Shown here: piece by piece, positions 1 through 64,000 of the stretch
Position numbering within the stretch: position 1 is the first letter of the stretch
How the letters are laid out: each line of letters starts with the position of its first letter
NCBI GenBank assembly: GCA_051294905.1
Contig: CM119372.1
Coordinates: 35,962,001-36,026,000, forward strand
Direction of reading: 5' to 3'
DNA from: Botryllus schlosseri
Taxonomy: Eukaryota
Length of the DNA stretch: 64,000 nucleotides
Notes under the pieces: model-generated
The model's database searches: none
Seen by the model: the letters and a program-made list of their open reading frames with translations, nothing else
What the model was told of the DNA's origin: nothing
Position numbers and translations under genes: made by a program

Positions 1-3000
1 TCTTCGGGCCCCGCGTAGACCGATACCCGATACGATCGTATCGGACTTTCAGCCGACTCGGGATCGGCCTTCAAAAAACAGTGTATAGCGCTTTTTTCAC
101 AGTTTTTTTAATCACCGATTTCTCGCCAACCGAATATCGTAGCCGGATAAATTTGGTACCGGCAGACGCGTAATTCGATTAAGATTCCAACGATACCCGG
201 GAAATGGGGCTGAGACGCGTAGAAAAAAGTTTTCTTCCAAAAACCCGTGATGGTACGCCAATACGGGTTACGCAGTAGGTTTTTCGATCGGTCGGTATCA
301 GAACATAGATCGAAATACCGATCGACAACCGCTGGTCTTAGGGGTTCGACAGAGTTATCCCCGTTTTCCTCTCGTCGAACTGAACGCGATGATATCCGAT
401 TCAACGGCTTGGACACGGGGTTGGCCCGGTATTGGCGTCTGAAAAGTCGGTTTTTGTCTCCCAAAGGCTACCGAATTCGCAGAATATACAGATCGATCAG
501 TAGCTTAGGAATAGCCTACTTTTATCACAAAAAATTTAACATGCCGCCTTTCTTACAGAGATAGGCACAATTCACAATGTTGAATTAGGTCGATGACTTT
601 TGTATTGTATACGTACGCGCGACCAATTGCGTGCCATCAACTGGTAAGGTCTCATGTCCGCTGTCATCGAGTGATTGAAAGATTAGTTTCAGCGTATTAG
701 CAGGTTATTGTAAATGGACGTTACTTTGGACGATGGACTAGCAGATGATGTAGAATGATGCAGAAGATGTATTGGCACCTCATGGCCCTAAAGTTTCATG
801 ACAAGTATATCAGCATGAATCCTTAACACGAATCTTATATGAAAAGTTAAAGACGCAAACATGCGTGATGGAGTTACTTCCCAATCAGTGTTTTCATCGA
901 ACGATTCGTTCTGTGTATTGAAGAGTATTCTACATAGCTGCTGAATTCTGCGTACAATAGCGTACAAATTTGGATCGCCACGCTGACTCCTTTTCCATGA
1001 CAAAAAGTGAGTATTCAGTATAGAATGCATTTCCCTTCTGTTGTAAGTATTATATTTCGTTAACTACGTCACGCGGAAGGGTAAGTACTGGACAGAACAG
1101 TCGCCAAACGGAGGCTGCGTCCTGTGATGTTTCCCTCACTAATTCAATCCGTGCCGTGGTAGATTTTCACTGCGTAACGTGCTTTCTGACAGATTATTAA
1201 ACGTCTATGTGAGTAGCAACGGATTTAGAATCGTCCTTGAAAAGGTGTTCACAGAACTCAATTAGTAAAATGTCGACTTCACGCTCAATATATCTGGGAA
1301 TAGGCCTACTTTTATCGCGTAACGTTAACTTTATATTGTTTCCCGATTAATTTCAAATAATTCAACTAGCTAGATACTTTCTAAATATTGATAAATCGTA
1401 TATATACGCTGTGTGAGTGAGCACATAGTTACGATAACATCTGCCTTTTCGTTTCATTGATTCAAAATCAAGTGTGTGGCCTATGATAAAGCTCCATCTT
1501 GATGAAGCAACCTATCATGTTGCATTTTTGTTTTGAAATTTACTGGAGTTGTGTATAATCTTCAAACGTATGTACTGTGCATGGAGCTAACAATTTGGCA
1601 TTAGATCGCTGCCTTGTTTTTCAGCCACTGCAAACAATCGAGACGTCAAGATAGCTGGGAAGACACTTAAATGAATTTGCCGTCAAGCAATTCTGATCAA
1701 AGTGCCTGCGGTCTCCCTAGTCTGCCATAATGATCAACGATGATGACGTGACGGTCTGATCACTTAAACATCAGACTGTCAATGTCAATATATGTATTGT
1801 TGCCTTGGCTTGAACGGACGGGGCCGTAATTGATAGCCGAATCTGACTGCTTCTTACCGTGTGTTAATATAAGGAAAATAGAATATCTGTACCCATGTCT
1901 TAGTTAGTGCAACGCATATAATGTAAGATTATCGGTTGTAAGCCTAGATTATACCGAGCGTTGTAACCAGCGCATTGTGCGAAACCGACACTCTGGGTAT
2001 TTACAACTGATACCACAATATGTCTGATAGCCAGTGATAGGTGTTTGAATGGACACTCTCTTGCCGCAGCATTGTGACGTTATGAAATGACAAAACAAGT
2101 CAACTTTGCAGTTGGCTGCTTTCCGAACCTATATCGCCACATTTCAGCCTGATCATCATTATTTGTTTATGTTAGCTTTGCAGAGTCATTTTATCCTTGT
2201 ACGTGATGACGAATAAACGAGTTTGATTTTTCAAGCAACACTGCTGCATGGTATGAGCGGATGACATGAGCTACGTCAGTTGAATTTAATGTTAAAATTA
2301 CGGTTGATTGATATCACGCGTTTTCAACCCAGATATGCGTTTCTGGTAAGATGATAGGGTGATTACAATCATTTAGGGATTGCTACAAACCTACGAAGGT
2401 ATGAAAAGCTGATTGAGGTCACATGGTCCGTTGGACCTTGCACATAATTTGAAAATTACGACGAGATATATTGTTATTATGCTAGTCGTTGCTGTTCTCC
2501 TCTCTCTAGCAACGAAATTATTGTGGGTGTGGAGAGGGATGATTACACCCGCGGCAATATTAGGTCACATTTTATATTCATCTGGTCCAGATTGACACGA
2601 CATGAATATTCGGCGCCAGCAATTTAGGTACCCGGATCAAGACATTTTTATATCGAAGTTTACGGTCAACATAAGGGAAATCCTTTTCGGCTAATGTTTT
2701 CTTGCTGACGATCTTTTTGGCTCACTTCTCTGAGACCCATGTTGACCCACACTTTATATGTCTTTTTACATCGTGGCGTGGTAATGGCCAACGCTCGCTT
2801 AGATGCCTACGTCTACAGATGATGCGCATTTTTTGTGGAGGAAGGGTGCCTAATAAACAAACATTTATCTACATGAAATCGCGTACAGCGCGAGAAAAAT
2901 TAAAAAGTTACGAAAATTTTCAAATAAATAGCGAATAATTAGTGTTCATTCACGAAATAATTTTGGCACCATTCGAGCTCGCCCTCCCCCAAGCGGGGTA

Positions 3001-3024
3001 GGAATATCTGGGTGTGGCAGGAAT

Positions 3025-3265
3025 GGGGGAGATAGCGTAGCAGTGATGCGTGCGGCTTTTTGATCTGTAAATCGTTGGTTCAATCCCCGGGCGGGTCAGA
3101 CCTAAGATTCGAAAACTGGTATCCACGGTATCCGATGGTTAAGATAAAAACAAGTTTGTTTGCTTTCTCTCTTTCTCTCTCTTGAGCATTAGTAAGGTGA
3201 ATCCTTTCTTATTTGCACGGTTAGAGCAACAACCCTCCTTGGTTTATCTGGGCTACTCCTCCGAT
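3025..3265 (+). mobile_element. tRNA-derived SINE-like fragment
   Basis: GGGGGAGATAGCGTAGCAGTG (A-box-like), GGTTCAATCCC (B box, 3077); GGTTTATCTGGGCT shared with the copy near 60360. Confidence 0.55.
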
Positions 3266-4426
3266 AAAGACATGGATTTGCGAATGCCAGGAAAGCGAAC
3301 ACTGAATTGCTAGGACAAGCAACTGAAACACAGCTGAAGAGAAAAAAATGGAAGCCAATCACCTTCACGATTAGGCCGAGATGGATGCTATAGATTAATA
3401 ATAATCGTGCTTGGTAGTTTTACCATTCTCTTCTCTGTTCAATATGTCGCAATGCATCTTTAGTACCGCATTGCACATTGTCTGGCTTGAGCGGAAACAA
3501 TAATTTGAGCTAAATTAGAAATAAAAGTCGGGGGTTCGCTGAGGCTCGCGACGGTCCAAAAGGGGTCCGCAAAGACATGAAAGGTTGAGAATAACTGACA
3601 AAAGGTATATGCCTTACGCTCGAAACTGACAGAGCATCTTAAAGCTGTCTTGACACAAGCAAATCAACGACCTATCAGCTCGATATATTGGGTGCGGGAA
3701 ATACTACAGAATATTTATCATGCTATAACCAATACATATATTTGATGGAGTTGTATTAAGGTAAAGCAGGGATTCTTTTTCACAATATGTATCACGAGTG
3801 TTAAACAACAAAATTTAACGATGGTATAGTGCCCTTTCGCCTTTGCCAAGAGCTAATCAGGGCCCAAATAATAGGAGTCGTCATTAAAATCGTACGATCC
3901 GCGGTGTCTACCAAGATCGCAACTAGAACTTATGTCGAGTCATCACAATGGTAGTCAGCATTTTTTATGTCGTCATTTTTTAAAACAGTGTATAAAGTCT
4001 TAAAATCCCTATATATACTGGAATGGTCTAAACTGAGTAAATCCTAAACAAAAACTATCATGTATGCAAAGCGGTGTCATTTTATACACGCGAAAAGTGG
4101 AAGAAAATCCCCCCTATTGATTGTCGACTTAATGCCACTTTTCAAAATACGGGGTTTATACAGGGGTCAAAATGTCGCCATTGTAACTCGAAATTCCTGC
4201 TACTTCATGACTTGATTTCTTTTGGAAGGGACAAATGAGGGACTAATAAGCGTGGTCCCAAACGGATTTGCTTAACAGACGATAGCAACCGAGGGAAAAA
4301 TGTCGCCAAGAATTAGGGGGACACGAAATTGTCTCCCAATTTTTTTCGTCCCCCAACTGCCACAAAAATAAGTACGATTGTCTCCCAAAGTAGCCTAATA
4401 GGTAAATATATATATATATATATATA

Positions 4427-6900
4427 TAGCAACGTACATGTTTTATAGAATATATTAGATCCAATACCTATACTAAAGCCGCAAAACGCATTGGGGCATA
4501 AATGGATAATGCGCGCAGATCGAATTACACCGAGATTTCACGCATCATTTTAAATAGCAAATAACGTAATAATGAGTTCTGTGCTCGGCTATGCAATATA
4601 GCTGAAGTCGCATAAATTCGAATGTATATGCAAGTTCTCTGTTAAGGGTAGACTATCTAGTCTCGCTTATTACTCGAATCTCGCTGTGGTTACAAATACG
4701 GCATGGTAATGCATTGGAGTTTGAAGCTAAAACATCATATTTCATGCAGTCAAGAAGACTAGCACCGCAAGCCCGGAACTAGTTACAAGCATATAATGAC
4801 AAGGCAGATTACGCAACACTAAAGGCGGGCTATTTCATTTCTTGACTATATTGAAAAATCGACAGCGTACAGCGTATAGCTATAATTTTTCGATGCAGCA
4901 ATACACTTCAGATTAACGTAGATGTTTATAGAATATATTAGATCCAATACCTATACTAAAGTCGCATAACGCATTGGAGCATAAATGGATAATGCGCGCA
5001 GATCGAATTACACCGAGATTTCCCGCATCATTTTAAATAGCAAATAACGTAATAATGAGTTCTGTGCACGGCTATAATGTTAACCGAGGATATGGTCGAA
5101 TTCGGATAAATTCGTATGTACATTAGGGCTGTTCAAAAATAACTTTTTTTTTCCCGATTCAAGCCGGTCACCTCTTAAATCGTCAGGTTGCAGTAGAAAA
5201 CCTTGCTCACCAAATTTCACTCGATTCCAACCAGTAAAGGCCTCCGCAGATCCAATTAAAATTTTTAATTTATTATGGAAAATAAAAAAAAAAAATTCCA
5301 AATTTTTCTGCCAACCCCATGAAATTGTTGAGCTGTCTTCAAAGACGTTGCAAAACAAATTTGAGTCAATTCCGACCAGTAGAAGCGGAGTTATGTGAGT
5401 TTTTCGATGATATTTCTCGGATTATCCTTGATTGGTAGATAATCCGCGATTTACATGCAAGTTCCTAGTCCCGCTTATTACTCGTTCGCGCAGTGTGGTT
5501 ACAATATTATGAATTAATTAATTAGCTAGAGCAACAGTATATATATATATATATATATATATTATTTATCACCTATATTGAAATTCGCTCATTTCATTTC
5601 AGATCAAAACGCCGGCATTGCATACGCAATTCACGCTCCGAAATTGTTACATTTCTGTCACAACTATCGCGCTATGCACTTCACCTGATGACGCAGGTGA
5701 GTTAGGCTACATTTCCGTATAGATTTGGACTAAATTTGGTTATAATTACTCCGCGCGGGTATGCACTTCGGATTTGAGATGGATGTTAGTCTATGAATTC
5801 TAGCTTTACTCACGACCTAAGGTCGGTAAATTGCAAGCTGTAGCAAGCATCTAACTACTGAGATTATGCTGATTTTACAACCCCCATAAGCCGCTGCTTT
5901 TAGATACGTAATGGAGCTGATTTAATAGCTAGTGCAGTGATGCTTTATCTTACCATTTCTGATAGTGAATAAAATATATAGCCAATATAAACCTATGCTT
6001 ATAGTACCACGAATAGCATAGCTATATAATTTATCGACTATTCTAAGATTCGCTACGCCGCCGCGGATGGAAGCTAAATTTTTCATTTCAGATCAAAACG
6101 CCGACATCGCACACGCAATTTACGCACAGAAAATTTCACATTTCTGCTATCGCGCTATGCGCTTCGACTGATGACGCAGGCGAGTTAGGCTACATTTCCG
6201 TATAGATTTGGACTAAATTTGCTTATAATTACTCCGCGCGGGTATGCACTTCGGATTTGAGATGGATGTAAGTCTATGAATTCTAGCTTTACGCTCAACT
6301 ATAGCATAGATTGTGCCCGCAAAATGCAAATTCGTATTAAGTGTAGCCTGCCTAGCTCCGCTTATTACTCGATGTTCAGTAACGCCTAATGTAAGCTGCG
6401 TTTGCTGGGGCTATAGGAACGAAGTCACTCAATACAAATTCCTGGCTCCTGCTAGATGATGATAATATGAAGCCACTAGTCCATAAGCTGCTGCTTTTAG
6501 ATGCGTGATTTAAATAGCTAGTGCACTGATGCTTTTCCGATAGTGAATAAAATCTATAACCTATGTCTATGCTATAATTTATCTCCTAAAACGCTATGCC
6601 ACTGCGGGCTATAACATTTCGGATCACTGACATCACAGACGCCGACGTTCAAGCCTAGATCGTTGTGCAGCTATATCTATATCAAAGAAGTGTGCTGAGG
6701 TCGTATCAAAGTCGCTCAACTATAGCATAGATTGTGCCAGCAAAATGCAAATTCGTATTAAGGGTAGCCTGGCTAGTCCCGCTTATTACTCGATGTTCAG
6801 TAACGCCTAATGTAAGTTGCGTTTGCTGTAGGAGCGAAGTCACTCAATACAAATTCCTGGTTCTTGCTAGATGATGGTAATATGTAGCCACTATCACCTA
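4427..6900. repeat. Mosaic of duplicated 100-220 bp modules in the Polinton left arm
   Basis: Near-identical pairs ~4430-4592/4915-5074, ~5592-5808/6081-6291, ~5885-6035/6481-6583, ~6292-6478/6713-6893. Motif CTAGTCCCGCTTATTACTCG or close variants at ~4657, 5465, 6352, 6773. Confidence 0.85.
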
Positions 6901-7015
6901 ACCGAAAGCAAGTCTCTACTGCTGATTGAGATGATTGCTATAATGAACGTAGCGAATATCACCCTTAAACGTACTATGCAAACTTTGAAACTATTGATTT
7001 TATTCATATATACAT

Positions 7016-7471
7016 TTACACAATTTCATTTTCTTGCTTCAGCTCCTTGACGAAGCGTCGTACGATCGAATCATTCTTGCGGTGATCTTCCCCAAAGGAA
7101 TTTAAATAACGTTCCGTACTCCATCCGCGCGCCTTATGGACGATGAAGCTTAGACAATGATGACCGCAAGCTCTGGAACGTTTGTGCTGCAGACGCTTTA
7201 TGGAGCAGGTATAATTTTCTGGTTCTATAAAGCACGCAATCTCGTATTTCAGCGGCATTAAGCCAAAGCTATCGTGAAAATGTGTCTCATCCTCATCCGC
7301 GTAAATGCATATCCAGTGACTTCCGATTTTTCGAGCTTCGTCATAATTGATCACGATAGCATAAGGAGGAGGGGGTCGCCTCGGTAGTCGATCGATAGGA
7401 AATGTGCCAAGGAAAATATGTTTTGTTGACTCGCAGCACCACAATATTTGGTCTATTTCATCCCCGTTCAT
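7016..7471 (-). CDS. Adenain-like (C5) cysteine maturation protease
   Basis: Catalytic pattern GSHW ... FHDSFG ... LQHKRSRACGHHC; AATAAA just downstream of the stop. Confidence 0.93.
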   Translation of the reverse strand: MNGDEIDQILWCCESTKHIFLGTFPIDRLPRRPPPPYAIVINYDEARKIGSHWICIYADEDETHFHDSFGLMPLKYEIACFIEPENYTCSIKRLQHKRSRACGHHCLSFIVHKARGWSTERYLNSFGEDHRKNDSIVRRFVKELKQENEIV

Positions 7472-8731
7472 AGCACGGTCACTTTACGACTGCTACTGAT
7501 TTGCAATAGCTTTTGGAATTCCATGAAACAGAGCAAAGTAGTTTCGGCTGTTAGCCCGCCAGCAGGAAATGTGATTCGTACACTTAAGGTGCCACTCTTT
7601 TGTAAGTCAAAGCAATCATCCAAATCATCAGGGCGCAAATTATAAACCAGTAGACAGAAACCACTAGCGAACTCTTCAGGCGTTAGGAGTCCTATGTTTT
7701 TCTCCATTGCTCCCGTACCCTCAATCAGGTTATGGTAAAGCTCCGTGTAATGACCCTTATCGAAATCTAGCTCATAACCTCCCTCCGGAATCAGAAATCC
7801 GTTCAGTTTCAGTTCGAGTCGTTGCATATTATTGTGTATGAAATTATAAGGATTTTTCGTAACATCTCCTTGAAAGGCTTTCGTAGCTACCATTCCGATG
7901 ATTAGGCGAGAAGGTAGAGTCCCGCTATATAGATTCCCGATATCTATCTGCGTCGTAGCAGCCGCAAATGTTCGGGTGATCAACTTCATGTCGATATACG
8001 GATATTTCGCCTGAGCATTCACCATCATCGCTGTCTTCACATCATCGCTGACTCGTACGGTACATAACTGTAATTCCTTTTTTGTTAAGGTGAATTGGCC
8101 GGTAGCATCTCCCATCATAAAAAAGCTTTTCGGATTCAAGGTAAGCTCAAACTCGAGAGGCACGTCATGTAGGATGTAGCGGTCTTGCAGACATAGTCCG
8201 TGATGGATTTTTGCACGTATTTCCACCACGTTATCATCCTTATAGGCTTTACTCCTGTTGTAATATCCTTTGTTAGCTGAGGCGTTAGTACCACCGATCG
8301 TATCCATTTTCCCCAAAGTATCTTTTCTTCATCCTGAAGTCCTGAGTGTGGTGTTTTGCACGTCAAGCGGAGTGATAGGACGAATAACACTGTACTTTTA
8401 TATCTTGTTTCAAAGTTTCGTTAGCGACTTTAATTTGTAGTTGAGAAATCAAGGAATCCAAGATATTATTTACAACACCAACATCATCATCGGGGCCAAT
8501 TGCTTCGCCGCCTTTCTTTAATTGTAAATGAAATAAGAAATAGCTCTCGCTCAAATCGATAAAGTCTTCTGAGCCCTCAAAGCGGAATGTTATCACACTA
8601 GAGTTGTTCGAAATCGGTGCTATCTTGATGATTCTTTTCTTTTCAACGCTAGTCTGTGTCGCGGGAATGTGAAATAAATCCAATGAGGGATGTACCCCCT
8701 CTGGGGACTGTACATGAATTAACTCCGCCAT
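7468..8731 (-). pseudogene. Major capsid protein (double jelly-roll type), disrupted by a frameshift and an in-frame TGA
   Basis: ORF 8363-8731 (SLDLF..PATQTSVE, FIDLSESY) and ORF 7468-8316 (LPSRLIIGMV, NPYNF, SGTLSVRITF) are two halves of a Polinton MCP. The C-terminal frame extended upstream reads TTLRTSG*RKDTLGKMD, and the frame changes near 8400. Confidence 0.85.
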
Positions 8732-8780
8732 CTATCAAGTCTCAAGTAACAAATGATGCTTATCGTCGTGTAATATATAT

Positions 8781-9152
8781 TTATTCGAAAATATCTTTGC
8801 GACGTCTCTTTTTCGTGATCTTACGACCCCGTCTTGGCATTTTTCTTTTTCTCAGTAAAGAATCGAGAGCGTTCCCAGCGGCTTCTTTGCCACGTATTTT
8901 AAGACTATCGCCGACATTCTCTCCATTAAGAACATCAGAGGCTACTTGCGCCCCGGTATGTAGTAGACGCTTCCCGAGTGATTTTGCACCTTTCGAAATT
9001 AGAGGCATAACGCTTCTTCCGAACGAACGAAATAAGTTTCCAAGTCCATGACCTCTCTGCACTTTACCCCGAAAAAAATTGATATCACCACCGCTCTGTT
9101 GGTGATAATAGTTTCTGAACGCCTCCCGATCACAGCAATAATGACTCCTCAT
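8781..9152 (-). CDS. Basic virion core/cement protein with protease-cleavage-like motifs and an amphipathic helix
   Basis: YYxQQSGG and QRGHG-LGNLFRSFGR motifs typical of Polinton core proteins; Arg/Lys-rich tail ending DIFE; lies just before MCP. Confidence 0.75.
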   Translation of the reverse strand: MRSHYCCDREAFRNYYHQQSGGDINFFRGKVQRGHGLGNLFRSFGRSVMPLISKGAKSLGKRLLHTGAQVASDVLNGENVGDSLKIRGKEAAGNALDSLLRKRKMPRRGRKITKKRRRKDIFE

Positions 9153-9852
9153 GATGTCTCAAAGCAAGTGTGAGATGAAGAGGCGCGTTCCCAAACTTTA
9201 TAGCTTCGCCTTTATCATCACGAAGCATAACGCGTATCTCGCTTACTCGCTCCGTATTCAGAGGAAAGAAATATATTTTTTTGAATAGCATATGCTGATA
9301 TTCATCTATTCCCGTTGTAACACGGATATTGCGTAGTAGAGGCGCACTCGTATCACCTACAATTTGAGGGGTGATGACATCCGTATAAACTAAAACGTTG
9401 GTCACGGACACAGGTTCCCCTTGAAAGTGAATTTTTCTTCGTCTATGTAATCCACCATCTAGCTCTACCTCCGAACGAGCTCCTCCTCTGAGAACGGGGT
9501 TTCTATTATCCATGAAAAGTCTCGGACCGCTGGAACTCTTGTAAGGTCCCGCTATCAAGACCGGACCAGAACCGTCTACCCAAATAAATCGTGCTTTTTT
9601 CTGATCGTGATTGATACGCTTCATCAAACTAATTTTATCATGATAATCACCAGCCGGGAAATAATAAAAATTATTATCGCCTTCCGCATCATTCACGTAC
9701 CATAATAAGCCATCGTAAGGCTCGAACGTGGGCTGAAAATTATTTTTAAAAGACAACTCGGCAAGCCCTATCTCCCATTCACCAGAATCTATCGGTTTCG
9801 CGAGATCGATAGTAAAATCAGACTCGTGTGACGTAATATGAATATATTTCAT
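9130..9852 (-). CDS. Minor capsid (penton-like) protein, paralog 2
   Basis: WEIGLAELSF, VYTDVITPQIVGDTSAPLLRNI, YFFPL, LRDDKGEAIKF motifs of Polinton minor capsid proteins. Confidence 0.8.
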   Translation of the reverse strand: MKYIHITSHESDFTIDLAKPIDSGEWEIGLAELSFKNNFQPTFEPYDGLLWYVNDAEGDNNFYYFPAGDYHDKISLMKRINHDQKKARFIWVDGSGPVLIAGPYKSSSGPRLFMDNRNPVLRGGARSEVELDGGLHRRRKIHFQGEPVSVTNVLVYTDVITPQIVGDTSAPLLRNIRVTTGIDEYQHMLFKKIYFFPLNTERVSEIRVMLRDDKGEAIKFGNAPLHLTLALRHHEESLLL

Positions 9853-10658
9853 AATGCAACTCCCCGTCTACGAAAATGCAATACAACACTCGAAGGAGAA
9901 CTTCGAAAGGGTATTTTCTCACCCTCCTCATCAAGTAGCGATATTTCGACACGTTCTAGCCTATTTATATTAACAGGGAAATAAAATGGCTTCGTGTAAT
10001 ATTTCGAAAATGATTTACGATCGTTCACCTGTACGACACGTAACAACGGTAAGAGCCTACCGCTATCTTCTTGTGGCTCAATGATATTACAATGAACATA
10101 AACGAAATCGATAGTCGGATCATGTCGCATGCGAAAGTTCAAATGAATGATACCCTCAGTGAAAAAATAATTCCACAATGTACAATTAGTATTCGGGAAA
10201 TGAAACACCAATAACTCCTCCTTCGTTTCCTTACGCATAAGAGCACCGTACAATTCTCCGCGGCGTACCAAGCTACTATGCCCTATGTCCGTCTCTGGTC
10301 GCAATTTGTCGGTTACCTCGTTATGAGGTATAGAGATAGACATACTATGATTTTCAGGGAAACATGTTACTTTTGCATCAGGATTGTCTCTTTCCAACGA
10401 TCTATACAGGTCATATAACGAGTCGTATTCTCCCAATTTAAAATGAAATTTTCTTGCTCTCTTTTGCGATCTGATCCCATACCTATTCTTCGTGATCCTA
10501 TACTGTTTTTGATAATCCGTGGGGAAGGAGATCTCAGCCAGAGAAACTTCTGTATCTTCCACGTTTTTCGGGACGTCCAATTCAACGCAATAACTCGCTG
10601 TTGTATTATCAGGAAATTTATCCATGGAAGCGTTCGAAAATAGCGTGACGTAGCTCAT
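9849..10658 (-). CDS. Minor capsid (penton-like) protein, paralog 1 (likely start ATG 10658)
   Basis: MSYVTLFSNASMDKFPDNT start, EVSLAEISFP, YVHCNIIEPQ..LPLLRVV, SVVLHFR. Confidence 0.82.
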   Translation of the reverse strand: MSYVTLFSNASMDKFPDNTTASYCVELDVPKNVEDTEVSLAEISFPTDYQKQYRITKNRYGIRSQKRARKFHFKLGEYDSLYDLYRSLERDNPDAKVTCFPENHSMSISIPHNEVTDKLRPETDIGHSSLVRRGELYGALMRKETKEELLVFHFPNTNCTLWNYFFTEGIIHLNFRMRHDPTIDFVYVHCNIIEPQEDSGRLLPLLRVVQVNDRKSFSKYYTKPFYFPVNINRLERVEISLLDEEGEKIPFRSSPSSVVLHFRRRGVAL

Positions 10659-10864
10659 ATTTTGAGCTTGGGATTCGGAAGCATATAACCAACGCAAGAA
10701 AAGAGGAGAGATATCCAAAGCTCTTTGTTCCCATTCGAAATTGTAAGATTATAGAGAGAGAACGATACGATGACCAGTATGATTACTAGTTGCGCCAAAA
10801 ACTGATAAAGGTTCCGACTAGACGATATCCTTCTTATCGACCCAGCTGTCGAATCCACTTCCAT
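10655..10864 (-). CDS. Small two-TM membrane protein of Polinton type
   Basis: Two hydrophobic segments ending WISLLFSCVGYMLPNPK; stop overlaps the next ATG (ATGA). Confidence 0.7.
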   Translation of the reverse strand: MEVDSTAGSIRRISSSRNLYQFLAQLVIILVIVSFSLYNLTISNGNKELWISLLFSCVGYMLPNPKLKI

Positions 10865-11194
10865 ATCCCAACCAGCGTACTAAATACTGTTCTCGTCCCG
10901 CGCGTTTACGCCTTCTTATAATCTTTTCGACACGCCAAGCTTGCGGTTCTTTTACGCGTTGGAGCTCCTCTCTATAAAATCTACCCTGGATGACTTCACC
11001 ACCGTAATCACGTAAGCCAGGGGTCGGCAACCTTTTGTTAGTCGCGGGCCAAACTTCGGGTGTTCAACCTTTTGGCGGGCCGGATTTTTTCTTTGTACTA
11101 TATTTTACGCTCACTTCGGTATATTATCCTACATTGCTGCAATCTCAATCATACCAACCCGAAGAGACATGTATTTACACTTCAACGACACAGA

Positions 11195-11620
11195 ATAATT
11201 GTGACAATTGCCGCAGCTTGCTTTGTGAAAGGTTTTCAACTTCTGGTAACAAGTCAGATGAAACAAGAATCAGACCCTATTCAAAATGGACGTCCGAAAT
11301 ACGTGATCTTAGCTTGCTCTTCGTGAATTTCATTGTTCAAAACTTTTGTTCACATGCGTACGTGCTTCCAAAAATCGATGCAATTTCTTTTGCATTGCTG
11401 GTCAAGCTGGGATAAAGACCAATTTCAAGAAAGTACTCTTTGTCAAAGTCATGCAGCGATATGCTCTTTGTATGAAATTTGTCATTCAATTCAACTGCAT
11501 CGCATTTTAGAAACGCCCATTTTCAGGCAATGGTATTGGCGTCCACATTAAACGGAGTACTGAATAGTCCGAATTAATTTTGTAGAGAAGGAATGTCGGA
11601 AAAGCGGGTGAATATTCAGT
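11195..11620 (-). pseudogene. Remnant of hAT transposase C-terminal dimerization region
   Basis: Manual minus-strand translation gives LFSTPFNVD and IASIFGSTYACEQKF*TMKFTKSKLRSRISDVHFE*, with stops. Confidence 0.8.
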
Positions 11621-12340
11621 AGTTAAACTTCGTATCACAGTTACAAATGTAATGTTGGTACTAGGTTTTCTCTCCTCCAGTATAGGAAACTGAGCATGAT
11701 TTTCTTTTTACTGTTGACATTTCAAGAGTCACAGATTTGTTTTGAATGCGCCTCAACATCTCATGTATGTAGTTGTTTTCCCCCTGAAGTTGCAAGTTCA
11801 ATTTGTTCAGATGTGACGTTAAATGTACCAGGAAAGCAAGATGAGATACCCATTTTCGATTACAAGATTACGAGTCGGCGATGTTTGTATTTTCGAGGAA
11901 AGTTGCTATTTCATTTCTCAGTTCATACACTCGTGTAAGCATAGCTTCTCGACTCAATGAGCGAACATGACAGATATAGGCCTACATGACATAGCCATAT
12001 TGATTCTCTGCTTCTAGTAATATCTGGCGTAACTGATTCAGTTGATGAGGCAAAAATCATATTAACAGTTATCCCCATTGTGGCCAAAACACTATTCAGG
12101 CACACAATGGCACACAATGCCTTCTGGAAAATCAAACCATAGACAGGCTAACTAACATACGGAGGCTAGTTATCTATAATCGAATAGTTTGAGATTCCGT
12201 CATTGCGTCTGAGATGCTCCAAGCGTTTTTGAAGCAAAGGAAGAACACCTTTATTGTCACACCCCGTTAGAGTGATTAGCGCTTTAAAAAAGCATGGAAC
12301 ACCTTCGGTTGCGACATACACCCGATTGATAAGTCTATAG

Positions 12341-13554
12341 CAGTGTTGCCAACTCCGGATGGAAGAAAATCGCTAAAACTGGTGTCAAAAATCGCTAGAT
12401 AGCGCTAAATATTGAGAAAAAAGCGCTAAAAAATAGCGCTAAATCTGCAAAAGGTGCTAAAGGTGTTAAATTGAACCATTATATCGATATATTCTTCTCA
12501 GCTATATTTTACTCGTCTGGGGCCAAAGTCACTTATCATACGTAATAGTCATATCTAAGCGTGACAAAACGGCAGTGCATTTCGATAAAGCAGATCGCTT
12601 TGCGCAACGATCGCTATACTGTGAACACTGACCAGGTTTGCAGGCATAACCGCTCACTATATCAGCGTGCCTTACTCGATGCGTCCGTGAATACGTGATG
12701 CGATGTACCGTGGTTATGCGCTTGACTTCTTCTCTAAACTGTGTTGGAGTTGGCCTACTTGATCACGACATGCGACTTGACACACGTGGACACGACATGC
12801 GACTTGACCCGTCACAATACGACGTTGAAACGGGTTTGTTTTCCACTATAAGTAGAGACCTTAAGAAAATAATCCGAGGACCAACCCGGTGTATGAAATG
12901 TAATTAATCTGGCCTTAAACGAATGACCAGACATTGGAGCGACCTCAAAACAGTCCCCAAAGTCTGGAAATCGGCATTGATAAGAACAATCGCTGGACGA
13001 AATTGGTCATTGTTATGTTCATTGTGTTGCGGCGGTGCCATTGTTGGAGCAATAATGCCGGTTTTCAGACTTTGAGGGCTGTTTCGGGGTGCATGGTTCC
13101 ATTGTCCGGACCAGATTTTATTTCGTATTTTCGAAATCACTGCGACACTATCTTTCGATTATGGCCATTGGCCAATTATATTAAACTTCAGCGTTCAGGT
13201 CGCCAGTTTTAGCACTGCCAACTATGCTACTTTTAGATTACTCAGCAAGAAGAGACACTGTTTGCCAATGCGTAACCGCCAGGAGTTGCGTATCTACTAC
13301 TATCTATCGGCAGGTAGTAATCTATAATCATATTTCATCGGAGTCCGCACTCTAGTGATCGGTATAGCCAATGCAGTCGTCAGCCAGAACTGATCTTTAG
13401 TGGTTATTTTCGGTAAAAAAGCGCTAAATAATCGCTAAATACTTCTTCAAAAATCGCTAGATTTATCGCTAGGCGCTAGATCCATATTTTTTGGCGCTAA
13501 ACCGGATGAAAAATCGCTAGATCTAGCGCGAAAATCGCTAAATTGGCAACACTG
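12341..13554. mobile_element. Non-autonomous hAT-like element nested in the 11018-13806 element
   Basis: TIRs CAGTGTTGCCAA / TTGGCAACACTG; many AAATCGCTA subterminal repeats at both ends; imperfect TSD GTCTATAG / GCTCTATAG. Confidence 0.82.
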
Positions 13555-14600
13555 GCTCTATAGTCTATCTCCATATCCTACTTCAACCACCTTCGTTTTA
13601 TGGCGTAACAATAGACTAATACGATGTAGGCTACTATTATATCGTAGCAATGCCGCATTTTTTTCATGCAGCGCTGTACTGCAGATTGAAACTCATTATG
13701 AAGCGGCGGGCCGTATTCTTGTGATAACTAATTATTATGTCGCGGGCCGGACGATTTCGCTTGGCGGGCCGGATCCGGCCCGCGGGCCGTAGGTTGCCGA
13801 CCCTTGACGTAAGCGATACATTGGGGGATCCCCCTTTTGGGCGTCTGCGATATAGAAAATTTCCCGTTGCCAGTTGGGTAGGCTGCTTTTCTCAAAAAGA
13901 TTTCGAATTTTCGATATACGGACGGGTAATCCTATAGCGAGGTCGGGTTGTTTAGCTTCTTGAAATCCGTAAAGTCTTCTCCAAACCGATTCCTGATTAG
14001 ACGAATTCACTTGGTTTGGGGCCATGGCAATGCTACGATGGTACGTCCTGTTGTAGGAGTAAGTAAAGTCATCGAGAGCGCTCACGTAATTCCTCGTGTT
14101 ATTTTTTGTGAAAAATCGATACATAATCGCCTTCATAGTACGAATCACCCTTTCGACGACAGAGGATTTTAATTCGCTCCTCGTATAGAAATATCTAACT
14201 TTGTTCTCCTTTAGATAGTTCTGGAAAGCGCGATTGGTATATTCGCTACCTTGATCGGTTTGTAACACTAACGGTACGCGTTCACGAAACACACGTTTGA
14301 AAGCAGAAATCATACTTGAAGCAGTTTTATTTTTAATCGCTATCATCCAAAGGTATTTGCTAAAAATATCAATCACCACCACCACAAAACGAAAACCGCT
14401 ATTGTACTTTGAAATAGATTGCAGATCCATCAAATCGCTCTGAAACTGAGCATTGATACCGGAGACCACTACACGTTCACGCCTAAATTTCTTACGTAAC
14501 GGAAAATGAAAAGTATAAGTATCTTGTCCTTTAAGCCATTCTTTTTCCTTTTGCAAATAAGCGCCCCTATACGATTTGGGCTGTTTCGGATCAAAATAGT

Positions 14601-14939
14601 CTACGTCTCCCATTCTTTCCCGTATATACGGGGATTAGGCTTACGCTGTCTCTTATAAAGCCAGGGAAACGAAGGTTGTGGAATCCGGCGCGGGCGTTTC
14701 TTTTGCGGGCGCTTTTCTTTCGCTACGGGGCTCGCGAGCCCCGTGTGTGCGGCGGGAGGGCGGGCGGTCGCTGCGTCTACGTCTTTTCTCAAGTTTCTCA
14801 GTTGAGCAATACCATGCCTATACAGAGCTAGTTTCTCGGAAGCATGTAATGGAGAGCTTTTAATTTTCGATATATGTTTATCAAATTTCTTTTCCCATTC
14901 GTCCTTGCTTCGAAATGCGGGGAATTGTAGTTCACGCAT
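14601..14939 (-). CDS. Polinton protein of unknown function, basic C-terminus
   Basis: Co-oriented ORF overlapping both neighbours; FDKHISKI..LHASEKLALY resembles a recurring Polinton N-terminal motif. Confidence 0.55.
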   Translation of the reverse strand: MRELQFPAFRSKDEWEKKFDKHISKIKSSPLHASEKLALYRHGIAQLRNLRKDVDAATARPPAAHTGLASPVAKEKRPQKKRPRRIPQPSFPWLYKRQRKPNPRIYGKEWET

Positions 14940-15340
14940 TCTTCCCGAAAAGTTTACCCAACAGACTCCCGATGACGGGGATTGCAGCGCCTAATATAGC
15001 TAAAAACAGACCGGTTAGAAAAAAGTTTCTATTTTATCATAATTTTTATACCTGAGAGGAATCCACCCTTTTGTAGCACCCTCCGTTGACCTCTGCGAGT
15101 TTTTTGCGCCAGCAATTGTCTGATATCGGATTTGTGTTTTCCAAGCCTCAACTTTCTAGACGGGGAGATACGTACTGTCCCCGAAGCCAAGTTATGAACG
15201 CACTGGCAGACGCAACTTAAAAATTGATTGTTCGATAAAAGTTCTTTTCGCTGTTTCCCTTTAGCGTTTTTCAAAAGTTTTAATTTAACGTGATAGTCGC
15301 TCAATCGTTTTCGAGATATGTTACTTCCCCTCTTCGACAT
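14932..15340 (-). CDS. Adenovirus pX-like basic core protein, two exons (15052-15340, 14932-14999), 118 aa
   Basis: 52-nt GT..AG intron 15051-15000 with CTAAC branch-like motif; splicing gives QKGG-FLSAILGAAIPVIGSLLGKLFGKNA*. Confidence 0.8.
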
Positions 15341-15375
15341 GTTGAATGCCCTAAAATCTGCAGCGCGAGCTGTAT

Positions 15376-15993
15376 TTATTCTTGATATACCGTCAACTTT
15401 TGGTGTGGGAATATTTTGCTGCGGAGACGATAATTTTCGTCTGTCTCTTGCGTCAAGTCAACTAGTATGTACGAGAACGGTTTTCGAGTTGCCTTTTTAT
15501 AAGCCTCCGTAAGGAATCCGGCTTTATCGGGGAACATTTGACGTGAAAGAAAACTGATTTGACTCGCATCACGGGGATTTTTAAATATCACGATATAGCT
15601 CGCGCTCAGGGTCATATCCCGAAAGCCTTGACCCCTATAGAACAAATTTTGACATATGAACACCACGCTGATCTTTGCGTGATGACTGTATCGAGTGAAT
15701 AGATCTCTGGCCTCTTTCGCTTCCGTCATCATGTCGTCGATCACCAAGAGAACGTGCCTATTTCCTTTCTGTAACTTTTTGAGCTCGGAGAGCCCTTGCG
15801 AGAATTCTACCCCTTTCATTTTATCGTACAACTCCTGATAATTATTATACAACCATACAATTTTTTCAGGAGCCGGTCTAATCATCTTCTCTGCGTTCTT
15901 CACCAACTCATAAGTAAAATAACTCTTCCCGCTACTGCTCGGACCAGCTACGATCATCCGAAACGGAGCATGCAATGTACGTATTCGATCCAT
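15376..15993 (-). CDS. A32/FtsK-HerA-like DNA packaging ATPase
   Basis: Walker A GPSSSGKS, Walker B LLVIDD, SHHAKISVVFICQN, FKNPRD. Confidence 0.95.
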   Translation of the reverse strand: MDRIRTLHAPFRMIVAGPSSSGKSYFTYELVKNAEKMIRPAPEKIVWLYNNYQELYDKMKGVEFSQGLSELKKLQKGNRHVLLVIDDMMTEAKEARDLFTRYSHHAKISVVFICQNLFYRGQGFRDMTLSASYIVIFKNPRDASQISFLSRQMFPDKAGFLTEAYKKATRKPFSYILVDLTQETDENYRLRSKIFPHQKLTVYQE

Positions 15994-15996
15994 TTA

Positions 15997-18900
15997 TTAC
16001 AGAGATAAAGGCAATGTATGAATTCCATCATTAAGCACAATCCTTTTATAATAACCATAACTCAATGCACTTCGATATTGCTTATACGTAAACATATCGC
16101 CCCCATAGCAACGAAAACCGCTATTGACGCCACCCGTGATCGATCTATTTTGAAGAATGCCTTTGAAATCTTTGAAAGTTTTGTTGGCCGTTTTTTGAAG
16201 CCCTTTCGAGCTGTACTTATCGCTGTCGCCTTTGCAATAATAGGTCTTGGAATTGAGGCCTATAAACCCATCTCCGATCCATTCTTCTTTGAATAAGCCC
16301 GGTATACGTTTCGAGTAATTGCGAACCTCAATGCAGCAAGCTTTATCAGTTTTAAAACCAACGGGAACTCGTTCAAAATCGCATTTATGCTCTCCACATG
16401 CGCGAGCCACGAACCATTTGTCGTGATTTTCAAAAAATTGTTTTTTCATGGAAGGCTTGATGAGAGAATAGATCGTATCGGAGCTTAAGCTTATGTACGC
16501 CGAATCAGTATCTGTTTCGAGGAAAGCCCAATCGCTATCGTCCAAATACACATGCAGACAGTCATATAGGAACTCGAGCATTCTCAGCTTGGCACAACAG
16601 AATATAAAGAAGCCCACAATGACTGGGTTTTCGTGACAAATGTTAAGGGGACGCGTAGCTACTTCGAGCAAGCCTTCATCGCTCTTATCAATTTCAACAG
16701 CATCGACAAAAAATTTTTTTTCAACGCGCGATGGTAATTCTTCCAATTTAACGTATTCGTGTTCCCTATATTTATTAGGGTTTTGAATAGTACGACCAAA
16801 AGCACTATTTCCAATCGTCTTCCAGGTCAACGCTTCCATTTCACGGGCCGGATCTTTTGGGAGGACATCGCCTTTGCGACGCTCAGAGGATACCCGCTCA
16901 ACGAAGGGTGTGAAAACTTGTTTTGGTTCATATTCGACAGCTTGGAATACGCGAGTCACGATCATGCCGCTTTTCAAGTACCACTGAAGCAAATCCGTAT
17001 TAAACAACTGTTTTTTCGTGAAATAACTAGAGCCCAGAAATTTTTTTGGAAACTTAATATTGTTTTCCTTGGCGTATTCACGCATATGTTCACCGATATC
17101 GCACTCGTTTACTTCCATATGTTTGAAAAAAAGAGGTAACTCTTCGAATTTCGATTTTAAATGGTCGGGACAATGAATGTCACACTCGATTGCACCGAAA
17201 AATGACCCGTCGAGCGTGCGCTTGAGCAACTGCGCCTCAGTGAGATAATAAGCTTTCGTGACTTTACGCTCGAACTTTGAGGCAAATTGCGCAATTTCAG
17301 GGTCTCGTTTCATATTCGTCCAAACGCACTCCTTCATACGGATAACGGTATATCCCAATTTTTCCAAATATTCCGTGTTTTGTTTGGTGAGTTCACGCCT
17401 TTCGGTGTTCTCTTTATCAGGGAAGCAGCTCCTACAAGCGTGGTAATAGCACCCATCGTACTGAAAGATGAGTTTACCGGCGTTCCCGTCGACAAATAGG
17501 CGTTTATTTCCGATTCTCACTTGACTACCGTTCCACGCGTGTTGAATTTTGATGTCACGAACGTGACTTTCGTATTCCAACCATTCGCGCTCCGCATGAG
17601 TAGGCCAAACGCGCTGTTTATGGAATTTTTGCTTTTCCTCATCATAAATCCACCTTATAGGGTAACCCGTTGGCATATTTTGATTTATGCACCCCAAATA
17701 GAGGGCATTGGCGTCGTATCCTACTACTTTCTTGACGGTTTTAGCACTGTCACCGTAGCGAAGACTGCGTATTTTCGTTTCACCCGCCATAGCGTACCGT
17801 GACGTAATCTGTGATAAACCTCCTACCAAGTTGTTCAGAATCGTTTCGTGAAGGTCAGCATTGGCCTTATTCAGAAGAGTGATATCGCAGCAATCACGAA
17901 ACATTAGTCTACTCGCTATATTCGGAAGGCTCACGTTACCCTTGAACATATCGATGCCAAGCGTTTTGTAAAATTCGAAATTGTTATTCAGCGCGGTCAG
18001 GAAGCCAATGACGTCACCTTCGTTGTAATATCGGAGAAAATCACGGAATGTGGTCATACCCTCGCGTTCCCATACAGCGACGCATTCTGCGTATTGCTCT
18101 TCCGTTATATTCGAATTGCGGAACGCGTTGTAAAACGATTCATGGGTCGGTAGCGACGTTTCATCAAGACGCTCGATGCTATCGAGATATTCGTAAGGGA
18201 AATAAAATTTTGCGTTTACCCCATCCCCGTATAGCTTCATGTACGCATCCAAACTATAACCCGGACTCGGGAATAGCGAAATATCCAGAAATTTTAATCT
18301 GTGCGTTGCGATTGTCAAATAGGCGCTGTTCCTTTTCAAAACGAAGAATCCGCTTTCCTTGTGCAAGGATTTGATTAGATATTTCTTGCATAAATTCAGA
18401 TCATAGCGCGAGGAATTGAAACCGATTATGGGTATCTGATCAAGCCACGTATGGAGTCGAAGCGAGATATTATCCAAATAGGATCTCCTATTAGTGGGAT
18501 CGATCAATTTCCGTTCTTCAATCAAATTCTCAAGTTCGATTATTTCGCTAGCGAAAGATTCTCGCATTTCGGTTGAGGCGAGTTCTTGTACGCGATAAAT
18601 TTCCCCAATCATTTCATCGATTAACGTCTGCGGGCAACCCTCGGATATGAAAGTTTTTGTTTCATTCGTTACGTTATTCGATAAGGACACAGAGACGGGA
18701 ACATGCCGATTAACGTATTCTACTTTTGCAGAATTAGCTCTGAGCTCATCCTTCACGAGCATGGATTCAAAGTCAAAACACATACGGTACGGGAAGAATC
18801 TCTTTTGGTTCTCAACGAAAATGCCTTCGGATTCCAATTGCTCGAATACGGTGGGTTTAGGACGATATACGCCGCTGGCATAATTCCGAGTCTGGGACGT

Positions 18901-19875
18901 TTTGCATTCACGTTTTAGATGCTTTGTCAGATTTGGCTTGGTTTTAAAGAAAAACTTGCATGATTCACAAAAGAATGTCTGGGAATAGAGTTCAATATTT
19001 GTGATCAAGCATGAATGAGAACGTTCCATGTGTATATGAACCACTGGGCCATCCGCTTCAGACTGTCGCAATAAAAATGGTTGATGATCGCGTTTTTCAT
19101 AAACAAGTATCTTTACGTGAAAACATTCCTCAACTTTATTCAGTTCATCGAGCGGTACACCATCATCTATAGGGATACGGTAACGTTCACGAAATTGAGA
19201 GGCCAATAGTGCGACGTGCTTCTCATCTCGTTTTTTCTTGATGAATTGGGATAAGCAACGGAAGAGGCATAGCGAATCGTTCAGTTGTGTTCCGTCCTGA
19301 TGTCGAACAAACGTTCTAATATACCGACAGTTTGATAGTTCCTTAGATATCGATGCACTAGGGCAGCCCAGTAAAACTCGCGGCATTTCGTACAAGAAAA
19401 ATTGAATATGTAATATTGCAACGCAATAAAACTTGGTGTCTGGTCTGGCTTGTCTGGCTTGCTCGTAAGCAGCTGATAAATCGATTTCGTTGATGAAACG
19501 ATCAAAGTCCTCACGTGAAAGTATAGGTGTCGGTAGATCCAAAACAGCATGGGTTGATTGCGGATGAAAATAGCTACGTCTTTCCGTCTCTCGATTATAA
19601 AGCAGGAAACCATAAGCATAGTTAGCTTTGAATTGTCGCAATCTTCTCGGGTATATCGATGACATGCGCGCATGAATATCATTTATACCTCTCCCGATCA
19701 GGCGTACATTGATCGCCTCTCTCGCCCCTCTCGCAACCCTCCTGCTGTTAAGCCACTCGGAATCGATAATCGAGTTGGAGTGCGATTGCATAAGCTCTGT
19801 TGCGTCGTTATTAAAACCGAGCGAATCATCGATGATGAAGCTAGCATCTTCTTCGTAGCGTCTTCGACGAGCCAT
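15997..19875 (-). CDS. Protein-primed family B DNA polymerase (pPolB), 1292 aa, uninterrupted
   Basis: Exo I CFDFES, Exo II FNSSRYD, Exo III YNEGDV, Pol A YDANALY, Pol B KTIGNSAFG, Pol C ETDTDS, SKTY, SSKG. N-terminal CLFRCL..HSCLI, a Cys/His finger and an internal VSR-like nuclease insert (QYDGCYYHAC). Confidence 0.97.
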   Translation of the reverse strand: MARRRRYEEDASFIIDDSLGFNNDATELMQSHSNSIIDSEWLNSRRVARGAREAINVRLIGRGINDIHARMSSIYPRRLRQFKANYAYGFLLYNRETERRSYFHPQSTHAVLDLPTPILSREDFDRFINEIDLSAAYEQARQARPDTKFYCVAILHIQFFLYEMPRVLLGCPSASISKELSNCRYIRTFVRHQDGTQLNDSLCLFRCLSQFIKKKRDEKHVALLASQFRERYRIPIDDGVPLDELNKVEECFHVKILVYEKRDHQPFLLRQSEADGPVVHIHMERSHSCLITNIELYSQTFFCESCKFFFKTKPNLTKHLKRECKTSQTRNYASGVYRPKPTVFEQLESEGIFVENQKRFFPYRMCFDFESMLVKDELRANSAKVEYVNRHVPVSVSLSNNVTNETKTFISEGCPQTLIDEMIGEIYRVQELASTEMRESFASEIIELENLIEERKLIDPTNRRSYLDNISLRLHTWLDQIPIIGFNSSRYDLNLCKKYLIKSLHKESGFFVLKRNSAYLTIATHRLKFLDISLFPSPGYSLDAYMKLYGDGVNAKFYFPYEYLDSIERLDETSLPTHESFYNAFRNSNITEEQYAECVAVWEREGMTTFRDFLRYYNEGDVIGFLTALNNNFEFYKTLGIDMFKGNVSLPNIASRLMFRDCCDITLLNKANADLHETILNNLVGGLSQITSRYAMAGETKIRSLRYGDSAKTVKKVVGYDANALYLGCINQNMPTGYPIRWIYDEEKQKFHKQRVWPTHAEREWLEYESHVRDIKIQHAWNGSQVRIGNKRLFVDGNAGKLIFQYDGCYYHACRSCFPDKENTERRELTKQNTEYLEKLGYTVIRMKECVWTNMKRDPEIAQFASKFERKVTKAYYLTEAQLLKRTLDGSFFGAIECDIHCPDHLKSKFEELPLFFKHMEVNECDIGEHMREYAKENNIKFPKKFLGSSYFTKKQLFNTDLLQWYLKSGMIVTRVFQAVEYEPKQVFTPFVERVSSERRKGDVLPKDPAREMEALTWKTIGNSAFGRTIQNPNKYREHEYVKLEELPSRVEKKFFVDAVEIDKSDEGLLEVATRPLNICHENPVIVGFFIFCCAKLRMLEFLYDCLHVYLDDSDWAFLETDTDSAYISLSSDTIYSLIKPSMKKQFFENHDKWFVARACGEHKCDFERVPVGFKTDKACCIEVRNYSKRIPGLFKEEWIGDGFIGLNSKTYYCKGDSDKYSSKGLQKTANKTFKDFKGILQNRSITGGVNSGFRCYGGDMFTYKQYRSALSYGYYKRIVLNDGIHTLPLSL

Positions 19876-19908
19876 ATAGTTTTAAGTATATTCTGTAAAA
19901 ATAGACAT

Positions 19909-20244
19909 TCACAAATTTATTCCATATTTCAAACGCAATTTACACTTGAAAGCTTCATAAAGGAACAGGAATTTGATATTTTCTAAGGTACGCAGTTCAT
20001 CGGCGTTGGGGGTAAATTTATCGATGTCTTTAAGCACATTTTTTGCTATAACGAGAAAATCTTTTTGCCATTCCCCATATCCTTCCAGTGAGACCATTTT
20101 TCGCCAAGTGGCAACTCTCTTGATATCATCGTCAACGAAACCTTCAAAGGTAGCGGTCGTAGCATCTCGCGTACGTCTTGTGTCTCCCGCACCGTATTGT
20201 TGTAACAACATATTTAGATCTTTACCACAATTATAAGGTTCCAT
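19909..20244 (-). CDS. Hypothetical Polinton protein (~111 aa, likely start ATG 20244)
   Basis: Fills the gap between the 413-aa ORF and pPolB; ATG preceded by TTGTTTTCTCAG; AATAAA overlaps its final codons. Confidence 0.6.
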   Translation of the reverse strand: MEPYNCGKDLNMLLQQYGAGDTRRTRDATTATFEGFVDDDIKRVATWRKMVSLEGYGEWQKDFLVIAKNVLKDIDKFTPNADELRTLENIKFLFLYEAFKCKLRLKYGINL

Positions 20245-20263
20245 ATTAATCTGAGAAAACAAA

Positions 20264-21505
20264 TCAAATATACCAGTCATTGTACTGTCGTTTGAGCTCA
20301 TCGAATTTGGCGTAAAATTCACGTGCATGCACATCGTTTTCAACATAAGAGGAATCGCTCTCAAATTCGGAATCTGACGGTATGAATGTACGACCAAATA
20401 TATCATGTATAATTTTACGGCGAGCATGCTTATTCATCTCAGGCAAGTAGCAAGGATAACACTGATTACCGAAGCGAATAATCACTGTGCTGGATTGAAA
20501 CATCCCTCCCAAATTGCGTAACATAACATCACTACCATTCTGAATTTCGGATACGAGCCAAAACGATGACGGCTTTACTCGTCCGTAAGCAGACTGCAAA
20601 GGACTGCGATGAATGTACATAATGGCTTCCTGCAACATCTTGTTATCGAAAAATAGAGACCCGCAATTGCGCATCACTGAAATAGATTTCTCGGTATTGT
20701 GAAATTTGAACGCCTCTAGATTCGGATGGAAAGGATCTAGGAAGTTGGCGATATCGTCAGAGAACAACAAATCGATCAACACTTCTTTTCCGGTCTGATT
20801 TTTGCCTTCTATAAAGAAGTGAGGCGCAAAATATTTCTTATGCATATGACCCTCCATTAGAGTGATAATGAACACAGCACGGAGAAAATTAGGGCTCCGT
20901 TTTCGATCAACGAACAACACCTCCTCGATATTCTGCTCCAGAGAACGGAAAAATAGTACACCATCATCAATCGTAAGTAGAGGGTAATCCAAATTATAAA
21001 TCAGACCATCAAACTTTTCCTCGTCCAATACGTTATTAGCGATACGACGTCGCTTATTGCGAAAAGGGGACGAACAAACTCTCCATGGGGTGATGATCGG
21101 TGAGTGAGGTGGGCTTTGAGCACTCGTCACAGCTGTCGAGTTATCAGTACTCTGTGGAGGCGTAAATTCAGCACCAACTGGTAGTATGCTCTTATCGAAG
21201 TCGAGTCTGCGCTTAGATTTAGGTTCACTTGGTCCCATCACCGGTCGTGGTATACCGATATTGATTGGAGTCATCACGTCAGCTAAGGGAGCCTCATCAG
21301 ATTGCGCCACTGCCTCATCAATAATTGTTACGTCATCATCACTAACTCCCGCCTCTTTACTCTTTTCAGCTGCAATCGTAACTTCGATCAATTCTGCATC
21401 GACATCGGAATCGAAATCACCAATCGGTAATGTATCTGCTTGATTATCAGGAATCATAGTTGTTGATTCGCTAACTACGTCGCTTGCTTTCTCCATTGTC
21501 GACAT
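20264..21505 (-). CDS. Orphan 413-aa protein: acidic N-terminus, RxL cyclin-docking motif, S/T-P cluster, NLS-like patch
   Basis: Long ORF with TATATAA ~40 nt upstream; contains KSKRRLDF, TPPQS, SPPHSPIITPWR, SPFRNKRRR. Confidence 0.8.
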   Translation of the reverse strand: MSTMEKASDVVSESTTMIPDNQADTLPIGDFDSDVDAELIEVTIAAEKSKEAGVSDDDVTIIDEAVAQSDEAPLADVMTPINIGIPRPVMGPSEPKSKRRLDFDKSILPVGAEFTPPQSTDNSTAVTSAQSPPHSPIITPWRVCSSPFRNKRRRIANNVLDEEKFDGLIYNLDYPLLTIDDGVLFFRSLEQNIEEVLFVDRKRSPNFLRAVFIITLMEGHMHKKYFAPHFFIEGKNQTGKEVLIDLLFSDDIANFLDPFHPNLEAFKFHNTEKSISVMRNCGSLFFDNKMLQEAIMYIHRSPLQSAYGRVKPSSFWLVSEIQNGSDVMLRNLGGMFQSSTVIIRFGNQCYPCYLPEMNKHARRKIIHDIFGRTFIPSDSEFESDSSYVENDVHAREFYAKFDELKRQYNDWYI

Positions 21506-21809
21506 CCTTTTTGCAGTATAGTTTAGTTCGTATTCGAGCCTCTCTTATATAGTGAACTACATGCGCTTTGCACGCGGAGAGCGCGTGATTGTATTCGTGG
21601 CATTCTTACTAGCATTCTAATTAATGACAATACGTACCAGGAACGGATATGAGGTACGTGTCTTTTTCTGTGAGCAGTCGACGTTCTAATTTCCATGATA
21701 CGACCTCGGGGCCTATCATTCGATCGGTACCAAGCACATTTTCGATGGTGCATAGCTCAATATCTATATAAAGCATACTGATCATGAGAGTATATCAATT
21801 TGGATAGCA
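21506..21809. promoter_or_regulatory. Divergent promoter region with two outward-facing TATA boxes
   Basis: TATATAA on minus strand at 21545-21551 and TATATAAA on plus strand at 21765-21772, each ~40 nt upstream of an ATG. Confidence 0.65.
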
Positions 21810-22391
21810 ATGTCGAACATTAATCAAAGCGATTCGCTACCTAGCCGTAGTGTGGATCCTACGAATTATGCTGCATTAAACTGCGCTTGCATCGGTACCA
21901 CAAGTAGCATAGATATAAGCGAAGATGAAACTCGGACGGGTCCCATTGAACAGTACCAAGCTATGATAAATAACAGAGGAGAAAAGATTTATGAATGCTA
22001 TGCGAAGCATAGAGATGTAACTGTCTCCCCGTTGAATGATCCCGTTTTCTATAACATGGTACGCTATGCTCGTAGACTAAGCACATTTATGCGGTGGCCG
22101 GATAATATCAATACCTCTGGAACCGAGCTCGCAGACTGCGGATTGTTCTATTTGGGCTATAAGGATCATTTAAAGTGTTTCTCGTGTGGCGGGCTGTTTC
22201 AAAATTGGTTGCCGTGCGATGACCCCTGGCTCGAGCATGCAAAGTTTTATCCTACGTGTCCTTTTCTCATAAAGCGTAAGGGGTTGCAATATATTCGTAA
22301 TGTCTGTTATGCGACACCTAATATAAGAAGAGGCTCGACTAAATTTGATGGCGAGGTGGAATTGCGTGATGACTGTTGTACTTATGTTTGA
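21810..22391 (+). CDS. Single-BIR inhibitor-of-apoptosis-like protein, no RING
   Basis: RRLSTFMRWP..ELADCGLFY..DHLKCFSCGG..WLPCDDPWLEHAKFYPTCPFL with complete CxxC..H..C zinc ligands. Confidence 0.92.
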   Translation: MSNINQSDSLPSRSVDPTNYAALNCACIGTTSSIDISEDETRTGPIEQYQAMINNRGEKIYECYAKHRDVTVSPLNDPVFYNMVRYARRLSTFMRWPDNINTSGTELADCGLFYLGYKDHLKCFSCGGLFQNWLPCDDPWLEHAKFYPTCPFLIKRKGLQYIRNVCYATPNIRRGSTKFDGEVELRDDCCTYV

Positions 22392-22407
22392 TATTTCTTT
22401 TCAAAGA

Positions 22408-22890
22408 ATGAGTCTAGCAATCCGTGGAGATACTATTCTGCCCCAAGGGCCCTATAGAAAAGACTTGTATCTTTTTAATGACATCACAAAATTACGTATC
22501 GAAGCTTCGAATGGAGCAGAATTGACCTCGGATCAACTCTTTGTACATTCCACAAACGGGACCATTCAGAAATATCGAGCCACTCTGAAGCATGAAGGAG
22601 GTCTGGTCGTTACGTATACTCGCGACGGAATCGAGCATTATCAACCTCTGAATCCGGCTGACGAATTCGTCATCTATTCGCCCAGCGTAGTTGTTCCTAA
22701 TCCCGACCTTCCGCTCGTATCGTATATACTACAAGCCAGTGATCGCTACATCAAACAGAACGGTCAGATCGAACGCAAGAACTCGGATCGCAACGTCGGA
22801 TGGCAGCAAAGCAGTGTACCTCGAAACATCAACCGATCCGGAGGATTTCAGCACGCGAATCGGCGCAATAGCGATCAGCGATATCATTGA
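22408..22890 (+). CDS. Hypothetical Polinton protein (160 aa from ATG 22408)
   Basis: ORF follows the BIR gene; TTTCTTTTCAAAG before the ATG; AATAAA ~17 nt after the stop. Confidence 0.6.
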   Translation: MSLAIRGDTILPQGPYRKDLYLFNDITKLRIEASNGAELTSDQLFVHSTNGTIQKYRATLKHEGGLVVTYTRDGIEHYQPLNPADEFVIYSPSVVVPNPDLPLVSYILQASDRYIKQNGQIERKNSDRNVGWQQSSVPRNINRSGGFQHANRRNSDQRYH

Positions 22891-23159
22891 TATGCTCTTT
22901 TTTCGAAATAAAATCGTACACTATACAATGCTATTTCAATGAGACCGAGTAAAAGTTAGGAGACATGAAAAGGGTCGTATGAAATGCGGTGACTACAGGG
23001 TTCGAACCTAGAACCTAGAGCAAGATAGCTGACTGATTCCTCTGTGATGACGTTATGAAATTTAGTTCAACGATTAGTGTAGCGAGAATTCTTATTCTCA
23101 AAAAACAGCTTAATACACATAATCATGATTATGTGCCAATGGGCGTTATATAGCTGAGG

Positions 23160-23332
23160 CGCTTGATGATGTGCCACAGATGACGTAGCAGATGATGTGG
23201 CAATAGATGATGTGGCAATAGGTGTGCTATAGGTGCGGTAATGGGCGGATGATGTGACAATGTAGGCGTGGCAATTAAGGCGACGTGGCGAAATTTGATT
23301 GGCCTGCAATAAAAGTAGATACCCTCACTACT
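23160..23332. repeat. Polinton right terminal region with GATGATGTGGCA-like short repeats
   Basis: About seven degenerate copies between ~23165 and 23290, then ..CCCTCACTACT terminus. Confidence 0.75.
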
Positions 23333-23707
23333 CATGCTGTAGTTTGTTCATTGTTTTATGACATTGATGATATAATGTAAGGTTTTATAAGCCGAAGCAA
23401 TCTGCTATCATTTGCTCCTGTCTGAAACTATGATACGTAGCCCACTGACCCGGACGGACAGACCATAGTGATTCTTTAAACTTAATGCCAGTAATGGTAG
23501 TAGTTGGTTTGTCAACAAGGGATGCAATGAATGTATCTTGTCACACCGATTTTGTGATGCCTACTTTTACTTGCGATTCTGACGTTATTCAGAGGACCAA
23601 GGCGTGTCTTGTAATGGAATGTGATCATTTTTCATCAAGAGTAGATACGAATGCCACCCGATGGCCTTCCAAATAGTAGTACCTCTTTATAAAGTGTCTT
23701 TTTTCAG

Positions 23708-26638
23708 GAGCCAGAAACTAATGAAATTATAAAGGAATTCGCGCAGAATACCTACAACGCCAAGTACGACCTCTTCTCCAAAATTAAAGTCAACGGCGAC
23801 AATGCTTTACCGTTGTTCAAATGGATGAAGAGTCAGAAAAACGGTAAAGGGACGCTGACGAAGTAAGTTGAAATTCTGTTACGTCCCTTACTCGATATTA
23901 CTCGTTGTAAGTCGCAGAATCGACGTTTCTGCACACCTCCATGAACCGTTGTTTTGTAAGATACTATATGGTTACGACGTTGAAATGTTACAAATTGTGT
24001 GACTACAAATTCTTTGGATTATCCATCGGTATCGTAGTTTTGCAATAATTGCAGCGTTCGCGTGGCGCACGGCTGTCACTACAGTAGTTTGCCATTCTGA
24101 TTTGAAATTCCTCCTTTTCGAAAACACCGCGATTCCCTGCAAGCTCGCACTGAACAACATAGCTAATGACATAACGTCAGCACTTTTACATATTTATTCG
24201 CTTTACTATATCCATTACAAAAATTGATGATATGATCATCACTGTGCGATTGGTGAGTGGTTCCTGGTTGTTGAATTACTGAAGCGATTGGGCTAGTTAA
24301 CGGGTTGTCGCCAGAGATGGCCACAGTCCGGTTCAGGAGCCGGAGCCGGAGCAGGATTTTGATGAATTTTACTGTGGCCGGATCGGAGCCGGATTCTGAA
24401 ACTGCCATATGAGCCGGATTTAAACAGGATTTGATATTCGTAACAAATATTGGGTGATAAAGGTTCAAGATATCTTGCATTCAATGAAAAAAGCTGCTTC
24501 GATATTATTTCCGTAGTGCATTCATTGCTATGGATCAAGCCCAAGCTGGTTCCGACAATAAATGACAACGTTGAAACCGCTGATACCGGTCACGTCGTTG
24601 AAATGCGCAAGCAACATAAGTAAAGTTTCTGCATCTGCAATGATGAGATTACTGCTGGATGAGATGAGGGCGAAGGCAGGCTCCAGCAAGCGAGCTGCAG
24701 AAGTGTTTGTTTTCGAATTCAGTTGTTCCTCAGATATTGGTTCTTATCCTTCCTGTTCATCAGCCATTAGAGTACTTGATATCAGTTGTCAGGATGACAG
24801 AAAAGCGAGGTGTCGGTGTTCTGATGTCATTTGGAATGATTGTGTGGTGTGGTAATGTATGAATATATGCTGGCATGGTCAATTGGTCATGTTTATGATT
24901 TCGGAAACACACTAGAACTTAAGTACCACCGGTACTCTCTGATTGATTGTGCACATCATCATGCTGATTATGTAATATTATATTTATTTCCTATTCATTG
25001 CTGCTCTATCAAGTGATCATTTTGATTGATTCATCCATTTTATTTGATACATGTCTGTTCTGTGAAAATTGAGTTCCATTCTTCAGTAGTACTATAGGCC
25101 TAGTTGTCTTGGCCAAGTCACAATGCACAATATCTGATTTTGTTGTTGACATCATGGCATGCCTGGGTTACTATGTTTACCCTCTCCGTAAAGCAACTAA
25201 TATTGCTGTCTCTGTTCTCACAGTCTTTTAAGCTCATTTCCCCTGCCTAGTTCCTACTACTCGCATTTAGATTCAAGATATATACCGTTACCTAACATTA
25301 TTGATTCGAAATGTGATATAAATAAACTCTTGTAAGGCATTACTTGATACTAATTTGTTGATTATAATGTTCATATCTGTTTTGCAGGCTATATTTAATG
25401 TGAAATAGCACTAAAGCAATAGCAGGATTTTTTCGGATCCTAATTTTGTTGCTCAATTGTCGGACTCCGAAATCCTATTTGACTGTCGGATCAGGACGGA
25501 TACGGATTCCCAAAATCTGGAATCCGCCCATCTCTGGTTGTCGCCTCTCGCCTAGGTTATTCCGTGTCAACTAGCGCAACAGGAACATTGTTGTCGCCTC
25601 CCGCCTAGGTTATTCCGTGTCAACTAGCGCAACAGGAACATTTAGGGACCAAGTTGACTGCATTTCAGTATGTACTTACCGTCAAATTGTTTGAAGTCGA
25701 CCTTCCACGCCTATAATTACGTATGATTACGTATCGGTATCAATGTTATCGGTATATTTCGCGCGTTTCAGTTCTATCAAGTGGAACTTCTCCAAATTTT
25801 TGATCGACCGTAAAGGAGAAGTTGCGTCCCGATATGCGCCTACCGTCGGCCCAATGGTGAGGGCTTTTTTACATCGTATTATTTGCTCTTCATTTCAATC
25901 GAGTCGTTTTACGAACGTCAAACTGTCTTTCCACGAAAGAATGATTTGGTTAGTGCAAATGTATCGGACTCGCCTTACCGTGATATGGATTTCCTGCATC
26001 ACATAACGTGACATTGTAACGTGCAGTGTCGGGTGTTGCAGGTTAGCAGCTGATAGTAACCATGCTATGGCAATACAGAAACCTTCGGCCAATATTAAAT
26101 TGCTCAAGATATCGCTCGTCTCGTATTGTCTATTGTCCAAGTGATGGAGTTGGCCTTCAATTCATATTTCCAGAATCCAGTGAATCTGCCTGCGCTGTTT
26201 GTCGCAATGCAACAAATTAGAGACTTCGGGCGGTGGGAACGCTGTTCTTTTGAACCAATCAGAACAATAAAAATCAAATTAGTACTATGTTCAACGACAT
26301 CGGCTTATATAAACTTCAATTGGCGAACCACAAACTTCAATTGACGAACCACGCTTGTAATATCACAGCGGCTGTCGGGTATTTATCGTAGAATTGTAAG
26401 CATGAAATATTCGATTTGTAGACGAGTCCTTCCGCCGTCATTGCGTTTCGAGTTGAATTTGATGGACAAGAGATCACTGGTCAGCGATGTTTTAGAAATT
26501 CTATTGTCCCGCAAGCTAAAAGACTTCAGTTTCGACTGGTGTAGCTTGAGCCCGAGTGATTGTCTAACGCTTCCGTCTTGTCTTCAGAGCAAAGAGATCA
26601 CGGATAAGATTGAAAAACTCCTCGAGCAGGAGGCGTAA
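23708..26638 (+). CDS. GPX4: Phospholipid-hydroperoxide glutathione peroxidase (GPx4-like), last three coding exons: 23708-23862, 25772-25856, 26588-26638
   Basis: [52 protein letters not shown] / [28 protein letters not shown] / [16 protein letters not shown]. Canonical AG/GT sites with consistent phases. Upstream exons not found in the window. Confidence 0.9.
24312..25536. mobile_element. Non-autonomous hAT element in GPx intron
   Basis: TIRs CAGAGATGG / CCATCTCTG, perfect 8-bp TSD GTTGTCGC, CCGGA-rich subterminal repeats. Confidence 0.85.
25537..25642. repeat. 53-bp tandem duplication
   Basis: GTTGTCGCCTCYCGCCTAGGTTATTCCGTGTCAACTAGCGCAACAGGAACATT x2, starting at the right TSD. Confidence 0.9.
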
Positions 26639-26706
26639 TTCGACCCTTCTCCGTAACCAAATTGAGAAACCTGTCACCGCATCAAACGTGCCGGGCATCG
26701 AACGTA

Positions 26707-26776
26707 CCTCGCGAATTTATGATAGTCTGCTTTTAAAGCTTCACGTTGGAGCAGGCTGGATGCGATGTTTCGCAGG
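26707..26776 (+). promoter_or_regulatory. SECIS element in the GPx 3' UTR
   Basis: ATGAT (26719) - AGTCTGCTT - TTAAA apical loop - GAGCAGGCT - GGAT core, with lower helix GCGAA/TTCGC; AATAAA at ~26917. Confidence 0.88.
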
Positions 26777-28079
26777 CGACTCCGGCAGATCGGTTATCGA
26801 GTACTTTACCGTCTGACGGAGTTGTCTGCGTGCATTTTGCGTGGGGTTCGATTTGGTGTCGCGTTGCGTTTCTTTCGGAACTATACTCGTGGCAAGTGTA
26901 TCATTTCTTAATCGCCAATAAACCCGATTATCTTGCGAGGTTGCATTACTTGATGGTTAGTGTGGGCTTGATACAGTCGGTAGCGACCGGGTGGAATTCC
27001 CCACTTCGTTGAATATCATTATATTTAGGGGGAAATGTGAAAGGATCGTACGGTGTGAAAGGATCGTACAGAGTAAGGTTCATCTTGATTCTATACTTCC
27101 TCGGCATTGTTATGACGGAAAATGTATAGTCAGATACTAGTTCGTTGAAATATGTAATCCTTTTAGCTGGTATTTTATTTAGCTTGAAGTATGCTTTCTT
27201 TATCTTACCTGTTCGAACAAAGTCACCCGTTATTCGTTGTGCAACTTGCTGAGATCTCTCGGTAGAGCGAGTCTAACAAGACGGGTTCGTAAGGCCACGA
27301 TGGCCTCTCGCCAAATGGTTCGTAAGCGGAAATCGGTCGAACCCATCACAACCATGCCGCGTGTGAGCAAGCGCTCACATGTTGAAGTCAACATCACAGC
27401 GATCGTGATAACGAATTGCTAAATTCATCGCAAAAAATGATGATTTATTTTGCGCCCGAAATAAAACAAGGAATTTAGAGCAACATTGCGACAACGGCAC
27501 ATGCACATCTGTTTTTTTGTTGCTGTGGCATGCGTTGTTCTTTTCGACCACTATGGTACGGTTACCATATTTTGAGATATACAAAAGAGGATACTTTCCC
27601 GAAATTCTGAAAGTGCCGGGACCGTGAAAAAAAAGTGGTTATTTTGAAAACTTTTCGGCCGATAGTACTGTGTTGACTAAAACAAAGTTCAGCACTTCGG
27701 CGGTCATCTTCCGATTTACCCTAACACTTTGATTCGACTTCCGCTTTTGTTCGGACCTCTGACGTTGAGTGCGTAGGGGTCGAGTTTTTCTGGCATTTTG
27801 AAACTGTTCCAAAAAAATGAGGGCCTACACTCAAGGAGGACATTTAGGCGTTCCCGGGCATTTCCAATTCATTGAGAAAATAGGACAAATCCTCTTTGAA
27901 GAGGATCATGGTAACCTTAGCTATGGTCATTTACACCAGTCCAATTTTCTTCATTTTTATTCCGTTGCTGCCGAATTGTAGCACGGCCCACTTTTAGGCT
28001 TTTATAGGACACCTTTCACACGGATGATTGTCATCACGACCAGAATCATTATTCTTCTGGTAACTGAGGCAATTAGGTT

Positions 28080-28272
28080 ACAAAGTGTCACAGCCTTGGG
28101 CTTTTAGGGGCTCAGAATCCTCCATTTCAAAATTTTCAAATCAAATGTATGCCAAATATTTCAAAATAGTGAAAACAAAGTGTCACAGCCTTGGGCTTTT
28201 AGGGGCTCAGAATCCTCCATTTCAAAATTTTCAAATCAAATGTATGTCAAATATTTCAAAATAGTGAAAACA
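28080..28272. repeat. 95-bp tandem duplication
   Basis: ACAAAGTGTCACAGCCTTGGG.. at 28080 and 28175, near identical. Confidence 0.92.
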
Positions 28273-28322
28273 ACTTCAAGTTTATTTGGGGTATACATCG
28301 GACAGATCTAATCCGTCTAGCT

Positions 28323-29737
28323 CAGTGGTTCCCAAACGGTGGGGAATTCCCCACTGGTGGGGAATTCAATGGTTTCTGGTGGGAATAGACGCATTTGTTC
28401 AAAATTATATACAGGACAGTCTACCTACATATTCACGGAGACACATGCGCAATTACCGTTACCAGTTACCTGCTATTGAATGTATGTATCGAAAATGATA
28501 TTGCGTGTTGCTCACAAAACCTCATTTTTAACTCTGGATGGCCAATGCTGGCGTCACAAACACATCCAGCACGACTAGTTTGTCGTGAAATATCGCTTTC
28601 GCGAAATTTTGAGCGTTACTGTTATCGGTTCACAAGACGTAATATGTGGCAATTATAGGCGATTGTCTTGCGTACTGGTGTGGTTGTGTGTCTTGTGTAG
28701 TCAAACCAGCAGATAGCTGCTCTGTGATGACAAAAGTGCTGGGTAGGGGGGAACAGGACCGTAACTGCCGCACCCAAACCCCCCAATGGGGGGTGGGGGG
28801 GCGAGCTCGAAGGGGCCAAAAATTATTTCGTGAATTAACATAAATTAAAGTATATTTTAAAAACTTTATGCCACTTTGTCAAAAAAAATTCGCGCTTGCT
28901 GCGCGATTCAATATTGCCGAATATCTGATTATTGGGTTCCCTTGCCCCACGAAAATACGTAGAATTTATGGAAATATAGACTTCGGCGATGCAACGAGGC
29001 ATATGGAGTTATAGGCCATGTAACATGCAACTCCGAGAAGTGTACCAGAACGATCAGCGGCGAGAAGACCTTGGCCGAGAAGGAATGCCCTTTTGGTGAC
29101 CCAAAACTTCGACATATATACAATATACATATATGTTTAATTTAATTGGCTATATGGCTGGCGCCGAATGTTCCTGTCCTGGCGATCTGAACCCTTGAGG
29201 ACAAATGCCATCCCGCAGGGAAAATTATTTGCCAGTAGAGCAATACCAAGTTGAAATCGTGTGTGACTTTTAGTTTTGACGATTTCCATATCTTTTGACG
29301 TAGCAGATATAGGAGGTCACGAAATAGCATAATGTAACGAAGTCAATAAACCAACGGGTCCGCCCGAAGATGTTCAATTCTTATTTAGGGGTCATACCTT
29401 TTCCGACACACCTCACTCAGCTCTACCGGTAAATCTGATTACGTGAGCAGAGAGGGATAAAAATTGATAGCAAAATATATGCGATTCCTGATCATATTGG
29501 CCGATTCAAACACGGATTATAAAAAATTTTCGCGCTTTGCGCGTTTAGTAGATATAAGGCGACGAAATAAACAGTAGACCCAATGTAGCTGATAAGTTGC
29601 AGAGAAAAAGCGCACAGGCTCAGAGGGGGTTCTGGGGGCCCCGGGACTGACAAAGTGCTGTTACGGTCCCGGTGGGGAATGAAGGCTCGGAATAAATCTG
29701 AAGTGGGGAATGAAGACATAAAGGTTGGGAACCACTG
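28323..29737. mobile_element. Non-autonomous hAT (Charlie/Buster-like) element, copy 1
   Basis: TIRs CAGTGGTTCCCAA / TTGGGAACCACTG; TSD GTCTAGCT/GTCTAGCC; homologous to 33926-36570. Confidence 0.87.
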
Positions 29738-30471
29738 GTCTAGCCCGATGCGAAATTTGTACAGTTGTAAAAATGCAGTTGCTATCGCTCAAGCGAGCAT
29801 GCAATATTATAAATGGCGGTACCTAACATCGCACGCCTCGAAAGTTGGATCTTACGATGCGTTACTGCTGTCCATGATTGTTAGTTTTCGTTGAAAGTGC
29901 AAATCTTAATTGTCTTGAGTTTCAAGAAATGATATAGCCTATGCTCTAACAAAAAGAAAATTTATGATGTGTTGCTATGTATTTAGGCTAATGCGTTTCA
30001 TGCTCGACTGCCGTTTTTCATTATGTCTGATGCTCAAAAGTAATGCAACCGTCTGGATGAAAGCGGGTTTTAAAACATCACATCAATGTTTACGGAGAAA
30101 ATATGGCGTACACGACTTATCCCATATTGTTAACTTTGATTTCGTGCCTCAATAATGTCTCTAGTCTTACATCGGTATTTCCAAACACATAACTTGAAGT
30201 AATTTTGATATTGCTATAATAATTGTACACATAAAATGACACTCATATAAATTATGTCCTATCCGTTTAAACTCTCCGGGATATGTATCAACCGAAACAT
30301 TTGTAAATGAGTGGATCTCAGCCCAGTTAGTTAGCTAGCAAGAAAAATTAAAACTACTAGAAAAAAACAATAACTTATCATTATCAGTTTGCAAACCCCG
30401 GTATCAGTGTGTCTACTTCATTTTCACTATGGGCAGAAAAGCTGATAACGGAATACCAACACTCATACTGC

Positions 30472-31794
30472 CAGAGGTGGTCAGTAACGAAGTACTTCTA
30501 CTTTTTCGAAGTACTCAAGTAGTTTCCTCTACTTCTGGTACTTTTTCAAGTAGATCTGATTTTTGCTACTTCTACTTCTGCTTCATAATATTTTCTGATC
30601 TACTTACTTTTCGCTATTTTCAGTTTGTCAAGTAGAAGTAGTTCAATCTTCCAATCAGGAAGATAGCCTGAGGAATTTCGGGGCTGTTTTCACGGAGTAC
30701 CAACATTTAATTTCCATAAAAGTTGAGTAAAGCCCAGAATTTTCGTCGCGCTTCGCGCGCAGTGGTAGGGGCGTTACCAGTATGATTTCCCGACAGTATC
30801 GATGAATATAATTTTGGTAGCGGGTTGGCGTAATTCCGTTCACACAGTTCATTCCTGAGTTCACACCACATTGTCGCCCTTCGCCCACATGAAATAATTC
30901 ATCGCAGTATATATGGCTCATCATAACGTTTTAAACTGATGTTTCGCAATCTGGCATTTACTTGTCATATCGTAATCTAGCGTGTCGATTGTCCATGTCC
31001 TAACCTAGAAAAGTGGACTCTGACATTTTTTGTTAGTTTTAGAGCTGTTTCAGCATATCACCTTAGAAACTTTCTGGACTATAAAAGCATGAAAAACGTG
31101 TTCCACTTTTAGAACTAGTATTTATGTTTCATTTTTAATTCCCATTATCATATACTTTGAGTTATAATTAATATCAGTTCTTTTGTATGGATAACATATA
31201 CGTTGAAGTATAAAAGCAAGTGTAGTAATGCCTTTAATTTCCGGAAATAAAGCTACACACTATGGCATTTGTACGGTCCACCATATTTTTTATCAACGTT
31301 TACTGATTGCGCAAAGTATTTACACCTTATCCTATACAACTTCTCCGTATTTCTCTTCGACTAAACTACGGACCTTATCATATGGGGGATGGCGCCATAC
31401 CATGCTATTTTCCAAAGCGTGTTGTTCGAGGAAACAGGATAAGTATCGCATTTACATATCACTCCTATCATTTTCATCCCATGATGTGGACGAATGCTTA
31501 TGCTATCGAAAATTGGATACCTGCTGGTATGCATCAATGTGAATCAAGCTCGTCACCTTTCGCATAGCTCATTTGCACCTTTATACAATCCATGTGAACA
31601 AATTAGCATCGTTTTCACAACTACTTACTTACTTACTTACTTGAGTACTTTTAAAATCAATCAATTCTACTTCTACTTCAAGTCGTTTTAGGTTGCTTAT
31701 GGAAGAAGTACTTCTACTCGTACTTGAGTAGATTTTTTCGTCGCTACTTCTACTTCTTCTTGAGTAGCTTTCTTGACTACTTTGACCACCTCTG
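30472..31794. mobile_element. Non-autonomous hAT element with CTACTT subterminal repeats
   Basis: TIRs CAGAGGTGGTCA / TGACCACCTCTG; perfect TSD CATACTGC. Confidence 0.88.
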
Positions 31795-32477
31795 CATACT
31801 GCTTGAAATTACTAATGACCATATCGACGGTGGCCCTTTTGTACAAATTTTGGAGCGCTTCAGAACGCCACAACAGAACTGACACTCTAAATAGAAAGCG
31901 TCGATTTAGACACAAAATCGTGCATTCACAAATGCAATGTGGGACAAACACATAAAGTCGACCGAAATCAGTCACCGCAGTGGTGTCATAATATGTGCAA
32001 GTCCACACTTCATCAGAACAAGTTACGAAATATGTGCTTCTGCTCACATCTTATCAGCTGTCACCGGCTTTGGTCAATATGAAAGAGTTTACGCATACAT
32101 TTTAATAGTCCGGAGAGTCGCAACGGGTCATTGTTATGGCCATTGTGTTGCGGTTACCCAATTGTTCTGAACAATACCGAAATTACAGACTTGGAGGACA
32201 GATTCTAGGTGGATCAGTGCCTGATCAATATTTCAATTTATATTTTCGGAATTGGTACAACAGTAGCTTTCGATCAAGACCAGATTCAGTATATTCTGAA
32301 CTCGGGAAGATAACTTTTGGATTGCCAGAAATCCTACAGTCGCTTACGCAAAACAATTCTCCACTCCAGTCTTAGCGAAGCGGAACGAAGCTGCAAAATC
32401 GGTCGTTGCCGTTCCATGTTTAATTTCTATACCTCGACTAACCATCGCGCGAAACCTTTTCCAACTGCATGCGTCGC

Positions 32478-32619
32478 GATTAGCAGTATTTGATCACACG
32501 ATTAGCATTCTTCCGGATCAGCTAACTTTATTATCTCCGCCTAAAATGCGTCCTGATTAGCAGTTTTTAATCACATTATTAGCATTCTCCTGGATCAGCG
32601 AACTTTATTATCTCCGCCC
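32478..32619. repeat. ~78-bp imperfect tandem duplication
   Basis: GATTAGCAGT..GGATCAGC.AACTTTATTATCTCCGCC occurs twice. Confidence 0.8.
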
Positions 32620-34003
32620 TAAAAGGCGAACACTAAACGGAAGAAGAGTTGAACGGCGAAACAAGATAAAATCAATCAAGTCCAAATGGTTGATCGCTCG
32701 CTATCTCGTTTGGATTCAAGTATTTTCTATTGAAGTTTCTGCACAGTTGTTGCTCACTTGAGCTGTCCATTAGAAGAAATTGTGATGACGAATTCCGGTC
32801 TCCATTTTTCTGGGTATTTTAAACTTTCGCGATCAACTTTACTAACAATTTACTGAAAGCGGAAAGTGCTAATACCGACTTCGCACTGTGCACAAGGTAG
32901 CGACCCTGAATGGAATGCCATTTTAGCGGGTATCAAATTTGACGCTGCTAAAACACCATGGACTAAATATTTGTCGAATACTTTCAATAATCGAAAGAAC
33001 TAGTTTATATTGTATGGGATGCTGACCTCAGGCACGATGTAATCTGTAACGGTCGACGCAGGATTGGTGATATATTGACTCAGCACCAATCAAGGAATAA
33101 CGTGTTGTAGGATATCGACCACTCTGCCTGAAAACGAGTGTCCAGCCGAACGACAGACTTGATTTGCGCTGCTCAAGTTATTCCAAGTGCAATGCCACTC
33201 ACGTTTTCACGGAAATCAAGTGTGATATAATCCAACCTATAACTCGACGTGATGACCCTGATATCGGAATGTTGGCGTCTCCAAGACGTTATCCTGCGAC
33301 ATATCAAAGTGATGTGTACCCGCCGCTAACCCTATGGCTATGTACTGATTTGGCGTCTATACGTAACGTGATGTGACGGACTGTAAATATAGGAAGGCCC
33401 GGTAAGGCCTACTAACCCCAAACAAATACCATCTTAAGATTACCATATTTTGAGACCCGACAAATATGACACTTCACCAATCACCGCGAATGAAGTGACA
33501 TTCATCATTAATGGGAAATCATTTGGAAATTTTACTGTTACCTTTTATGTGTTGACTAAATAAAATGTTCTAGGTCGTTCGCCAACACTATCGGGACCAT
33601 CTATAACAGTAGTTCTCAACCTTTTTAAAAAATATTCACGAAACGGTCTGGTGGCAATTTTTTTAGACTACCCACGGTCGCCTTCAAAATCAACATATAT
33701 GGAGTCGATATGACAGGTGTTGTCGATTTTTTTCTACCTGCTCGGCTATGTTTGATTGCGTCTTCTAAAACGCATCTCTGATGTCGCGAATCACATTTAA
33801 CCGAATAAAATTCATATTCGACCTCCGCCAAACCCTAATATCTTTTAAGTGTCCTGGTTCGTAAATGGTAAGCAACGAAATGTCGATGATTCAGCGATGC
33901 GACCATAGGGCACCCACCCCTAGACCAGTGGTTTCCCAACCGGTGGGGAATTCCACTGGTATGAAATTCAATGGTTTCTGGTGGGAATAGACGCATTTGT
34001 TAA

Positions 34004-36191
34004 CCCTAGACTGCTCAGGTGGATTATCGTTCCACGATCGCTCTGGTGGGGTCGATTAGACCCCATAAGTTAATATGCTTTTTTCTTACCAATTTCGCTA
34101 TACAGCTGTCTAATAACCTCTTGCATGACGTTATAACGATGCATCTTTCCTTTTTGAACCCTACTGTCTACCCATTGTAAAGTTCCGGCTGAGGCGTAAC
34201 GCCAATACGCAAATGGCGATATGGGGTCAAACCCCCCATCAATTAATTATAATAACAAAGAAATAACAACAAGACAAGACAATACAATACAACAATGCAA
34301 CAAAGTAACAACGACAACAACAAAGTAGATTCAATCCGAATCATCCGGCTCCATGCACTCTTGACATGTCACTATTTTCACAGAGTATGTTTGGCAGACA
34401 AATTCCCCACATTTTCCACTTTTTTTCTGATGTTTTCCGGTCTTATGCTCTACCGCAAAGACAGCATCTGCCACGTGCAGCTTTGGAGAGCTTTGCTGGT
34501 GGAATTGTACTGTCTTCTCCCGGAAAAATTCTTTTAGACGCGATTTTGTGCGGACGCGTAAGTGAGTATTTTTTTCTTCGCCTGGACACTGCATTTTTCT
34601 TTGTTAGGGTCAGTGCAATTTCCATTGCAAATCCTTTGTGTGTTTGTTTCTTCGCGCGGTTACATTTAGCCAGCGAAGATAATATATAGCCGTTGCATGC
34701 AGACAAGTTCATCAATCCAAAGAAGATCGTCAGAGGCCAGTGCTTACTATTGCGAGAACAGGAATAGTTTGCCACCATTCTGTCTGCCACGTCGACGCCA
34801 CCTTTTGTTTGATTATAAAATGTTATTATATCTGATTTCCAAGCGTCACCAGAGCTTTCATCAATTTTATCATCGTGATGCTGGCTACTCACCATGGTAA
34901 GAATTTTCTTTGAGCCTTTGCCCTTTGAAGATATGACAGCAGTGTCATATATTTTTGAAATCCAAAAATGCTGCTGTACACCTCCCTCCCCGCAGAGAAA
35001 TGAACGCAGGAGGTATCTCTCTCTTGTTCTTTCAAAGGGTGCCAACTGCCGTCAGTTTATGGTCGTGAAGCAATGATGTCATCAAGGGTATACTGGTGTA
35101 CCAGTTATCGAATGTGATGTTTCGGCCAGATCCTGATATATCAGACACCAGCCGTGTCATTTCTTCTTTGGCCGAGTTGTCGACTTTGTACGGCCAGTCC
35201 AGTTACATCCCGCAATAAATTTCAAAATTGTAGGTGTAGCAAGTCTTTGCATCACACAGGGCATGTAGTTTGATGCCATATTTTGCCGGTTCGTTTCGAA
35301 TAACTGTCGGAAAGAACACCGTCCTCGAAACCCCCAAAGCATTTCGTCAATGGTCACAAATTCAGACAACACGTAATTTCTCTTGAAGGTGTTCAATATC
35401 ATATCCGATATTGTTCGAATTATCGCAAATTTGTCATTTTTTCTATCTTCGCGTGTGGTAATGTCATCAAGCCGAAGACATCGCAAAGTGAATCGGAATC
35501 TTTCGCATGACATTGTTACCTTGAAGATATCAAAACTCATCAATTGACTATCATGAGCTTTATGAACCCCAGCCAGAAGAAGAAGACCAATGACAGCTTC
35601 CATCTCCACCGAATTACTTGACCCTACCCTGCACTTCTCTTTGTAGTTTTGGGCTTCTTCAGGTGTCTTCTTGTTTGTAAATTCAACAAGTAAATCTATC
35701 ACTTGTGGTGTGAAGAAGAGCTTCCAATAATCAATGCAGTTATCAGCTTCTAGTGCGGGCCCAGTGAGACCCGGTGAAAACTTTATCATATTCGCTGCAC
35801 TTCGACTGGCAGTCGGAGCAGTCTTTCTCCAAAACGTGGTACCGTCTTTTCCTAACCACCCATCACTGCCAGCTTCACCTTCTTCAGGATTTTCTTGATC
35901 ATCTCGTAGACTGCAAGTGACAGAACCAATGCCAAGCAGCAACTAAAAGTCACAATGAGGAGATAATTACTTAGTCTGCCCACTATACTTGCAAAATCAG
36001 ACCTATGCGCAATCAATAGCTCATTGCGGCGAGGTATTAGCGATAATCAGCTAATGCTTTATTCCGAATGATAGTGTATAACACCATTGAGGATTACATG
36101 TCTGGTAATAACAATCCGACCGCACAAAAAAATATGGCTCACATTTTTGTTCGCCTGGGGTCTTTTTGACCCCAACCTGAGCAGTCTAGGG
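34004..36191 (-). mobile_element. piggyBac DNA transposon, defective
   Basis: 17-bp TIRs CCCTAGACTGCTCAGGT / ACCTGAGCAGTCTAGGG flanked by TTAA at 34000-34003 and 36192-36195. Confidence 0.95.
34331..35942 (-). pseudogene. piggyBac transposase, frameshifted
   Basis: Fragments TIDEMLWGFRGRCSFRQ, FYNQTKGGVDVADRM, HWPLTIFF and a Cys-rich C-terminus spread across several frames. Confidence 0.92.
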
Positions 36192-37771
36192 TTAAACATT
36201 ATATGCAGGACTGCCTACGGATTTTCGGAGACACATGCGCAATTACCGTGACCATTTATCTGCTCTGGAATGTATGTATCGAAAATTATATTGCGTGTTG
36301 TTGGTTAACACTCATTTTAACTCTGGATAACCAACGATGGCGTCACAAACGCATCCAGCACGACCAGTATGATGTGAAATAACGCTTTCGGTAAATTTTG
36401 AGGGTTACCGATATCGGTTCACAATGCGTTTTATGTTGCAGTTATAGACGATTGTCTTGCATACTGGTGTGTTTGTGTGTCTTTGTGTACTCAGACAACC
36501 AAATAGCTGACCTGTAATGACAAAGGTTTTGGGTAGTGGGGAATGAAGGCAAAAAGTTTAGGAACCACTGCCCTAGGCAAAGTATTTCAGCGACCTCAAG
36601 CAATGCTCTTATAATTTCGAATAAATGCAGGTAGACTTATGTCTGTAAAATTATGCGTGTTTTATTTGGAAGTGGCTATACGTGGGTACGATGAAATGAA
36701 GAAATAGTACTACTAATAAAGCGTGCGAGGCTTAACTGATACTTCAAATTGACTAATTCTGAACAGAATACTATAGTTAGTTGTGAGTGGCGAAATAGCA
36801 TGGTAGTATAATCCACAGTTACAACACAAATGGGTTGCTTGTTCGAGTGCGACCCGGCTCGACTCCAGAATTCCTACTTAAGTGTTGAAGGTTTATCTAG
36901 GCTCCTCCTCGCCATCTCATCCTTGTATGAGCTGTCTAATAAAAGCCTAGAAGTGGGCCGTGCTGCAAGTCGGCAGATACGGAATCGAGAATAAGAAATA
37001 TCGGCGTGGTATAAATGACCATAGTAGTCGATAAACACGATGAATACCACAAACCACACCAACAACATTTATATACTTTGTGTTGATTACCGATATAATG
37101 TCGGGCCTACACCTAGCTTAATCTAAAAATTATTTGTCTGTAATTTTGTATATTTCAAAGAATGAAATTTGCGGATCGTTAGAATTTTCGCAACGTGATT
37201 CGTGGTCCTACAAAATGGTCTCGCAGACCCCAAAAGGAACGTGGACACCAGTTTAAATACCACTAATTTATAATACGATGAATTCAATGCTGAATGGAGT
37301 ACATCAAACTACAGAACGTTCCTAACATCAGGACGGGCTTGCGCATCATCAATTTCTGTAAATCACCATGAAGAACGTATCCTGTACCTCCTACAAACCA
37401 GTCGCTTCAGACTGGCATCGCATTTGTCCAAGATTCGTTTCGCCTCTAACCCGCTCATCAAATCGTAGCTGACACAGTCGACAATGCACTTTTGTATTTT
37501 CGCAAATTATGATATATACTGGACTTTCCTTCTGTCATCCAAACAACTCGACAAGGTTTTCTAATATACTTGCTCCACCGCGTTGATCGACCTCGGTTCA
37601 TCCTTTCACGTGACAAGCTGGTATATTAGTGGTTCCCGAAGTCGCCGATTTTAAGAGCGAAACAGGTATTGTAGTAGAGATAATATACAAGCGAAAGCGA
37701 AAGTAACTGGATACAACCTACTCGAATTCTACCGAAAACTAGAAATTTAATCTTATTGACGATCTCTATAG

Positions 37772-38057
37772 CAGGGTTGCCATATGTCCTGTTTTAATAG
37801 GATTTCGTCTTTTTCAATAAATTGAAAGTGTTCACGAAGGACCCCCAAAGTTCCTCTTTTTTTTGGGGGGGGGGGATGCATTCCTTTTCTATAAAAAATG
37901 TTATAATGCGATCAAAACCTAGATTCCAATGTACCGAACGACATTCTGGGAAAGATAATATACGAGTCAAGTCCCGTTTTCGTTTCCGGAATGACTACTT
38001 TCAGAATTTGTTTAATAGTGTGTCCACTTTATCGGATCTCAAAATAGAGTAGCCCTG
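37772..38057. mobile_element. Old hAT-like MITE remnant
   Basis: CAGGGTTGCC .. GTAGCCCTG ends; flanks CTCTATAG/CTTTAAAG (6/8). Confidence 0.5.
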
Positions 38058-40572
38058 CTTTAAAGGGACGATAAAAATATGTTGATGAATCGGACCCGCC
38101 CTGGCGTCAATTACTGGAGTGTCGACTACACAAATTAAACCACCGAAAATGTGAATGATTAGTTGATTTTTATTTCAACTTCAGATCTGCAAATCTTAAC
38201 ACATGGAAATGAAGTACATTATCAAGATAAAATCCTAGCATACATGTTAACAGCAATGAAGTATCCACTGACAATGTGAAAATCTTCATATATCAGCAAA
38301 GAGACGAAAAGTGAATAATCAAACCAATTCACAATGGATCTATCAGAAATGTAAAGACTTCAAAATAGAAATTTTGGCTCCCTTTGAGTTCAAACTTGCG
38401 TGCTATAGTGTAACTGCTATACCGTCCTATCATTATTCTACATCCCGGATTAAAATTCGCCTCCAAACATCTTCCTAATGCATGTCATAAAAGTAATTAA
38501 ATTTATTATTGGATTAAGCATTCAACCGGCATCCAGTCAGGTGGATTTTAGAAGTTATAGAAAGTTTTCAGGACTCGCGAGGCGTTGACACTTAAAACCG
38601 TGCATATTTGATGTCTCTATTGGCATTCATACGCAACCTACAGTTGTATCATAATTTCATTTGATAGTACTCTGATTATGTATTTTTAAGTTTTCGTAGT
38701 CTATTATATCATATCATATCATACGAAATGTGAAAACAACACATCCTGTACCTATGATAAACATACCTTTTATTTTTTGATTTTTTTTTCATTTTTATGT
38801 ATCTATTATTCGGTACATATTTTTGTATTCAATCATTTAAATGCTATAAAAACAAAATAATCAGTAATGCATGGTTGAGGAGCATCTTAGAGGTACAGAA
38901 CTACAATATACAATTCAATAATATATTCATATTCAAATGGATCCGAATATTTTCTGCTGGCACTCGTCAGGGGTAATCATCAGCAACTAGTAGAGAATTG
39001 GAAACTGAATGAGTGTATATTGTAAGATGTATTCAATCTTGTTGATTTGGGTTGGACAACGATCAGTGATTTGATGGAGAAATTAAACCTGGTATGAAAT
39101 ATTTTGCCGCCAGGATTTTGAAAATAAAACTCTCATGGCCATTATAAAATATACAATATGACAACCAGTCAACCGAGAAGCAAATGATGGCCACTTGATA
39201 TCCCGCTATTGCAATGAATACATACAACACAAACAAAAAAAGCCATGTAATATAGCAAAGCGCCTTTTTTTCCTGCGCACAAATCAGCAAATTATTGATA
39301 TTAAACTATCCGCTGCGCAAATACAAAGCACGAACACGACGTTCCCCGGTATAACCATCGTTTTTCCCAAATGAAACGTTGTGCTTTTGGTTACATAATT
39401 GTCAAAGGCATAACGTAAACAACACCACAAAATTGATCACGTGACAACTGCATCAATTGAATGCGAAATCGTCAGCTAGAATCTCTAATGTAACATAGTC
39501 ATCCTACTGTCGACACTTCACCTTCGTTGGATAATGCTTGGCGTTTATGCATCTTCTTCCTTCTGTCTATTTCTATAGAAAAAAATAACTCTGAATAAAG
39601 AAATGCCCTTTTTAATGAAAAAAAATTTGTTGTGAGTCTTTGAGGACCTTAAGCACAAAATGCATCAGTACTAGTAGATATGAACCGTTGGATATCCAAT
39701 GACATTGGTACGGCCGGTCATATGAAGACAATTAATCATTCAAGTACCGATATAGTACAGCTTATGATGACAAGTGATTTACGTTTTAGGGGGTGTAAAA
39801 GAAATTTGGATCAACATATAATATTTTTCCATATCACCTTCCAGACTAACAAACCCGCAATAATTATTGATGAGTAGTATAGGTTTTGTATCGGGGTATA
39901 TAATGGCGCATATTTTTTGAATCAATACCATCCTCAAGTGAACTATTTTCAATGCAACTGCAAAATCTATAGGGTCGGGGACCTATGGTACCATAGCCAA
40001 TTCAAGCAAGATAGTTGGACTAACTAAACACTTAACAACAGAAACACGCCTACATATATAGAGGCTGTAAATCATAGTTAGTTATGGTGTTTTATCGCTA
40101 TTGCGAGGTATTTGAAAGTCAAAATGTCGATTTGCCGGTAATATGTATTTGGCGGAAATCGAAACGTGATGTTATCCCAAAATTTGAGTTGATACAATCT
40201 ATTTTATTCTTGAAGGTGGCGAAGAAACATTCTTGATTGGCTTACTGTTGTTTAGGCTATAGTACACAACAAAACAGGGTAAAAAATTTGAGATTTAAGC
40301 GTATGTCTCATAAGTAGGGCAATTTTTTTTTGACCTAAAAAACGGAAGATTTTGACCTAAAAAATCTAAATTTTGACTTTTTTTGACCTAAAAAAACTGA
40401 AATTTGACCAAATTTTGACCTTACGTATGCAAATTAGGTGTTTTCGCACATAATGTCAAAATTGTACTACTTATCTTCATTTCTGGTTGGAACTGTCTGT
40501 CCTTAGAAAGTAGATCGGCCTGAAAAAACGTTTTGGGCACAAAAACTAGCAAATTTTTACATGAAAAAACTA

Positions 40573-40986
40573 TTGAATAGTATATTCATATTGAAATGAA
40601 CCGGAATATTTTCGGCTGACACTCGTCAGGGGTAATCGTCAGCAACTAGTAGAGAATTGGAAAGAACATGGTATATCAACAATCGTATCTCAAACTATGA
40701 CGTCATTTGTGTGACTTGAAGTCGACTTTTATCAAAATACACCAACCAAAACTCTGTCAACAAAAGGAGTTCGTGTACCACCTAAAAATAGTACATTGAA
40801 CGCCCTCTCTTTCATGCTGGTGACGTCATATTTTGTGATACGATTGTTGATATACCATGTTCTTTCCAATTCTCTACTAGTTGCTGACGATTACCCCTGA
40901 CGAGTGTCAGCCGAAAATATTCGGGTTCATTTCAATATGAATATACTATTCAATTGTATATTGAAGTTCTGCACCTCCAAGAAGCC
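40573..40986. mobile_element. Penelope-like insertion: inverted ~133-bp arms with a 13-bp TSD
   Basis: Arms 40573-40706 and 40821-40953 are near-perfect inverted copies; flanked by CATGAAAAAACTA at 40560-40572 and 40987-40999; related solo copy at ~38880-39004. Confidence 0.7.
40893..40926 (+). ncRNA. Minimal type I hammerhead ribozyme motif
   Basis: ACCC-CTGACGA-G(TGTCAGC)C-GAAA-ATAT-TC-GGGT: stem I ACCC/GGGT, 1-bp stem II, palindromic stem III AATATT, UUC cleavage triplet. Confidence 0.65.
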
Positions 40987-42358
40987 CATGAAAAAACTAG
41001 TATTTTAACGAAATCTGGCCCTATGAAGAATTCCAGTAGCTACATTACGTATTATGGTGGAAATAATTTAAATTTGTTGTAGTACAACGAACGAAAGATA
41101 GCTTACTTTCCTACATTCTCGGGTAGAAAGTATTTGTCCTTACTAAGTAGCTTGCCAAGAATGGAGAAAGAACGTTAAACAGCAGCGGTTGTTGGCTGAG
41201 AACACTGGAGTTGTGTGCACACTGCTGGTGACACACCGTGTTGCTTCATTCTGACAATGTTGTCTATATCACAATTTTTCAGCTTGCGCTTCTTGATATA
41301 AGAATCATGCAATGTCAAAGCAGTCTTGCTTCAGTTAGGATATTGCGGTACGTTGACCATAAAACCATGTCACTATTTGTTTCATTTGATCGTTTATGAT
41401 TCACAATGAGCTGACGATGGGTCATTTACAACAGTAGGCCTATAAAGTAGGCTACAAGCTGTAAAATATCAGGTGATAAATTCACCGACAGCGCAAAATC
41501 TACAATACAAACAAAATTCAGAGGTAAAAAAATGTTTGACTTTGTAAACAATTTTGACAAATTTTGACCTAACGCTACAATTTTGACCTAATTTTGACTT
41601 TTTTAGACATGTCAAAAAAAAATTGCCCTACTCATAAGTCCTGTGGTCGTATGCCATTGGACCGATGGTACGTTCGTACAGCAAATTTCGAACGTTTATA
41701 AATATTTTTTGTAAAGGAGGATATCCGTGTAAATGTCCGCAATAGGCAGAGCTTGTATCAAAGTGCTGAGACAGCAAAAGATCTGCTATTCTCGGCTGAG
41801 GATTTTAGGGCCAGAGATCATTGTGCAATTTTTGATCCATCGGTACCACGGGTACCACCGGCTTCTCATGATATATACATATGCGATGCACAAGGAAGAT
41901 ACGGAAATGTACTTGTAACGCTTTCTAATTGTTACACCAGGCCCCCATGCTACCCCACTACCCCGCTCAACCCTTGCGATATCCTGTCGGTTGTCTGAGT
42001 AAACCGGCATCCGCAAAATCAGTCTGCATTCACCCAGGATATTTTTGTCTTGGCAGCCTTCACTGCTGAATGATGAGAGGCGTCAATTCTCAATATACAA
42101 TAAAACGTATCCACTGAGCTAAAAAATCGTTCAGGAAAGGAAGGGGCTGAATCTGTCAGCATCTTGTTGGTGACTAAATCACTGTGATAAGTCCATGGAT
42201 AAGAGCTCTCATTCACGGTTGCATAGAAGATGCGAGAATACTTTTATAAATATTTATTGAATACGAAAACAACAAAAACCGTATGAAATCGTTCATTAAC
42301 ACTGTTCCACAATGTTTTCTATGTGAACAAGCTATTCTCTGTTAGTTATATTCTAACA

Positions 42359-43855
42359 CAGGGCTCTTCAACCGGGTGTATCGAACACCGCAGGGTGTAC
42401 CAAAATTATAAAAGGGTGTACCACTCAGATGGGGTGTACTGGGGTGTACCAGATCCGCATTAAAATGGACCAATGACTAGGTATCACAATAAATAGGCGT
42501 GTTTGTGTCTGAAGCACATGTTGATCAGGTGTACAATATCGTACAATGTTCATTGTTCATATCAGCCTAGCGCAGCCTGTAAATTACATTCCTTTTGTGA
42601 TGTCATAAGAAAATGCTTCTTATCATTTAAACGTGGGTAGTGCAGTCATTGGCTCATTCTGGAGTAGAACAAGATGGAGTAGACATCTGGTCAGCTACCG
42701 ATATATGTCTATAATGATTCTTGGGGAAATCTCCGCGAGAGCTCAGACATTTTGAATTAGTATTTCCTGTGAGATGCATATAAATAGCGCAGTGTGCATA
42801 ATTGCAGGGGCGTAGCCAGGGGAGGGGGTCGAGTTTGATAACCACTACACTAGATGGTGGTCCGGTAACCTTGAGCCATCATTAGTATTTAGCACTTCCA
42901 ATACGTTGCAGCCTTGCTCGTCCTTATTTCAACAGGCCAGAGGTGGCCAACCTGCAGACGTACTGTCGCATGCAGCCGTGAAACATAAATTATGCGGCTC
43001 TCTACATATCATTAAACTAGCGTGTGTTGGCGGCCGTCAACAAGCTATTTGAATCAACGAATTAGTTCCCAAATCTTAGAGAGACCTAGATTCAGCCTTA
43101 AAATTTTATTCACGCATGGCCCGATTCAGGGTGACTTGGATAATTGGATTATTCGTTTTTAATATAATAGTGTAATCTGAGCGATTCTAATATATGATTA
43201 GACTATGTCTACAATCCTAGTGAGGGGTAAAAAATATCAACATGCAACAAACCTATTAATAAAAAGTGGAAGACGCGTCATCATTAATTTTGTGCCCAAA
43301 ATTTTCGAAGGCACTTCCTCCATCATCTCTACCTGTTAATCTGATCACGTGGGCTAGCAATGGATAAATATTTTTCAGTGATATATGAAACAACCAATAT
43401 TATCAACGAAATGAAATTTCCAGTTCGAAATTTTTTTCTCGCTCTCTGCGACTAAAATAGGAATTCAGATAATTTTTCTTATCTTTTATACTCGGGATTT
43501 TGGTACAAGCCTGCGGAAGGTGTTCTACTGCTACATTTAAAATATTTATACGCAAGGTATATCTCAAGAAATCAGTGATGGCTCAGAACACCACCGGGGC
43601 TCTCCGCGGTGCGAAGTTCCCAGTAGCCAATTTTAACATGTGTATATAACTTCCAGATGGGACATGACGACTCTCCGCCGGAATACGGCCGTGTGCTATA
43701 TATGTAATCGAAATACGGCCGTGATTAGCAAAAAGGATGAGCACCCCTGAATTAGGCTTACTATACGTAGTCAGTGTTTTATGTGGCTAGGGGTATACGA
43801 GTTTCCACTAAACGTTAAAAGGTTGCACCACGACAGAAAAGGTCAAAGAGCACTG
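42359..43855. mobile_element. Old non-autonomous hAT element with nested fragments
   Basis: CAGGGCTCTTCAACC .. GGTCAAAGAGCACTG; TSD TTCTAACA/TTCTAGCA; internal CAGAGGTGGCCAACC..CACCCCTG segment. Confidence 0.7.
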
Positions 43856-46800
43856 TTCTAGCAGATTATATTTTAAATATGTCTTAAAATTTGTTTATTC
43901 CGAAAATAGATTATACGGCTAGTTTAGCTGACACTAAATATGTTTCGCATGTCACTATCGTCTGCACACATGACGAAGGCCAAAATTGAAGTTTTTTTTA
44001 GTTTTTTTCAAAAATAAGATTGTTTTAAAAAGTAGGTTTTATGAATTCTGTAAATAAAGATGTCAACAAGAATGTGAAGGAGTTTATATGAAACGATAAA
44101 ACAAGTGTTTCCTGTAAAGTGAGTGTTTCGTGAAAATGTTTTAGCTGAAGTTCAAATATGGGGATATTTACTGGGTTACAATACACGGCGCATAATACTG
44201 TTAAAATGCAAATATCTTGAAACATAAAGTATTAGCAAAAAATTGGATGCATAGTCAGATTCATTGACAAAACGTCTTCAGGAATCCCCTAACCTGTTAA
44301 TCATTAACAGTTAATGGAATACAGTGGTTTTCAGAGGAAAATTGCTGCCCAAAGTCTGTTTTTCATGATTGAAGAGCCCCTTGGTGACTCGAAATTGAAG
44401 CCATTGTGTGACGGGAAGGAAGAGGAGAGAAGGCGGCAGAGAGGAGACGGATGTTGAAGGTAATGCATATGCAAATGATAACATCAGTGGATGGATGGAC
44501 TGCGATTTTCGAATTCCTATTTCTATTTAATTCTTCACTTAATAAATGGATACAGCGTCTCAATGTTTCATCGTTAATGTTTGAAACTGAATGTATATGC
44601 GAATTATTACGTGCAGCAGTCGCGACATCTGCTCACCTGTTATAAAAGTCTTGATCCAGTTGCTTCCAGGCATCGAAATCTAGTCGCAATACTAAAACGA
44701 GATATGATAATTTACAGAGTGTCAAATGCAAATAAGTATATACGATATCTAGATCCTCTGTATTTCGTCCTAACACTGAATATGTTGGGTAACATCGAAA
44801 ACACTCATCGGAGTTCGAGTGAGTTTACAGAAGCCAATGTATTCGGTTTCTCTCTCATTGCCCAGAAATCGTGTTATTCTAGAAGTTGTTGACCTTAACA
44901 TATGACTTTGCTGGCTATTGTTCATATTGAAGTAATACGCACTCATGACAGCGTCACGCAACTATCACTGGGGGCTAATATCTCCAGCTGGAGCCCGTTA
45001 TGACGTTTGATATTGCAAATGTCACGTGTGAATCAGACATTTTAATGCGCTGAGTATATTAGAGCGTGAATGAAATTCCTGAGATAGCTTGAAATTTTTG
45101 AACCATGATTCAGAAAATCCTTAGATAATATACCCCACGGGTAGGCAGACTTGCTTAATGCGCAAGCCGCAAATCAAAAATATGAGTTTTAAAAGAGCCA
45201 CAACACAAAAATTCTGAAATACGAATTTGTTCCGTCGCAATGAAAAGTGGATTATCAAATGAAGTTTGTTGTTGTGAGGTGACGTGGTGATACGGTCCGT
45301 TTCCACCTGTGCTGCAGGGTGTTTGAAATCAGTCTGATATGACGTCAAAGCAGTCCTTCAAGTGATGCTGAGCATTTGAGGAAGTGCTCGTTAACCATAA
45401 GAAAAGCAACAACGCGGATATTGTGAATACGCGATATAATGCATCAATTTATAAACAGGATGGATCGCTTTAGCAAAATGGCGAAACGTGTGTGTAATAA
45501 TTACAGAGACGCAATCCAACGTTCAGAGAGCCGCAGTTTGTCCACCCATACTATAGCCTAGGCCTATGTAACAACAGTCCGTACCCATCACATATGGTAA
45601 TAACTCCCGCCGAATAATGTACAAGTCACAGCAGCAACCGTTATAGCCAGAATGCAGCTACAAGATTCTTCACGAAATGTATCATTACACTGGAGCTGCA
45701 GCCATATCTCTGTGGCATTTAGATAAATCGCCTCACTTCATACCCCTCTGCGAAATGATTGGCACACATTTCATCACTCTTCCTAATCTGCCTCCGACTC
45801 ATCCCCACTTCTTTATAAGTCTAATTATGTGGATAATATGTAATGCATCACTTACCTCGCTTTTTCGTGATGCAACAGTACAGTCTCTAGTAACAACTTG
45901 CGACATGTGTATTATATATTCTAATGCATTAAACGTACTGGCCGAGGCTCGGTTTCACGCTACTAATACTGTACAAATGATTAGGAAGTGGTGATGAGTA
46001 GCCTCCGTAATATTGCAGTGGTACATTTAGTGAAAATATTTAGCTGCAGTCCGATTACAGTGCTTACTGAAGTAAAGTGGCTGCCCACAAAAGATTTTCA
46101 CAGTAGCCTACTCATATCTCTAATTTGAGACCACATCATATTTATAGCACATTGCCTCGTTAATTATATTTTTATCGACATGTTATTAGACGGAAGTATC
46201 TGGATAGCTATTTCTTATTCTGTGATGCTTCTGTTATCTGATATATATTCATGAATCACTCCTAACGTGAATGATGCTTTCATCGTAATCACGGGTACCA
46301 ACTTCATTCGGGCCCATGCTATACCGTCGGACTCTCAAATAGTAGGGATGGTGTGAACCTCATGACGTCATGTGACGTCATGGTCATATTGCTAATTCTA
46401 ACCCTGCATTTCAATAAAGTGATAGCCTATATTAATGTATAAGATACCTGGCGACGACACGGGTCACATAATGCCACAATGCTGAAGTACTTATTGACTT
46501 TTTAACCGCCCTCAATTGTATCAACTTGAGCGATGACATGATATGTTAATCCCATAAAATCAATATCTTCCGTCGCTTTTCCAACAATTTCGACGAGGAC
46601 TTGCAAAGGAATATAAGCTTACGTCTTGACGGTCTATGCCAGACCGGACAATGTATTAGGCGCCAGAGTGTTGCTACGTTGATATTGAGCGGAGTGTAAA
46701 GCGGGTATTACCCCAAGTTATACAGCAGTAGCCAACACCCCAGTCGCACGGATTTGATTTTTACGATACAATAAACATGTGAACTCGAGATGAACCCTGT

Positions 46801-47212
46801 ACGCTTGCTGGAATTTTTAAATCAGACAACGATATCAATTTCATTGATTGGTTGAATAAGCATCATTCGCTTACCACCTGCAATCCTACATGTAGCGTAT
46901 TTCGCTCTTCATTTTCTGTGATTGCGGGTCAAGCTCAGAGCTAACTAAATATTCACAAACAAAAAGCTGGATATTTCGAGCAAACTTTTGTAACACAAAG
47001 CACGCAAAATTTTTGAGATTGTCAAGGGCATGATCGTTTAGTGTTGATTTTTACGCTTCCAGCGCCATGCATCGAGTGGCCTGCAGTTGAGATGCAATAA
47101 ATTTCAACCTAAGATGTTATAATGACGTGAAAATTTTAATATATGAAAAAGGTTCACAGTGCAGAACCTACCAAAGTTCGTTTGCGAACGTGAATCTCTA
47201 AATTTCCGAGGT

Positions 47213-50200
47213 TCACACACAGAACGCGAGCGTGAACCTCACGTTCACACCATCCCTATCAAATAGTCGTCGCATGCTCGGCAGAGACCGAAAACGAGTC
47301 ATATAAATGAATACTTGATGGGATAGAGATGTATTTCTATCCACGTCAAAGAATACCAGCATGTCACCCAAGATCTGAATACGTTTCCATAACTCCATAG
47401 TTTGAATATACACTGTAGAACTAATCGGACAACCACCAATAATTAGAATAACTAATCTACAAGATGATGCAACCAAATACATACAAACTCACATTCCAAA
47501 ACTTCCATTTCAACACCGAGATCACTTGCAATCTCCCAAACTTTCGTCGAATCGTCTCCTCTAAACTCATCATTATCATCCTCGCATATCAATGTTAATT
47601 TTTTTAAATTATCGATCTTGACGAGAGACGCAATCTTATCAAGTGAAGAAAGATATTCATCTTCAAATAAGCATCGGAGATATTCGATCTGTGGTAGGAG
47701 AATAGTCTTAATTATATGATGCACTATAGTGATGATTACCGTCACTGTCGGTCGTTTTCACCACGGCATGTGATTTGTTGCAACATAGTTTAGGTTTAGG
47801 ATTAGATAAACGTAGTAATAGAAATCATGAATATCGCAATTGCGGTGGATATCTTGGGTGATTAATTAAATTAATATAACGGAAACCAGTGATGGACGGA
47901 AATATTCAGAGATGGAATTCCAAGTCATCGGGGAGACGGTTCCAAATGTGCAAATAAATATTACCTTCATTTGCTGGCAAACTTGTACTGTTTTTATGAA
48001 CTTATCCGCATTCTCAACATAAAAAGTCGCATGGACATTGATGTGAAAACCCAAAACAGTGATTTCCGTCACGCTTTCCAAAATGTGCTCGTAATCATCG
48101 GCGGATGTCTGGCCGTTCACGGCAATATCCAGGACATCAATCTCGAATGAGAAAGATAGACTATTAAAGGTACAACATAAGATATGAAAACATAACCGAG
48201 ACAATTATTCTTGGTCATTCAGGTTGTCAATGATGAACTATTTGGATTTGTGCCCAATCGTATCACAGGAAAACATAAATACATTGGCAAGCATTTCAAA
48301 TTTCGGAGGACGGATCTGACCTGATACTTTTTCAAGAACGTTTCAATCAACGACCAATCGATAGTTTGTTCGTCCGTACAATCAAGCAGCATCTTACTGA
48401 TCTAAACGCAATATTGGTTACATGAGACAAGATGTAGTCACAATGATCATAGTGAAATCAGTCTTCATATAGTTAAAATAGTTATTCATTCGAAATGTTT
48501 CATAAAGCATTGCTATGTAGTAAATAAACATTTCTGTCACAACAATTTCACCTTCCAAATGCGCAATAAGTGCGTAATAAGTCGGTTTCACAAAACGATA
48601 GATATGTAACGTGATCACATATATCCTCGTGAAGGCTGATTCATCAACCCCAGATAATATAACATACTGGACAGAGCATAAAAAACTAGGACCGGATACT
48701 GGTTTATACCATATATCACAATGATTACTTATATCCTTATATCTTATATCGCAACTTTAGCAACTTTTCTCTATTTTTTTATGCGACTTTTTCAATTTTT
48801 CATTAAACATTTTGCAATTGTTTTCGAGTTTTCGTGCAACTAATTTTTACTGTAAATATTTTGCACGATATGTAAATAGATCGCTTGATTATGACACTGT
48901 CGTTTAAATTTGATTTCCTTCATGATAAGACGTACATTCAGGCTAGACCGCCGAAAATTATATTTCTGCTGGGTCATTTTTATTGATTTTGCTGAAATCG
49001 CGAACACTGAGTATTGTTACAGTGCCTTGGATACGGATCGATTCGAGTGTCGCGCACCCTAATCATTTCAAGGAACTTGTCCATGCATGCAACTTTTTAG
49101 TGCAACTTTGTGAAAAATAAATGCAACTTAATACTGCAACTTTTGTGAAAAATAAGTGCTACTTTCCACGGATTTGACTGCAACAAGAACTTGCCCTACT
49201 TATTAATAACATTTTCAACATTTATTGACATGATATGTTTCAATATATAAACCGACTGCGAAATATAATCGGTATATTTGAGATAAGATGTCAATTTGAT
49301 GTCTCTCGACACCACAATCGTGGTTTCGTTATCTTTACACCAGTGGTTCTCAAACTTTTGTTAGACACGCCCGCCTTTATGATAGTAAAAAATATCGCGA
49401 CCCCCGTCATATTACTAAAATGTAACCAATATGCTATCAATCCTAATGGCTCGTTTAATGGCATGGAAGGTTATGACTGTTGATGAGAGAATTGTCAAAA
49501 TTAGGACAATACACAGAAAAACAAGTATGAATTTCAGGTAAATCGCGTGAAGCGCGAAAAAATATTTCAGTTGGCCGCAGCGTCGCGCCCACTTTTAGAT
49601 GCTTTCACATACCCCGAGGGAGCCGCCCCCCAGTTCGAGGACCACTGCTAAATCTAGCAATCATTGCGAGGTAAAAAAGGACCGAATTGTTATCCTATCA
49701 TACGAAAATGATTCGAGTCTTGACTTGACTCGAGTCAGACGGAGGTCAAGTTTTCGCATGACTTGTATTGAATCGGTCACTATGCAAAAATGACTTGACT
49801 TGGCATGACTCGGTGAGTCAGATATGTGGATTGATTCGTGACTCGGAGCAAACTTTACCAGTCAATTCAAGTCATCAAGTAAAAAGGTGTTGATCAAATT
49901 ACTATATCTTTTACATGTTCGGATTGTTCGCGATACGCCGATGTCACTTAAAAGTGAGAGCAACCAGTCATTCATTAATTGTACGTGTCACTGATTCTCC
50001 ATTGTTACATCAAAAATATATCGATCACAAACGACAAGGTCACAGCTTTACGTTGTCTTAGTAGTAAATTAATTATATCAACATATATGTGTTTATTAGA
50101 CGGCTCAGTGCTTACATTGCTCAGTGTTTATCTTAACCAACCCTCTTGTAGGATTTATATCGAACGAATATAGTTTATGCGCTTATATTTTCACGTATGT

Positions 50201-53200
50201 GTAGATGTGTTTACCAACAGTGTTTCAATTGCATCCATACCAGTGAGCTCACAATCATGTTTACATGACCGGCGATAGGTTTTTATGTAGTATTAGACAA
50301 GGGTATACTTTCGCAATTCGCATTGTAATACGCAAAATCAAGAGTAGTGGATCTGGCCGGGAAAATAAGGGACCGTCAGTCCATCCTAGAGTTGGTGTTG
50401 TCGGACGACCAGTTTTAATGCATATATTGCCAAATTAGACTCGGAAAGCGAACTGACAACTAAATGTATCGAAAAGCCAATAAGCTCGAAGTAGAAGTGA
50501 ATCTTGCTCGAAATCGCAATGGTCGTAACATTCACGGTGGTACCGATTAAGAATCGTCGTGCCTAAATGTGATTCCTATTAAACGTTAAAGCTACAAAAG
50601 TCAATGAATATCTCTTCGTTAGAGTTGTTCAAAATTCATCAACTTCGGAAAACTTATTGTTGTTTCCCGTACTTATAAAAAGCGTCTTATACCTTTTTTT
50701 TCTGACACTTGTGTCTTGCTCTCTGTTTGCATTTTGAGCTGTTGAACTTGACTGGAAATTGGGAATTCCCCTATTATTTTAGTGACATGTCACCTCACTT
50801 CCACTTTCGCTCAACACTTAACCTGTGCCACCAATCGTTCCTAATCTGTTGCGATTTGACAATTGAAACAAACAGATTCACTTATATATATATATATCGA
50901 CTTTTGAATTAGATAAATAAAAATGAAAAGGGATCTGCCGGGCGGCGCCGGGGACCCGAAGCCTCGAACAAGATCCCTGAGGATTAGCCTAAATGCAAAA
51001 GTTAAACTCAGATTCACTTGAGACGAGGAAAACGCGACAACGTATTATTCTGTCAGGATCAAATGGATTCCCAATATGCATTTGAAATAATTGCTTGATT
51101 GATTTATTGACCTATAATAAGATAAGGAAAATCGAATACTGGGATCTGCCAACAATAGCTCAACCTTAAGGAAGATAGAAAACCTGAAAACAGAGATACT
51201 TAAAGCGAAATATTCGTGACTGGCCTTCTCCAATTTCAGCTCTTTTATCTCTAGCAAATCATCCAGCTTGGCCAACAGTTGTTGCTGTTCATTCAATATC
51301 ACACATTCCGGATCGAACAGTTTCCCACAAAATACCACTGGTGTGAGGTATTGAATCCGTTCAAATACTAGAGTGGATTCCTGTGACAAGAAAATATTGC
51401 TAGTAATGTCACGTTCTACCAACCACAAATCTGCCTCCCCTGGATTGTCGTGACAGAAATACATACATCATATACATTAAAAAGTAGTGATTCGTAATCC
51501 AGGGAATAAGCGAGCTGATATAATTTCATGCAATAGATCGTGTAATGCAACATAAAATTCCTAATGGACTTGAGAATCAAAGAATATTATAACCGATTCC
51601 TTACGTGTAATCGAGGATACCAACATCAATTCGTTTACTCTCGTTGGAAACAGGCTATCCTCAATTCTTGATTAGTTCCAACATCTTTACACTTACTACT
51701 TACAGCTACGAGTAACCATTGCCAAATTCGGCGTAGCGAAACCGTTTTCTAATACGATATGCCAAGGATCTATAGTATCGAGACCGTAACTGTTTGAATG
51801 TCCGTACCTTTAGAACCCAGGATATGTAAACGTATTTATAGTTTGAAGTCTACGTTCTAGCTTTTGCACGGTGTCGAACTCGCAGAAAATGAGACATCAC
51901 GGAACATTTATCAAATAAATGATTGTCTGTGATAAATTATTTCGTCATTAGTGTTGGTAGTTGTACATTGTACAATCCACCCACTACTAATGAATATTTA
52001 TATTTTCTCCGCGTGATCAGATTTACCGATAGAGCTGATGGAAGGAGTACTTTCGAACATTAGGCGGAATCAATTAATGATGATGCATCTTCGGCTGGCC
52101 CCATAATGTTATTCATAACTTTTTGTCACTTTGTTATTTGTTGACCTCCCATCATGATTGTTGATAAATTAAAAATATATTGGAACCGCCCAAAAGTATT
52201 AAAAGAACAACTTTTGTAAGACGCACAGCATTCAAAATGCATGTTGACGGCCGCCAACATATTCTAATGCAGTTACTTTGTGGACGGCCCCAAATTTATG
52301 CTTCCACGTCCTCAGGGTGGCCACCCCTTTCGTAGTGAATTAAGGAATAAGGGGAATGGAAAGAAAAAATGAGCGACGGAAATTTGGAGGGTGGTATCAA
52401 TCATTGATATCGAGTTGGTAGCATATTTAAGTCCTAATATCCAACCTTGATGTTAAACTGCCCTGCAAAGATACCGCCACTTATCTTGATGACTTCTTTT
52501 TCTTTCCACAATCCAAAACTATACCCCTGTGCAGTCAGCATGACAACCTATTGTTTAGATGAGAAACTTCGTCACGGAGAGCATGGGTTATCAATGAAAT
52601 TACGCGAAGTAATACCGTAAATATATTATACCGATATCACATAGATTCCACGACATCGCTAATGCAGGAAGGTAGGAAATTACACCGTTCATAAACACGA
52701 ACTTTAGGACACAAGTGAATTGTCAAACGGTTTCATTGTGCATCAACGGCGTCATCGATGGCACATTGCAACAACACTAGCATTTTTAGGGGCGGTCGAG
52801 CAGGAAACTAACGCACTGGTAAGCGGCATCCACGGTAAACCAATGTCGGTACCAAGACCGGGTAAATAGGAATGTTTATGGCAGGAAGAACATCAGCCCT
52901 TAAAATGCAGCCAAATGATAGTGCGCATCAATCAAAGAAGATTTATTATTTCACATGCACAACTACAAACCATGGAATCGAACTCACTTCCCAATCCAAA
53001 TTCCCAGATAGCCAATCAATTAGGCGATGTCCAAGAAGTGAACGCAGTGCCGTTGTTGATAAATTGTTGTAGCACAAATTCAACTTCTCCACCTGAAATA
53101 TTTTTTAATGTGGAAGAGAAATGTCAGTAGTACATTTAATCATCCACGCCAAGATGTAAAGTCAATCGGTCGGAATATATTTACGATACTGTCGAAGGAT

Positions 53201-56200
53201 CTTCGATAGACCCTTTATTACCAACCTATGTCATAATCCCGATCCCAGGAATCTCATCAGTGAATACGATTGCCATGGGAACATGTATCACTAAGAAATA
53301 TAGAGCGAATTCAGAACCCTTAATCAAAATAATTTCGAAAATTAACAAGGAATTAGATTGCATGAATTTGCGTCAGATTCATATTTTCACGATAGCGCAT
53401 GTAGGCCATACACCATCATCCCGTCAAATACATTTGTCTATCCGGAGAAATTGATCTCATTTTAAATAGTGTGAGTTTTGGGGTGACCTTTAAAGTGTCT
53501 TGTTCAAGTTTGTGTCACATTCTCCATTGACGTTTTCCGTGTGGCGCATAACCCAGTATCGGATAACAATTGATTAGGTTGCTTCGATTGAGGGAGAGGA
53601 AATGTGATCATTGTGTTGTCGGTCTGTGTTGTGTAAGGGAATTTTTACGGCATTTAGAAAGCCTTTATAGCCTTTTTTGTAGTGTCCCTACATAATAAAA
53701 AATCATTTAATAACAAGTGATTTATACTGATACTCACATGAGTTCGATTCTTCACACATCTTGTAATGATCCTAAACATATCGTCGTCGATTTCGCAGTC
53801 TTCTAAACACCAAGAATCCAGACTTTCATTTCTCGCCGCAAGAGCCCCGACGACATGAGCTTCGTCGTGACTTAATGAGATCCCAGATACATCGATCACG
53901 GAAAAAATTTTGATGAGATCGTCGTCGTCTGATTCATAAATTGCTATATAGAGTTCCATCCGAAGGTACTTGTCTTTCCACCCAGTCTTCTGCTCCAGTT
54001 GCGAACGAATCGAGCGAGCGAGAACTTGCCGTTTCCTTCTCTGATCTGTGACTGTAAGGCGATTTGCGTTATCGTCACATTATTGTCACTGTACGGCGTA
54101 CTAAGTGGAAAGACACAACATTTTTGTTAATCACGATGGGTGAAATGTTGCGTTGAAATGCGGTTATTCAGCGGCATCTATTATTGACTAACACGTTTAT
54201 TTTCATTTCGTTCATCGCAATTGGGCATGTTTTTTCCATTGGCAATATCTTGTTGCGTTGACGGATACAAGAAGTTCTTTACTATTCAGCTGTATAATTA
54301 CTGTTATGTAGCAGTTGTCTTCTGTTTCGGCATCGGTTACTGTTGCGTCAGACAATTAAAATTTATTCACCTTCACCATTATACCCGCAGAGGAATGATC
54401 GTGGTCCGCCCCATTATGATACGGGATCCATAATAAGTAGGACAGGACTTTTTCAGCTTCCCGAAGCATCCTAAATTATGTGGTATGATGTTTTAAGTTG
54501 TTTTAGGGGATTTTATATTGTAAGTTTGTGCAACCCTTTATATTTTTATGATACTTCTTACTGCGACTTTTATCAAGTATTGCGCAAAATGTAAAGTAGT
54601 GATTAAAAATCATGCTACAAAACTATTTCTAGTATGGTTCTCTTTGATTCATTTAACAAAGAGCTACGCGATTGATTAGCTACATCTCAATGTTATCTGT
54701 GACGCAATGGCATTCAAGCTTGAAATTTAAATTTGAGGGTCTTTCCCAATTTCAAGGACTCCCAGGCGAGACCGCCGAAAATTACATTATATAGCCTTTC
54801 GGTCGTAGTCCTCGCTATCTGACTGAATACGGCTAAGTTACATCAGGCTCGACTGGACCCAGAGACACATTGCAGATTCGGCGGATATATTACAACAAAG
54901 GCAGCCACAATAAATACATCAATACTTCCTATCCAATCCAATACTTAACAAAGTAACAATAACAACTCTACACAAAGACAACCCAAGACCAACTCCATAC
55001 AAAGACAACCCAAGACCAACTCCATACACTTCCTCTTTCCTAATACCGCATGCTACCTTACGCATGACTGGTCTTGTAACCAGATAGTCCAAAGTCATGA
55101 TGGCTCCTGCACCGAGCGGTTACAATAGACCTTTTGCAGGACTTCGATCACGTGGCTAGATACGCATAGCTAACCACAAATTGGTTAGCAAGCTACTTTC
55201 TCGCGCACCTGCTTCAGTGCTAAATATCGCATATTGTACTGTTGATTTCTGGTTGTAAACGTTTCGGAAATTTTTTGTAGAAGTCATCAGATATTTACCT
55301 GTGCTAGACGTCAATCCTGTACAAAGCACATAGAATGATATCGCCAGAATTACGCAGAAATCCGTCGCTAACGTAGCCGTATTTCGGATACAGTATATTA
55401 TTGTTTTCGGGCTGCAAACGTTTTATATAAAACGCAAGTGTCATGGAAATGCGCAAGGATTTAAATATGTTGGATGTCTTTCATTCATGAACTATGTAAA
55501 CTCCTTGTGTCAAAATGATCGACATTGTAGCCGTTATTTGGTAGTCAACTATGATTTTATGACACAAATTCGACATCGCAGGACATTGACTGCGTGATAT
55601 TTATTGCAGCATTAAGTTAGGTGTGGATAGTATAGTATACTATACTATACTATAGTTTAATTGTAGTGGTAGTTGTTAATCATTGCAGCATTTTGATGAT
55701 TAATATCGATTGCAATATATATAAGATACTGCTATTTTTAAGCCTAGAGACAATGACTGCCAGTACGTTGATGTGTTATGAATTCATGCAATGTGCTACA
55801 TACCATATATATATTAAACATCCTATGCTTTTGTATGGCTTCTCAGTTAAACAATTCAAAATATTTAGACCTCTACACCTATATTACAAGTTCTTGATCT
55901 TTCTGTCATGCTGCCAAGTGCCACTACCCGAAGAAAAATGATCATCAGCTCCAATTGAGGGTGCAACAAACTGTCCCAAGGCCTGGATTACTTGATTGAT
56001 TGCCTGGATTGGATTACTTCACTCTATGGCACAGTGCAAATATCTTGAGTTTCAAGACATGGCGATACCACATGTAGGCTATACGAATTAATGATCTGAT
56101 GGATTATCCCAAGAGAGCCGAACATGGCAACTAAGAAATTGATGATGCCCTCATCAAGAATTCAGCCTGGAGCCAATTATTATCACCACATAAAATTCGG

Positions 56201-59200
56201 TCATGCGGAAAAAGGCAGCGTGGTTTCATACCAACAGAAAAAGTCAGCAGATGATCTGACCACTGACTAGCTGTCCTGAACTTCTTTCCCGATGTTGATG
56301 TCTGCTTTGAAAATGATATTTCATTTGTGTACACCAAGACAAGCGCTCTTGTGTGGATGCTATGAATATGTCTAGACAAGTGGCTATGGAGGTAGAGGAA
56401 AATACATAGGCATAAGAGTCTCGGCAGTTATTGAACTTGATAAGGTTAACATGCATTTTTCTTCAACTATTTCTTATGCTCTGGGTATCGAATGCACAAA
56501 AATTAATAAATTGCACTTCTTTGCAAGTTTATTTGTAAATTCAATGAATCAAAGAATATCATAAGCTCAGAATATTACGGAGTCAATGCAAAAGAAACAA
56601 TGTTAGTCGTCTTTAGAGGATGTTTCTGAGATGGTTGAACCAATACACAGAGGGGGTCAGCAACGAAGTACTATTTTACATGAGTACTAGCGTCATTATG
56701 AGTTTAGGCTACTTCCACTTCTACTTGACACTTTTTAGGTAGTACTTTTTTGTCAGGTTTAGGATTTTGTCAACTAGAAAGTAGCTTTGGCGCATGATTG
56801 CATCCGCTTCAAGCGTGAGGTTGTCATAAAAACTGGGCAAAATAGCCCCAGCACCAGAGTAACTAAATTAATTTTTGAAAATTGCACCTATTTGTGGTGT
56901 CATCACCCTTTTGCGTTCATCAAGAAGATGCAATATGCAATGTTTACAGTTGTCACATGGCATCAATTTCCAAAACTAAGTGGCCCTCAACCAAATCTAC
57001 TTCATGTAACGAATTTCTTGACTACTTTTCAGAAATTCATTTCTACTCCCACTTGAAGTACTTTGGACATGCCCCGGAAGTAATTAGTGCTACTTGTACT
57101 GGAGTATAAATTAAGGCATGCATTACTTCTACTCGGTTCCCAACAATGACCACTTCTGGGTATAGGATGACCGATCTTGTCACTGCGTTTGAGCTGCTCT
57201 AAGAGTTATTTGATAGTTACTTCCCTTAGTTCGCTAAATAGCGCACATATGTGACATCAACTATTTATCAAAATCGCGTGTAATTTGCCAAATCCACTTC
57301 AATCGCAGTTGCGAAGTGGCGCTAATAAAATCGGCATTGTAAAAGGCAACAATAAAGTGCACTGCTTTGCTTATTCTTGATAGCAGGTTCTCCCAAAATA
57401 TACTTCCGATGTGTTCAGCGACATTTTTTTTATAGCAGCACGCCAGCACCCAAACCAGCAGACAGTATATCCTGATCCTTGCGGGTCCCGGCAGCTTCAC
57501 TCATATCTTCCATCCAAAATCAGGCTCCACAACAGACAAATAATACTGCTTGAACTAACAAATAGGCTACTCTTACCAGAATAGAAACCAATCGCTTTAC
57601 TTCAAATGCATAAATTTAAGTACATATGATCAGAGTTGAGTACCGTAATACGACTACGTTACCGATGGATTTCTGCGTAATTCTGACGATATCATTCTAA
57701 ATGCTTCGTACAGGATTGACATCTAGCATAGGTGAATCTCTGATGACTCCTACAGCACATTTCCGAAACGTTTACAACCAAAAATCAACAGTATACTGTA
57801 TACCCTATGCGATATTTAGCACTGTAGCAGGTGCGCGAGAAAGTAGCTTGCTAACCAATTTGTGGTTGCTATGCGTATCTAGTCACGTGATCGAAGTCCT
57901 GCAAAAGGCCTATTATCACGAGGTCACCTTTTCAGCCTATTGATTCTGTTAAAGTCGCCAACAGTGAGTTTTGCTGAAATTGTTTGGGTTAAGTTGGCAG
58001 ACCTAGGGAGTTTGGGGTGTGATATTTAACTTGTACGGGTTATCGATTTGTTGTTAGGCTTTTTTCCGGGAAATTATTTTCGCATTGCGTTATTTTCTTT
58101 CTACGTTCCAGCAAAAAATGTAATTTTGTCAGTCTCGCCAGGCCGTCCGTGAAAAGTGAACATACCAAAATTATACAGCTCTCTGACTGCGAATTACTGT
58201 CATGGAGGTTTCAAACCTAAAGAACATAAAAATGTATGAATGATCGATTGAATAGCGAAGAAGAAAGAAAGCAATAGACACCTTGCAAATTTCAAGCCCA
58301 TTGGTTATACAAGGGAACCTATCGAGCATCTCCTATCTCTACTAATTCTGAGAACTTATAGATGCAACTTTTTACTGCAACTTTTGTTAAAGTCAAGTGC
58401 AACTCTCTCAGGATTTTAGTGCCACAAAAATTTGCCCTGATAATAGAGCGTACTCGAGGATAGTGGAAACATAGCAATTGTGGAAGGTAGCTAGTTATCA
58501 TGCAAATAATAGATATCATTGTGTTATATAACCAGAGGTGGTCACTAGTCAGTAATATAGTACTTCTACTTTTTCTTAGTATTCCCTTTCTAATATTACT
58601 TACTCAAGAAAATCCAATTTTCCGCTACTTCTATTTTACGTCCTCATATGTTGAGATATACTTACTTTTTCTATGCTATTTACAGTTTGTACAGAAGTAT
58701 TATTTTCCTCCAGTAACAGGTAGAACTAAACCAATACTGAAAAATTCAGGCGCTGTTGTCGCGGAGAGTCCAGAATTTTATTCGTGCTTCGCACGAAAGA
58801 TACATGTAGCCACGAAAGTCTTGGTCAATATCAGTTACATCGTGGTTGCGTAATTCAAGCGCGCAATTTCACACCAAACAGTTGCCCGTATGACAGATGA
58901 AAAAAGTTCATAAGTTTCAGAGGTTATATGGGCTCCTCATCGCAGATACCGCTGTCTTGCAAAGCCAAGAATCTCTGTAAGCGACGTGATTAAAGGTCGG
59001 CATCAGATACCCGATGAATGCATGCGAGAGAGTCTTAGACTGAAGAGCGAATGAAGAAGGATACCAAAGACAACGATACTGAAAGACAGAAAGTCATCGA
59101 AACTGCTCCATAACAATATCAATGTCGTGATGTAAAAGGACAAAAATGGCGATAAGCCTCACTGGAATGGAGTGAATTATTATTATTAATAATAATATGG

Positions 59201-62200
59201 TTGAGCAAAGCGTTTGGAATGATACGATATACGGTATTTTGATTTGCTTTCCTCGTCGCACAAAGCGGCAGAGTGGCATCCGATACATTTTCTCCGTAGC
59301 GCTCATCGTGTTAACTACGGGCTTTGTAGTGCGCGACGGCACCATTACATAGTATTCGGAACGGGAGTACCGGGGTAAACAAGGGTTACCATGCGGATGT
59401 AGTAAGACGCCACTTATACCAGAGGTCGCCAAATAAAAACAACAACATCAATAATAATCAGGCCACACAGTTGAACAACGATGCTATCTCGTCACCTACT
59501 CAACAATAATGAATTGATATCTTGGTAAATTTTGGGTAACGGGTTTATCGAACGTCTTGAAATCTCAATTAAGGATTGCACCGTGTGTTGACTGATCAGA
59601 TAGAAGCAGACATGGCGACGTCTGTATGACAATGCTCTTCACATATCTACATTGTGTTCGTCACTATCGGCGAGGAATGGCTTTGAAGTAACATTGCTGT
59701 CGTTAAACTGCATTCATTAAAAACGATTTATTCCTTGTATATGTGGATAAATGGTCGAATAATGTATCGATTCCACAATCCAGCCCGCCAAGTACTTAAT
59801 TTTCCTATATCCGGCCCGCCGACTGGAGAAGTTGCCCGCCCCTGTTATATAGTGATGGTATCATTTGTATCATATGATGCGGTCGAGTTCTTGTTGTTGA
59901 AAATATATGTAACCTGGGATGTAGCAACACAAATCTCTGCGCCGCCCGCCTATGTCAGTTGTCTGGTTTTGAATGAGCCTATTTATGACTGATTTTCAAA
60001 AGTACCTACTTACTTAGGTAGTTCTAAAAGTCAACAAATTATACTTCTACCAGAAGTAGTTTTCATCTGAACAAGTCACGCGCAATTTACGGTGCGATAT
60101 GACACAATGCGATGTCATGAACAGATAGGAGGAGGAGGATGTCGAATGACACGCATCAGTAGCAATCCTTTACTCTAACATCCACCTCGGCCTAGAGTTC
60201 CCGGATGTCACAGATCTTTTCGATTGTGATGTTTTTTTTAAGCCGCGTTCCTATCTACTAGTTCTTTCCATTTCTTGTGAGTGCTTTCTTTCGTCGGGTC
60301 ATTTTCTGGGCTTTTTTGTCGCCGTAAGAACGGCAACAGCGGGGAAAGAGGAGCCCAGATAAACCTCCGACGGGAATCGAACCAAGTCCGTCAGATGGGT
60401 GGGCGCTTATCGTTACCACTACGCCATCTCCCCCGCCCCAGTTATGGGCTGCCTCGAATAGCGCTATGTCTACTCGTACTTGAGTATCATATGCTTCTCT
60501 ACTACTACTTCTATACTAGAATAGCGTTCTTGACTACTGTGACCATCTCTGTATGTAACAGGTAACACACCAGAAATTTTATCGTAATCGTGTTCGTATA
60601 CTGCATTGCTCAAGCAGTTGGTTGAGAGATAACTCACGTATATGCTACAATACCAAAGATGTTTGCTTTGCAATTCAATGTATCTATGATGCTTGCTTCA
60701 ACTATTCTTCCCACTCGATTGATGATGTGAAATAAGACAGGATGAACTAAACGACTCTGACATAACTAGGGCTGAGCACATTCATTTAAGTACTCGATCG
60801 TATCTGACTCAATTATTAGTTGTAATGGTTCGGATGGAGTAGTGAGAGCCGAAAATTTCAAGTGCTTTAAGTATATTTTCAATAATTTCTCCCACTTCGA
60901 ACGCATTGAAACTTAGATAAGTCGTATCATAGCACACAACCATACAGCCCAAATATACGAACGTTACCAGAAATATAGTATAGTGTAGAGAAGCGTAATA
61001 CTAGATTCGGAATTGAATCACTCGGGTAAATCCATTTGGCTCTGCCCTACCCGAAACCAATGGGTTTCTTGGCAAATATTTTACAAAAACCCGATAACTT
61101 ACCCCTGTGAACCTCACTAGGAGATTTCATGTAAACAACGCCTGTTACGAATCTTCGAACCACGGACCATCGTTTCTCATGTAGATGTTTGTCACTAAAG
61201 CAAGAGAACTCTTCGAGCTCCATTTCAGAGACATAGCTAGCTGCCAGAAATTCTTGCATGCTTTGATGACAGAAGATAAAATTAAAGTTGCCTTCCAATA
61301 AGTGACGGCTGAGAATATTATAACCAGGAACTTTCGTCATCACATCTTGTACTTCCCCGGCGGAAACTCCGAATTCTTTTAATTCCGCCTCGACGAATAC
61401 GACTCGTCCGTCTATCATGCCCTGAAACGCCAATGCCTTTAACTTGTGTATAATCGACAATATTTCTGTGCGGTTTCGGATATTTTCCACACTCTGAAAC
61501 ATTGACAAGATCCTAGTGTACAGCTCTGTAACCGTAAAGGGAGGTGGCCTACTTGGAAACCTCCTCATCACAACTGCTATCAAAATCAGAAACACCGGGA
61601 TCGAAAGTAGTTGATGTAATCGCGGTGCCATGCTTTCGATTTTCTCCCAGAGATAGTTCCCATTCTCATTGAGAAGAAACACGAACAGGTTATGGGCATC
61701 TTGTAGTGCGAGTCCAGTCAATGTGATGATATCGCCTGGACGCGCTTCCGCCGGTAGCTCGGATACTTTGAATTCACGTGATGACATGATGATTTTGACA
61801 TGGCGAAGGATATGGCGGGATAAGATGTTGTACATGATGGCCGAGGTGCTCGCTTTCTCATACGGTTTGATTTTTTGGACGCTACCCTTGATAAAGTCCC
61901 ATCTCGCTTGATCAAGTCCGTCAAAAATGATGATTGCTTCTGATTGATGTTCTAACAACCATTCGAAAGCTTCATCTTCTTCATCTTCACTTTTGTAAAG
62001 GCCGCCGAATAGGAACTTTGATGTTGTTATACTGTTCTCTTCTTTCTTGTCCTTCAATTCAATGTAATGTATCATTTTTCGTTTCGTTATTTTGAACGGA
62101 ACGGGCTCATCCACTTCCTTTGTAGAAGAGATCCCGAGAGCTTTGCGAGCTATTCTACGTGTAAGAGTCGTTTTTCCTGATCCTACAGGTGCGACGATAG

Positions 62201-62554
62201 CAGTGACCCCAACTACATCATCCGGAGATAATTTAATATTGTTCGATATTGCTTCCATGACCTCTTCCATTGTGATCGATTTACATTCCTTATCGTGTTG
62301 ACGGTAAAACCCGAAATCCTCGGTCAACTGATTTCGAAAATCTTTTCTTCTAATTCTGGTTTGGGCATCAAAATGATTTTCCATGCGAAAACGACCTTTG
62401 TAATAATCGTCAACATCAACTTTTTTCATCCGAGGGAAAACTTCGAAATCCGGTTCATGAAGAATTTCATTCTTGAAGTCTTCGCGAATGCCAATGGCCG
62501 TTTCTTGCCGAGTATGATGGTTAACAATCGCTATCAATTCGCCGTAGTTTACGC
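47213..62554 (-). CDS. NACHT + degenerate LRR (NLR-like) gene; exons 61103-62554, 53738-54051, 52988-53092, ~51225-51380, 47887-48141, 47493-47688, 47213-47412; 5' exons not identified
   Basis: Walker A APVGSGKTT, Walker B IIIFDGLDQ, IIMSSR, LLSIPVFL, FCHQSMQEFLAA. LRR-like WCLEDCEIDDD and VEKLNLCYNNLS in later exons. Splice phases chain in frame; one donor is uncertain. Confidence 0.82.
49341..49647. mobile_element. Charlie-like MITE remnant in NLR intron
   Basis: CAGTGGTTCTCAAAC .. GTTCGAGGACCACTG termini; no clear TSD. Confidence 0.6.
55127..57911. mobile_element. Long-TIR non-autonomous DNA transposon (possibly ISL2EU/PIF-Harbinger-related)
   Basis: ~265-bp imperfect inverted repeats 55127-55391 / ~57640-57911 starting AGACCTTTTGCAGGAC, flanked by AT. 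Contains a nested CAGAGGGGGTCA..TGACCACTTCTG fragment at 56648-57158. Superfamily inferred from termini only. Confidence 0.75.
58533..60551. mobile_element. Non-autonomous hAT element, same family as 30472-31794
   Basis: TIRs CAGAGGTGGTCAC / GTGACCATCTCTG; TSD TATATAAC/TATGTAAC; CTACTT repeats. Confidence 0.8.
60330..60434 (-). mobile_element. tRNA-derived SINE-like head
   Basis: GGGGGAGATGGCGTAGTGGT (A box) .. GGTTCGATTCCC (B box) .. GGTTTATCTGGGCT; no full cloverleaf. Confidence 0.6.
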
Positions 62555-62636
62555 CTGTAAAAAGTCCGACAATTATTAGATGTGCTGCTAAAACAAAAAA
62601 GCGGATACATTAAAACTGATTTGACGTACTGCCAGA

Positions 62637-63892
62637 CAGGACTTTGGAGCCGGAGCCGGATCCCGAAGCCGGAGCCCCGGAGCCGTGCATTTTCACCGGA
62701 GCTGGAGCCGGAGCTCTACATATAATTCAGCCGGAGCCGGAGCTGGAGCCCGTTATTTGAGGAGTAGCTCCGGCTCCGACGTATTTCATAAGATGCTAGG
62801 CTATATATGCAACTACCACATCTGCTGATTTATCATAATTGAACAGCAGGCCTGAATTTTATTGCTGTGTACAGCAATGGCAGCCTGTGTGCGTTCTAGT
62901 GGAACTAGTTACCAACCATTGACAAGTATTCATTAAGATGTCACAAGCCAAGATGTCACCAAAGTCTTCGTTGCTACATCGGATGTTACTGTCGGTTGAC
63001 AAATTCTAGATTACTATAGATAACTAACATATGTGTAGATAAGTAATCTATATAGACCAGAATGGCCTTTTCGGCTAAAGGGACACATGCTATTGACGAA
63101 CGAGTGCGCGGTCCACTAGCCACGCGAAGAGGGTAAAATTTTCAAAGTTTATAAATAAACAAGGTCAATAATATTATTACTTGAGTATATTGCGGGTCTG
63201 CTGTATACCGCCCGCTAGGCTTAGCTTGCAAGGACACGACTATTCGGCGTCTGGCCACATCGATATCGAAGGTCTCCGATAACGTGCGACAATGATTTTG
63301 TGCCTACATTTCATCATCATCATTTCATCTTCATGCGAGCGTAAACGCGAAAAGACTTTCTCCCGTAATTGCGAATACAGTTAGACTCAATCGGGTAAAT
63401 TAGGCTTTTTTTCATTTTTGGTAGGGGGTAGGCAACCAAGCAAGAAATTGTGTGACAATTGAACACGCGAAGCGTGAAGAATTTCACTACTATTTTAGTT
63501 TATTGTGATGTAAGACGATATACTGAAAATGTGACTGTACCATGGATCTGCCAATGCGTCGGAACTGATATTTTGGTCATCAACATCCCAAGTGTCGCAG
63601 TCATACTTCTAATTTTTGGCTGGCATTGCAAGTTCACAATCTGAGCAATTCATTTTCGATAATATAATAAGAAAATACCTCGCAGGCCACGCAAAACTTT
63701 CTCGCGGGCCACATTCGACCCGTGGGTGGGCAACCCCTGATATAGAAAGGCCCATTCGATAATTTCAGAGCCGGAGCTGGAGCAGTGGTAATAATGCGGG
63801 TCCGGAGCTGGAGTCGGAGCTAATGTATGATAGAAGAAAGCTCCGAAGCCGGATCTGGAGCAGTTTAAATTTACGGCTGCTCCAAAGCCGTG
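62637..63892. mobile_element. Non-autonomous hAT element with GGAGCC subterminal repeats
   Basis: Termini CAGGACTTTGGAGC / GCTCCAAAGCCGTG; TSD CTGCCAGA/CTGTCAGA. Confidence 0.8.
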
Positions 63893-64000
63893 CTGTCAGA
63901 TCAGTAACACATTTTCGGGGCGCTATCTGAAAGTTGCTACCAAAAAATTGATTTCGGCTTACCGCCCGTAACATAGATGATAACACAACACTGGGGTTAC

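What the first reader, a model, noticed from the sequence alone, without database searches (positions are those of the whole stretch)
4427..23332. Young endogenous Polinton/adintovirus with a full virion module and an accessory early cassette
Seen: pPolB, ATPase, protease, two minor capsids and core proteins are uninterrupted; only integrase (insertion) and MCP (frameshift plus stop) are broken. Known: this gene set defines Polintons/adintoviruses. Inference: integration was recent and intact relatives may still exist in this host.
Basis: partly seen in the sequence, partly recalled or inferred. Interest (0 to 1): 0.7.

Follow-up and report, generated by a model that had tools for sequence, protein, structure and literature searches.

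The report
Damaged sea-squirt Polinton with dead helicase
This is one broken copy of a young, multi-copy virus-like element (a Polinton) in a sea squirt genome, ordinary in its core genes but carrying an anti-cell-death gene, a probable short intron and what looks like a borrowed, disabled viral helicase.

Summary
The element is real: a Polinton/Maverick (adintovirus-type) in an ascidian genome. Core gene order equals that of a related metagenome contig and of vertebrate Mavericks. pPolB, ATPase and protease keep their catalytic motifs. The major capsid gene has a frame change and a stop; the integrase is split by a 2,789-bp nested hAT element with a perfect 8-bp target duplication. Corrections: only the right end (ACTACT at 23332) exists. 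No left terminal repeat or second target-site copy is in the window, so 4427 is not a shown boundary, and a further insertion lies at 5117-5453. Reads show a young family: six contigs of an independent run differ by 145 of 8,284 bases and stop fitting exactly at two lesions, which look private to this copy. New points: ORF413, upstream of pPolB, resembles NS1/E1-type superfamily 3 helicases with the catalytic residues lost (language-model hit 0.91; profile alignment colinear but not significant; about 65%), as in aviadenovirus ORF2. A core-protein gene holds a probable 52-nt intron. A single-BIR apoptosis inhibitor is intact. Verdict: new member of a known kind with unusual cargo.

The parts
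4431..7015 (.). Non-coding region of degenerate ~420-490-bp tandem units; probably the element's left subterminal region; left end not found
   Evidence: Duplications 4431-4592/4915-5075, 5592-5816/6081-6299, 6292-6478/6713-6893. One X5 contig joins protease to 6819; joints 6143->5658, 5875->6478, 6111->4785 show unit-number variation among copies. Membership left of 6819 is inferred.
5117..5453 (.). Truncated high-copy repeat inserted in this copy
   Evidence: Loose ends at 5116/5117 and 5453, X1 depth 113,593 in that bin against 1,600-5,000 in the body
7016..7471 (-). Maturation cysteine protease (adenain/Ulp1-type), 151 aa, intact
   Evidence: tblastn hits in 19 of 78 loci, best E 2.5e-25; His, Asp, Gln-Cys motifs present; weak PDB hit to ASFV S273R, E 0.54; AATAAA at 7004
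7468..8731 (-). Major capsid protein gene, broken (frame change near 8374, stop near 8330)
   Evidence: Pfam DJR-like_dom E 0.006, below cut-off; homologues in 16 of 78 loci
8781..9152 (-). Basic core protein (PW position), 123 aa
   Evidence: 11 of 78 loci; 24% K+R; name by position
9130..9852 (-). Minor-capsid-like ORF 1, 240 aa
   Evidence: identity as penton inferred from position and size, fold not tested
9849..10658 (-). Minor-capsid-like ORF 2, 269 aa, paralogue of ORF 1
   Evidence: Both match the single ORF of L012 (E 3e-16 and 1e-19)
10818..11009 (-). Integrase C-terminal part with chromodomain, open frame
   Evidence: Pfam Chromo E 1.8e-9
11018..13806 (.). hAT-type DNA transposon with decayed transposase; 8-bp duplication at 11010-11017 and 13807-13814
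   Evidence: very high X1 depth; family label from TIR/TSD pattern and recalled transposase motifs
12341..13554 (.). Second TIR element nested in the hAT
   Evidence: 12-bp TIRs; joints 12333->13561 in X1 and X5 show hAT copies without it
13807..14613 (-). rve integrase, N-terminal and catalytic part
   Evidence: Pfam rve E 3.3e-13; D-D-E motifs
14601..14939 (-). Basic ORF112 in the PZ position
   Evidence: Position only; best phmmer hit in related loci E 0.064
14932..14999 (-). Probable second exon of the core gene: amphipathic tail; its stop overlaps the start of ORF112
   Evidence: Matches the uninterrupted tails of homologues in L007, L012, L020
15000..15051 (-). Probable 52-nt spliceosomal intron (GT..AG, CTAAC, 23% GC)
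   Evidence: also present in an X5 contig (record 13); splicing not observed
15029..15340 (-). Basic core gene in the PM position (ORF103; first exon if spliced)
   Evidence: 5 of 78 loci; 26% K+R
15376..15993 (-). FtsK/A32-type packaging ATPase, intact
   Evidence: Pfam Pox_A32 E 1.7e-8; Walker A and B
15997..19875 (-). Protein-primed DNA polymerase B with OTU-type Cys/His, exonuclease and polymerase motifs, intact
19909..20427 (-). ORF172, unknown
   Evidence: Only sub-threshold Pfam DUF7950, E 0.003; no hit in 78 loci
20264..21505 (-). ORF413: acidic N-terminus with RxL, S/T-P sites and basic NLS-like stretch; C-terminal domain resembling a catalytically dead superfamily 3 helicase
   Evidence: ESM Atlas; hhalign; motif positions; one homologue P0045
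21506..21809 (.). Divergent intergenic region with a TATA-like box on each strand (- 21551, + 21765)
   Evidence: Motif scan; function inferred
21810..22391 (+). Single-BIR inhibitor-of-apoptosis-like protein, 193 aa, no RING
   Evidence: Pfam BIR E 1.2e-18; PDB cIAP1/XIAP BIR3 and NAIP hits; no RING seen in three frames downstream
22348..22890 (+). ORF180, unknown; AATAAA at 22907
   Evidence: No hit in Pfam, PHROGs, ESM Atlas or 78 loci
22900..23332 (.). Right terminal region with short tandem motifs, ending ACTACT; inner limit approximate
   Evidence: X1 depth 31,184 at 22898 against 5,307 at 22472
23333..23338 (+). Right flank hexamer CATGCT; candidate half of a TSD, partner not found

Best explanation
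A defective integrated copy of a young Polinton/Maverick family (Beta-adintovirus-like) in an ascidian. Shown: the gene set, order, motifs and lesions. Inferred from the known family: an intact member integrates by its rve-chromodomain integrase, copies its linear genome from terminal repeats with the protein-primed polymerase, and packages it with the ATPase into a double-jelly-roll capsid matured by the protease. A divergent promoter drives ORF413, ORF172 and the core genes one way and BIR plus ORF180 the other way. BIR probably blocks caspase-driven cell death. ORF413 most likely (about 65%) derives from an NS1/E1-type superfamily 3 helicase, no longer hydrolyses ATP, and acts as a nuclear, cyclin/CDK-regulated DNA-binding or scaffold protein. 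After integration this copy lost its left end, took insertions in the integrase and left region, and lost capsid coding; it can neither integrate nor make its own capsid.
For: Gene order POL-ATP-ORF103-INT-mCP-core-MCP-PRO is the same in L012 and matches the vertebrate Maverick core and end motif (PMC8097293 section 7). Catalytic motifs kept. Chromodomain on the integrase, a stated adintovirus trait (PMC11071296). Host: all 14 hits of a neighbouring NACHT exon are Styela clava proteins at 31-36%; GPX4-like exon 375 bp right of the end. Youth: 20 holders in 11 studies; six listed X5 pieces differ at 145 of 8,284 bases; record 10 stops at 8374 with 14 unfitted letters and record 13 stops at 13807 with 69. 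ORF413: ESM Atlas top four hits 0.90-0.91 are Parvo_NS1/PPV_E1_C clusters, 10 of 10 best hits share the clan; hhalign to an E1+NS1 profile aligns 106 columns with Walker A, B, B', C and arginine-finger positions in order, a length reached by 0 of 150 shuffles; Walker A lysine kept, the following S/T, the Walker B acids, motif C Asn and the arginine finger replaced.
Against: No left TIR or TSD pair. No laid piece spans the element, and the two contig ends are only consistent with lesion-free copies; the joined form was not listed. MCP and penton folds were not tested; the Pfam MCP hit is under its cut-off. ORF413: hhalign score not significant (17.2; 10 of 150 shuffles reach it; separate profiles 10 and 14 of 60); hmmsearch with these profiles did not rank it; Pfam, PHROGs and PDB sequence searches gave nothing; shuffled proteins reach 0.9 in the Atlas 4-10 times in 100.
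Confidence: 0.85

Rival explanations
1. The family still has replication-competent members that make virions and spread between animals; this copy is a recent casualty.
For: About 10.4 kb of coding sequence is stop-free; low divergence to X5; holders under four organism labels. In single-cell RNA run X23, reads in the sense direction occur in 11 of 16 bins over the minus-strand genes against 4 of 16 antisense, and a + strand pile (mean depth 20.9) lies in 22376-23042 next to the AATAAA of ORF180 (strand by the tool's usual-library rule).
Against: Body RNA depth is only 0-2.1. The terminal segment is about six times more abundant in X1 DNA than the adjacent interior, so the RNA pile may come from short derivatives elsewhere. 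No free ends, particles or intact copy were observed.
Confidence: 0.4
2. ORF413 is an unrelated orphan regulatory ('Oncoid'-type) protein and the helicase likeness is chance or a generic alpha/beta pattern.
For: All classical profile and structure searches were blank or non-significant. Starrett et al. place motif-rich Oncoid genes upstream of PolB.
Against: Consistent Atlas family hits; five motif positions in order over 106 columns; strand-loop-helix predicted at the Walker A position even in the poor model.
Confidence: 0.3
3. The 52-nt segment in the core gene is an unspliced insertion that truncates the protein in the whole family, not an intron.
For: GT..AG with branch motif occurs at chance level (1 seen; 1.4 on average in 200 shuffles). 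No spliced read was listed. Intact vertebrate Mavericks are reported intronless.
Against: The borders fall exactly where three homologues continue into the same amphipathic tail; 23% GC against 43% in the exon; the tail's stop overlaps the next start codon; the segment is also in X5.
Confidence: 0.2
4. The region 4431-7015 is host flank or another repeat, and the element was cut just past the protease.
For: No coding signal (tblastx blank); no terminal motif; 3700-4366 has similar depth, so depth does not mark a boundary.
Against: One X5 contig runs from MCP to 6819; depth in X5 and X1 is in the range of the element body; a 36-nt motif recurs from 4642 to 6793.
Confidence: 0.2

Closest known systems
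Vertebrate Mavericks/Polintons (Barreat and Katzourakis, PMC8097293)
   Same: Core order ppolb-atp-pm-pz and int-mcp-pw-Mcp-pro; (ACT)2 3' end motif; accessory region beside the core; single-strand layout as in Xenopus tropicalis elements.
   Different: Ascidian host; duplicated minor capsid; short ORF in the PZ position; probable intron where intact vertebrate elements are reported intronless; left TIR and TSD missing in this copy.
Beta adintoviruses (Starrett et al., PMC8502044; Buck et al., PMC11071296)
   Same: OTU-type PolB without a PF03175 hit, rve integrase with chromodomain, IAP homologue, motif-rich gene upstream of PolB; duplicate pentons are reported for some members.
   Different: Not compared with the Terrapene reference sequences. 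No NS1/E1-like gene in an adintovirus appeared in the passages read. Nearest pPolB found is 55% identical.
Aviadenovirus ORF2 (parvovirus Rep/NS1-derived, mutant Walker A; PMC13172254, PMC7747739)
   Same: A helicase-type domain without HUH nuclease, lying near the replication genes of a pPolB virus, with a damaged ATPase site. One Atlas hit is a Preplasmiviricota cluster named 'Protein ORF12'.
   Different: Aviadenovirus proteins are recognisably NS1-like by sequence; ORF413 is not. ORF413 keeps the Walker A lysine but lacks Walker B, and has an E1-like RxL/CDK/NLS N-terminus. Common origin not tested.
Papillomavirus E1 / parvovirus NS1 superfamily 3 helicases
   Same: Order and spacing of motif positions; N-terminal RxL, CDK sites and NLS as described for E1 (PMC5398564).
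   Different: Catalytic residues replaced; no origin-binding/HUH domain recognised; alignment score not significant.
cIAP1/XIAP BIR3 and NAIP BIR domains
   Same: Zinc ligands and fold-defining motifs, E down to 1e-24 for single BIR3 domains.
   Different: One BIR only, no RING or CARD.

Membership tests
Polinton/Maverick | Protein-primed DNA polymerase B | tested here: met
Polinton/Maverick | Retrovirus-like (rve) integrase | tested here: met
   Pfam rve; split by an insertion
Polinton/Maverick | Packaging ATPase and cysteine protease | tested here: met
Polinton/Maverick | Double-jelly-roll MCP and single-jelly-roll minor capsid | tested here: inconclusive
   Syntenic homologues and a sub-threshold Pfam DJR hit; folds not predicted
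Polinton/Maverick | (AGT)2//(ACT)2 end motif | tested here: inconclusive
   Right end present, left absent
Polinton/Maverick, intact element | Two terminal inverted repeats and a 6-bp target-site duplication | tested here: not met
   so this copy is a defective member, not an intact one
Polinton/Maverick | pPolB groups with named Polintons in a tree | tested here: inconclusive
   Groups with P0001 and P0002 (support 100) among 38 rows, with no named Polinton reference
Adintovirus | N-terminal OTU domain on PolB | tested here: met
   Cys203 and His287 invariant in 10 of 10 rows; domain label from PMC11071308 and recall
Adintovirus | C-terminal chromodomain on integrase | tested here: met
Adintovirus (Beta) | Hexon and PolB recognised by BLASTP against the Terrapene reference | not testable with these tools
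   Reference not held; the phage collection gave no match
Adintovirus | Free linear genomes or particles | not testable with these tools
   Only contigs and RNA reads were laid
Superfamily 3 helicase (ORF413) | AAA+ fold with motifs A, B, B', C in order | tested here: inconclusive
   for; uninformative
Superfamily 3 helicase (ORF413) | Catalytic residues: Walker A K-S/T, Walker B acids, motif C Asn, arginine finger | tested here: not met
   Only the lysine is kept in the alignment; not filed as an active helicase
IAP (BIR) | BIR with CCHC zinc ligands | tested here: met
hAT transposon (insertion) | Short TIRs and 8-bp TSD | tested here: met

The most novel reading that the evidence does not exclude
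An ascidian Polinton lineage that is still active captured an E1/NS1-type helicase from a small DNA virus and kept it as a catalytically dead, cyclin/CDK-regulated accessory protein, in parallel with aviadenovirus ORF2; it pairs this with an apoptosis inhibitor on a bidirectional early promoter and splices a virion core gene. That would be an adenovirus-like early programme in an invertebrate chordate with good laboratory access.
Probability: 0.25. Interest if true: 0.72.

Novelty: new member of a known kind. Interest (0 to 1): 0.45.

Why it matters
Polinton particles and life cycles in animals are still poorly shown. A young multi-copy family with low-level RNA in a well-sequenced invertebrate chordate is a practical place to look for free genomes. 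My searches found no paper on a Polinton with such a gene set in ascidians (listings; subscription journals and Repbase are not covered, and I recall Ciona Polintons in Repbase). If ORF413 is a dead superfamily 3 helicase, it is a second case, after aviadenoviruses, of a pPolB virus keeping a disabled Rep, and it fits the reported pattern that active helicases go with exonuclease loss (PMC11071308), since this pPolB keeps its exonuclease motifs. The copy itself is an ordinary decaying insertion.

Tried and rejected
No host assembly was held, so the genome-wide copy search could not be run. IMG/VR scans with pPolB, its alignment and the ORF413 alignment found no relative; the phage collection gave none. 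AlphaFold2 of ORF413 gave mean pLDDT 38.6 alone and 40.2 with one homologue; Foldseek and VIA searches with the second model had no meaningful match, which neither supports nor excludes a fold. No listed holder was on record as RNA. RNA run X21 (organism C) had reads only on the hAT ends and nothing on the element body; it says nothing about expression in the host. X1 summed depth is not a copy number and was used only for relative statements; X1 may be the source sample. ORF180 had no usable Atlas hit. CATGCT at 3719 was rejected as left TSD. An nhmmer hit of the right end at 3866-3944 (E 0.006, same orientation) was rejected as a TIR. The upstream GPx exon (FPCNQF, NVAS; motifs recalled) was not found outside the element in 1-30000, so an intronic insertion is not shown. 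A maximum-likelihood tree did not finish; FastTree was used on 38 rows: the window, 29 of 42 homologues and 8 of 78 loci. For the helicase profiles, 108 domains were extracted from the two pattern scans and the two largest clusters (49 and 32) were used; their labels E1 and NS1 rest on motif, contig size and recall, not on a Pfam scan. Earlier scan notes: nothing similar; the eight notes concern protist elements and do not bear on this. Literature on helicases in animal Polintons: searches; zero occurrences in 10.1101/2023.08.22.554363; PMC11131425 mentions low-frequency helicases in coral polintoviruses with details in a supplementary figure I could not see, which may bear on novelty. The Starrett supplement search (one file, about 4 million characters) had no tunicate names; bioRxiv supplements and genome maps were not seen.
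Full report
What is there. The stretch 7016-21505 carries eleven closely packed genes on the minus strand and 21810-22890 two on the plus strand. From right to left the minus-strand genes are ORF413, ORF172, pPolB, packaging ATPase, two short basic ORFs, integrase, two minor-capsid-sized paralogues, a basic core ORF, major capsid protein and protease. Pfam confirms rve, Pox_A32, BIR and Chromo. The 1292-aa polymerase aligns end to end with 42 homologues, the best 55% identical, and keeps the OTU-type Cys/His pair and the exonuclease and polymerase motifs. In 78 metagenome loci found with the polymerase profile, protease hits occur in 19, MCP in 16, ATPase in 14 and integrase in 8, and L012 has the same order. 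This order and the ACTACT end match vertebrate Mavericks (PMC8097293; I read section 7 and passages). OTU-PolB, chromodomain integrase, IAP homologues and duplicate pentons are described for adintoviruses (PMC8502044, part 2 of the text and passages; PMC11071296, passages).

Host and site. All 14 hits of a NACHT exon at 61050-62609 are Styela clava proteins at 31-36% identity, so the host is most likely an ascidian; the species was not determined. A GPX4-like exon begins 375 bp right of the element end. The upstream exon was not found in the window.

Lesions. The MCP gene changes frame at 8375/8373, lacks about five codons there relative to a 79% identical homologue, and has a stop near 8330. 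The integrase is cut just before its chromodomain by a 2,789-bp hAT-type element with an exact 8-bp duplication, which itself holds a second TIR element. Both halves of the integrase are otherwise open. The region 4431-7015 is made of degenerate tandem units. One contig ties it to the protease as far as 6819, and joints show that unit number varies among copies. The position 4427 is just the end of a TA run; it is not a shown boundary.

Age and relatives. Twenty runs from 11 studies hold part of 14000-23900, four of them half or more of the sampled words; one study may be the source. I laid 4 of the 24 listed runs. In X5, a separate study, the six listed pieces on the element differ at 145 of 8,284 bases (1.75%; sum). 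One piece stops fitting at 8374 with 14 letters left over and another at 13807 with 69, the exact sites of the MCP and integrase lesions. That is what copies without those lesions would give, but the joined forms were not among the listed rows. At six listed positions every X1 and X5 contig differs from the window, so this copy has private changes. A rough count (4% of substitutions making stops, my approximation) expects about four stops in the 10.4 kb of open coding sequence at 1% private divergence; none is there, so this copy has decayed little. The right terminal segment is about six times deeper in X1 than the neighbouring interior, which suggests short non-autonomous derivatives. RNA: X23 has sparse, sense-biased reads over the core genes (11 of 16 bins against 4 of 16) and a plus-strand pile near the ORF180 polyadenylation signal; the pile overlaps the high-copy end, so expression is suggested, not shown.

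Accessory genes. BIR is a single, intact domain closest to BIR3 of cIAP/XIAP and to NAIP. TATA-like boxes on both strands between ORF413 and BIR suggest a divergent promoter. ORF413 has one homologue among 1.84 billion representatives (P0045, E 1e-4). Its residues 135-413 score 0.90-0.91 to Parvo_NS1/PPV_E1_C clusters in the ESM Atlas, with all ten best family hits in one clan. As an independent test I built profiles from 49 E1-like and 32 NS1-like domains. The combined profile aligns over 106 columns with the Walker A, Walker B, B', C and arginine-finger positions in order. No shuffle of 150 reached that length, but 10 of 150 reached the score, hmmsearch did not pick the protein out, and the folds were too poor to use. 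In that alignment only the Walker A lysine is kept, and P0045 has lost that too. The N-terminus is acidic and has an RxL motif at 98-103, six S/T-P sites in residues 79-146 and a basic stretch at 149-154, the kind of arrangement described for papillomavirus E1 (PMC5398564, one passage); such short motifs also arise by chance. I put a superfamily 3 origin at about 65%. The closest precedent is aviadenovirus ORF2, a parvovirus-derived Rep with a mutant Walker A (PMC13172254 and PMC7747739, passages). Coral polintoviruses carry helicases at low frequency (PMC11131425, passages; supplement unseen), so a helicase in an animal Polinton is not new in itself. ORF172 and ORF180 remain unassigned.

Probable intron. 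ORF103 ends oddly after its GG motif. A 52-nt GT..AG segment (15051-15000, 23% GC, CTAAC) separates it from a frame that encodes the amphipathic tail which three homologues carry without a break. The tail's stop overlaps the next start codon, and an X5 contig crosses the segment with a single 1-nt gap overall. The splice-like pattern alone is at chance level and no spliced read was seen. Intact vertebrate Mavericks are reported intronless; introners occur in dinoflagellate polinton-like elements (PMC11957031, passages).

Verdict. The copy is a defective member of a young Polinton family in an ascidian. It works like a Maverick provirus and meets the gene-content tests, but fails the two-TIR/TSD test for an intact element. 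The interest lies in the cargo and in the chance that the family is still active.

Noticed in passing
window:23708-23862, 25772-25856 and about 26590-26638 (+): Exons of a GPX4-like glutathione peroxidase; only the first was checked against PDB. The 5' exons are not in the window, so the gene may be cut or have a very long intron holding the element.
   Followed up: partly
window:61050-62609 (-), also 53659-54079 and 47457-48204 (-): NACHT/NLR-like gene of the kind expanded in Styela; nearby stretches look like leucine-rich-repeat exons.
   Followed up: partly
window:34448-35942 (-): Frameshifted ORFs that look like a piggyBac transposase (recalled motifs).
   Followed up: no
window:55119-57919 and 40559-40967: Elements with long inverted arms (about 270 bp at 89-96%, and 147 bp at 95%), probably young non-autonomous DNA transposons.
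   Followed up: no
window:3700-4400: Repeated sequence ending in a TA run, with read depth similar to the element body in X1 and X5; unclear whether it replaced the left terminus or belongs to the element.
   Followed up: partly
window:22472-23332: DNA depth rises about sixfold towards the right end in X1, suggesting many short non-autonomous derivatives of the terminal repeat.
   Followed up: partly
L015:2085-2390: A BIR-coding stretch beside ATPase, MCP and protease hits in another Polinton-like contig (1 of 78 loci).
   Followed up: no
window:8781-9152 and 15029-15340 (-): Core ORFs carry QxGG and QxGxG motifs that resemble adenain cleavage sites (consensus recalled).
   Followed up: partly
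P0045: The only ORF413 homologue also has an acidic, repetitive N-terminus and a still more degenerate Walker A; its genomic context is unknown.
   Followed up: partly

Follow-up and report, generated by a model that had tools for sequence, protein, structure and literature searches.

A small gene of a Polinton-type element in the genome of Botryllus schlosseri is interrupted by a stop codon inside a 52-nt segment that has the appearance of a spliceosomal intron, and the question raised by this locus is whether the segment is removed to complete the protein, retained to shorten it, or simply a lesion in one copy. The stretch of DNA analysed, referred to below as the window, comprises 64,000 nt (assembly GCA_051294905.1, 495 Mb; contig CM119372.1, positions 35,962,001–36,026,000 of the forward strand).

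The split gene and the element around it

The gene occupies positions 15340–14932 of the minus strand, with the ATG at 15340. Read without splicing, it yields a 103-codon ORF (15340–15029) ending in ...QKGGFLSGIKIMIK, and its stop codon, a TAG at 15031–15029, lies within the 52-nt segment (15051–15000), which starts with GTATAA, carries CTAAC at 15018–15014, and ends in TTTTTAG, with a T-run directly before the AG. When 15052 is joined to 14999, a split codon (G|CT) is formed, 21 more codons follow, and a frame of 118 codons in total ends at a TGA (14934–14932), which overlaps the start (ATG at 14939) of the downstream ORF112. A first-pass annotation had claimed both the unspliced stop and the restoration of the frame by removal of the 52 nt; its coordinates all match, with the 118-codon frame reaching 14932, and the exon 2 peptide quoted there is the translation of the whole codons 14997–14935. 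The exon 1 product is strongly basic, with a net charge of +22 over 96 amino acids. The features of the gene and its immediate downstream neighbour are as follows:

15052–15340, minus strand: exon 1 of the GasderminX-like gene, consisting of 96 whole codons and the first base of the split codon
15062–15073, minus strand: Q-K-G-G codons, the predicted protease site and the most conserved motif of the family; the putative cut falls between 15062 and 15061, before F
15000–15051, minus strand: predicted phase-1 GT-AG intron, 52 nt in the window copy, with an in-frame TAG on read-through
15014–15018, minus strand: CTAAC branch-point-like motif, 15 nt before the acceptor (from the A to the 3' end of the intron)
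14932–14999, minus strand: exon 2, starting with two bases that finish the split codon, followed by 21 codons for a hydrophobic glycine-zipper tail and by the TGA stop
14601–14939, minus strand: ORF112, 112 codons, its ATG overlapping the last codons of exon 2

The surrounding Polinton/adintovirus-type element lies on the minus strand and extends from about 7000 to about 22900; no terminal repeats were found within the window. Besides several small and mid-size ORFs, it contains the following genes:

15997–19875, minus strand: polymerase-like ORF of 1292 codons, from the ORF list
15376–15993, minus strand: packaging-type (A32-type) ATPase gene, directly upstream of the split gene (Pfam Pox_A32, E 1.7e-8)
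13735–14613, minus strand: retrovirus-type integrase gene, shortened by an insertion (Pfam rve, E 3.3e-13)
7468–8731, minus strand: capsid gene (double-jelly-roll match below threshold, E 0.0062)
7016–7471, minus strand: gene of a candidate adenain-like (clan CE) maturation protease (Atlas protein-language-model neighbours)
21810–22391, plus strand: BIR (inhibitor-of-apoptosis) domain gene at the far end of the element (Pfam BIR, E 1.2e-18)

The protease candidate had no Pfam match; among its 30 nearest named Atlas clusters, 23 carry Peptidase_C5 on 27–38% of their members (scores 0.97–0.98), and the search against the PDB returned the ASFV S273R protease alone, with an E-value of 0.54. The polymerase-like ORF contains motifs, recognised by eye, which we take to be of family-B type; searches of Pfam, PHROGs, and PDB sequences gave no significant match for it. 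The weak Pfam rows of this ORF included Pox_F12L (E 0.0057) and RAP (E 0.0054), and a stretch at about residues 300–325 resembles a C2H2 zinc finger (PDB, E 0.009).

A second intron was considered in the capsid gene, which is read as two ORFs (8731–8363 and 8307–7468), and was ruled out: the interruption (window positions 8307–8395) is due to a private 14-nt deletion, and five of the eight sister loci examined have a single uninterrupted frame of 425 codons. A 2.8-kb insertion at 11018–13806, absent from a sister copy and showing a junction overlap of about 8 bases, breaks the 3' part of the integrase gene. The capsid deletion and the integrase insertion therefore indicate that the window copy is defective. 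The intron of the GasderminX-like gene is the sole coding intron found in the genes checked.

Conservation of the segment among copies and lineages

At least 40 copies with 97–100% identity were found in the genome, and the segment is spanned in all of them. In an alignment of 30 copies over 501 nt, all seven indel columns fall within the 52-nt segment, and substitutions were observed at 10 of its 52 positions versus 41 of the 449 positions elsewhere. One of the 30 copies, with a changed start region, was dropped from scoring, and the other 29 matched the pattern: both the GT and the AG are intact and the joined 118-codon frame is whole in every one. The length of the intron in these sister copies is 50 nt (3 copies), 51 nt (19), 52 nt (6), or 54 nt (1), and the branch-point motif among the 30 copies of the window lineage is CTAAC in 18, CTAAT in 10, and CTAAG in 2. 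The first-pass annotation had reasoned that sister copies without the 52 nt would mark the segment as a private insertion; instead, the segment with its GT and AG is present in 29/29. Since most sister copies are 97–99% alike and are close kin, they carry little independent weight, but the segment is also carried by four other lineages.

These lineages were recovered by a genome search with a single database protein, relative P0002, which gave 150 scored matches, and 16 representatives were fetched. According to a hand count, about 70 of the 150 matches end at query residues 98–104, and about 80 extend to residues 117–119. A GT...CTAAC...YAG segment was found at the same phase-1 position in 11/11 sampled copies from four further lineages, with a length of 54 nt (67 nt in one copy), an in-frame stop on read-through in each copy, and the CTAAC located 14–17 nt from the acceptor in all. 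Exon 1 of these copies has 54–81% nucleotide identity to that of the window copy. All lineages compared at the DNA level come from the window's own genome, five of them, including that of the window, being intron-bearing. In a more distant, intron-less family of the same genome, all five sampled copies have the tail directly after GG. A search of viral contigs with P0002 revealed no relative.

The two exons and the intron have diverged to different extents. For the three closest lineage pairs, the nucleotide identities of exon 1, intron, and exon 2 are 0.81, 0.60, and 0.91; 0.75, 0.53, and 0.81; and 0.69, 0.60, and 0.77, respectively. In the spliced frame of exon 2, pS between lineages is 0.37–1.09 versus a pN of 0–0.12, and one lineage pair differs by six synonymous and no replacement changes. 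These comparisons show strong purifying selection on exon 2 alongside divergence of the intron sequence, and protein-level conservation of exon 2 is confined to the spliced frame. The fixed position, the kept signals, the internal drift and length change, and the protein constraint beyond the segment together argue for a real and old intron; neither a dead insertion nor a site of frameshifting nor an independent small ORF would give this pattern. The earlier claim of a spliceosomal intron is thus borne out by comparative evidence, with conserved U2-type GT-AG features in 29/29 sister copies and 11/11 copies of other lineages. At the level of coding sequence, the gene is shown to be complete only after removal of the intron. 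Because most relatives lack the intron, a single gain in the ancestor of the five lineages is probable.

Two raw RNA runs and two contig sets compared with 14500–16100 gave no spliced joints. One raw RNA run contained eight reads on this interval, all of them at 15850–16100 and outside the intron, and the other raw RNA run contained none. The contigs that span the intron are unspliced and their source may be DNA; one of them, of 2,059 nt, comes from a run guessed to be RNA. The existence of unspliced contigs, together with the defects of the window copy elsewhere, would fit a dead insertion, or a tail produced without splicing by frameshifting, bypass, or a separate start of translation in exon 2, but we regard such readings as extremely improbable given that the position, the splice signals, and the exon 2 protein are conserved across five lineages. 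A fixed frameshift is ruled out by segment lengths of 50–54 and 67 nt, which include multiples and non-multiples of three, all with stops, while the exon 2 frame, from the stop that precedes it as far as the exon, lacks an ATG from which translation could be initiated independently.

We therefore favour, with a probability of about 0.78, the explanation that the 52 nt represent a true GT-AG intron of host type, and that most transcripts likely lose it by splicing and encode a 118-residue precursor of the GasderminX type.

The encoded protein and its predicted maturation site

A word-based protein search with exon 1 gave no match, while a full HMMER search with the same query found 296 relatives at E ≤ 1e-3, mostly of 105–125 residues. 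Among the best 150 of these hits, 107 have a hydrophobic tail of 15–45 residues (median 23) directly after a [polar]-G/S-G motif, and most of the remainder have variant motifs. The first-pass annotation had proposed to check whether the tail follows GG contiguously in homologues; it does so in these 107 of the best 150 hits and in all five sampled copies of the intron-less family. The warning that ORF-only annotation would miss exon 2 also proved apt: in P0001, the top-ranked hit in the database, the ORF call is 99 aa long and stops two codons past the junction. Further hits that terminate shortly behind GG include P0008, P0017, P0077, and P0115. The annotation of Polinton elements is ORF-based, and ORF callers drop the part of the protein thought to be membrane-active, as in this public entry.

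A structural model was built by AlphaFold2 on P0002 (45% identity to exon 1), using an alignment of 92 relatives (A1). The model (pLDDT 87.6, pTM 0.76) consists of seven helices, the last of which (residues 97–118) begins directly after GG. In a Foldseek search against BFVD, it matched GasderminX of the Terrapene box turtle adintovirus (A0A5H3CT60) with an E-value of 2e-5, a probability of 1.00, and TM-scores of 0.69/0.75; the fold alignment covers 115 columns with an rmsd of 2.9 and 30% identity, and the next viral match had an E-value of 0.89. The fold match of this relative suggests that the gene is the adintovirus GasderminX gene. Elsewhere, only generic helical bundles were found, the best Foldseek match in the PDB having an E-value of 0.13 and the best wide VIA-align match a Z-score of 5.3. 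With the A1 profile, no significant match was obtained among PDB sequences; the first-ranked entry (E 0.39) was pneumovirus F0, whose cleavage site and fusion peptide lie in the aligned part, and this is no more than an analogy. A likeness of the GasderminX body to the regulatory domain that gasdermins carry at their C-terminus has been claimed on the basis of HHpred (PMC8502044); the gasdermin family was absent among the 25 commonest Pfam matches of the 92 relatives and among the listed PDB fold matches.

The first-pass annotation had likened the C-terminal part to adenovirus pX. A pX-like domain has been attributed to the GasderminX of adintoviruses (Starrett et al. 2021; PMC8502044, section 3.2), and the Pfam family Adeno_PX (PF05829) was matched below threshold by 26 of the 92 relatives (best E 1.6e-4), the next family being matched by 5 of the 92. 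These matches cover the basic stretch, the GG, and the start of the tail. The likeness thus stands in kind, but the link is weak because no relative (0/92) reaches the Adeno_PX gathering cut-off of 25 bits. Exon 1 alone had no match in Pfam at E ≤ 0.01, and Adeno_PX was the nearest named Atlas cluster, with a score of 0.79 that is to be read as a lead only.

The GG is invariant in the 92 relatives of A1, and at least 90% of them carry Q at −3 relative to the cut and at least 90% carry F at +1. In the window protein, GG occurs once within the 96 residues encoded by exon 1, and the 21 whole codons of exon 2 encode no further one. The proposal of an adenain GG site was right about the GG itself, but position P4 is occupied by Q, here and in at least 90% of the 92 relatives, which is outside the adenovirus consensus quoted in PMC7998265 ((M/L)XGG, or M/L/I at P4); P5 and P6 carry hydrophobic residues. 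The Q-x-G-G motif recalls the ends of SUMO precursors, which are cut by related clan CE proteases. The body of the relatives has a median net charge of +17, versus +22 in the window protein. The tail of the window protein has a mean Eisenberg hydrophobicity of 0.50, contains a GxxxGxxxG zipper, and has a helical moment of 0.36, a value attained in 5.4% of shuffles. Describing it as amphipathic, as had been done, overstates this modest moment, the tail being mainly hydrophobic. Across the 92 relatives, the hallmark of the family is the Q-x-G-G-F sequence at which the folded basic body meets the glycine-zipper tail, and it offers a concrete predicted maturation site.

The gene had also been called a virion core gene. 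A preprint ranks GasderminX, in the portion of its text available, among proposed virion core proteins (10.1101/341131), and the composition of the protein agrees with this, but the locus lies between the ATPase and integrase genes, outside the capsid gene block. The designation as a virion core protein therefore rests on the published proposals and the composition.

If the segment is spliced out as we propose, the basic, predicted all-helical body would be joined to a C-terminal hydrophobic glycine-zipper helix. The candidate adenain-like protease of the element could then cut the precursor at Q-x-G-G, before F, during particle maturation. The products would be a basic body, probably associated with DNA, and a released membrane-seeking peptide of about 25 residues, which may help entry, as proposed for adenovirus core proteins of the pX/pVI class. 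To our knowledge, the particles of this Polinton group have never been studied.

The first-pass annotation went further and proposed that retention versus splicing gates the tail. In this alternative, both outcomes would be used, giving tail-bearing and tail-less isoforms, and the intron would act as a switch. An early in-frame stop is present in the intron in all five lineages, so that a retained transcript would encode the basic body alone, the intron is located within four codons of the predicted cleavage site, and the 2,059-nt contig crosses it unspliced. However, this contig may be derived from DNA, stops are expected by chance in A+T-rich introns, and cleavage at GG would give an identical body from both isoforms. 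Moreover, the read-through peptides, which extend 3 to 11 residues past the split codon, differ in every lineage and are not conserved, which leaves the gating proposal unsupported. A conserved intron does not by itself show regulation, and we consider regulated retention quite unlikely.

Among 15 ORFs of the element that were scanned, Q-x-G-G occurs in two, the split gene and the ORF at 9152–8781, which is too few for significance. The latter, a basic ORF of 123 codons on the minus strand in the capsid block (8781–9152), has its Q-x-G-G near the N-terminus, followed by an amphipathic stretch rich in lysine and glycine. It had no family match and may encode a Cupiennin/pVI-like membrane-active partner of GasderminX.

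Neighbouring genes and comparison with known systems

A dual use of the acceptor of the intron is another conceivable reading. The AG at 15001–15000 could also start a separate mRNA for ORF112, whose ATG lies 60 nt further on, through trans-splicing of a host leader or through an upstream leader exon, with the choice between cis and trans use dividing a polycistronic transcript. The polymerase, ATPase, GasderminX-like, ORF112, and integrase genes are indeed arranged head to tail, with junctions of 3 nt and 35 nt and overlapping ones, and this is the sole strong acceptor within 100 nt upstream of the ORF112 ATG. The contigs, however, show neither a loose end nor a foreign leader at 14999/15000. 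Each of the 11 copies sampled from the other lineages with the intron keeps the overlap of the ORF112 ATG with the stop of exon 2, but so does the intron-less family of the same genome, with no acceptor there. ORF112 itself had no family match. Such a dual role of the acceptor appears highly unlikely to us. In more general terms, the intron could be a control point at which removal, retention, or acceptor use sets the output of the tail versus that of ORF112 and the integrase. We regard this as unlikely; if true, it would mean that host splicing is exploited in the manner of adenoviruses by a group regarded as free of introns.

Removal of the intron from most transcripts, the explanation favoured here, has a bearing on how these elements are expressed. 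A conserved non-cargo gene that needs host splicing for its full product argues for nuclear, spliceosome-dependent expression, and the conserved intron may be taken as an indication that the spliceosome of this host is used by its Polintons.

In its gene content, with an integrase, an A32-type ATPase, a candidate protease, a putative capsid gene, and a polymerase-like ORF, the element resembles Mavericks/Polintons. Intact vertebrate Mavericks were described, in the parts of the article available, as having intronless ORFs, in agreement with Kapitonov and Jurka (Barreat and Katzourakis 2021; PMC8097293), and Widen et al. (10.1101/2022.07.12.499685, accessible text) reported core genes without introns and introns in cargo only. 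Unlike these published elements, a conserved non-cargo gene here has an intron that is needed to complete its protein. Spliceosomal introns inside Polinton-like elements are known in another form, since introners, which are recent mobile insertions, sit in dinoflagellate eupolintoviral proviruses (PMC12166617, as far as its available sections go). The intron described here differs from them in that it appears to be a single-site, old, and coding one, common to lineages about 40–50% diverged in DNA.

Like GasderminX, the protein is about 110–120 aa long, predicted to be all-helical, and provided with a hydrophobic C-terminus of weak likeness to pX, and it is encoded by a Polinton/adintovirus element with an adenain-like protease candidate. 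In contrast, its pX-like end is placed on an exon of its own behind a conserved intron of 50–54 nt, whereas GasderminX genes are treated as plain ORFs in the accessible portions of the published work. A literature search, with the supplementary figures of PMC8502044 outside its scope, found no report of an intron in GasderminX. The gene family and its pX-like end are already known, and the conserved coding intron between this end and the body appears to be new.

The adenovirus precursor pX/pMu is likewise basic and has a conserved C-terminal piece behind a GG site for the protease. It is described in the available part of PMC7998265 (section 2.5) as an arginine-rich protein of about 79 aa from which three pieces arise by cleavage at two (M/L)XGG sites, whereas the present family has a folded helical body of about 90 aa, a single invariant GG, and Q at P4. 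A further parallel is adenovirus protein VI and the 'Macc' class of membrane-active capsid core proteins proposed by Buck et al. 2024 (PMC11071296, sections available), in which a membrane-active part of a capsid-interior protein is thought to be freed by a protease for entry. In comparison with pVI, no sequence or fold match was obtained in the general searches, and the membrane activity of the tail is proposed from its composition.

Some other observations were made along the element. On the minus strand, an acceptor-like T-run with AG occurs 17 nt before the ATG of the polymerase-like ORF (19876–19906), and a TAG directly precedes the capsid ATG (8732–8740). Two overlapping minus-strand ORFs of 240 and 269 codons (9130–9852 and 9849–10658), for which no family match was found, are visibly similar in their C-terminal halves and are probably old tandem duplicates. 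Finally, sequencing runs with three organism codes contain most of the sampled words of 14600–16000 (0.77 for organism B and 0.67 for organism C), and the family may therefore be common to related hosts.

Follow-up and report, generated by a model that had tools for sequence, protein, structure and literature searches.

Trans-splicing of a spliced leader (SL) is documented, in the available parts of the literature, for Ciona and Oikopleura. As far as the available text of Satou et al. 2006 (PMC1488885) goes, the operons of Ciona are resolved by SL trans-splicing, in most of them intercistronic DNA is absent and the downstream acceptor is also where the upstream poly(A) site falls, and AATAAA is lacking in 16 of 18. 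In the accessible portion of PMC11155486, trans-splicing is described as favouring the first functional acceptor, and the available parts of both sources describe how unpaired or weakly paired first acceptors of Ciona are trans-spliced. Another arrangement is known from adomaviruses, where ORFs LO4-LO7 have acceptors directly before their ATGs and a three-exon leader in RNA-seq, according to the accessible part of the preprint (bioRxiv 10.1101/341131). As for Polintons, the text available from PMC8502044 mentions transcripts only as abundance in fish tissues. Our literature search turned up neither work on the splicing of Polinton genes or their use of an SL nor a Polinton transcript map; because no such map was found, it looks open how a dozen genes packed so tightly are expressed by Polintons through host RNA polymerase II.

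The element analyzed here lies in a window of 64,000 nt, the whole stretch of DNA under study. It resembles the Polintons, Mavericks and adintoviruses of PMC8502044, as described in its available text, in having a protein-primed polymerase gene (pPolB), an rve integrase, an A32-type ATPase, a weak double-jelly-roll capsid match and many copies in an animal genome. The integrase (PF00665, E 3.3e-13) is broken at its 3' end in the window copy by a 2.8-kb insertion, the packaging ATPase matched Pox_A32 over the cut-off (E 1.7e-8), and the capsid gave a DJR-like domain match that was weak and below the cut-off (E 0.0062). Pfam gave no direct match for pPolB, and many of its 42 relatives carry PF03175. 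A search of the window for an inverted partner of the right end (about 23335) found none, and the left end of the element is a tandem-repeat tract; the absence of terminal inverted repeats may reflect decay of the window copy. A search for relatives of the element in viral contigs returned none, and Rfam gave no match over the whole window. A scan for bacterial promoters and terminators found 12 against 10.7 expected, a result that is irrelevant for this DNA. The host appears to be an ascidian, all three named relatives of a NACHT gene in the window being from Styela clava.

The layout of the genes considered here looks like two divergent units, each headed by a conserved TATA box (Table 1). 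The 413-aa ORF that opens the minus-strand unit had no Pfam match. Its language-model look-alikes were Parvo_NS1 and PPV_E1_C clusters (score 0.90, 167 shared features, below the mark of 170), and it is a possible SF3-type helicase, as a lead only. The preliminary description had reported a stop codon, a pyrimidine tract with AG and an ATG in close succession at three places, and base-by-base reading confirmed all three, here named J1, J2 and J3. At J1, the tract and CAG stand directly 3' of the stop of the 413-aa ORF and 6 nt 5' of the ATG that opens the 111-aa ORF; if the site is used, its exon would begin at 20250. The putative exon start at J2, 19892, is 17 nt 5' of the pPolB ATG. At J3 the tract ends in AAG, which is a poor acceptor. 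The spacers from stop to ATG measure 19 nt (J1), 33 nt (J2) and 16 nt (J3), and the ORF limits agree with this reading. No AATAAA was found before J1 or J3, the BIR gene being without one; the AATAAA before J2 is present in 28 of 28 close copies and absent from L011 and L013 (the 75% and 72-74% families lack it). Elsewhere in the element, pPolB and the ATPase gene are separated by 3 nt that hold no AG, and two other gene pairs are joined by ATGA overlaps. Because these other tight junctions lack the motif, an SL or acceptor mechanism cannot serve the whole element.

Table 1. Coordinates of genes, junction sites, putative promoters, AATAAA signals and an intron of the element (positions in the window).
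Feature	Position	Strand	Basis
413-aa ORF, first gene of the minus-strand unit	20264..21505	minus	ORF
111-aa ORF, second gene of the minus-strand unit	19909..20244	minus	ORF
pPolB, protein-primed DNA polymerase B, 1292 aa, third gene of the minus-strand unit	15997..19875	minus	
BIR (inhibitor-of-apoptosis repeat) gene, first of the plus-strand unit	21810..22391	plus	PF00653, E 1.2e-18
160-aa ORF, second gene of the plus-strand unit	22408..22890	plus	ORF
TATATAA box, 46 nt upstream of the 413-aa ORF ATG, putative promoter of the minus-strand unit	21545..21551	minus	
TATATAA box of the BIR gene, 45 nt 5' of its ATG, putative promoter (plus-strand unit)	21765..21771	plus	
Candidate internal promoter, TATAAAA within pPolB coding sequence, 57 nt 5' of the ATPase ATG (15993)	16044..16050	minus	
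J1 stop TGA	20266-20264	minus	read base by base
J1 candidate 3' splice acceptor, T-rich tract + CAG, TTTGTTTTCTCAG	20251..20263	minus	sequence
J1 ATTAAT, then ATG (20244) of the 111-aa ORF	20250-20245	minus	sequence
J2 stop TGA of the 111-aa ORF	19911-19909	minus	read base by base
J2 candidate 3' splice acceptor, tract + CAG, ATGTCTATTTTTACAG	19893..19908	minus	sequence
J2 17-nt stretch, then pPolB ATG (19875)	19892-19876	minus	sequence
J3 stop TGA of the BIR gene	22389-22391	plus	read base by base
J3 weaker candidate acceptor, tract + AAG, TATTTCTTTTCAAAG	22392..22406	plus	sequence
J3 A, putative exon start, then ATG (22408) of the 160-aa ORF	22407	plus	sequence
AATAAA within the final codons of the 111-aa ORF, 22 nt before the J2 AG	19916..19921	minus	
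AATAAA after the 160-aa ORF, last gene of the plus-strand unit	22907-22912	plus	
52-nt spliceosomal intron, GTATAA .. TTCTAAC .. TGTTTTTAG, in a small gene (15340-14932)	15000..15051	minus	copy comparison

To count the motif, we used a strict criterion, under which the 11-nt tract before an AG holds 8 or more pyrimidines and 6 or more T. Sites of this kind number 71 in 28,510 nt (both strands of the element, the insertion left out). The strict motif lies at most 20 nt upstream of 12 of the 499 ATG triplets in the element (2.4%), as against all three junction ATGs, a comparison made with a criterion that was set post hoc, the sites having already been seen. Under a looser criterion the background is 5.6% of ATG triplets. 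Among the 23 sense-strand motif sites, five are within 20 nt of one of about 15 ORF starts. Over all families, 14 of 29 junction instances carry the motif in its strict form: J2 of the 61% family passes, J1 and J3 of that family do not, each being one pyrimidine short as counted by eye, and J2 of L013 fails.

Among close copies, counted as the window's own and 27 others, the CAG is kept in 28 of 28 at both J1 and J2, and 17 of the 18 motif columns at these two sites are invariant, although the counts are not independent because the copies share kinship. All nine columns of J1 are unchanged; the only varying column is position -4 of J2, where TTTTT.CAG is kept in every copy. In the same 28 copies, by comparison, 10 of 34 other spacer positions vary, as do 45 of the 111 third codon positions of the 111-aa ORF (first and second positions, 28 of 222), which is evidently a real gene. 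J3 is identical in 10 of 10 close copies. The preliminary description had proposed conservation of the AG sites in sister Polintons as a check; in families with a pPolB of no more than 61-79% identity, the motif is found again in front of these three genes. The J1 motif is also kept in L011, L013, L058 and L059, and in the 61% family it takes the form TTTTGTTTGCAG, 9 nt before the homologous ATG. In other copies and lineages the distance from stop to tract at J2 is altered by indels of 2 to 30 nt and the motif still persists, and in the 61% family it occurs twice. Counterparts of J3 are TTTTTCTTTTCCAAG in L011, TTTATTTTTCAAG in L013 and TTAATTTAG in the 61% family, the last of them 7 nt before the ATG. 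The 111-aa ORF is 41% identical to a 136-aa ORF of the 61% family (E 2e-22) and the 160-aa ORF 46% identical to a 194-aa ORF (E 4e-43); in divergent lineages with proteins at this level (41-46% identity) the motif still adjoins the ATG, with spacers of 80-180 nt as against 16-33 nt.

Because copy comparison shows two short introns in the element, its RNA is evidently processed by the host spliceosome. Across nine other close copies the intron of the small gene (Table 1) measures 50, 51, 52 or 54 nt, and both the 75% and the 61% family have it at 54 nt; these length changes are not multiples of 3, the GT, the branch site and the AG are kept, and the exon-2 peptide is conserved in three families. 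All seven gene-bearing copies of the 61% family have another intron, 60 or 61 nt long, which is precisely missing in the window family. As for the host itself, seven introns were inferred. Cis introns that would end at the junctions were also considered and rejected. At J1, a 72-nt intron has a donor (GTGAAT) that is lost in L011. At J2, a 51-nt intron would use GTAAAT, a donor that is conserved but lies within Cys-Lys codons, and its removal would lead to an immediate stop. At J3, the preliminary description had named as an alternative a 51-nt cis intron (22356-22406) extending the BIR protein. This alternative fell: the GT is replaced by GATTCGG in L011 and by GAAACAA in L013, that is, in both divergent lineages examined, while the acceptor is kept, and splicing would merely exchange the last 11 BIR codons for 16 others.

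The TATATAA box of the 413-aa ORF is also found 42-51 nt upstream in L011 and L013, and that of the BIR gene in all four lineages examined. Only the first gene of each unit has such a box, and the three junction genes are without TATATAA. Over the four lineages, TATAWAW occurs 41-51 nt upstream of seven of eight first-gene starts versus two of 12 downstream-gene starts, and because of this distribution the TATA boxes and the acceptors appear complementary.

RNA reads, about 6 to 12 in 100 of each run, were aligned to positions 13800-23400 at 90% likeness. In runs X22 and X24, depth was below 1 over the element, junctions included, which is too thin to judge splicing or expression; the exception is 22467-23108, where the reads continue into unlike sequence. 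At this depth, neither a joined read nor a loose read end appeared at 20250, 19892 or 22407. Run X19 had zero reads aligned to the same interval, and X1 covered all 30 bins evenly, the promoter region among them, and looks like DNA. A search for the Ciona leader followed by GT, with at most 2 mismatches, gave 55 matches against 37 in the control. The variants that recurred belong to a single dispersed repeat, whose copies have long flanks in common. Neither the Ciona leader pattern nor a pattern with a guessed Sm-like site yielded an SL RNA gene.

It could be that the three sites have no function, the T-rich spacers after the stops of an AT-rich element containing AG by chance and being shared by descent. 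The post hoc criterion and the relatedness of the copies would agree with this, as would the AAG of J3 and the instances that fall outside the strict criterion (J1 and J3 of the 61% family, J2 of L013). We nevertheless hold it to be very improbable, given how far less the motif columns vary than synonymous sites and other spacer positions, how the motif stays with the ATG though the spacers grow tenfold, and how low the background is under either criterion. The sites could also be something other than splice sites, namely a start-site, short-leader or translation-context element belonging to TATA-less or weak-TATA promoters inside the ends of the upstream genes. The preliminary description had seen no room for promoters, a view that is unsafe because a TATA box lies inside pPolB, before the ATPase gene; TATATAT is likewise found in coding sequence 48 nt before the capsid ORF. 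In addition, a weak ATAAAT lies 45 nt upstream of the pPolB ATG, with the spacing of the first genes, and TATATAT is found at -41 of the pPolB start in L013 and 60 nt before the small ORF in the 61% family, whose spacer includes a duplicated unit containing ATTTGCAT. By the initiator consensus, the CA in the motif could act as an initiator. However, none of the four lineages shows a TATAWAW within 90 nt at J1 or J3, and the TATATTT at J1 is just 20 nt from the CAG. Position -4 is unconstrained in 3' splice sites, and a conserved tract and AG with a free -4 fits such a site better than an initiator. Promoters of this kind are, in our judgement, rather unlikely to be the explanation.

Acceptors at these positions could be used in cis, in the manner of adenoviruses and adomaviruses, with the same AGs as acceptors, the donor supplied by a short leader exon that lies just past each TATA start, and alternative splicing setting one leader before every downstream ORF. 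The adomavirus LO4-LO7 ORFs, as the available part of bioRxiv 10.1101/341131 presents them, are a precedent, and the element does contain real cis introns. In the 61% family, donor-like sites were seen by eye, GTATAT 51 nt before the J1 acceptor and GTAAGC about 58 nt before that of J2, together with CTAAT branch sites, and these two acceptors of that family may be ordinary 5'-UTR intron ends. Yet neither unit showed a strong donor within its first 200 nt, nor was a strong GTRAGT donor found between the promoter and J1 or J2; the donor-like sites of the 413-aa ORF are only the weak GTGATT at 21420 and GTTAGT at 21346, and the plus-strand unit has only GTAAGG at 22276 before J3. First acceptors that are unpaired or weakly paired are trans-spliced in Ciona, according to the available text of PMC1488885 and PMC11155486, and we consider cis-splicing from a leader exon quite unlikely. 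Because the acceptors seem to lack a conserved partner donor close by and the host appears to be an ascidian, SL addition appears to be their most likely use. That the three sites are conserved unpaired 3' splice sites used for host SL trans-splicing comes, in our estimate, close to an even chance.

SL trans-splicing at the three junctions would be part of a wider picture, in which an ascidian Polinton family fitted its expression to this host process. There would be two TATA-led operons, the SL would be added at conserved acceptors lying 13-16 nt after upstream stops, and the polymerase and two other proteins would be made from leader-capped monocistronic mRNAs. We propose this picture tentatively, with the balance tilted somewhat against it. 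Each unit would start at its TATA box in the 304-nt region between 21505 and 21810. RNA polymerase II would proceed leftwards through the 413-aa ORF, the 111-aa ORF and pPolB, and rightwards through the BIR gene and the 160-aa ORF. The host spliced leader would be added at 20250, 19892 and 22407, so that every downstream gene would have a separate capped mRNA, its leader 1-17 nt long, in the manner of Ciona operons without intercistronic DNA, and the upstream message would end at or near the same AG. What we infer from the sequence is transcription across the junctions, use of the AGs and joining of the SL to them. The preliminary description had likewise envisaged two polycistronic transcripts resolved by splicing; the TATA-led units, the conserved acceptor-like sites and the real introns uphold this in part, at the sequence level, but not for every tight junction, some of which are without the motif. 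If true, it would make this the first virus-like DNA element with a demonstrated reliance on SL trans-splicing in a chordate. Use of the acceptors would mean that a mobile virus-like genome borrows lineage-specific RNA processing from its host, in the form of ascidian-type operon resolution, and that its host range is tied to trans-splicing hosts. It would also be a compact, naturally occurring system in which to ask why an acceptor becomes a site of trans-splicing.

Compared with known systems, as each is described in the available text of its source, the locus shares with the adomavirus late ORFs and the adenovirus tripartite leader (bioRxiv 10.1101/341131) the acceptors directly before ATGs and a compact linear dsDNA genome of the Polinton-adenovirus group. 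The shared multi-exon leader donor of the adomavirus was shown by RNA-seq, whereas here, in sequence only, no leader donor was found. J2, with an AATAAA about 22 nt before the acceptor and no intercistronic spacer, is similar to the SL1-type operons of Caenorhabditis (PMC1488885), which differ in phylum and in leader; the AATAAA here is, moreover, not kept in the 75% and 72-74% families. The differences from the Ciona operons (PMC1488885) are that the unit described here is part of a mobile virus-like element rather than a set of host genes, that it is known from sequence alone, and that its upstream 3' UTR would be only 13-16 nt long. With these same Ciona SL operons the locus has in common same-strand genes with almost no spacer, an AG acceptor that starts the downstream cistron, an upstream cistron mostly without AATAAA, and one promoter before the first gene.

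The window carries a single Polinton/Maverick copy (host genome, 495 Mb). Homology with nine close copies stops at 23332-23339, which places the right end of the element at about these positions. At least 36 matches to its protein-primed DNA polymerase B (pPolB) were found in the genome. About 23 are 93-97% identical at the protein level (the window's own copy not counted), two are 77-79% identical, one 72% and eight 61-62%. The junction region, used as a DNA query, retrieved 28 close copies as well as more distant ones (two at 81%, four at 73-74%). Judging by its sequence, the window copy is decayed. The integrase gene is interrupted at its 3' end by a 2.8-kb insertion (11018-13806) that is missing from three other copies. 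The capsid ORF is split in two (7468-8731), whereas these three copies have it as a single 425-aa ORF. The left flank (4400-6900) holds tandem repeats and (TA)n tracts, and other copies have a periodic array of ~713 nt there. Two ORFs at 34443-35942 (minus strand) look, by eye alone, like a piggyBac-type transposase. A Pfam search gave no hit for the 413-aa ORF; in a language-model comparison it resembles SF3 helicase clusters (Parvo_NS1/PPV_E1_C) at a score of 0.90, and its GKNQTGKE stretch may represent a degenerate Walker A sequence.

Genes, ORFs and introns of the element (window positions, except where another copy is named)
Feature	Position	Strand	Remarks
Capsid-like ORFs	left of integrase	minus	
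rve integrase	14613-13735	minus	
Small ORFs	listed between ATPase and integrase	minus	
52-nt intron	15051-15000	minus	GTATAA, TTCTAAC, TGTTTTTAG; small gene 15340-14932
A32-type ATPase	15993-15376	minus	
pPolB (1292 aa)	19875-15997	minus	
111-aa ORF	20244-19909	minus	
413-aa ORF	21505-20264	minus	
BIR gene	21810-22391	plus	
160-aa ORF	22408-22890	plus	
Second intron, 60 nt (61 nt in two copies)	L016:4253-4312		GTATGT, TACTAAT, TATAG

At three junctions, a stop codon is followed by a T-rich tract ending in AG and then by an ATG: J1 (413-aa/111-aa ORFs) and J2 (111-aa ORF/pPolB) on the minus strand, and J3 (BIR gene/160-aa ORF) on the plus strand. Read base by base, all three had exactly the arrangement and coordinates of the preliminary description. 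Acceptor-like sites were defined as an AG after an 11-nt tract with at least eight pyrimidines and at least six T; with this post hoc criterion, set once the junctions had been seen, 71 sites were counted in 28,510 nt (both element strands). Such a site lies within 20 nt upstream of 12 of 499 ATG triplets, as against all three junction ATGs. On the coding strands there are 23 sites, and 5 of them have an ORF start no more than 20 nt away: J1, J2 and J3, together with a TAG located 15 nt ahead of the 240-aa ORF and a poor GAG in front of the capsid ORF; inspection of the remaining gene starts of the element revealed no acceptor-like site. The junction observation is genuine and non-random.

Conservation of the motif was then followed across copies. 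The CAG at J1 and J2 is retained in all 28 close copies, and 17 of the 18 motif columns are invariant, the exception being J2 position -4 (G in 25 copies, A in two, C in one). Within the same alignment, the 111-aa ORF varies at 45 of its 111 third codon positions and the rest of the spacers at 10 of 34 positions. J3 shows no difference among 10 close copies. The 75%-DNA lineage (copies L011 and L012) and the 72-74% lineage (L013, L058 and L059) both retain TTTT(C/T)TCAG at J1, a tract with AAG at J3, and TTTTCAG at J2 despite 2-30 nt gained or lost between stop and tract. Relatives with a pPolB ~61% identical (61% family, L014-L021) have downstream proteins 41% (111-aa homologue) and 46% (160-aa homologue) identical to those of the window and spacers of 160, 180 and 80 nt at J1, J2 and J3. 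An acceptor-like site still precedes each junction ATG: TTTTGTTTGCAG with 9 nt to the ATG at J1, TGTTTTACAG with 9 nt at J2 and TTAATTTAG with 7 nt at J3, of which J2 alone passes the strict criterion. The spacer between the large and small ORFs of this family also contains a tandem duplication (unit of ~55 nt with ATTTGCAT, tract and ATG), in whose first unit CAC replaces CAG in 7/7 copies holding the spacer.

Two short introns, recognised by comparing copies, show that the element is spliced. Splicing of the small gene gives a 118-aa product whose stop overlaps the next ORF's start by 8 nt, and the protein gains a hydrophobic tail, which the 75% and 61% families have kept; their introns measure 54 nt and differ in sequence. 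Across nine other close copies, the intron retains its GT, branch site and AG at lengths of 50, 51, 52 or 54 nt; length differences of this kind would disrupt a coding sequence. The second intron lies in the 160-aa gene's homologue in the 61% family, where all seven copies that carry the gene have it. It is precisely missing from the window family, so sister Polinton families differ in intron presence. Myosin genes of the host allowed seven introns to be inferred, of which four measure 58-68 nt; all seven end in CAG.

Two bulk RNA runs under the same species label, of which ~6 in 100 reads were used, gave a depth below 1 over the element, too low to show splicing, and a third, likewise sampled in part, gave no reads. 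The only pile-up of the two runs (22657-22950, depth 9-33) consists of reads 90-95% alike that continue into unlike sequence at both sides, and its apparent source is a diverged but expressed relative of the 160-aa gene's 3' part. This interval had 279 first-look candidates in the genome versus 35 for the junction region. A contig set covering every bin of the element looks like DNA. Contigs of sequencing run X1 skip 849 nt (15976-16826) and 1824 nt (16906-18731) within pPolB. The ends of both gaps read GT..AG on the plus strand, the non-coding one; the contigs are probably internally deleted DNA copies.

A chance origin of the junction motif is highly improbable in our estimation, given the counts and conservation described; a looser criterion raises the background to 28 of 499 ATGs, and 14 of 29 junction instances in all lineages pass the strict one, failures being one pyrimidine short (counted by eye). 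Internal promoters, with a merely incidental acceptor look at the junctions, are a weightier alternative that we still consider unlikely.

TATATAA stands 45-46 nt ahead of the ATG in both first genes (413-aa ORF and BIR). Across four lineages, TATAWAW (14 occurrences in the element's 28,510 nt) lies 41-51 nt upstream of 7/8 first-gene starts and within 90 nt of just 2/12 downstream-gene starts (pPolB of L013, at -41, and, in the 61% family, the small ORF, at -60), a split that fits two putative divergent units. The earlier argument that promoters lack room is not a safe one: TATAAAA occurs inside pPolB, 57 nt ahead of the ATPase ATG, and TATATAT 48 nt ahead of the capsid ORF, so the element appears to place promoters within genes that lie upstream. 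A weak ATAAAT also stands at -45 of pPolB.

Cis-splicing of a leader to J1-J3 seems to us improbable. It has a precedent in an adomavirus, where, according to bioRxiv 10.1101/341131, acceptors directly upstream of the LO4-LO7 ATGs are heavily used with a three-exon leader. A donor scan between the promoters and the junction acceptors found no strong GTRAGT donor. GTGAAT, 72 nt before J1, is GCGAAT in L011, and the 51-nt intron once proposed as an alternative at J3 loses its GTGGAA donor in L011 and L013. GTAAAT, 51 nt before J2, is retained in three lineages and sits in Cys-Lys codons; splicing there would give an immediate stop. The 61% family has, by eye, GTATAT 51 nt before the J1 acceptor, GTAAGC ~58 nt before that of J2, and CTAAT branch sites, and there both acceptors may close ordinary 5'-UTR introns.

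Our tentative preference is to see J1-J3 as 3' splice acceptors that are conserved across copies and lie in two TATA-led units, where an ascidian host would most likely add its spliced leader (SL) by trans-splicing; we give this slightly less than an even chance. In the window, a NACHT exon (61047-62609) had 17 hits, the three named ones all from Styela clava (32-40% identity). AATAAA follows the 160-aa ORF (22907), was absent after BIR and the 413-aa ORF in a sequence check, and occurs once 22 nt upstream of the J2 AG. Our literature search found no paper in which Polinton genes are spliced or use an SL. In trans-splicing, the first functional acceptor is preferred and weak donors favour the reaction, according to PMC11155486. 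For Ciona, PMC1488885 describes SL joining at acceptors without a partner donor and operons that mostly lack intercistronic DNA, with the upstream poly(A) site coinciding with the downstream trans-splice AG and AATAAA lacking in 16 of 18.
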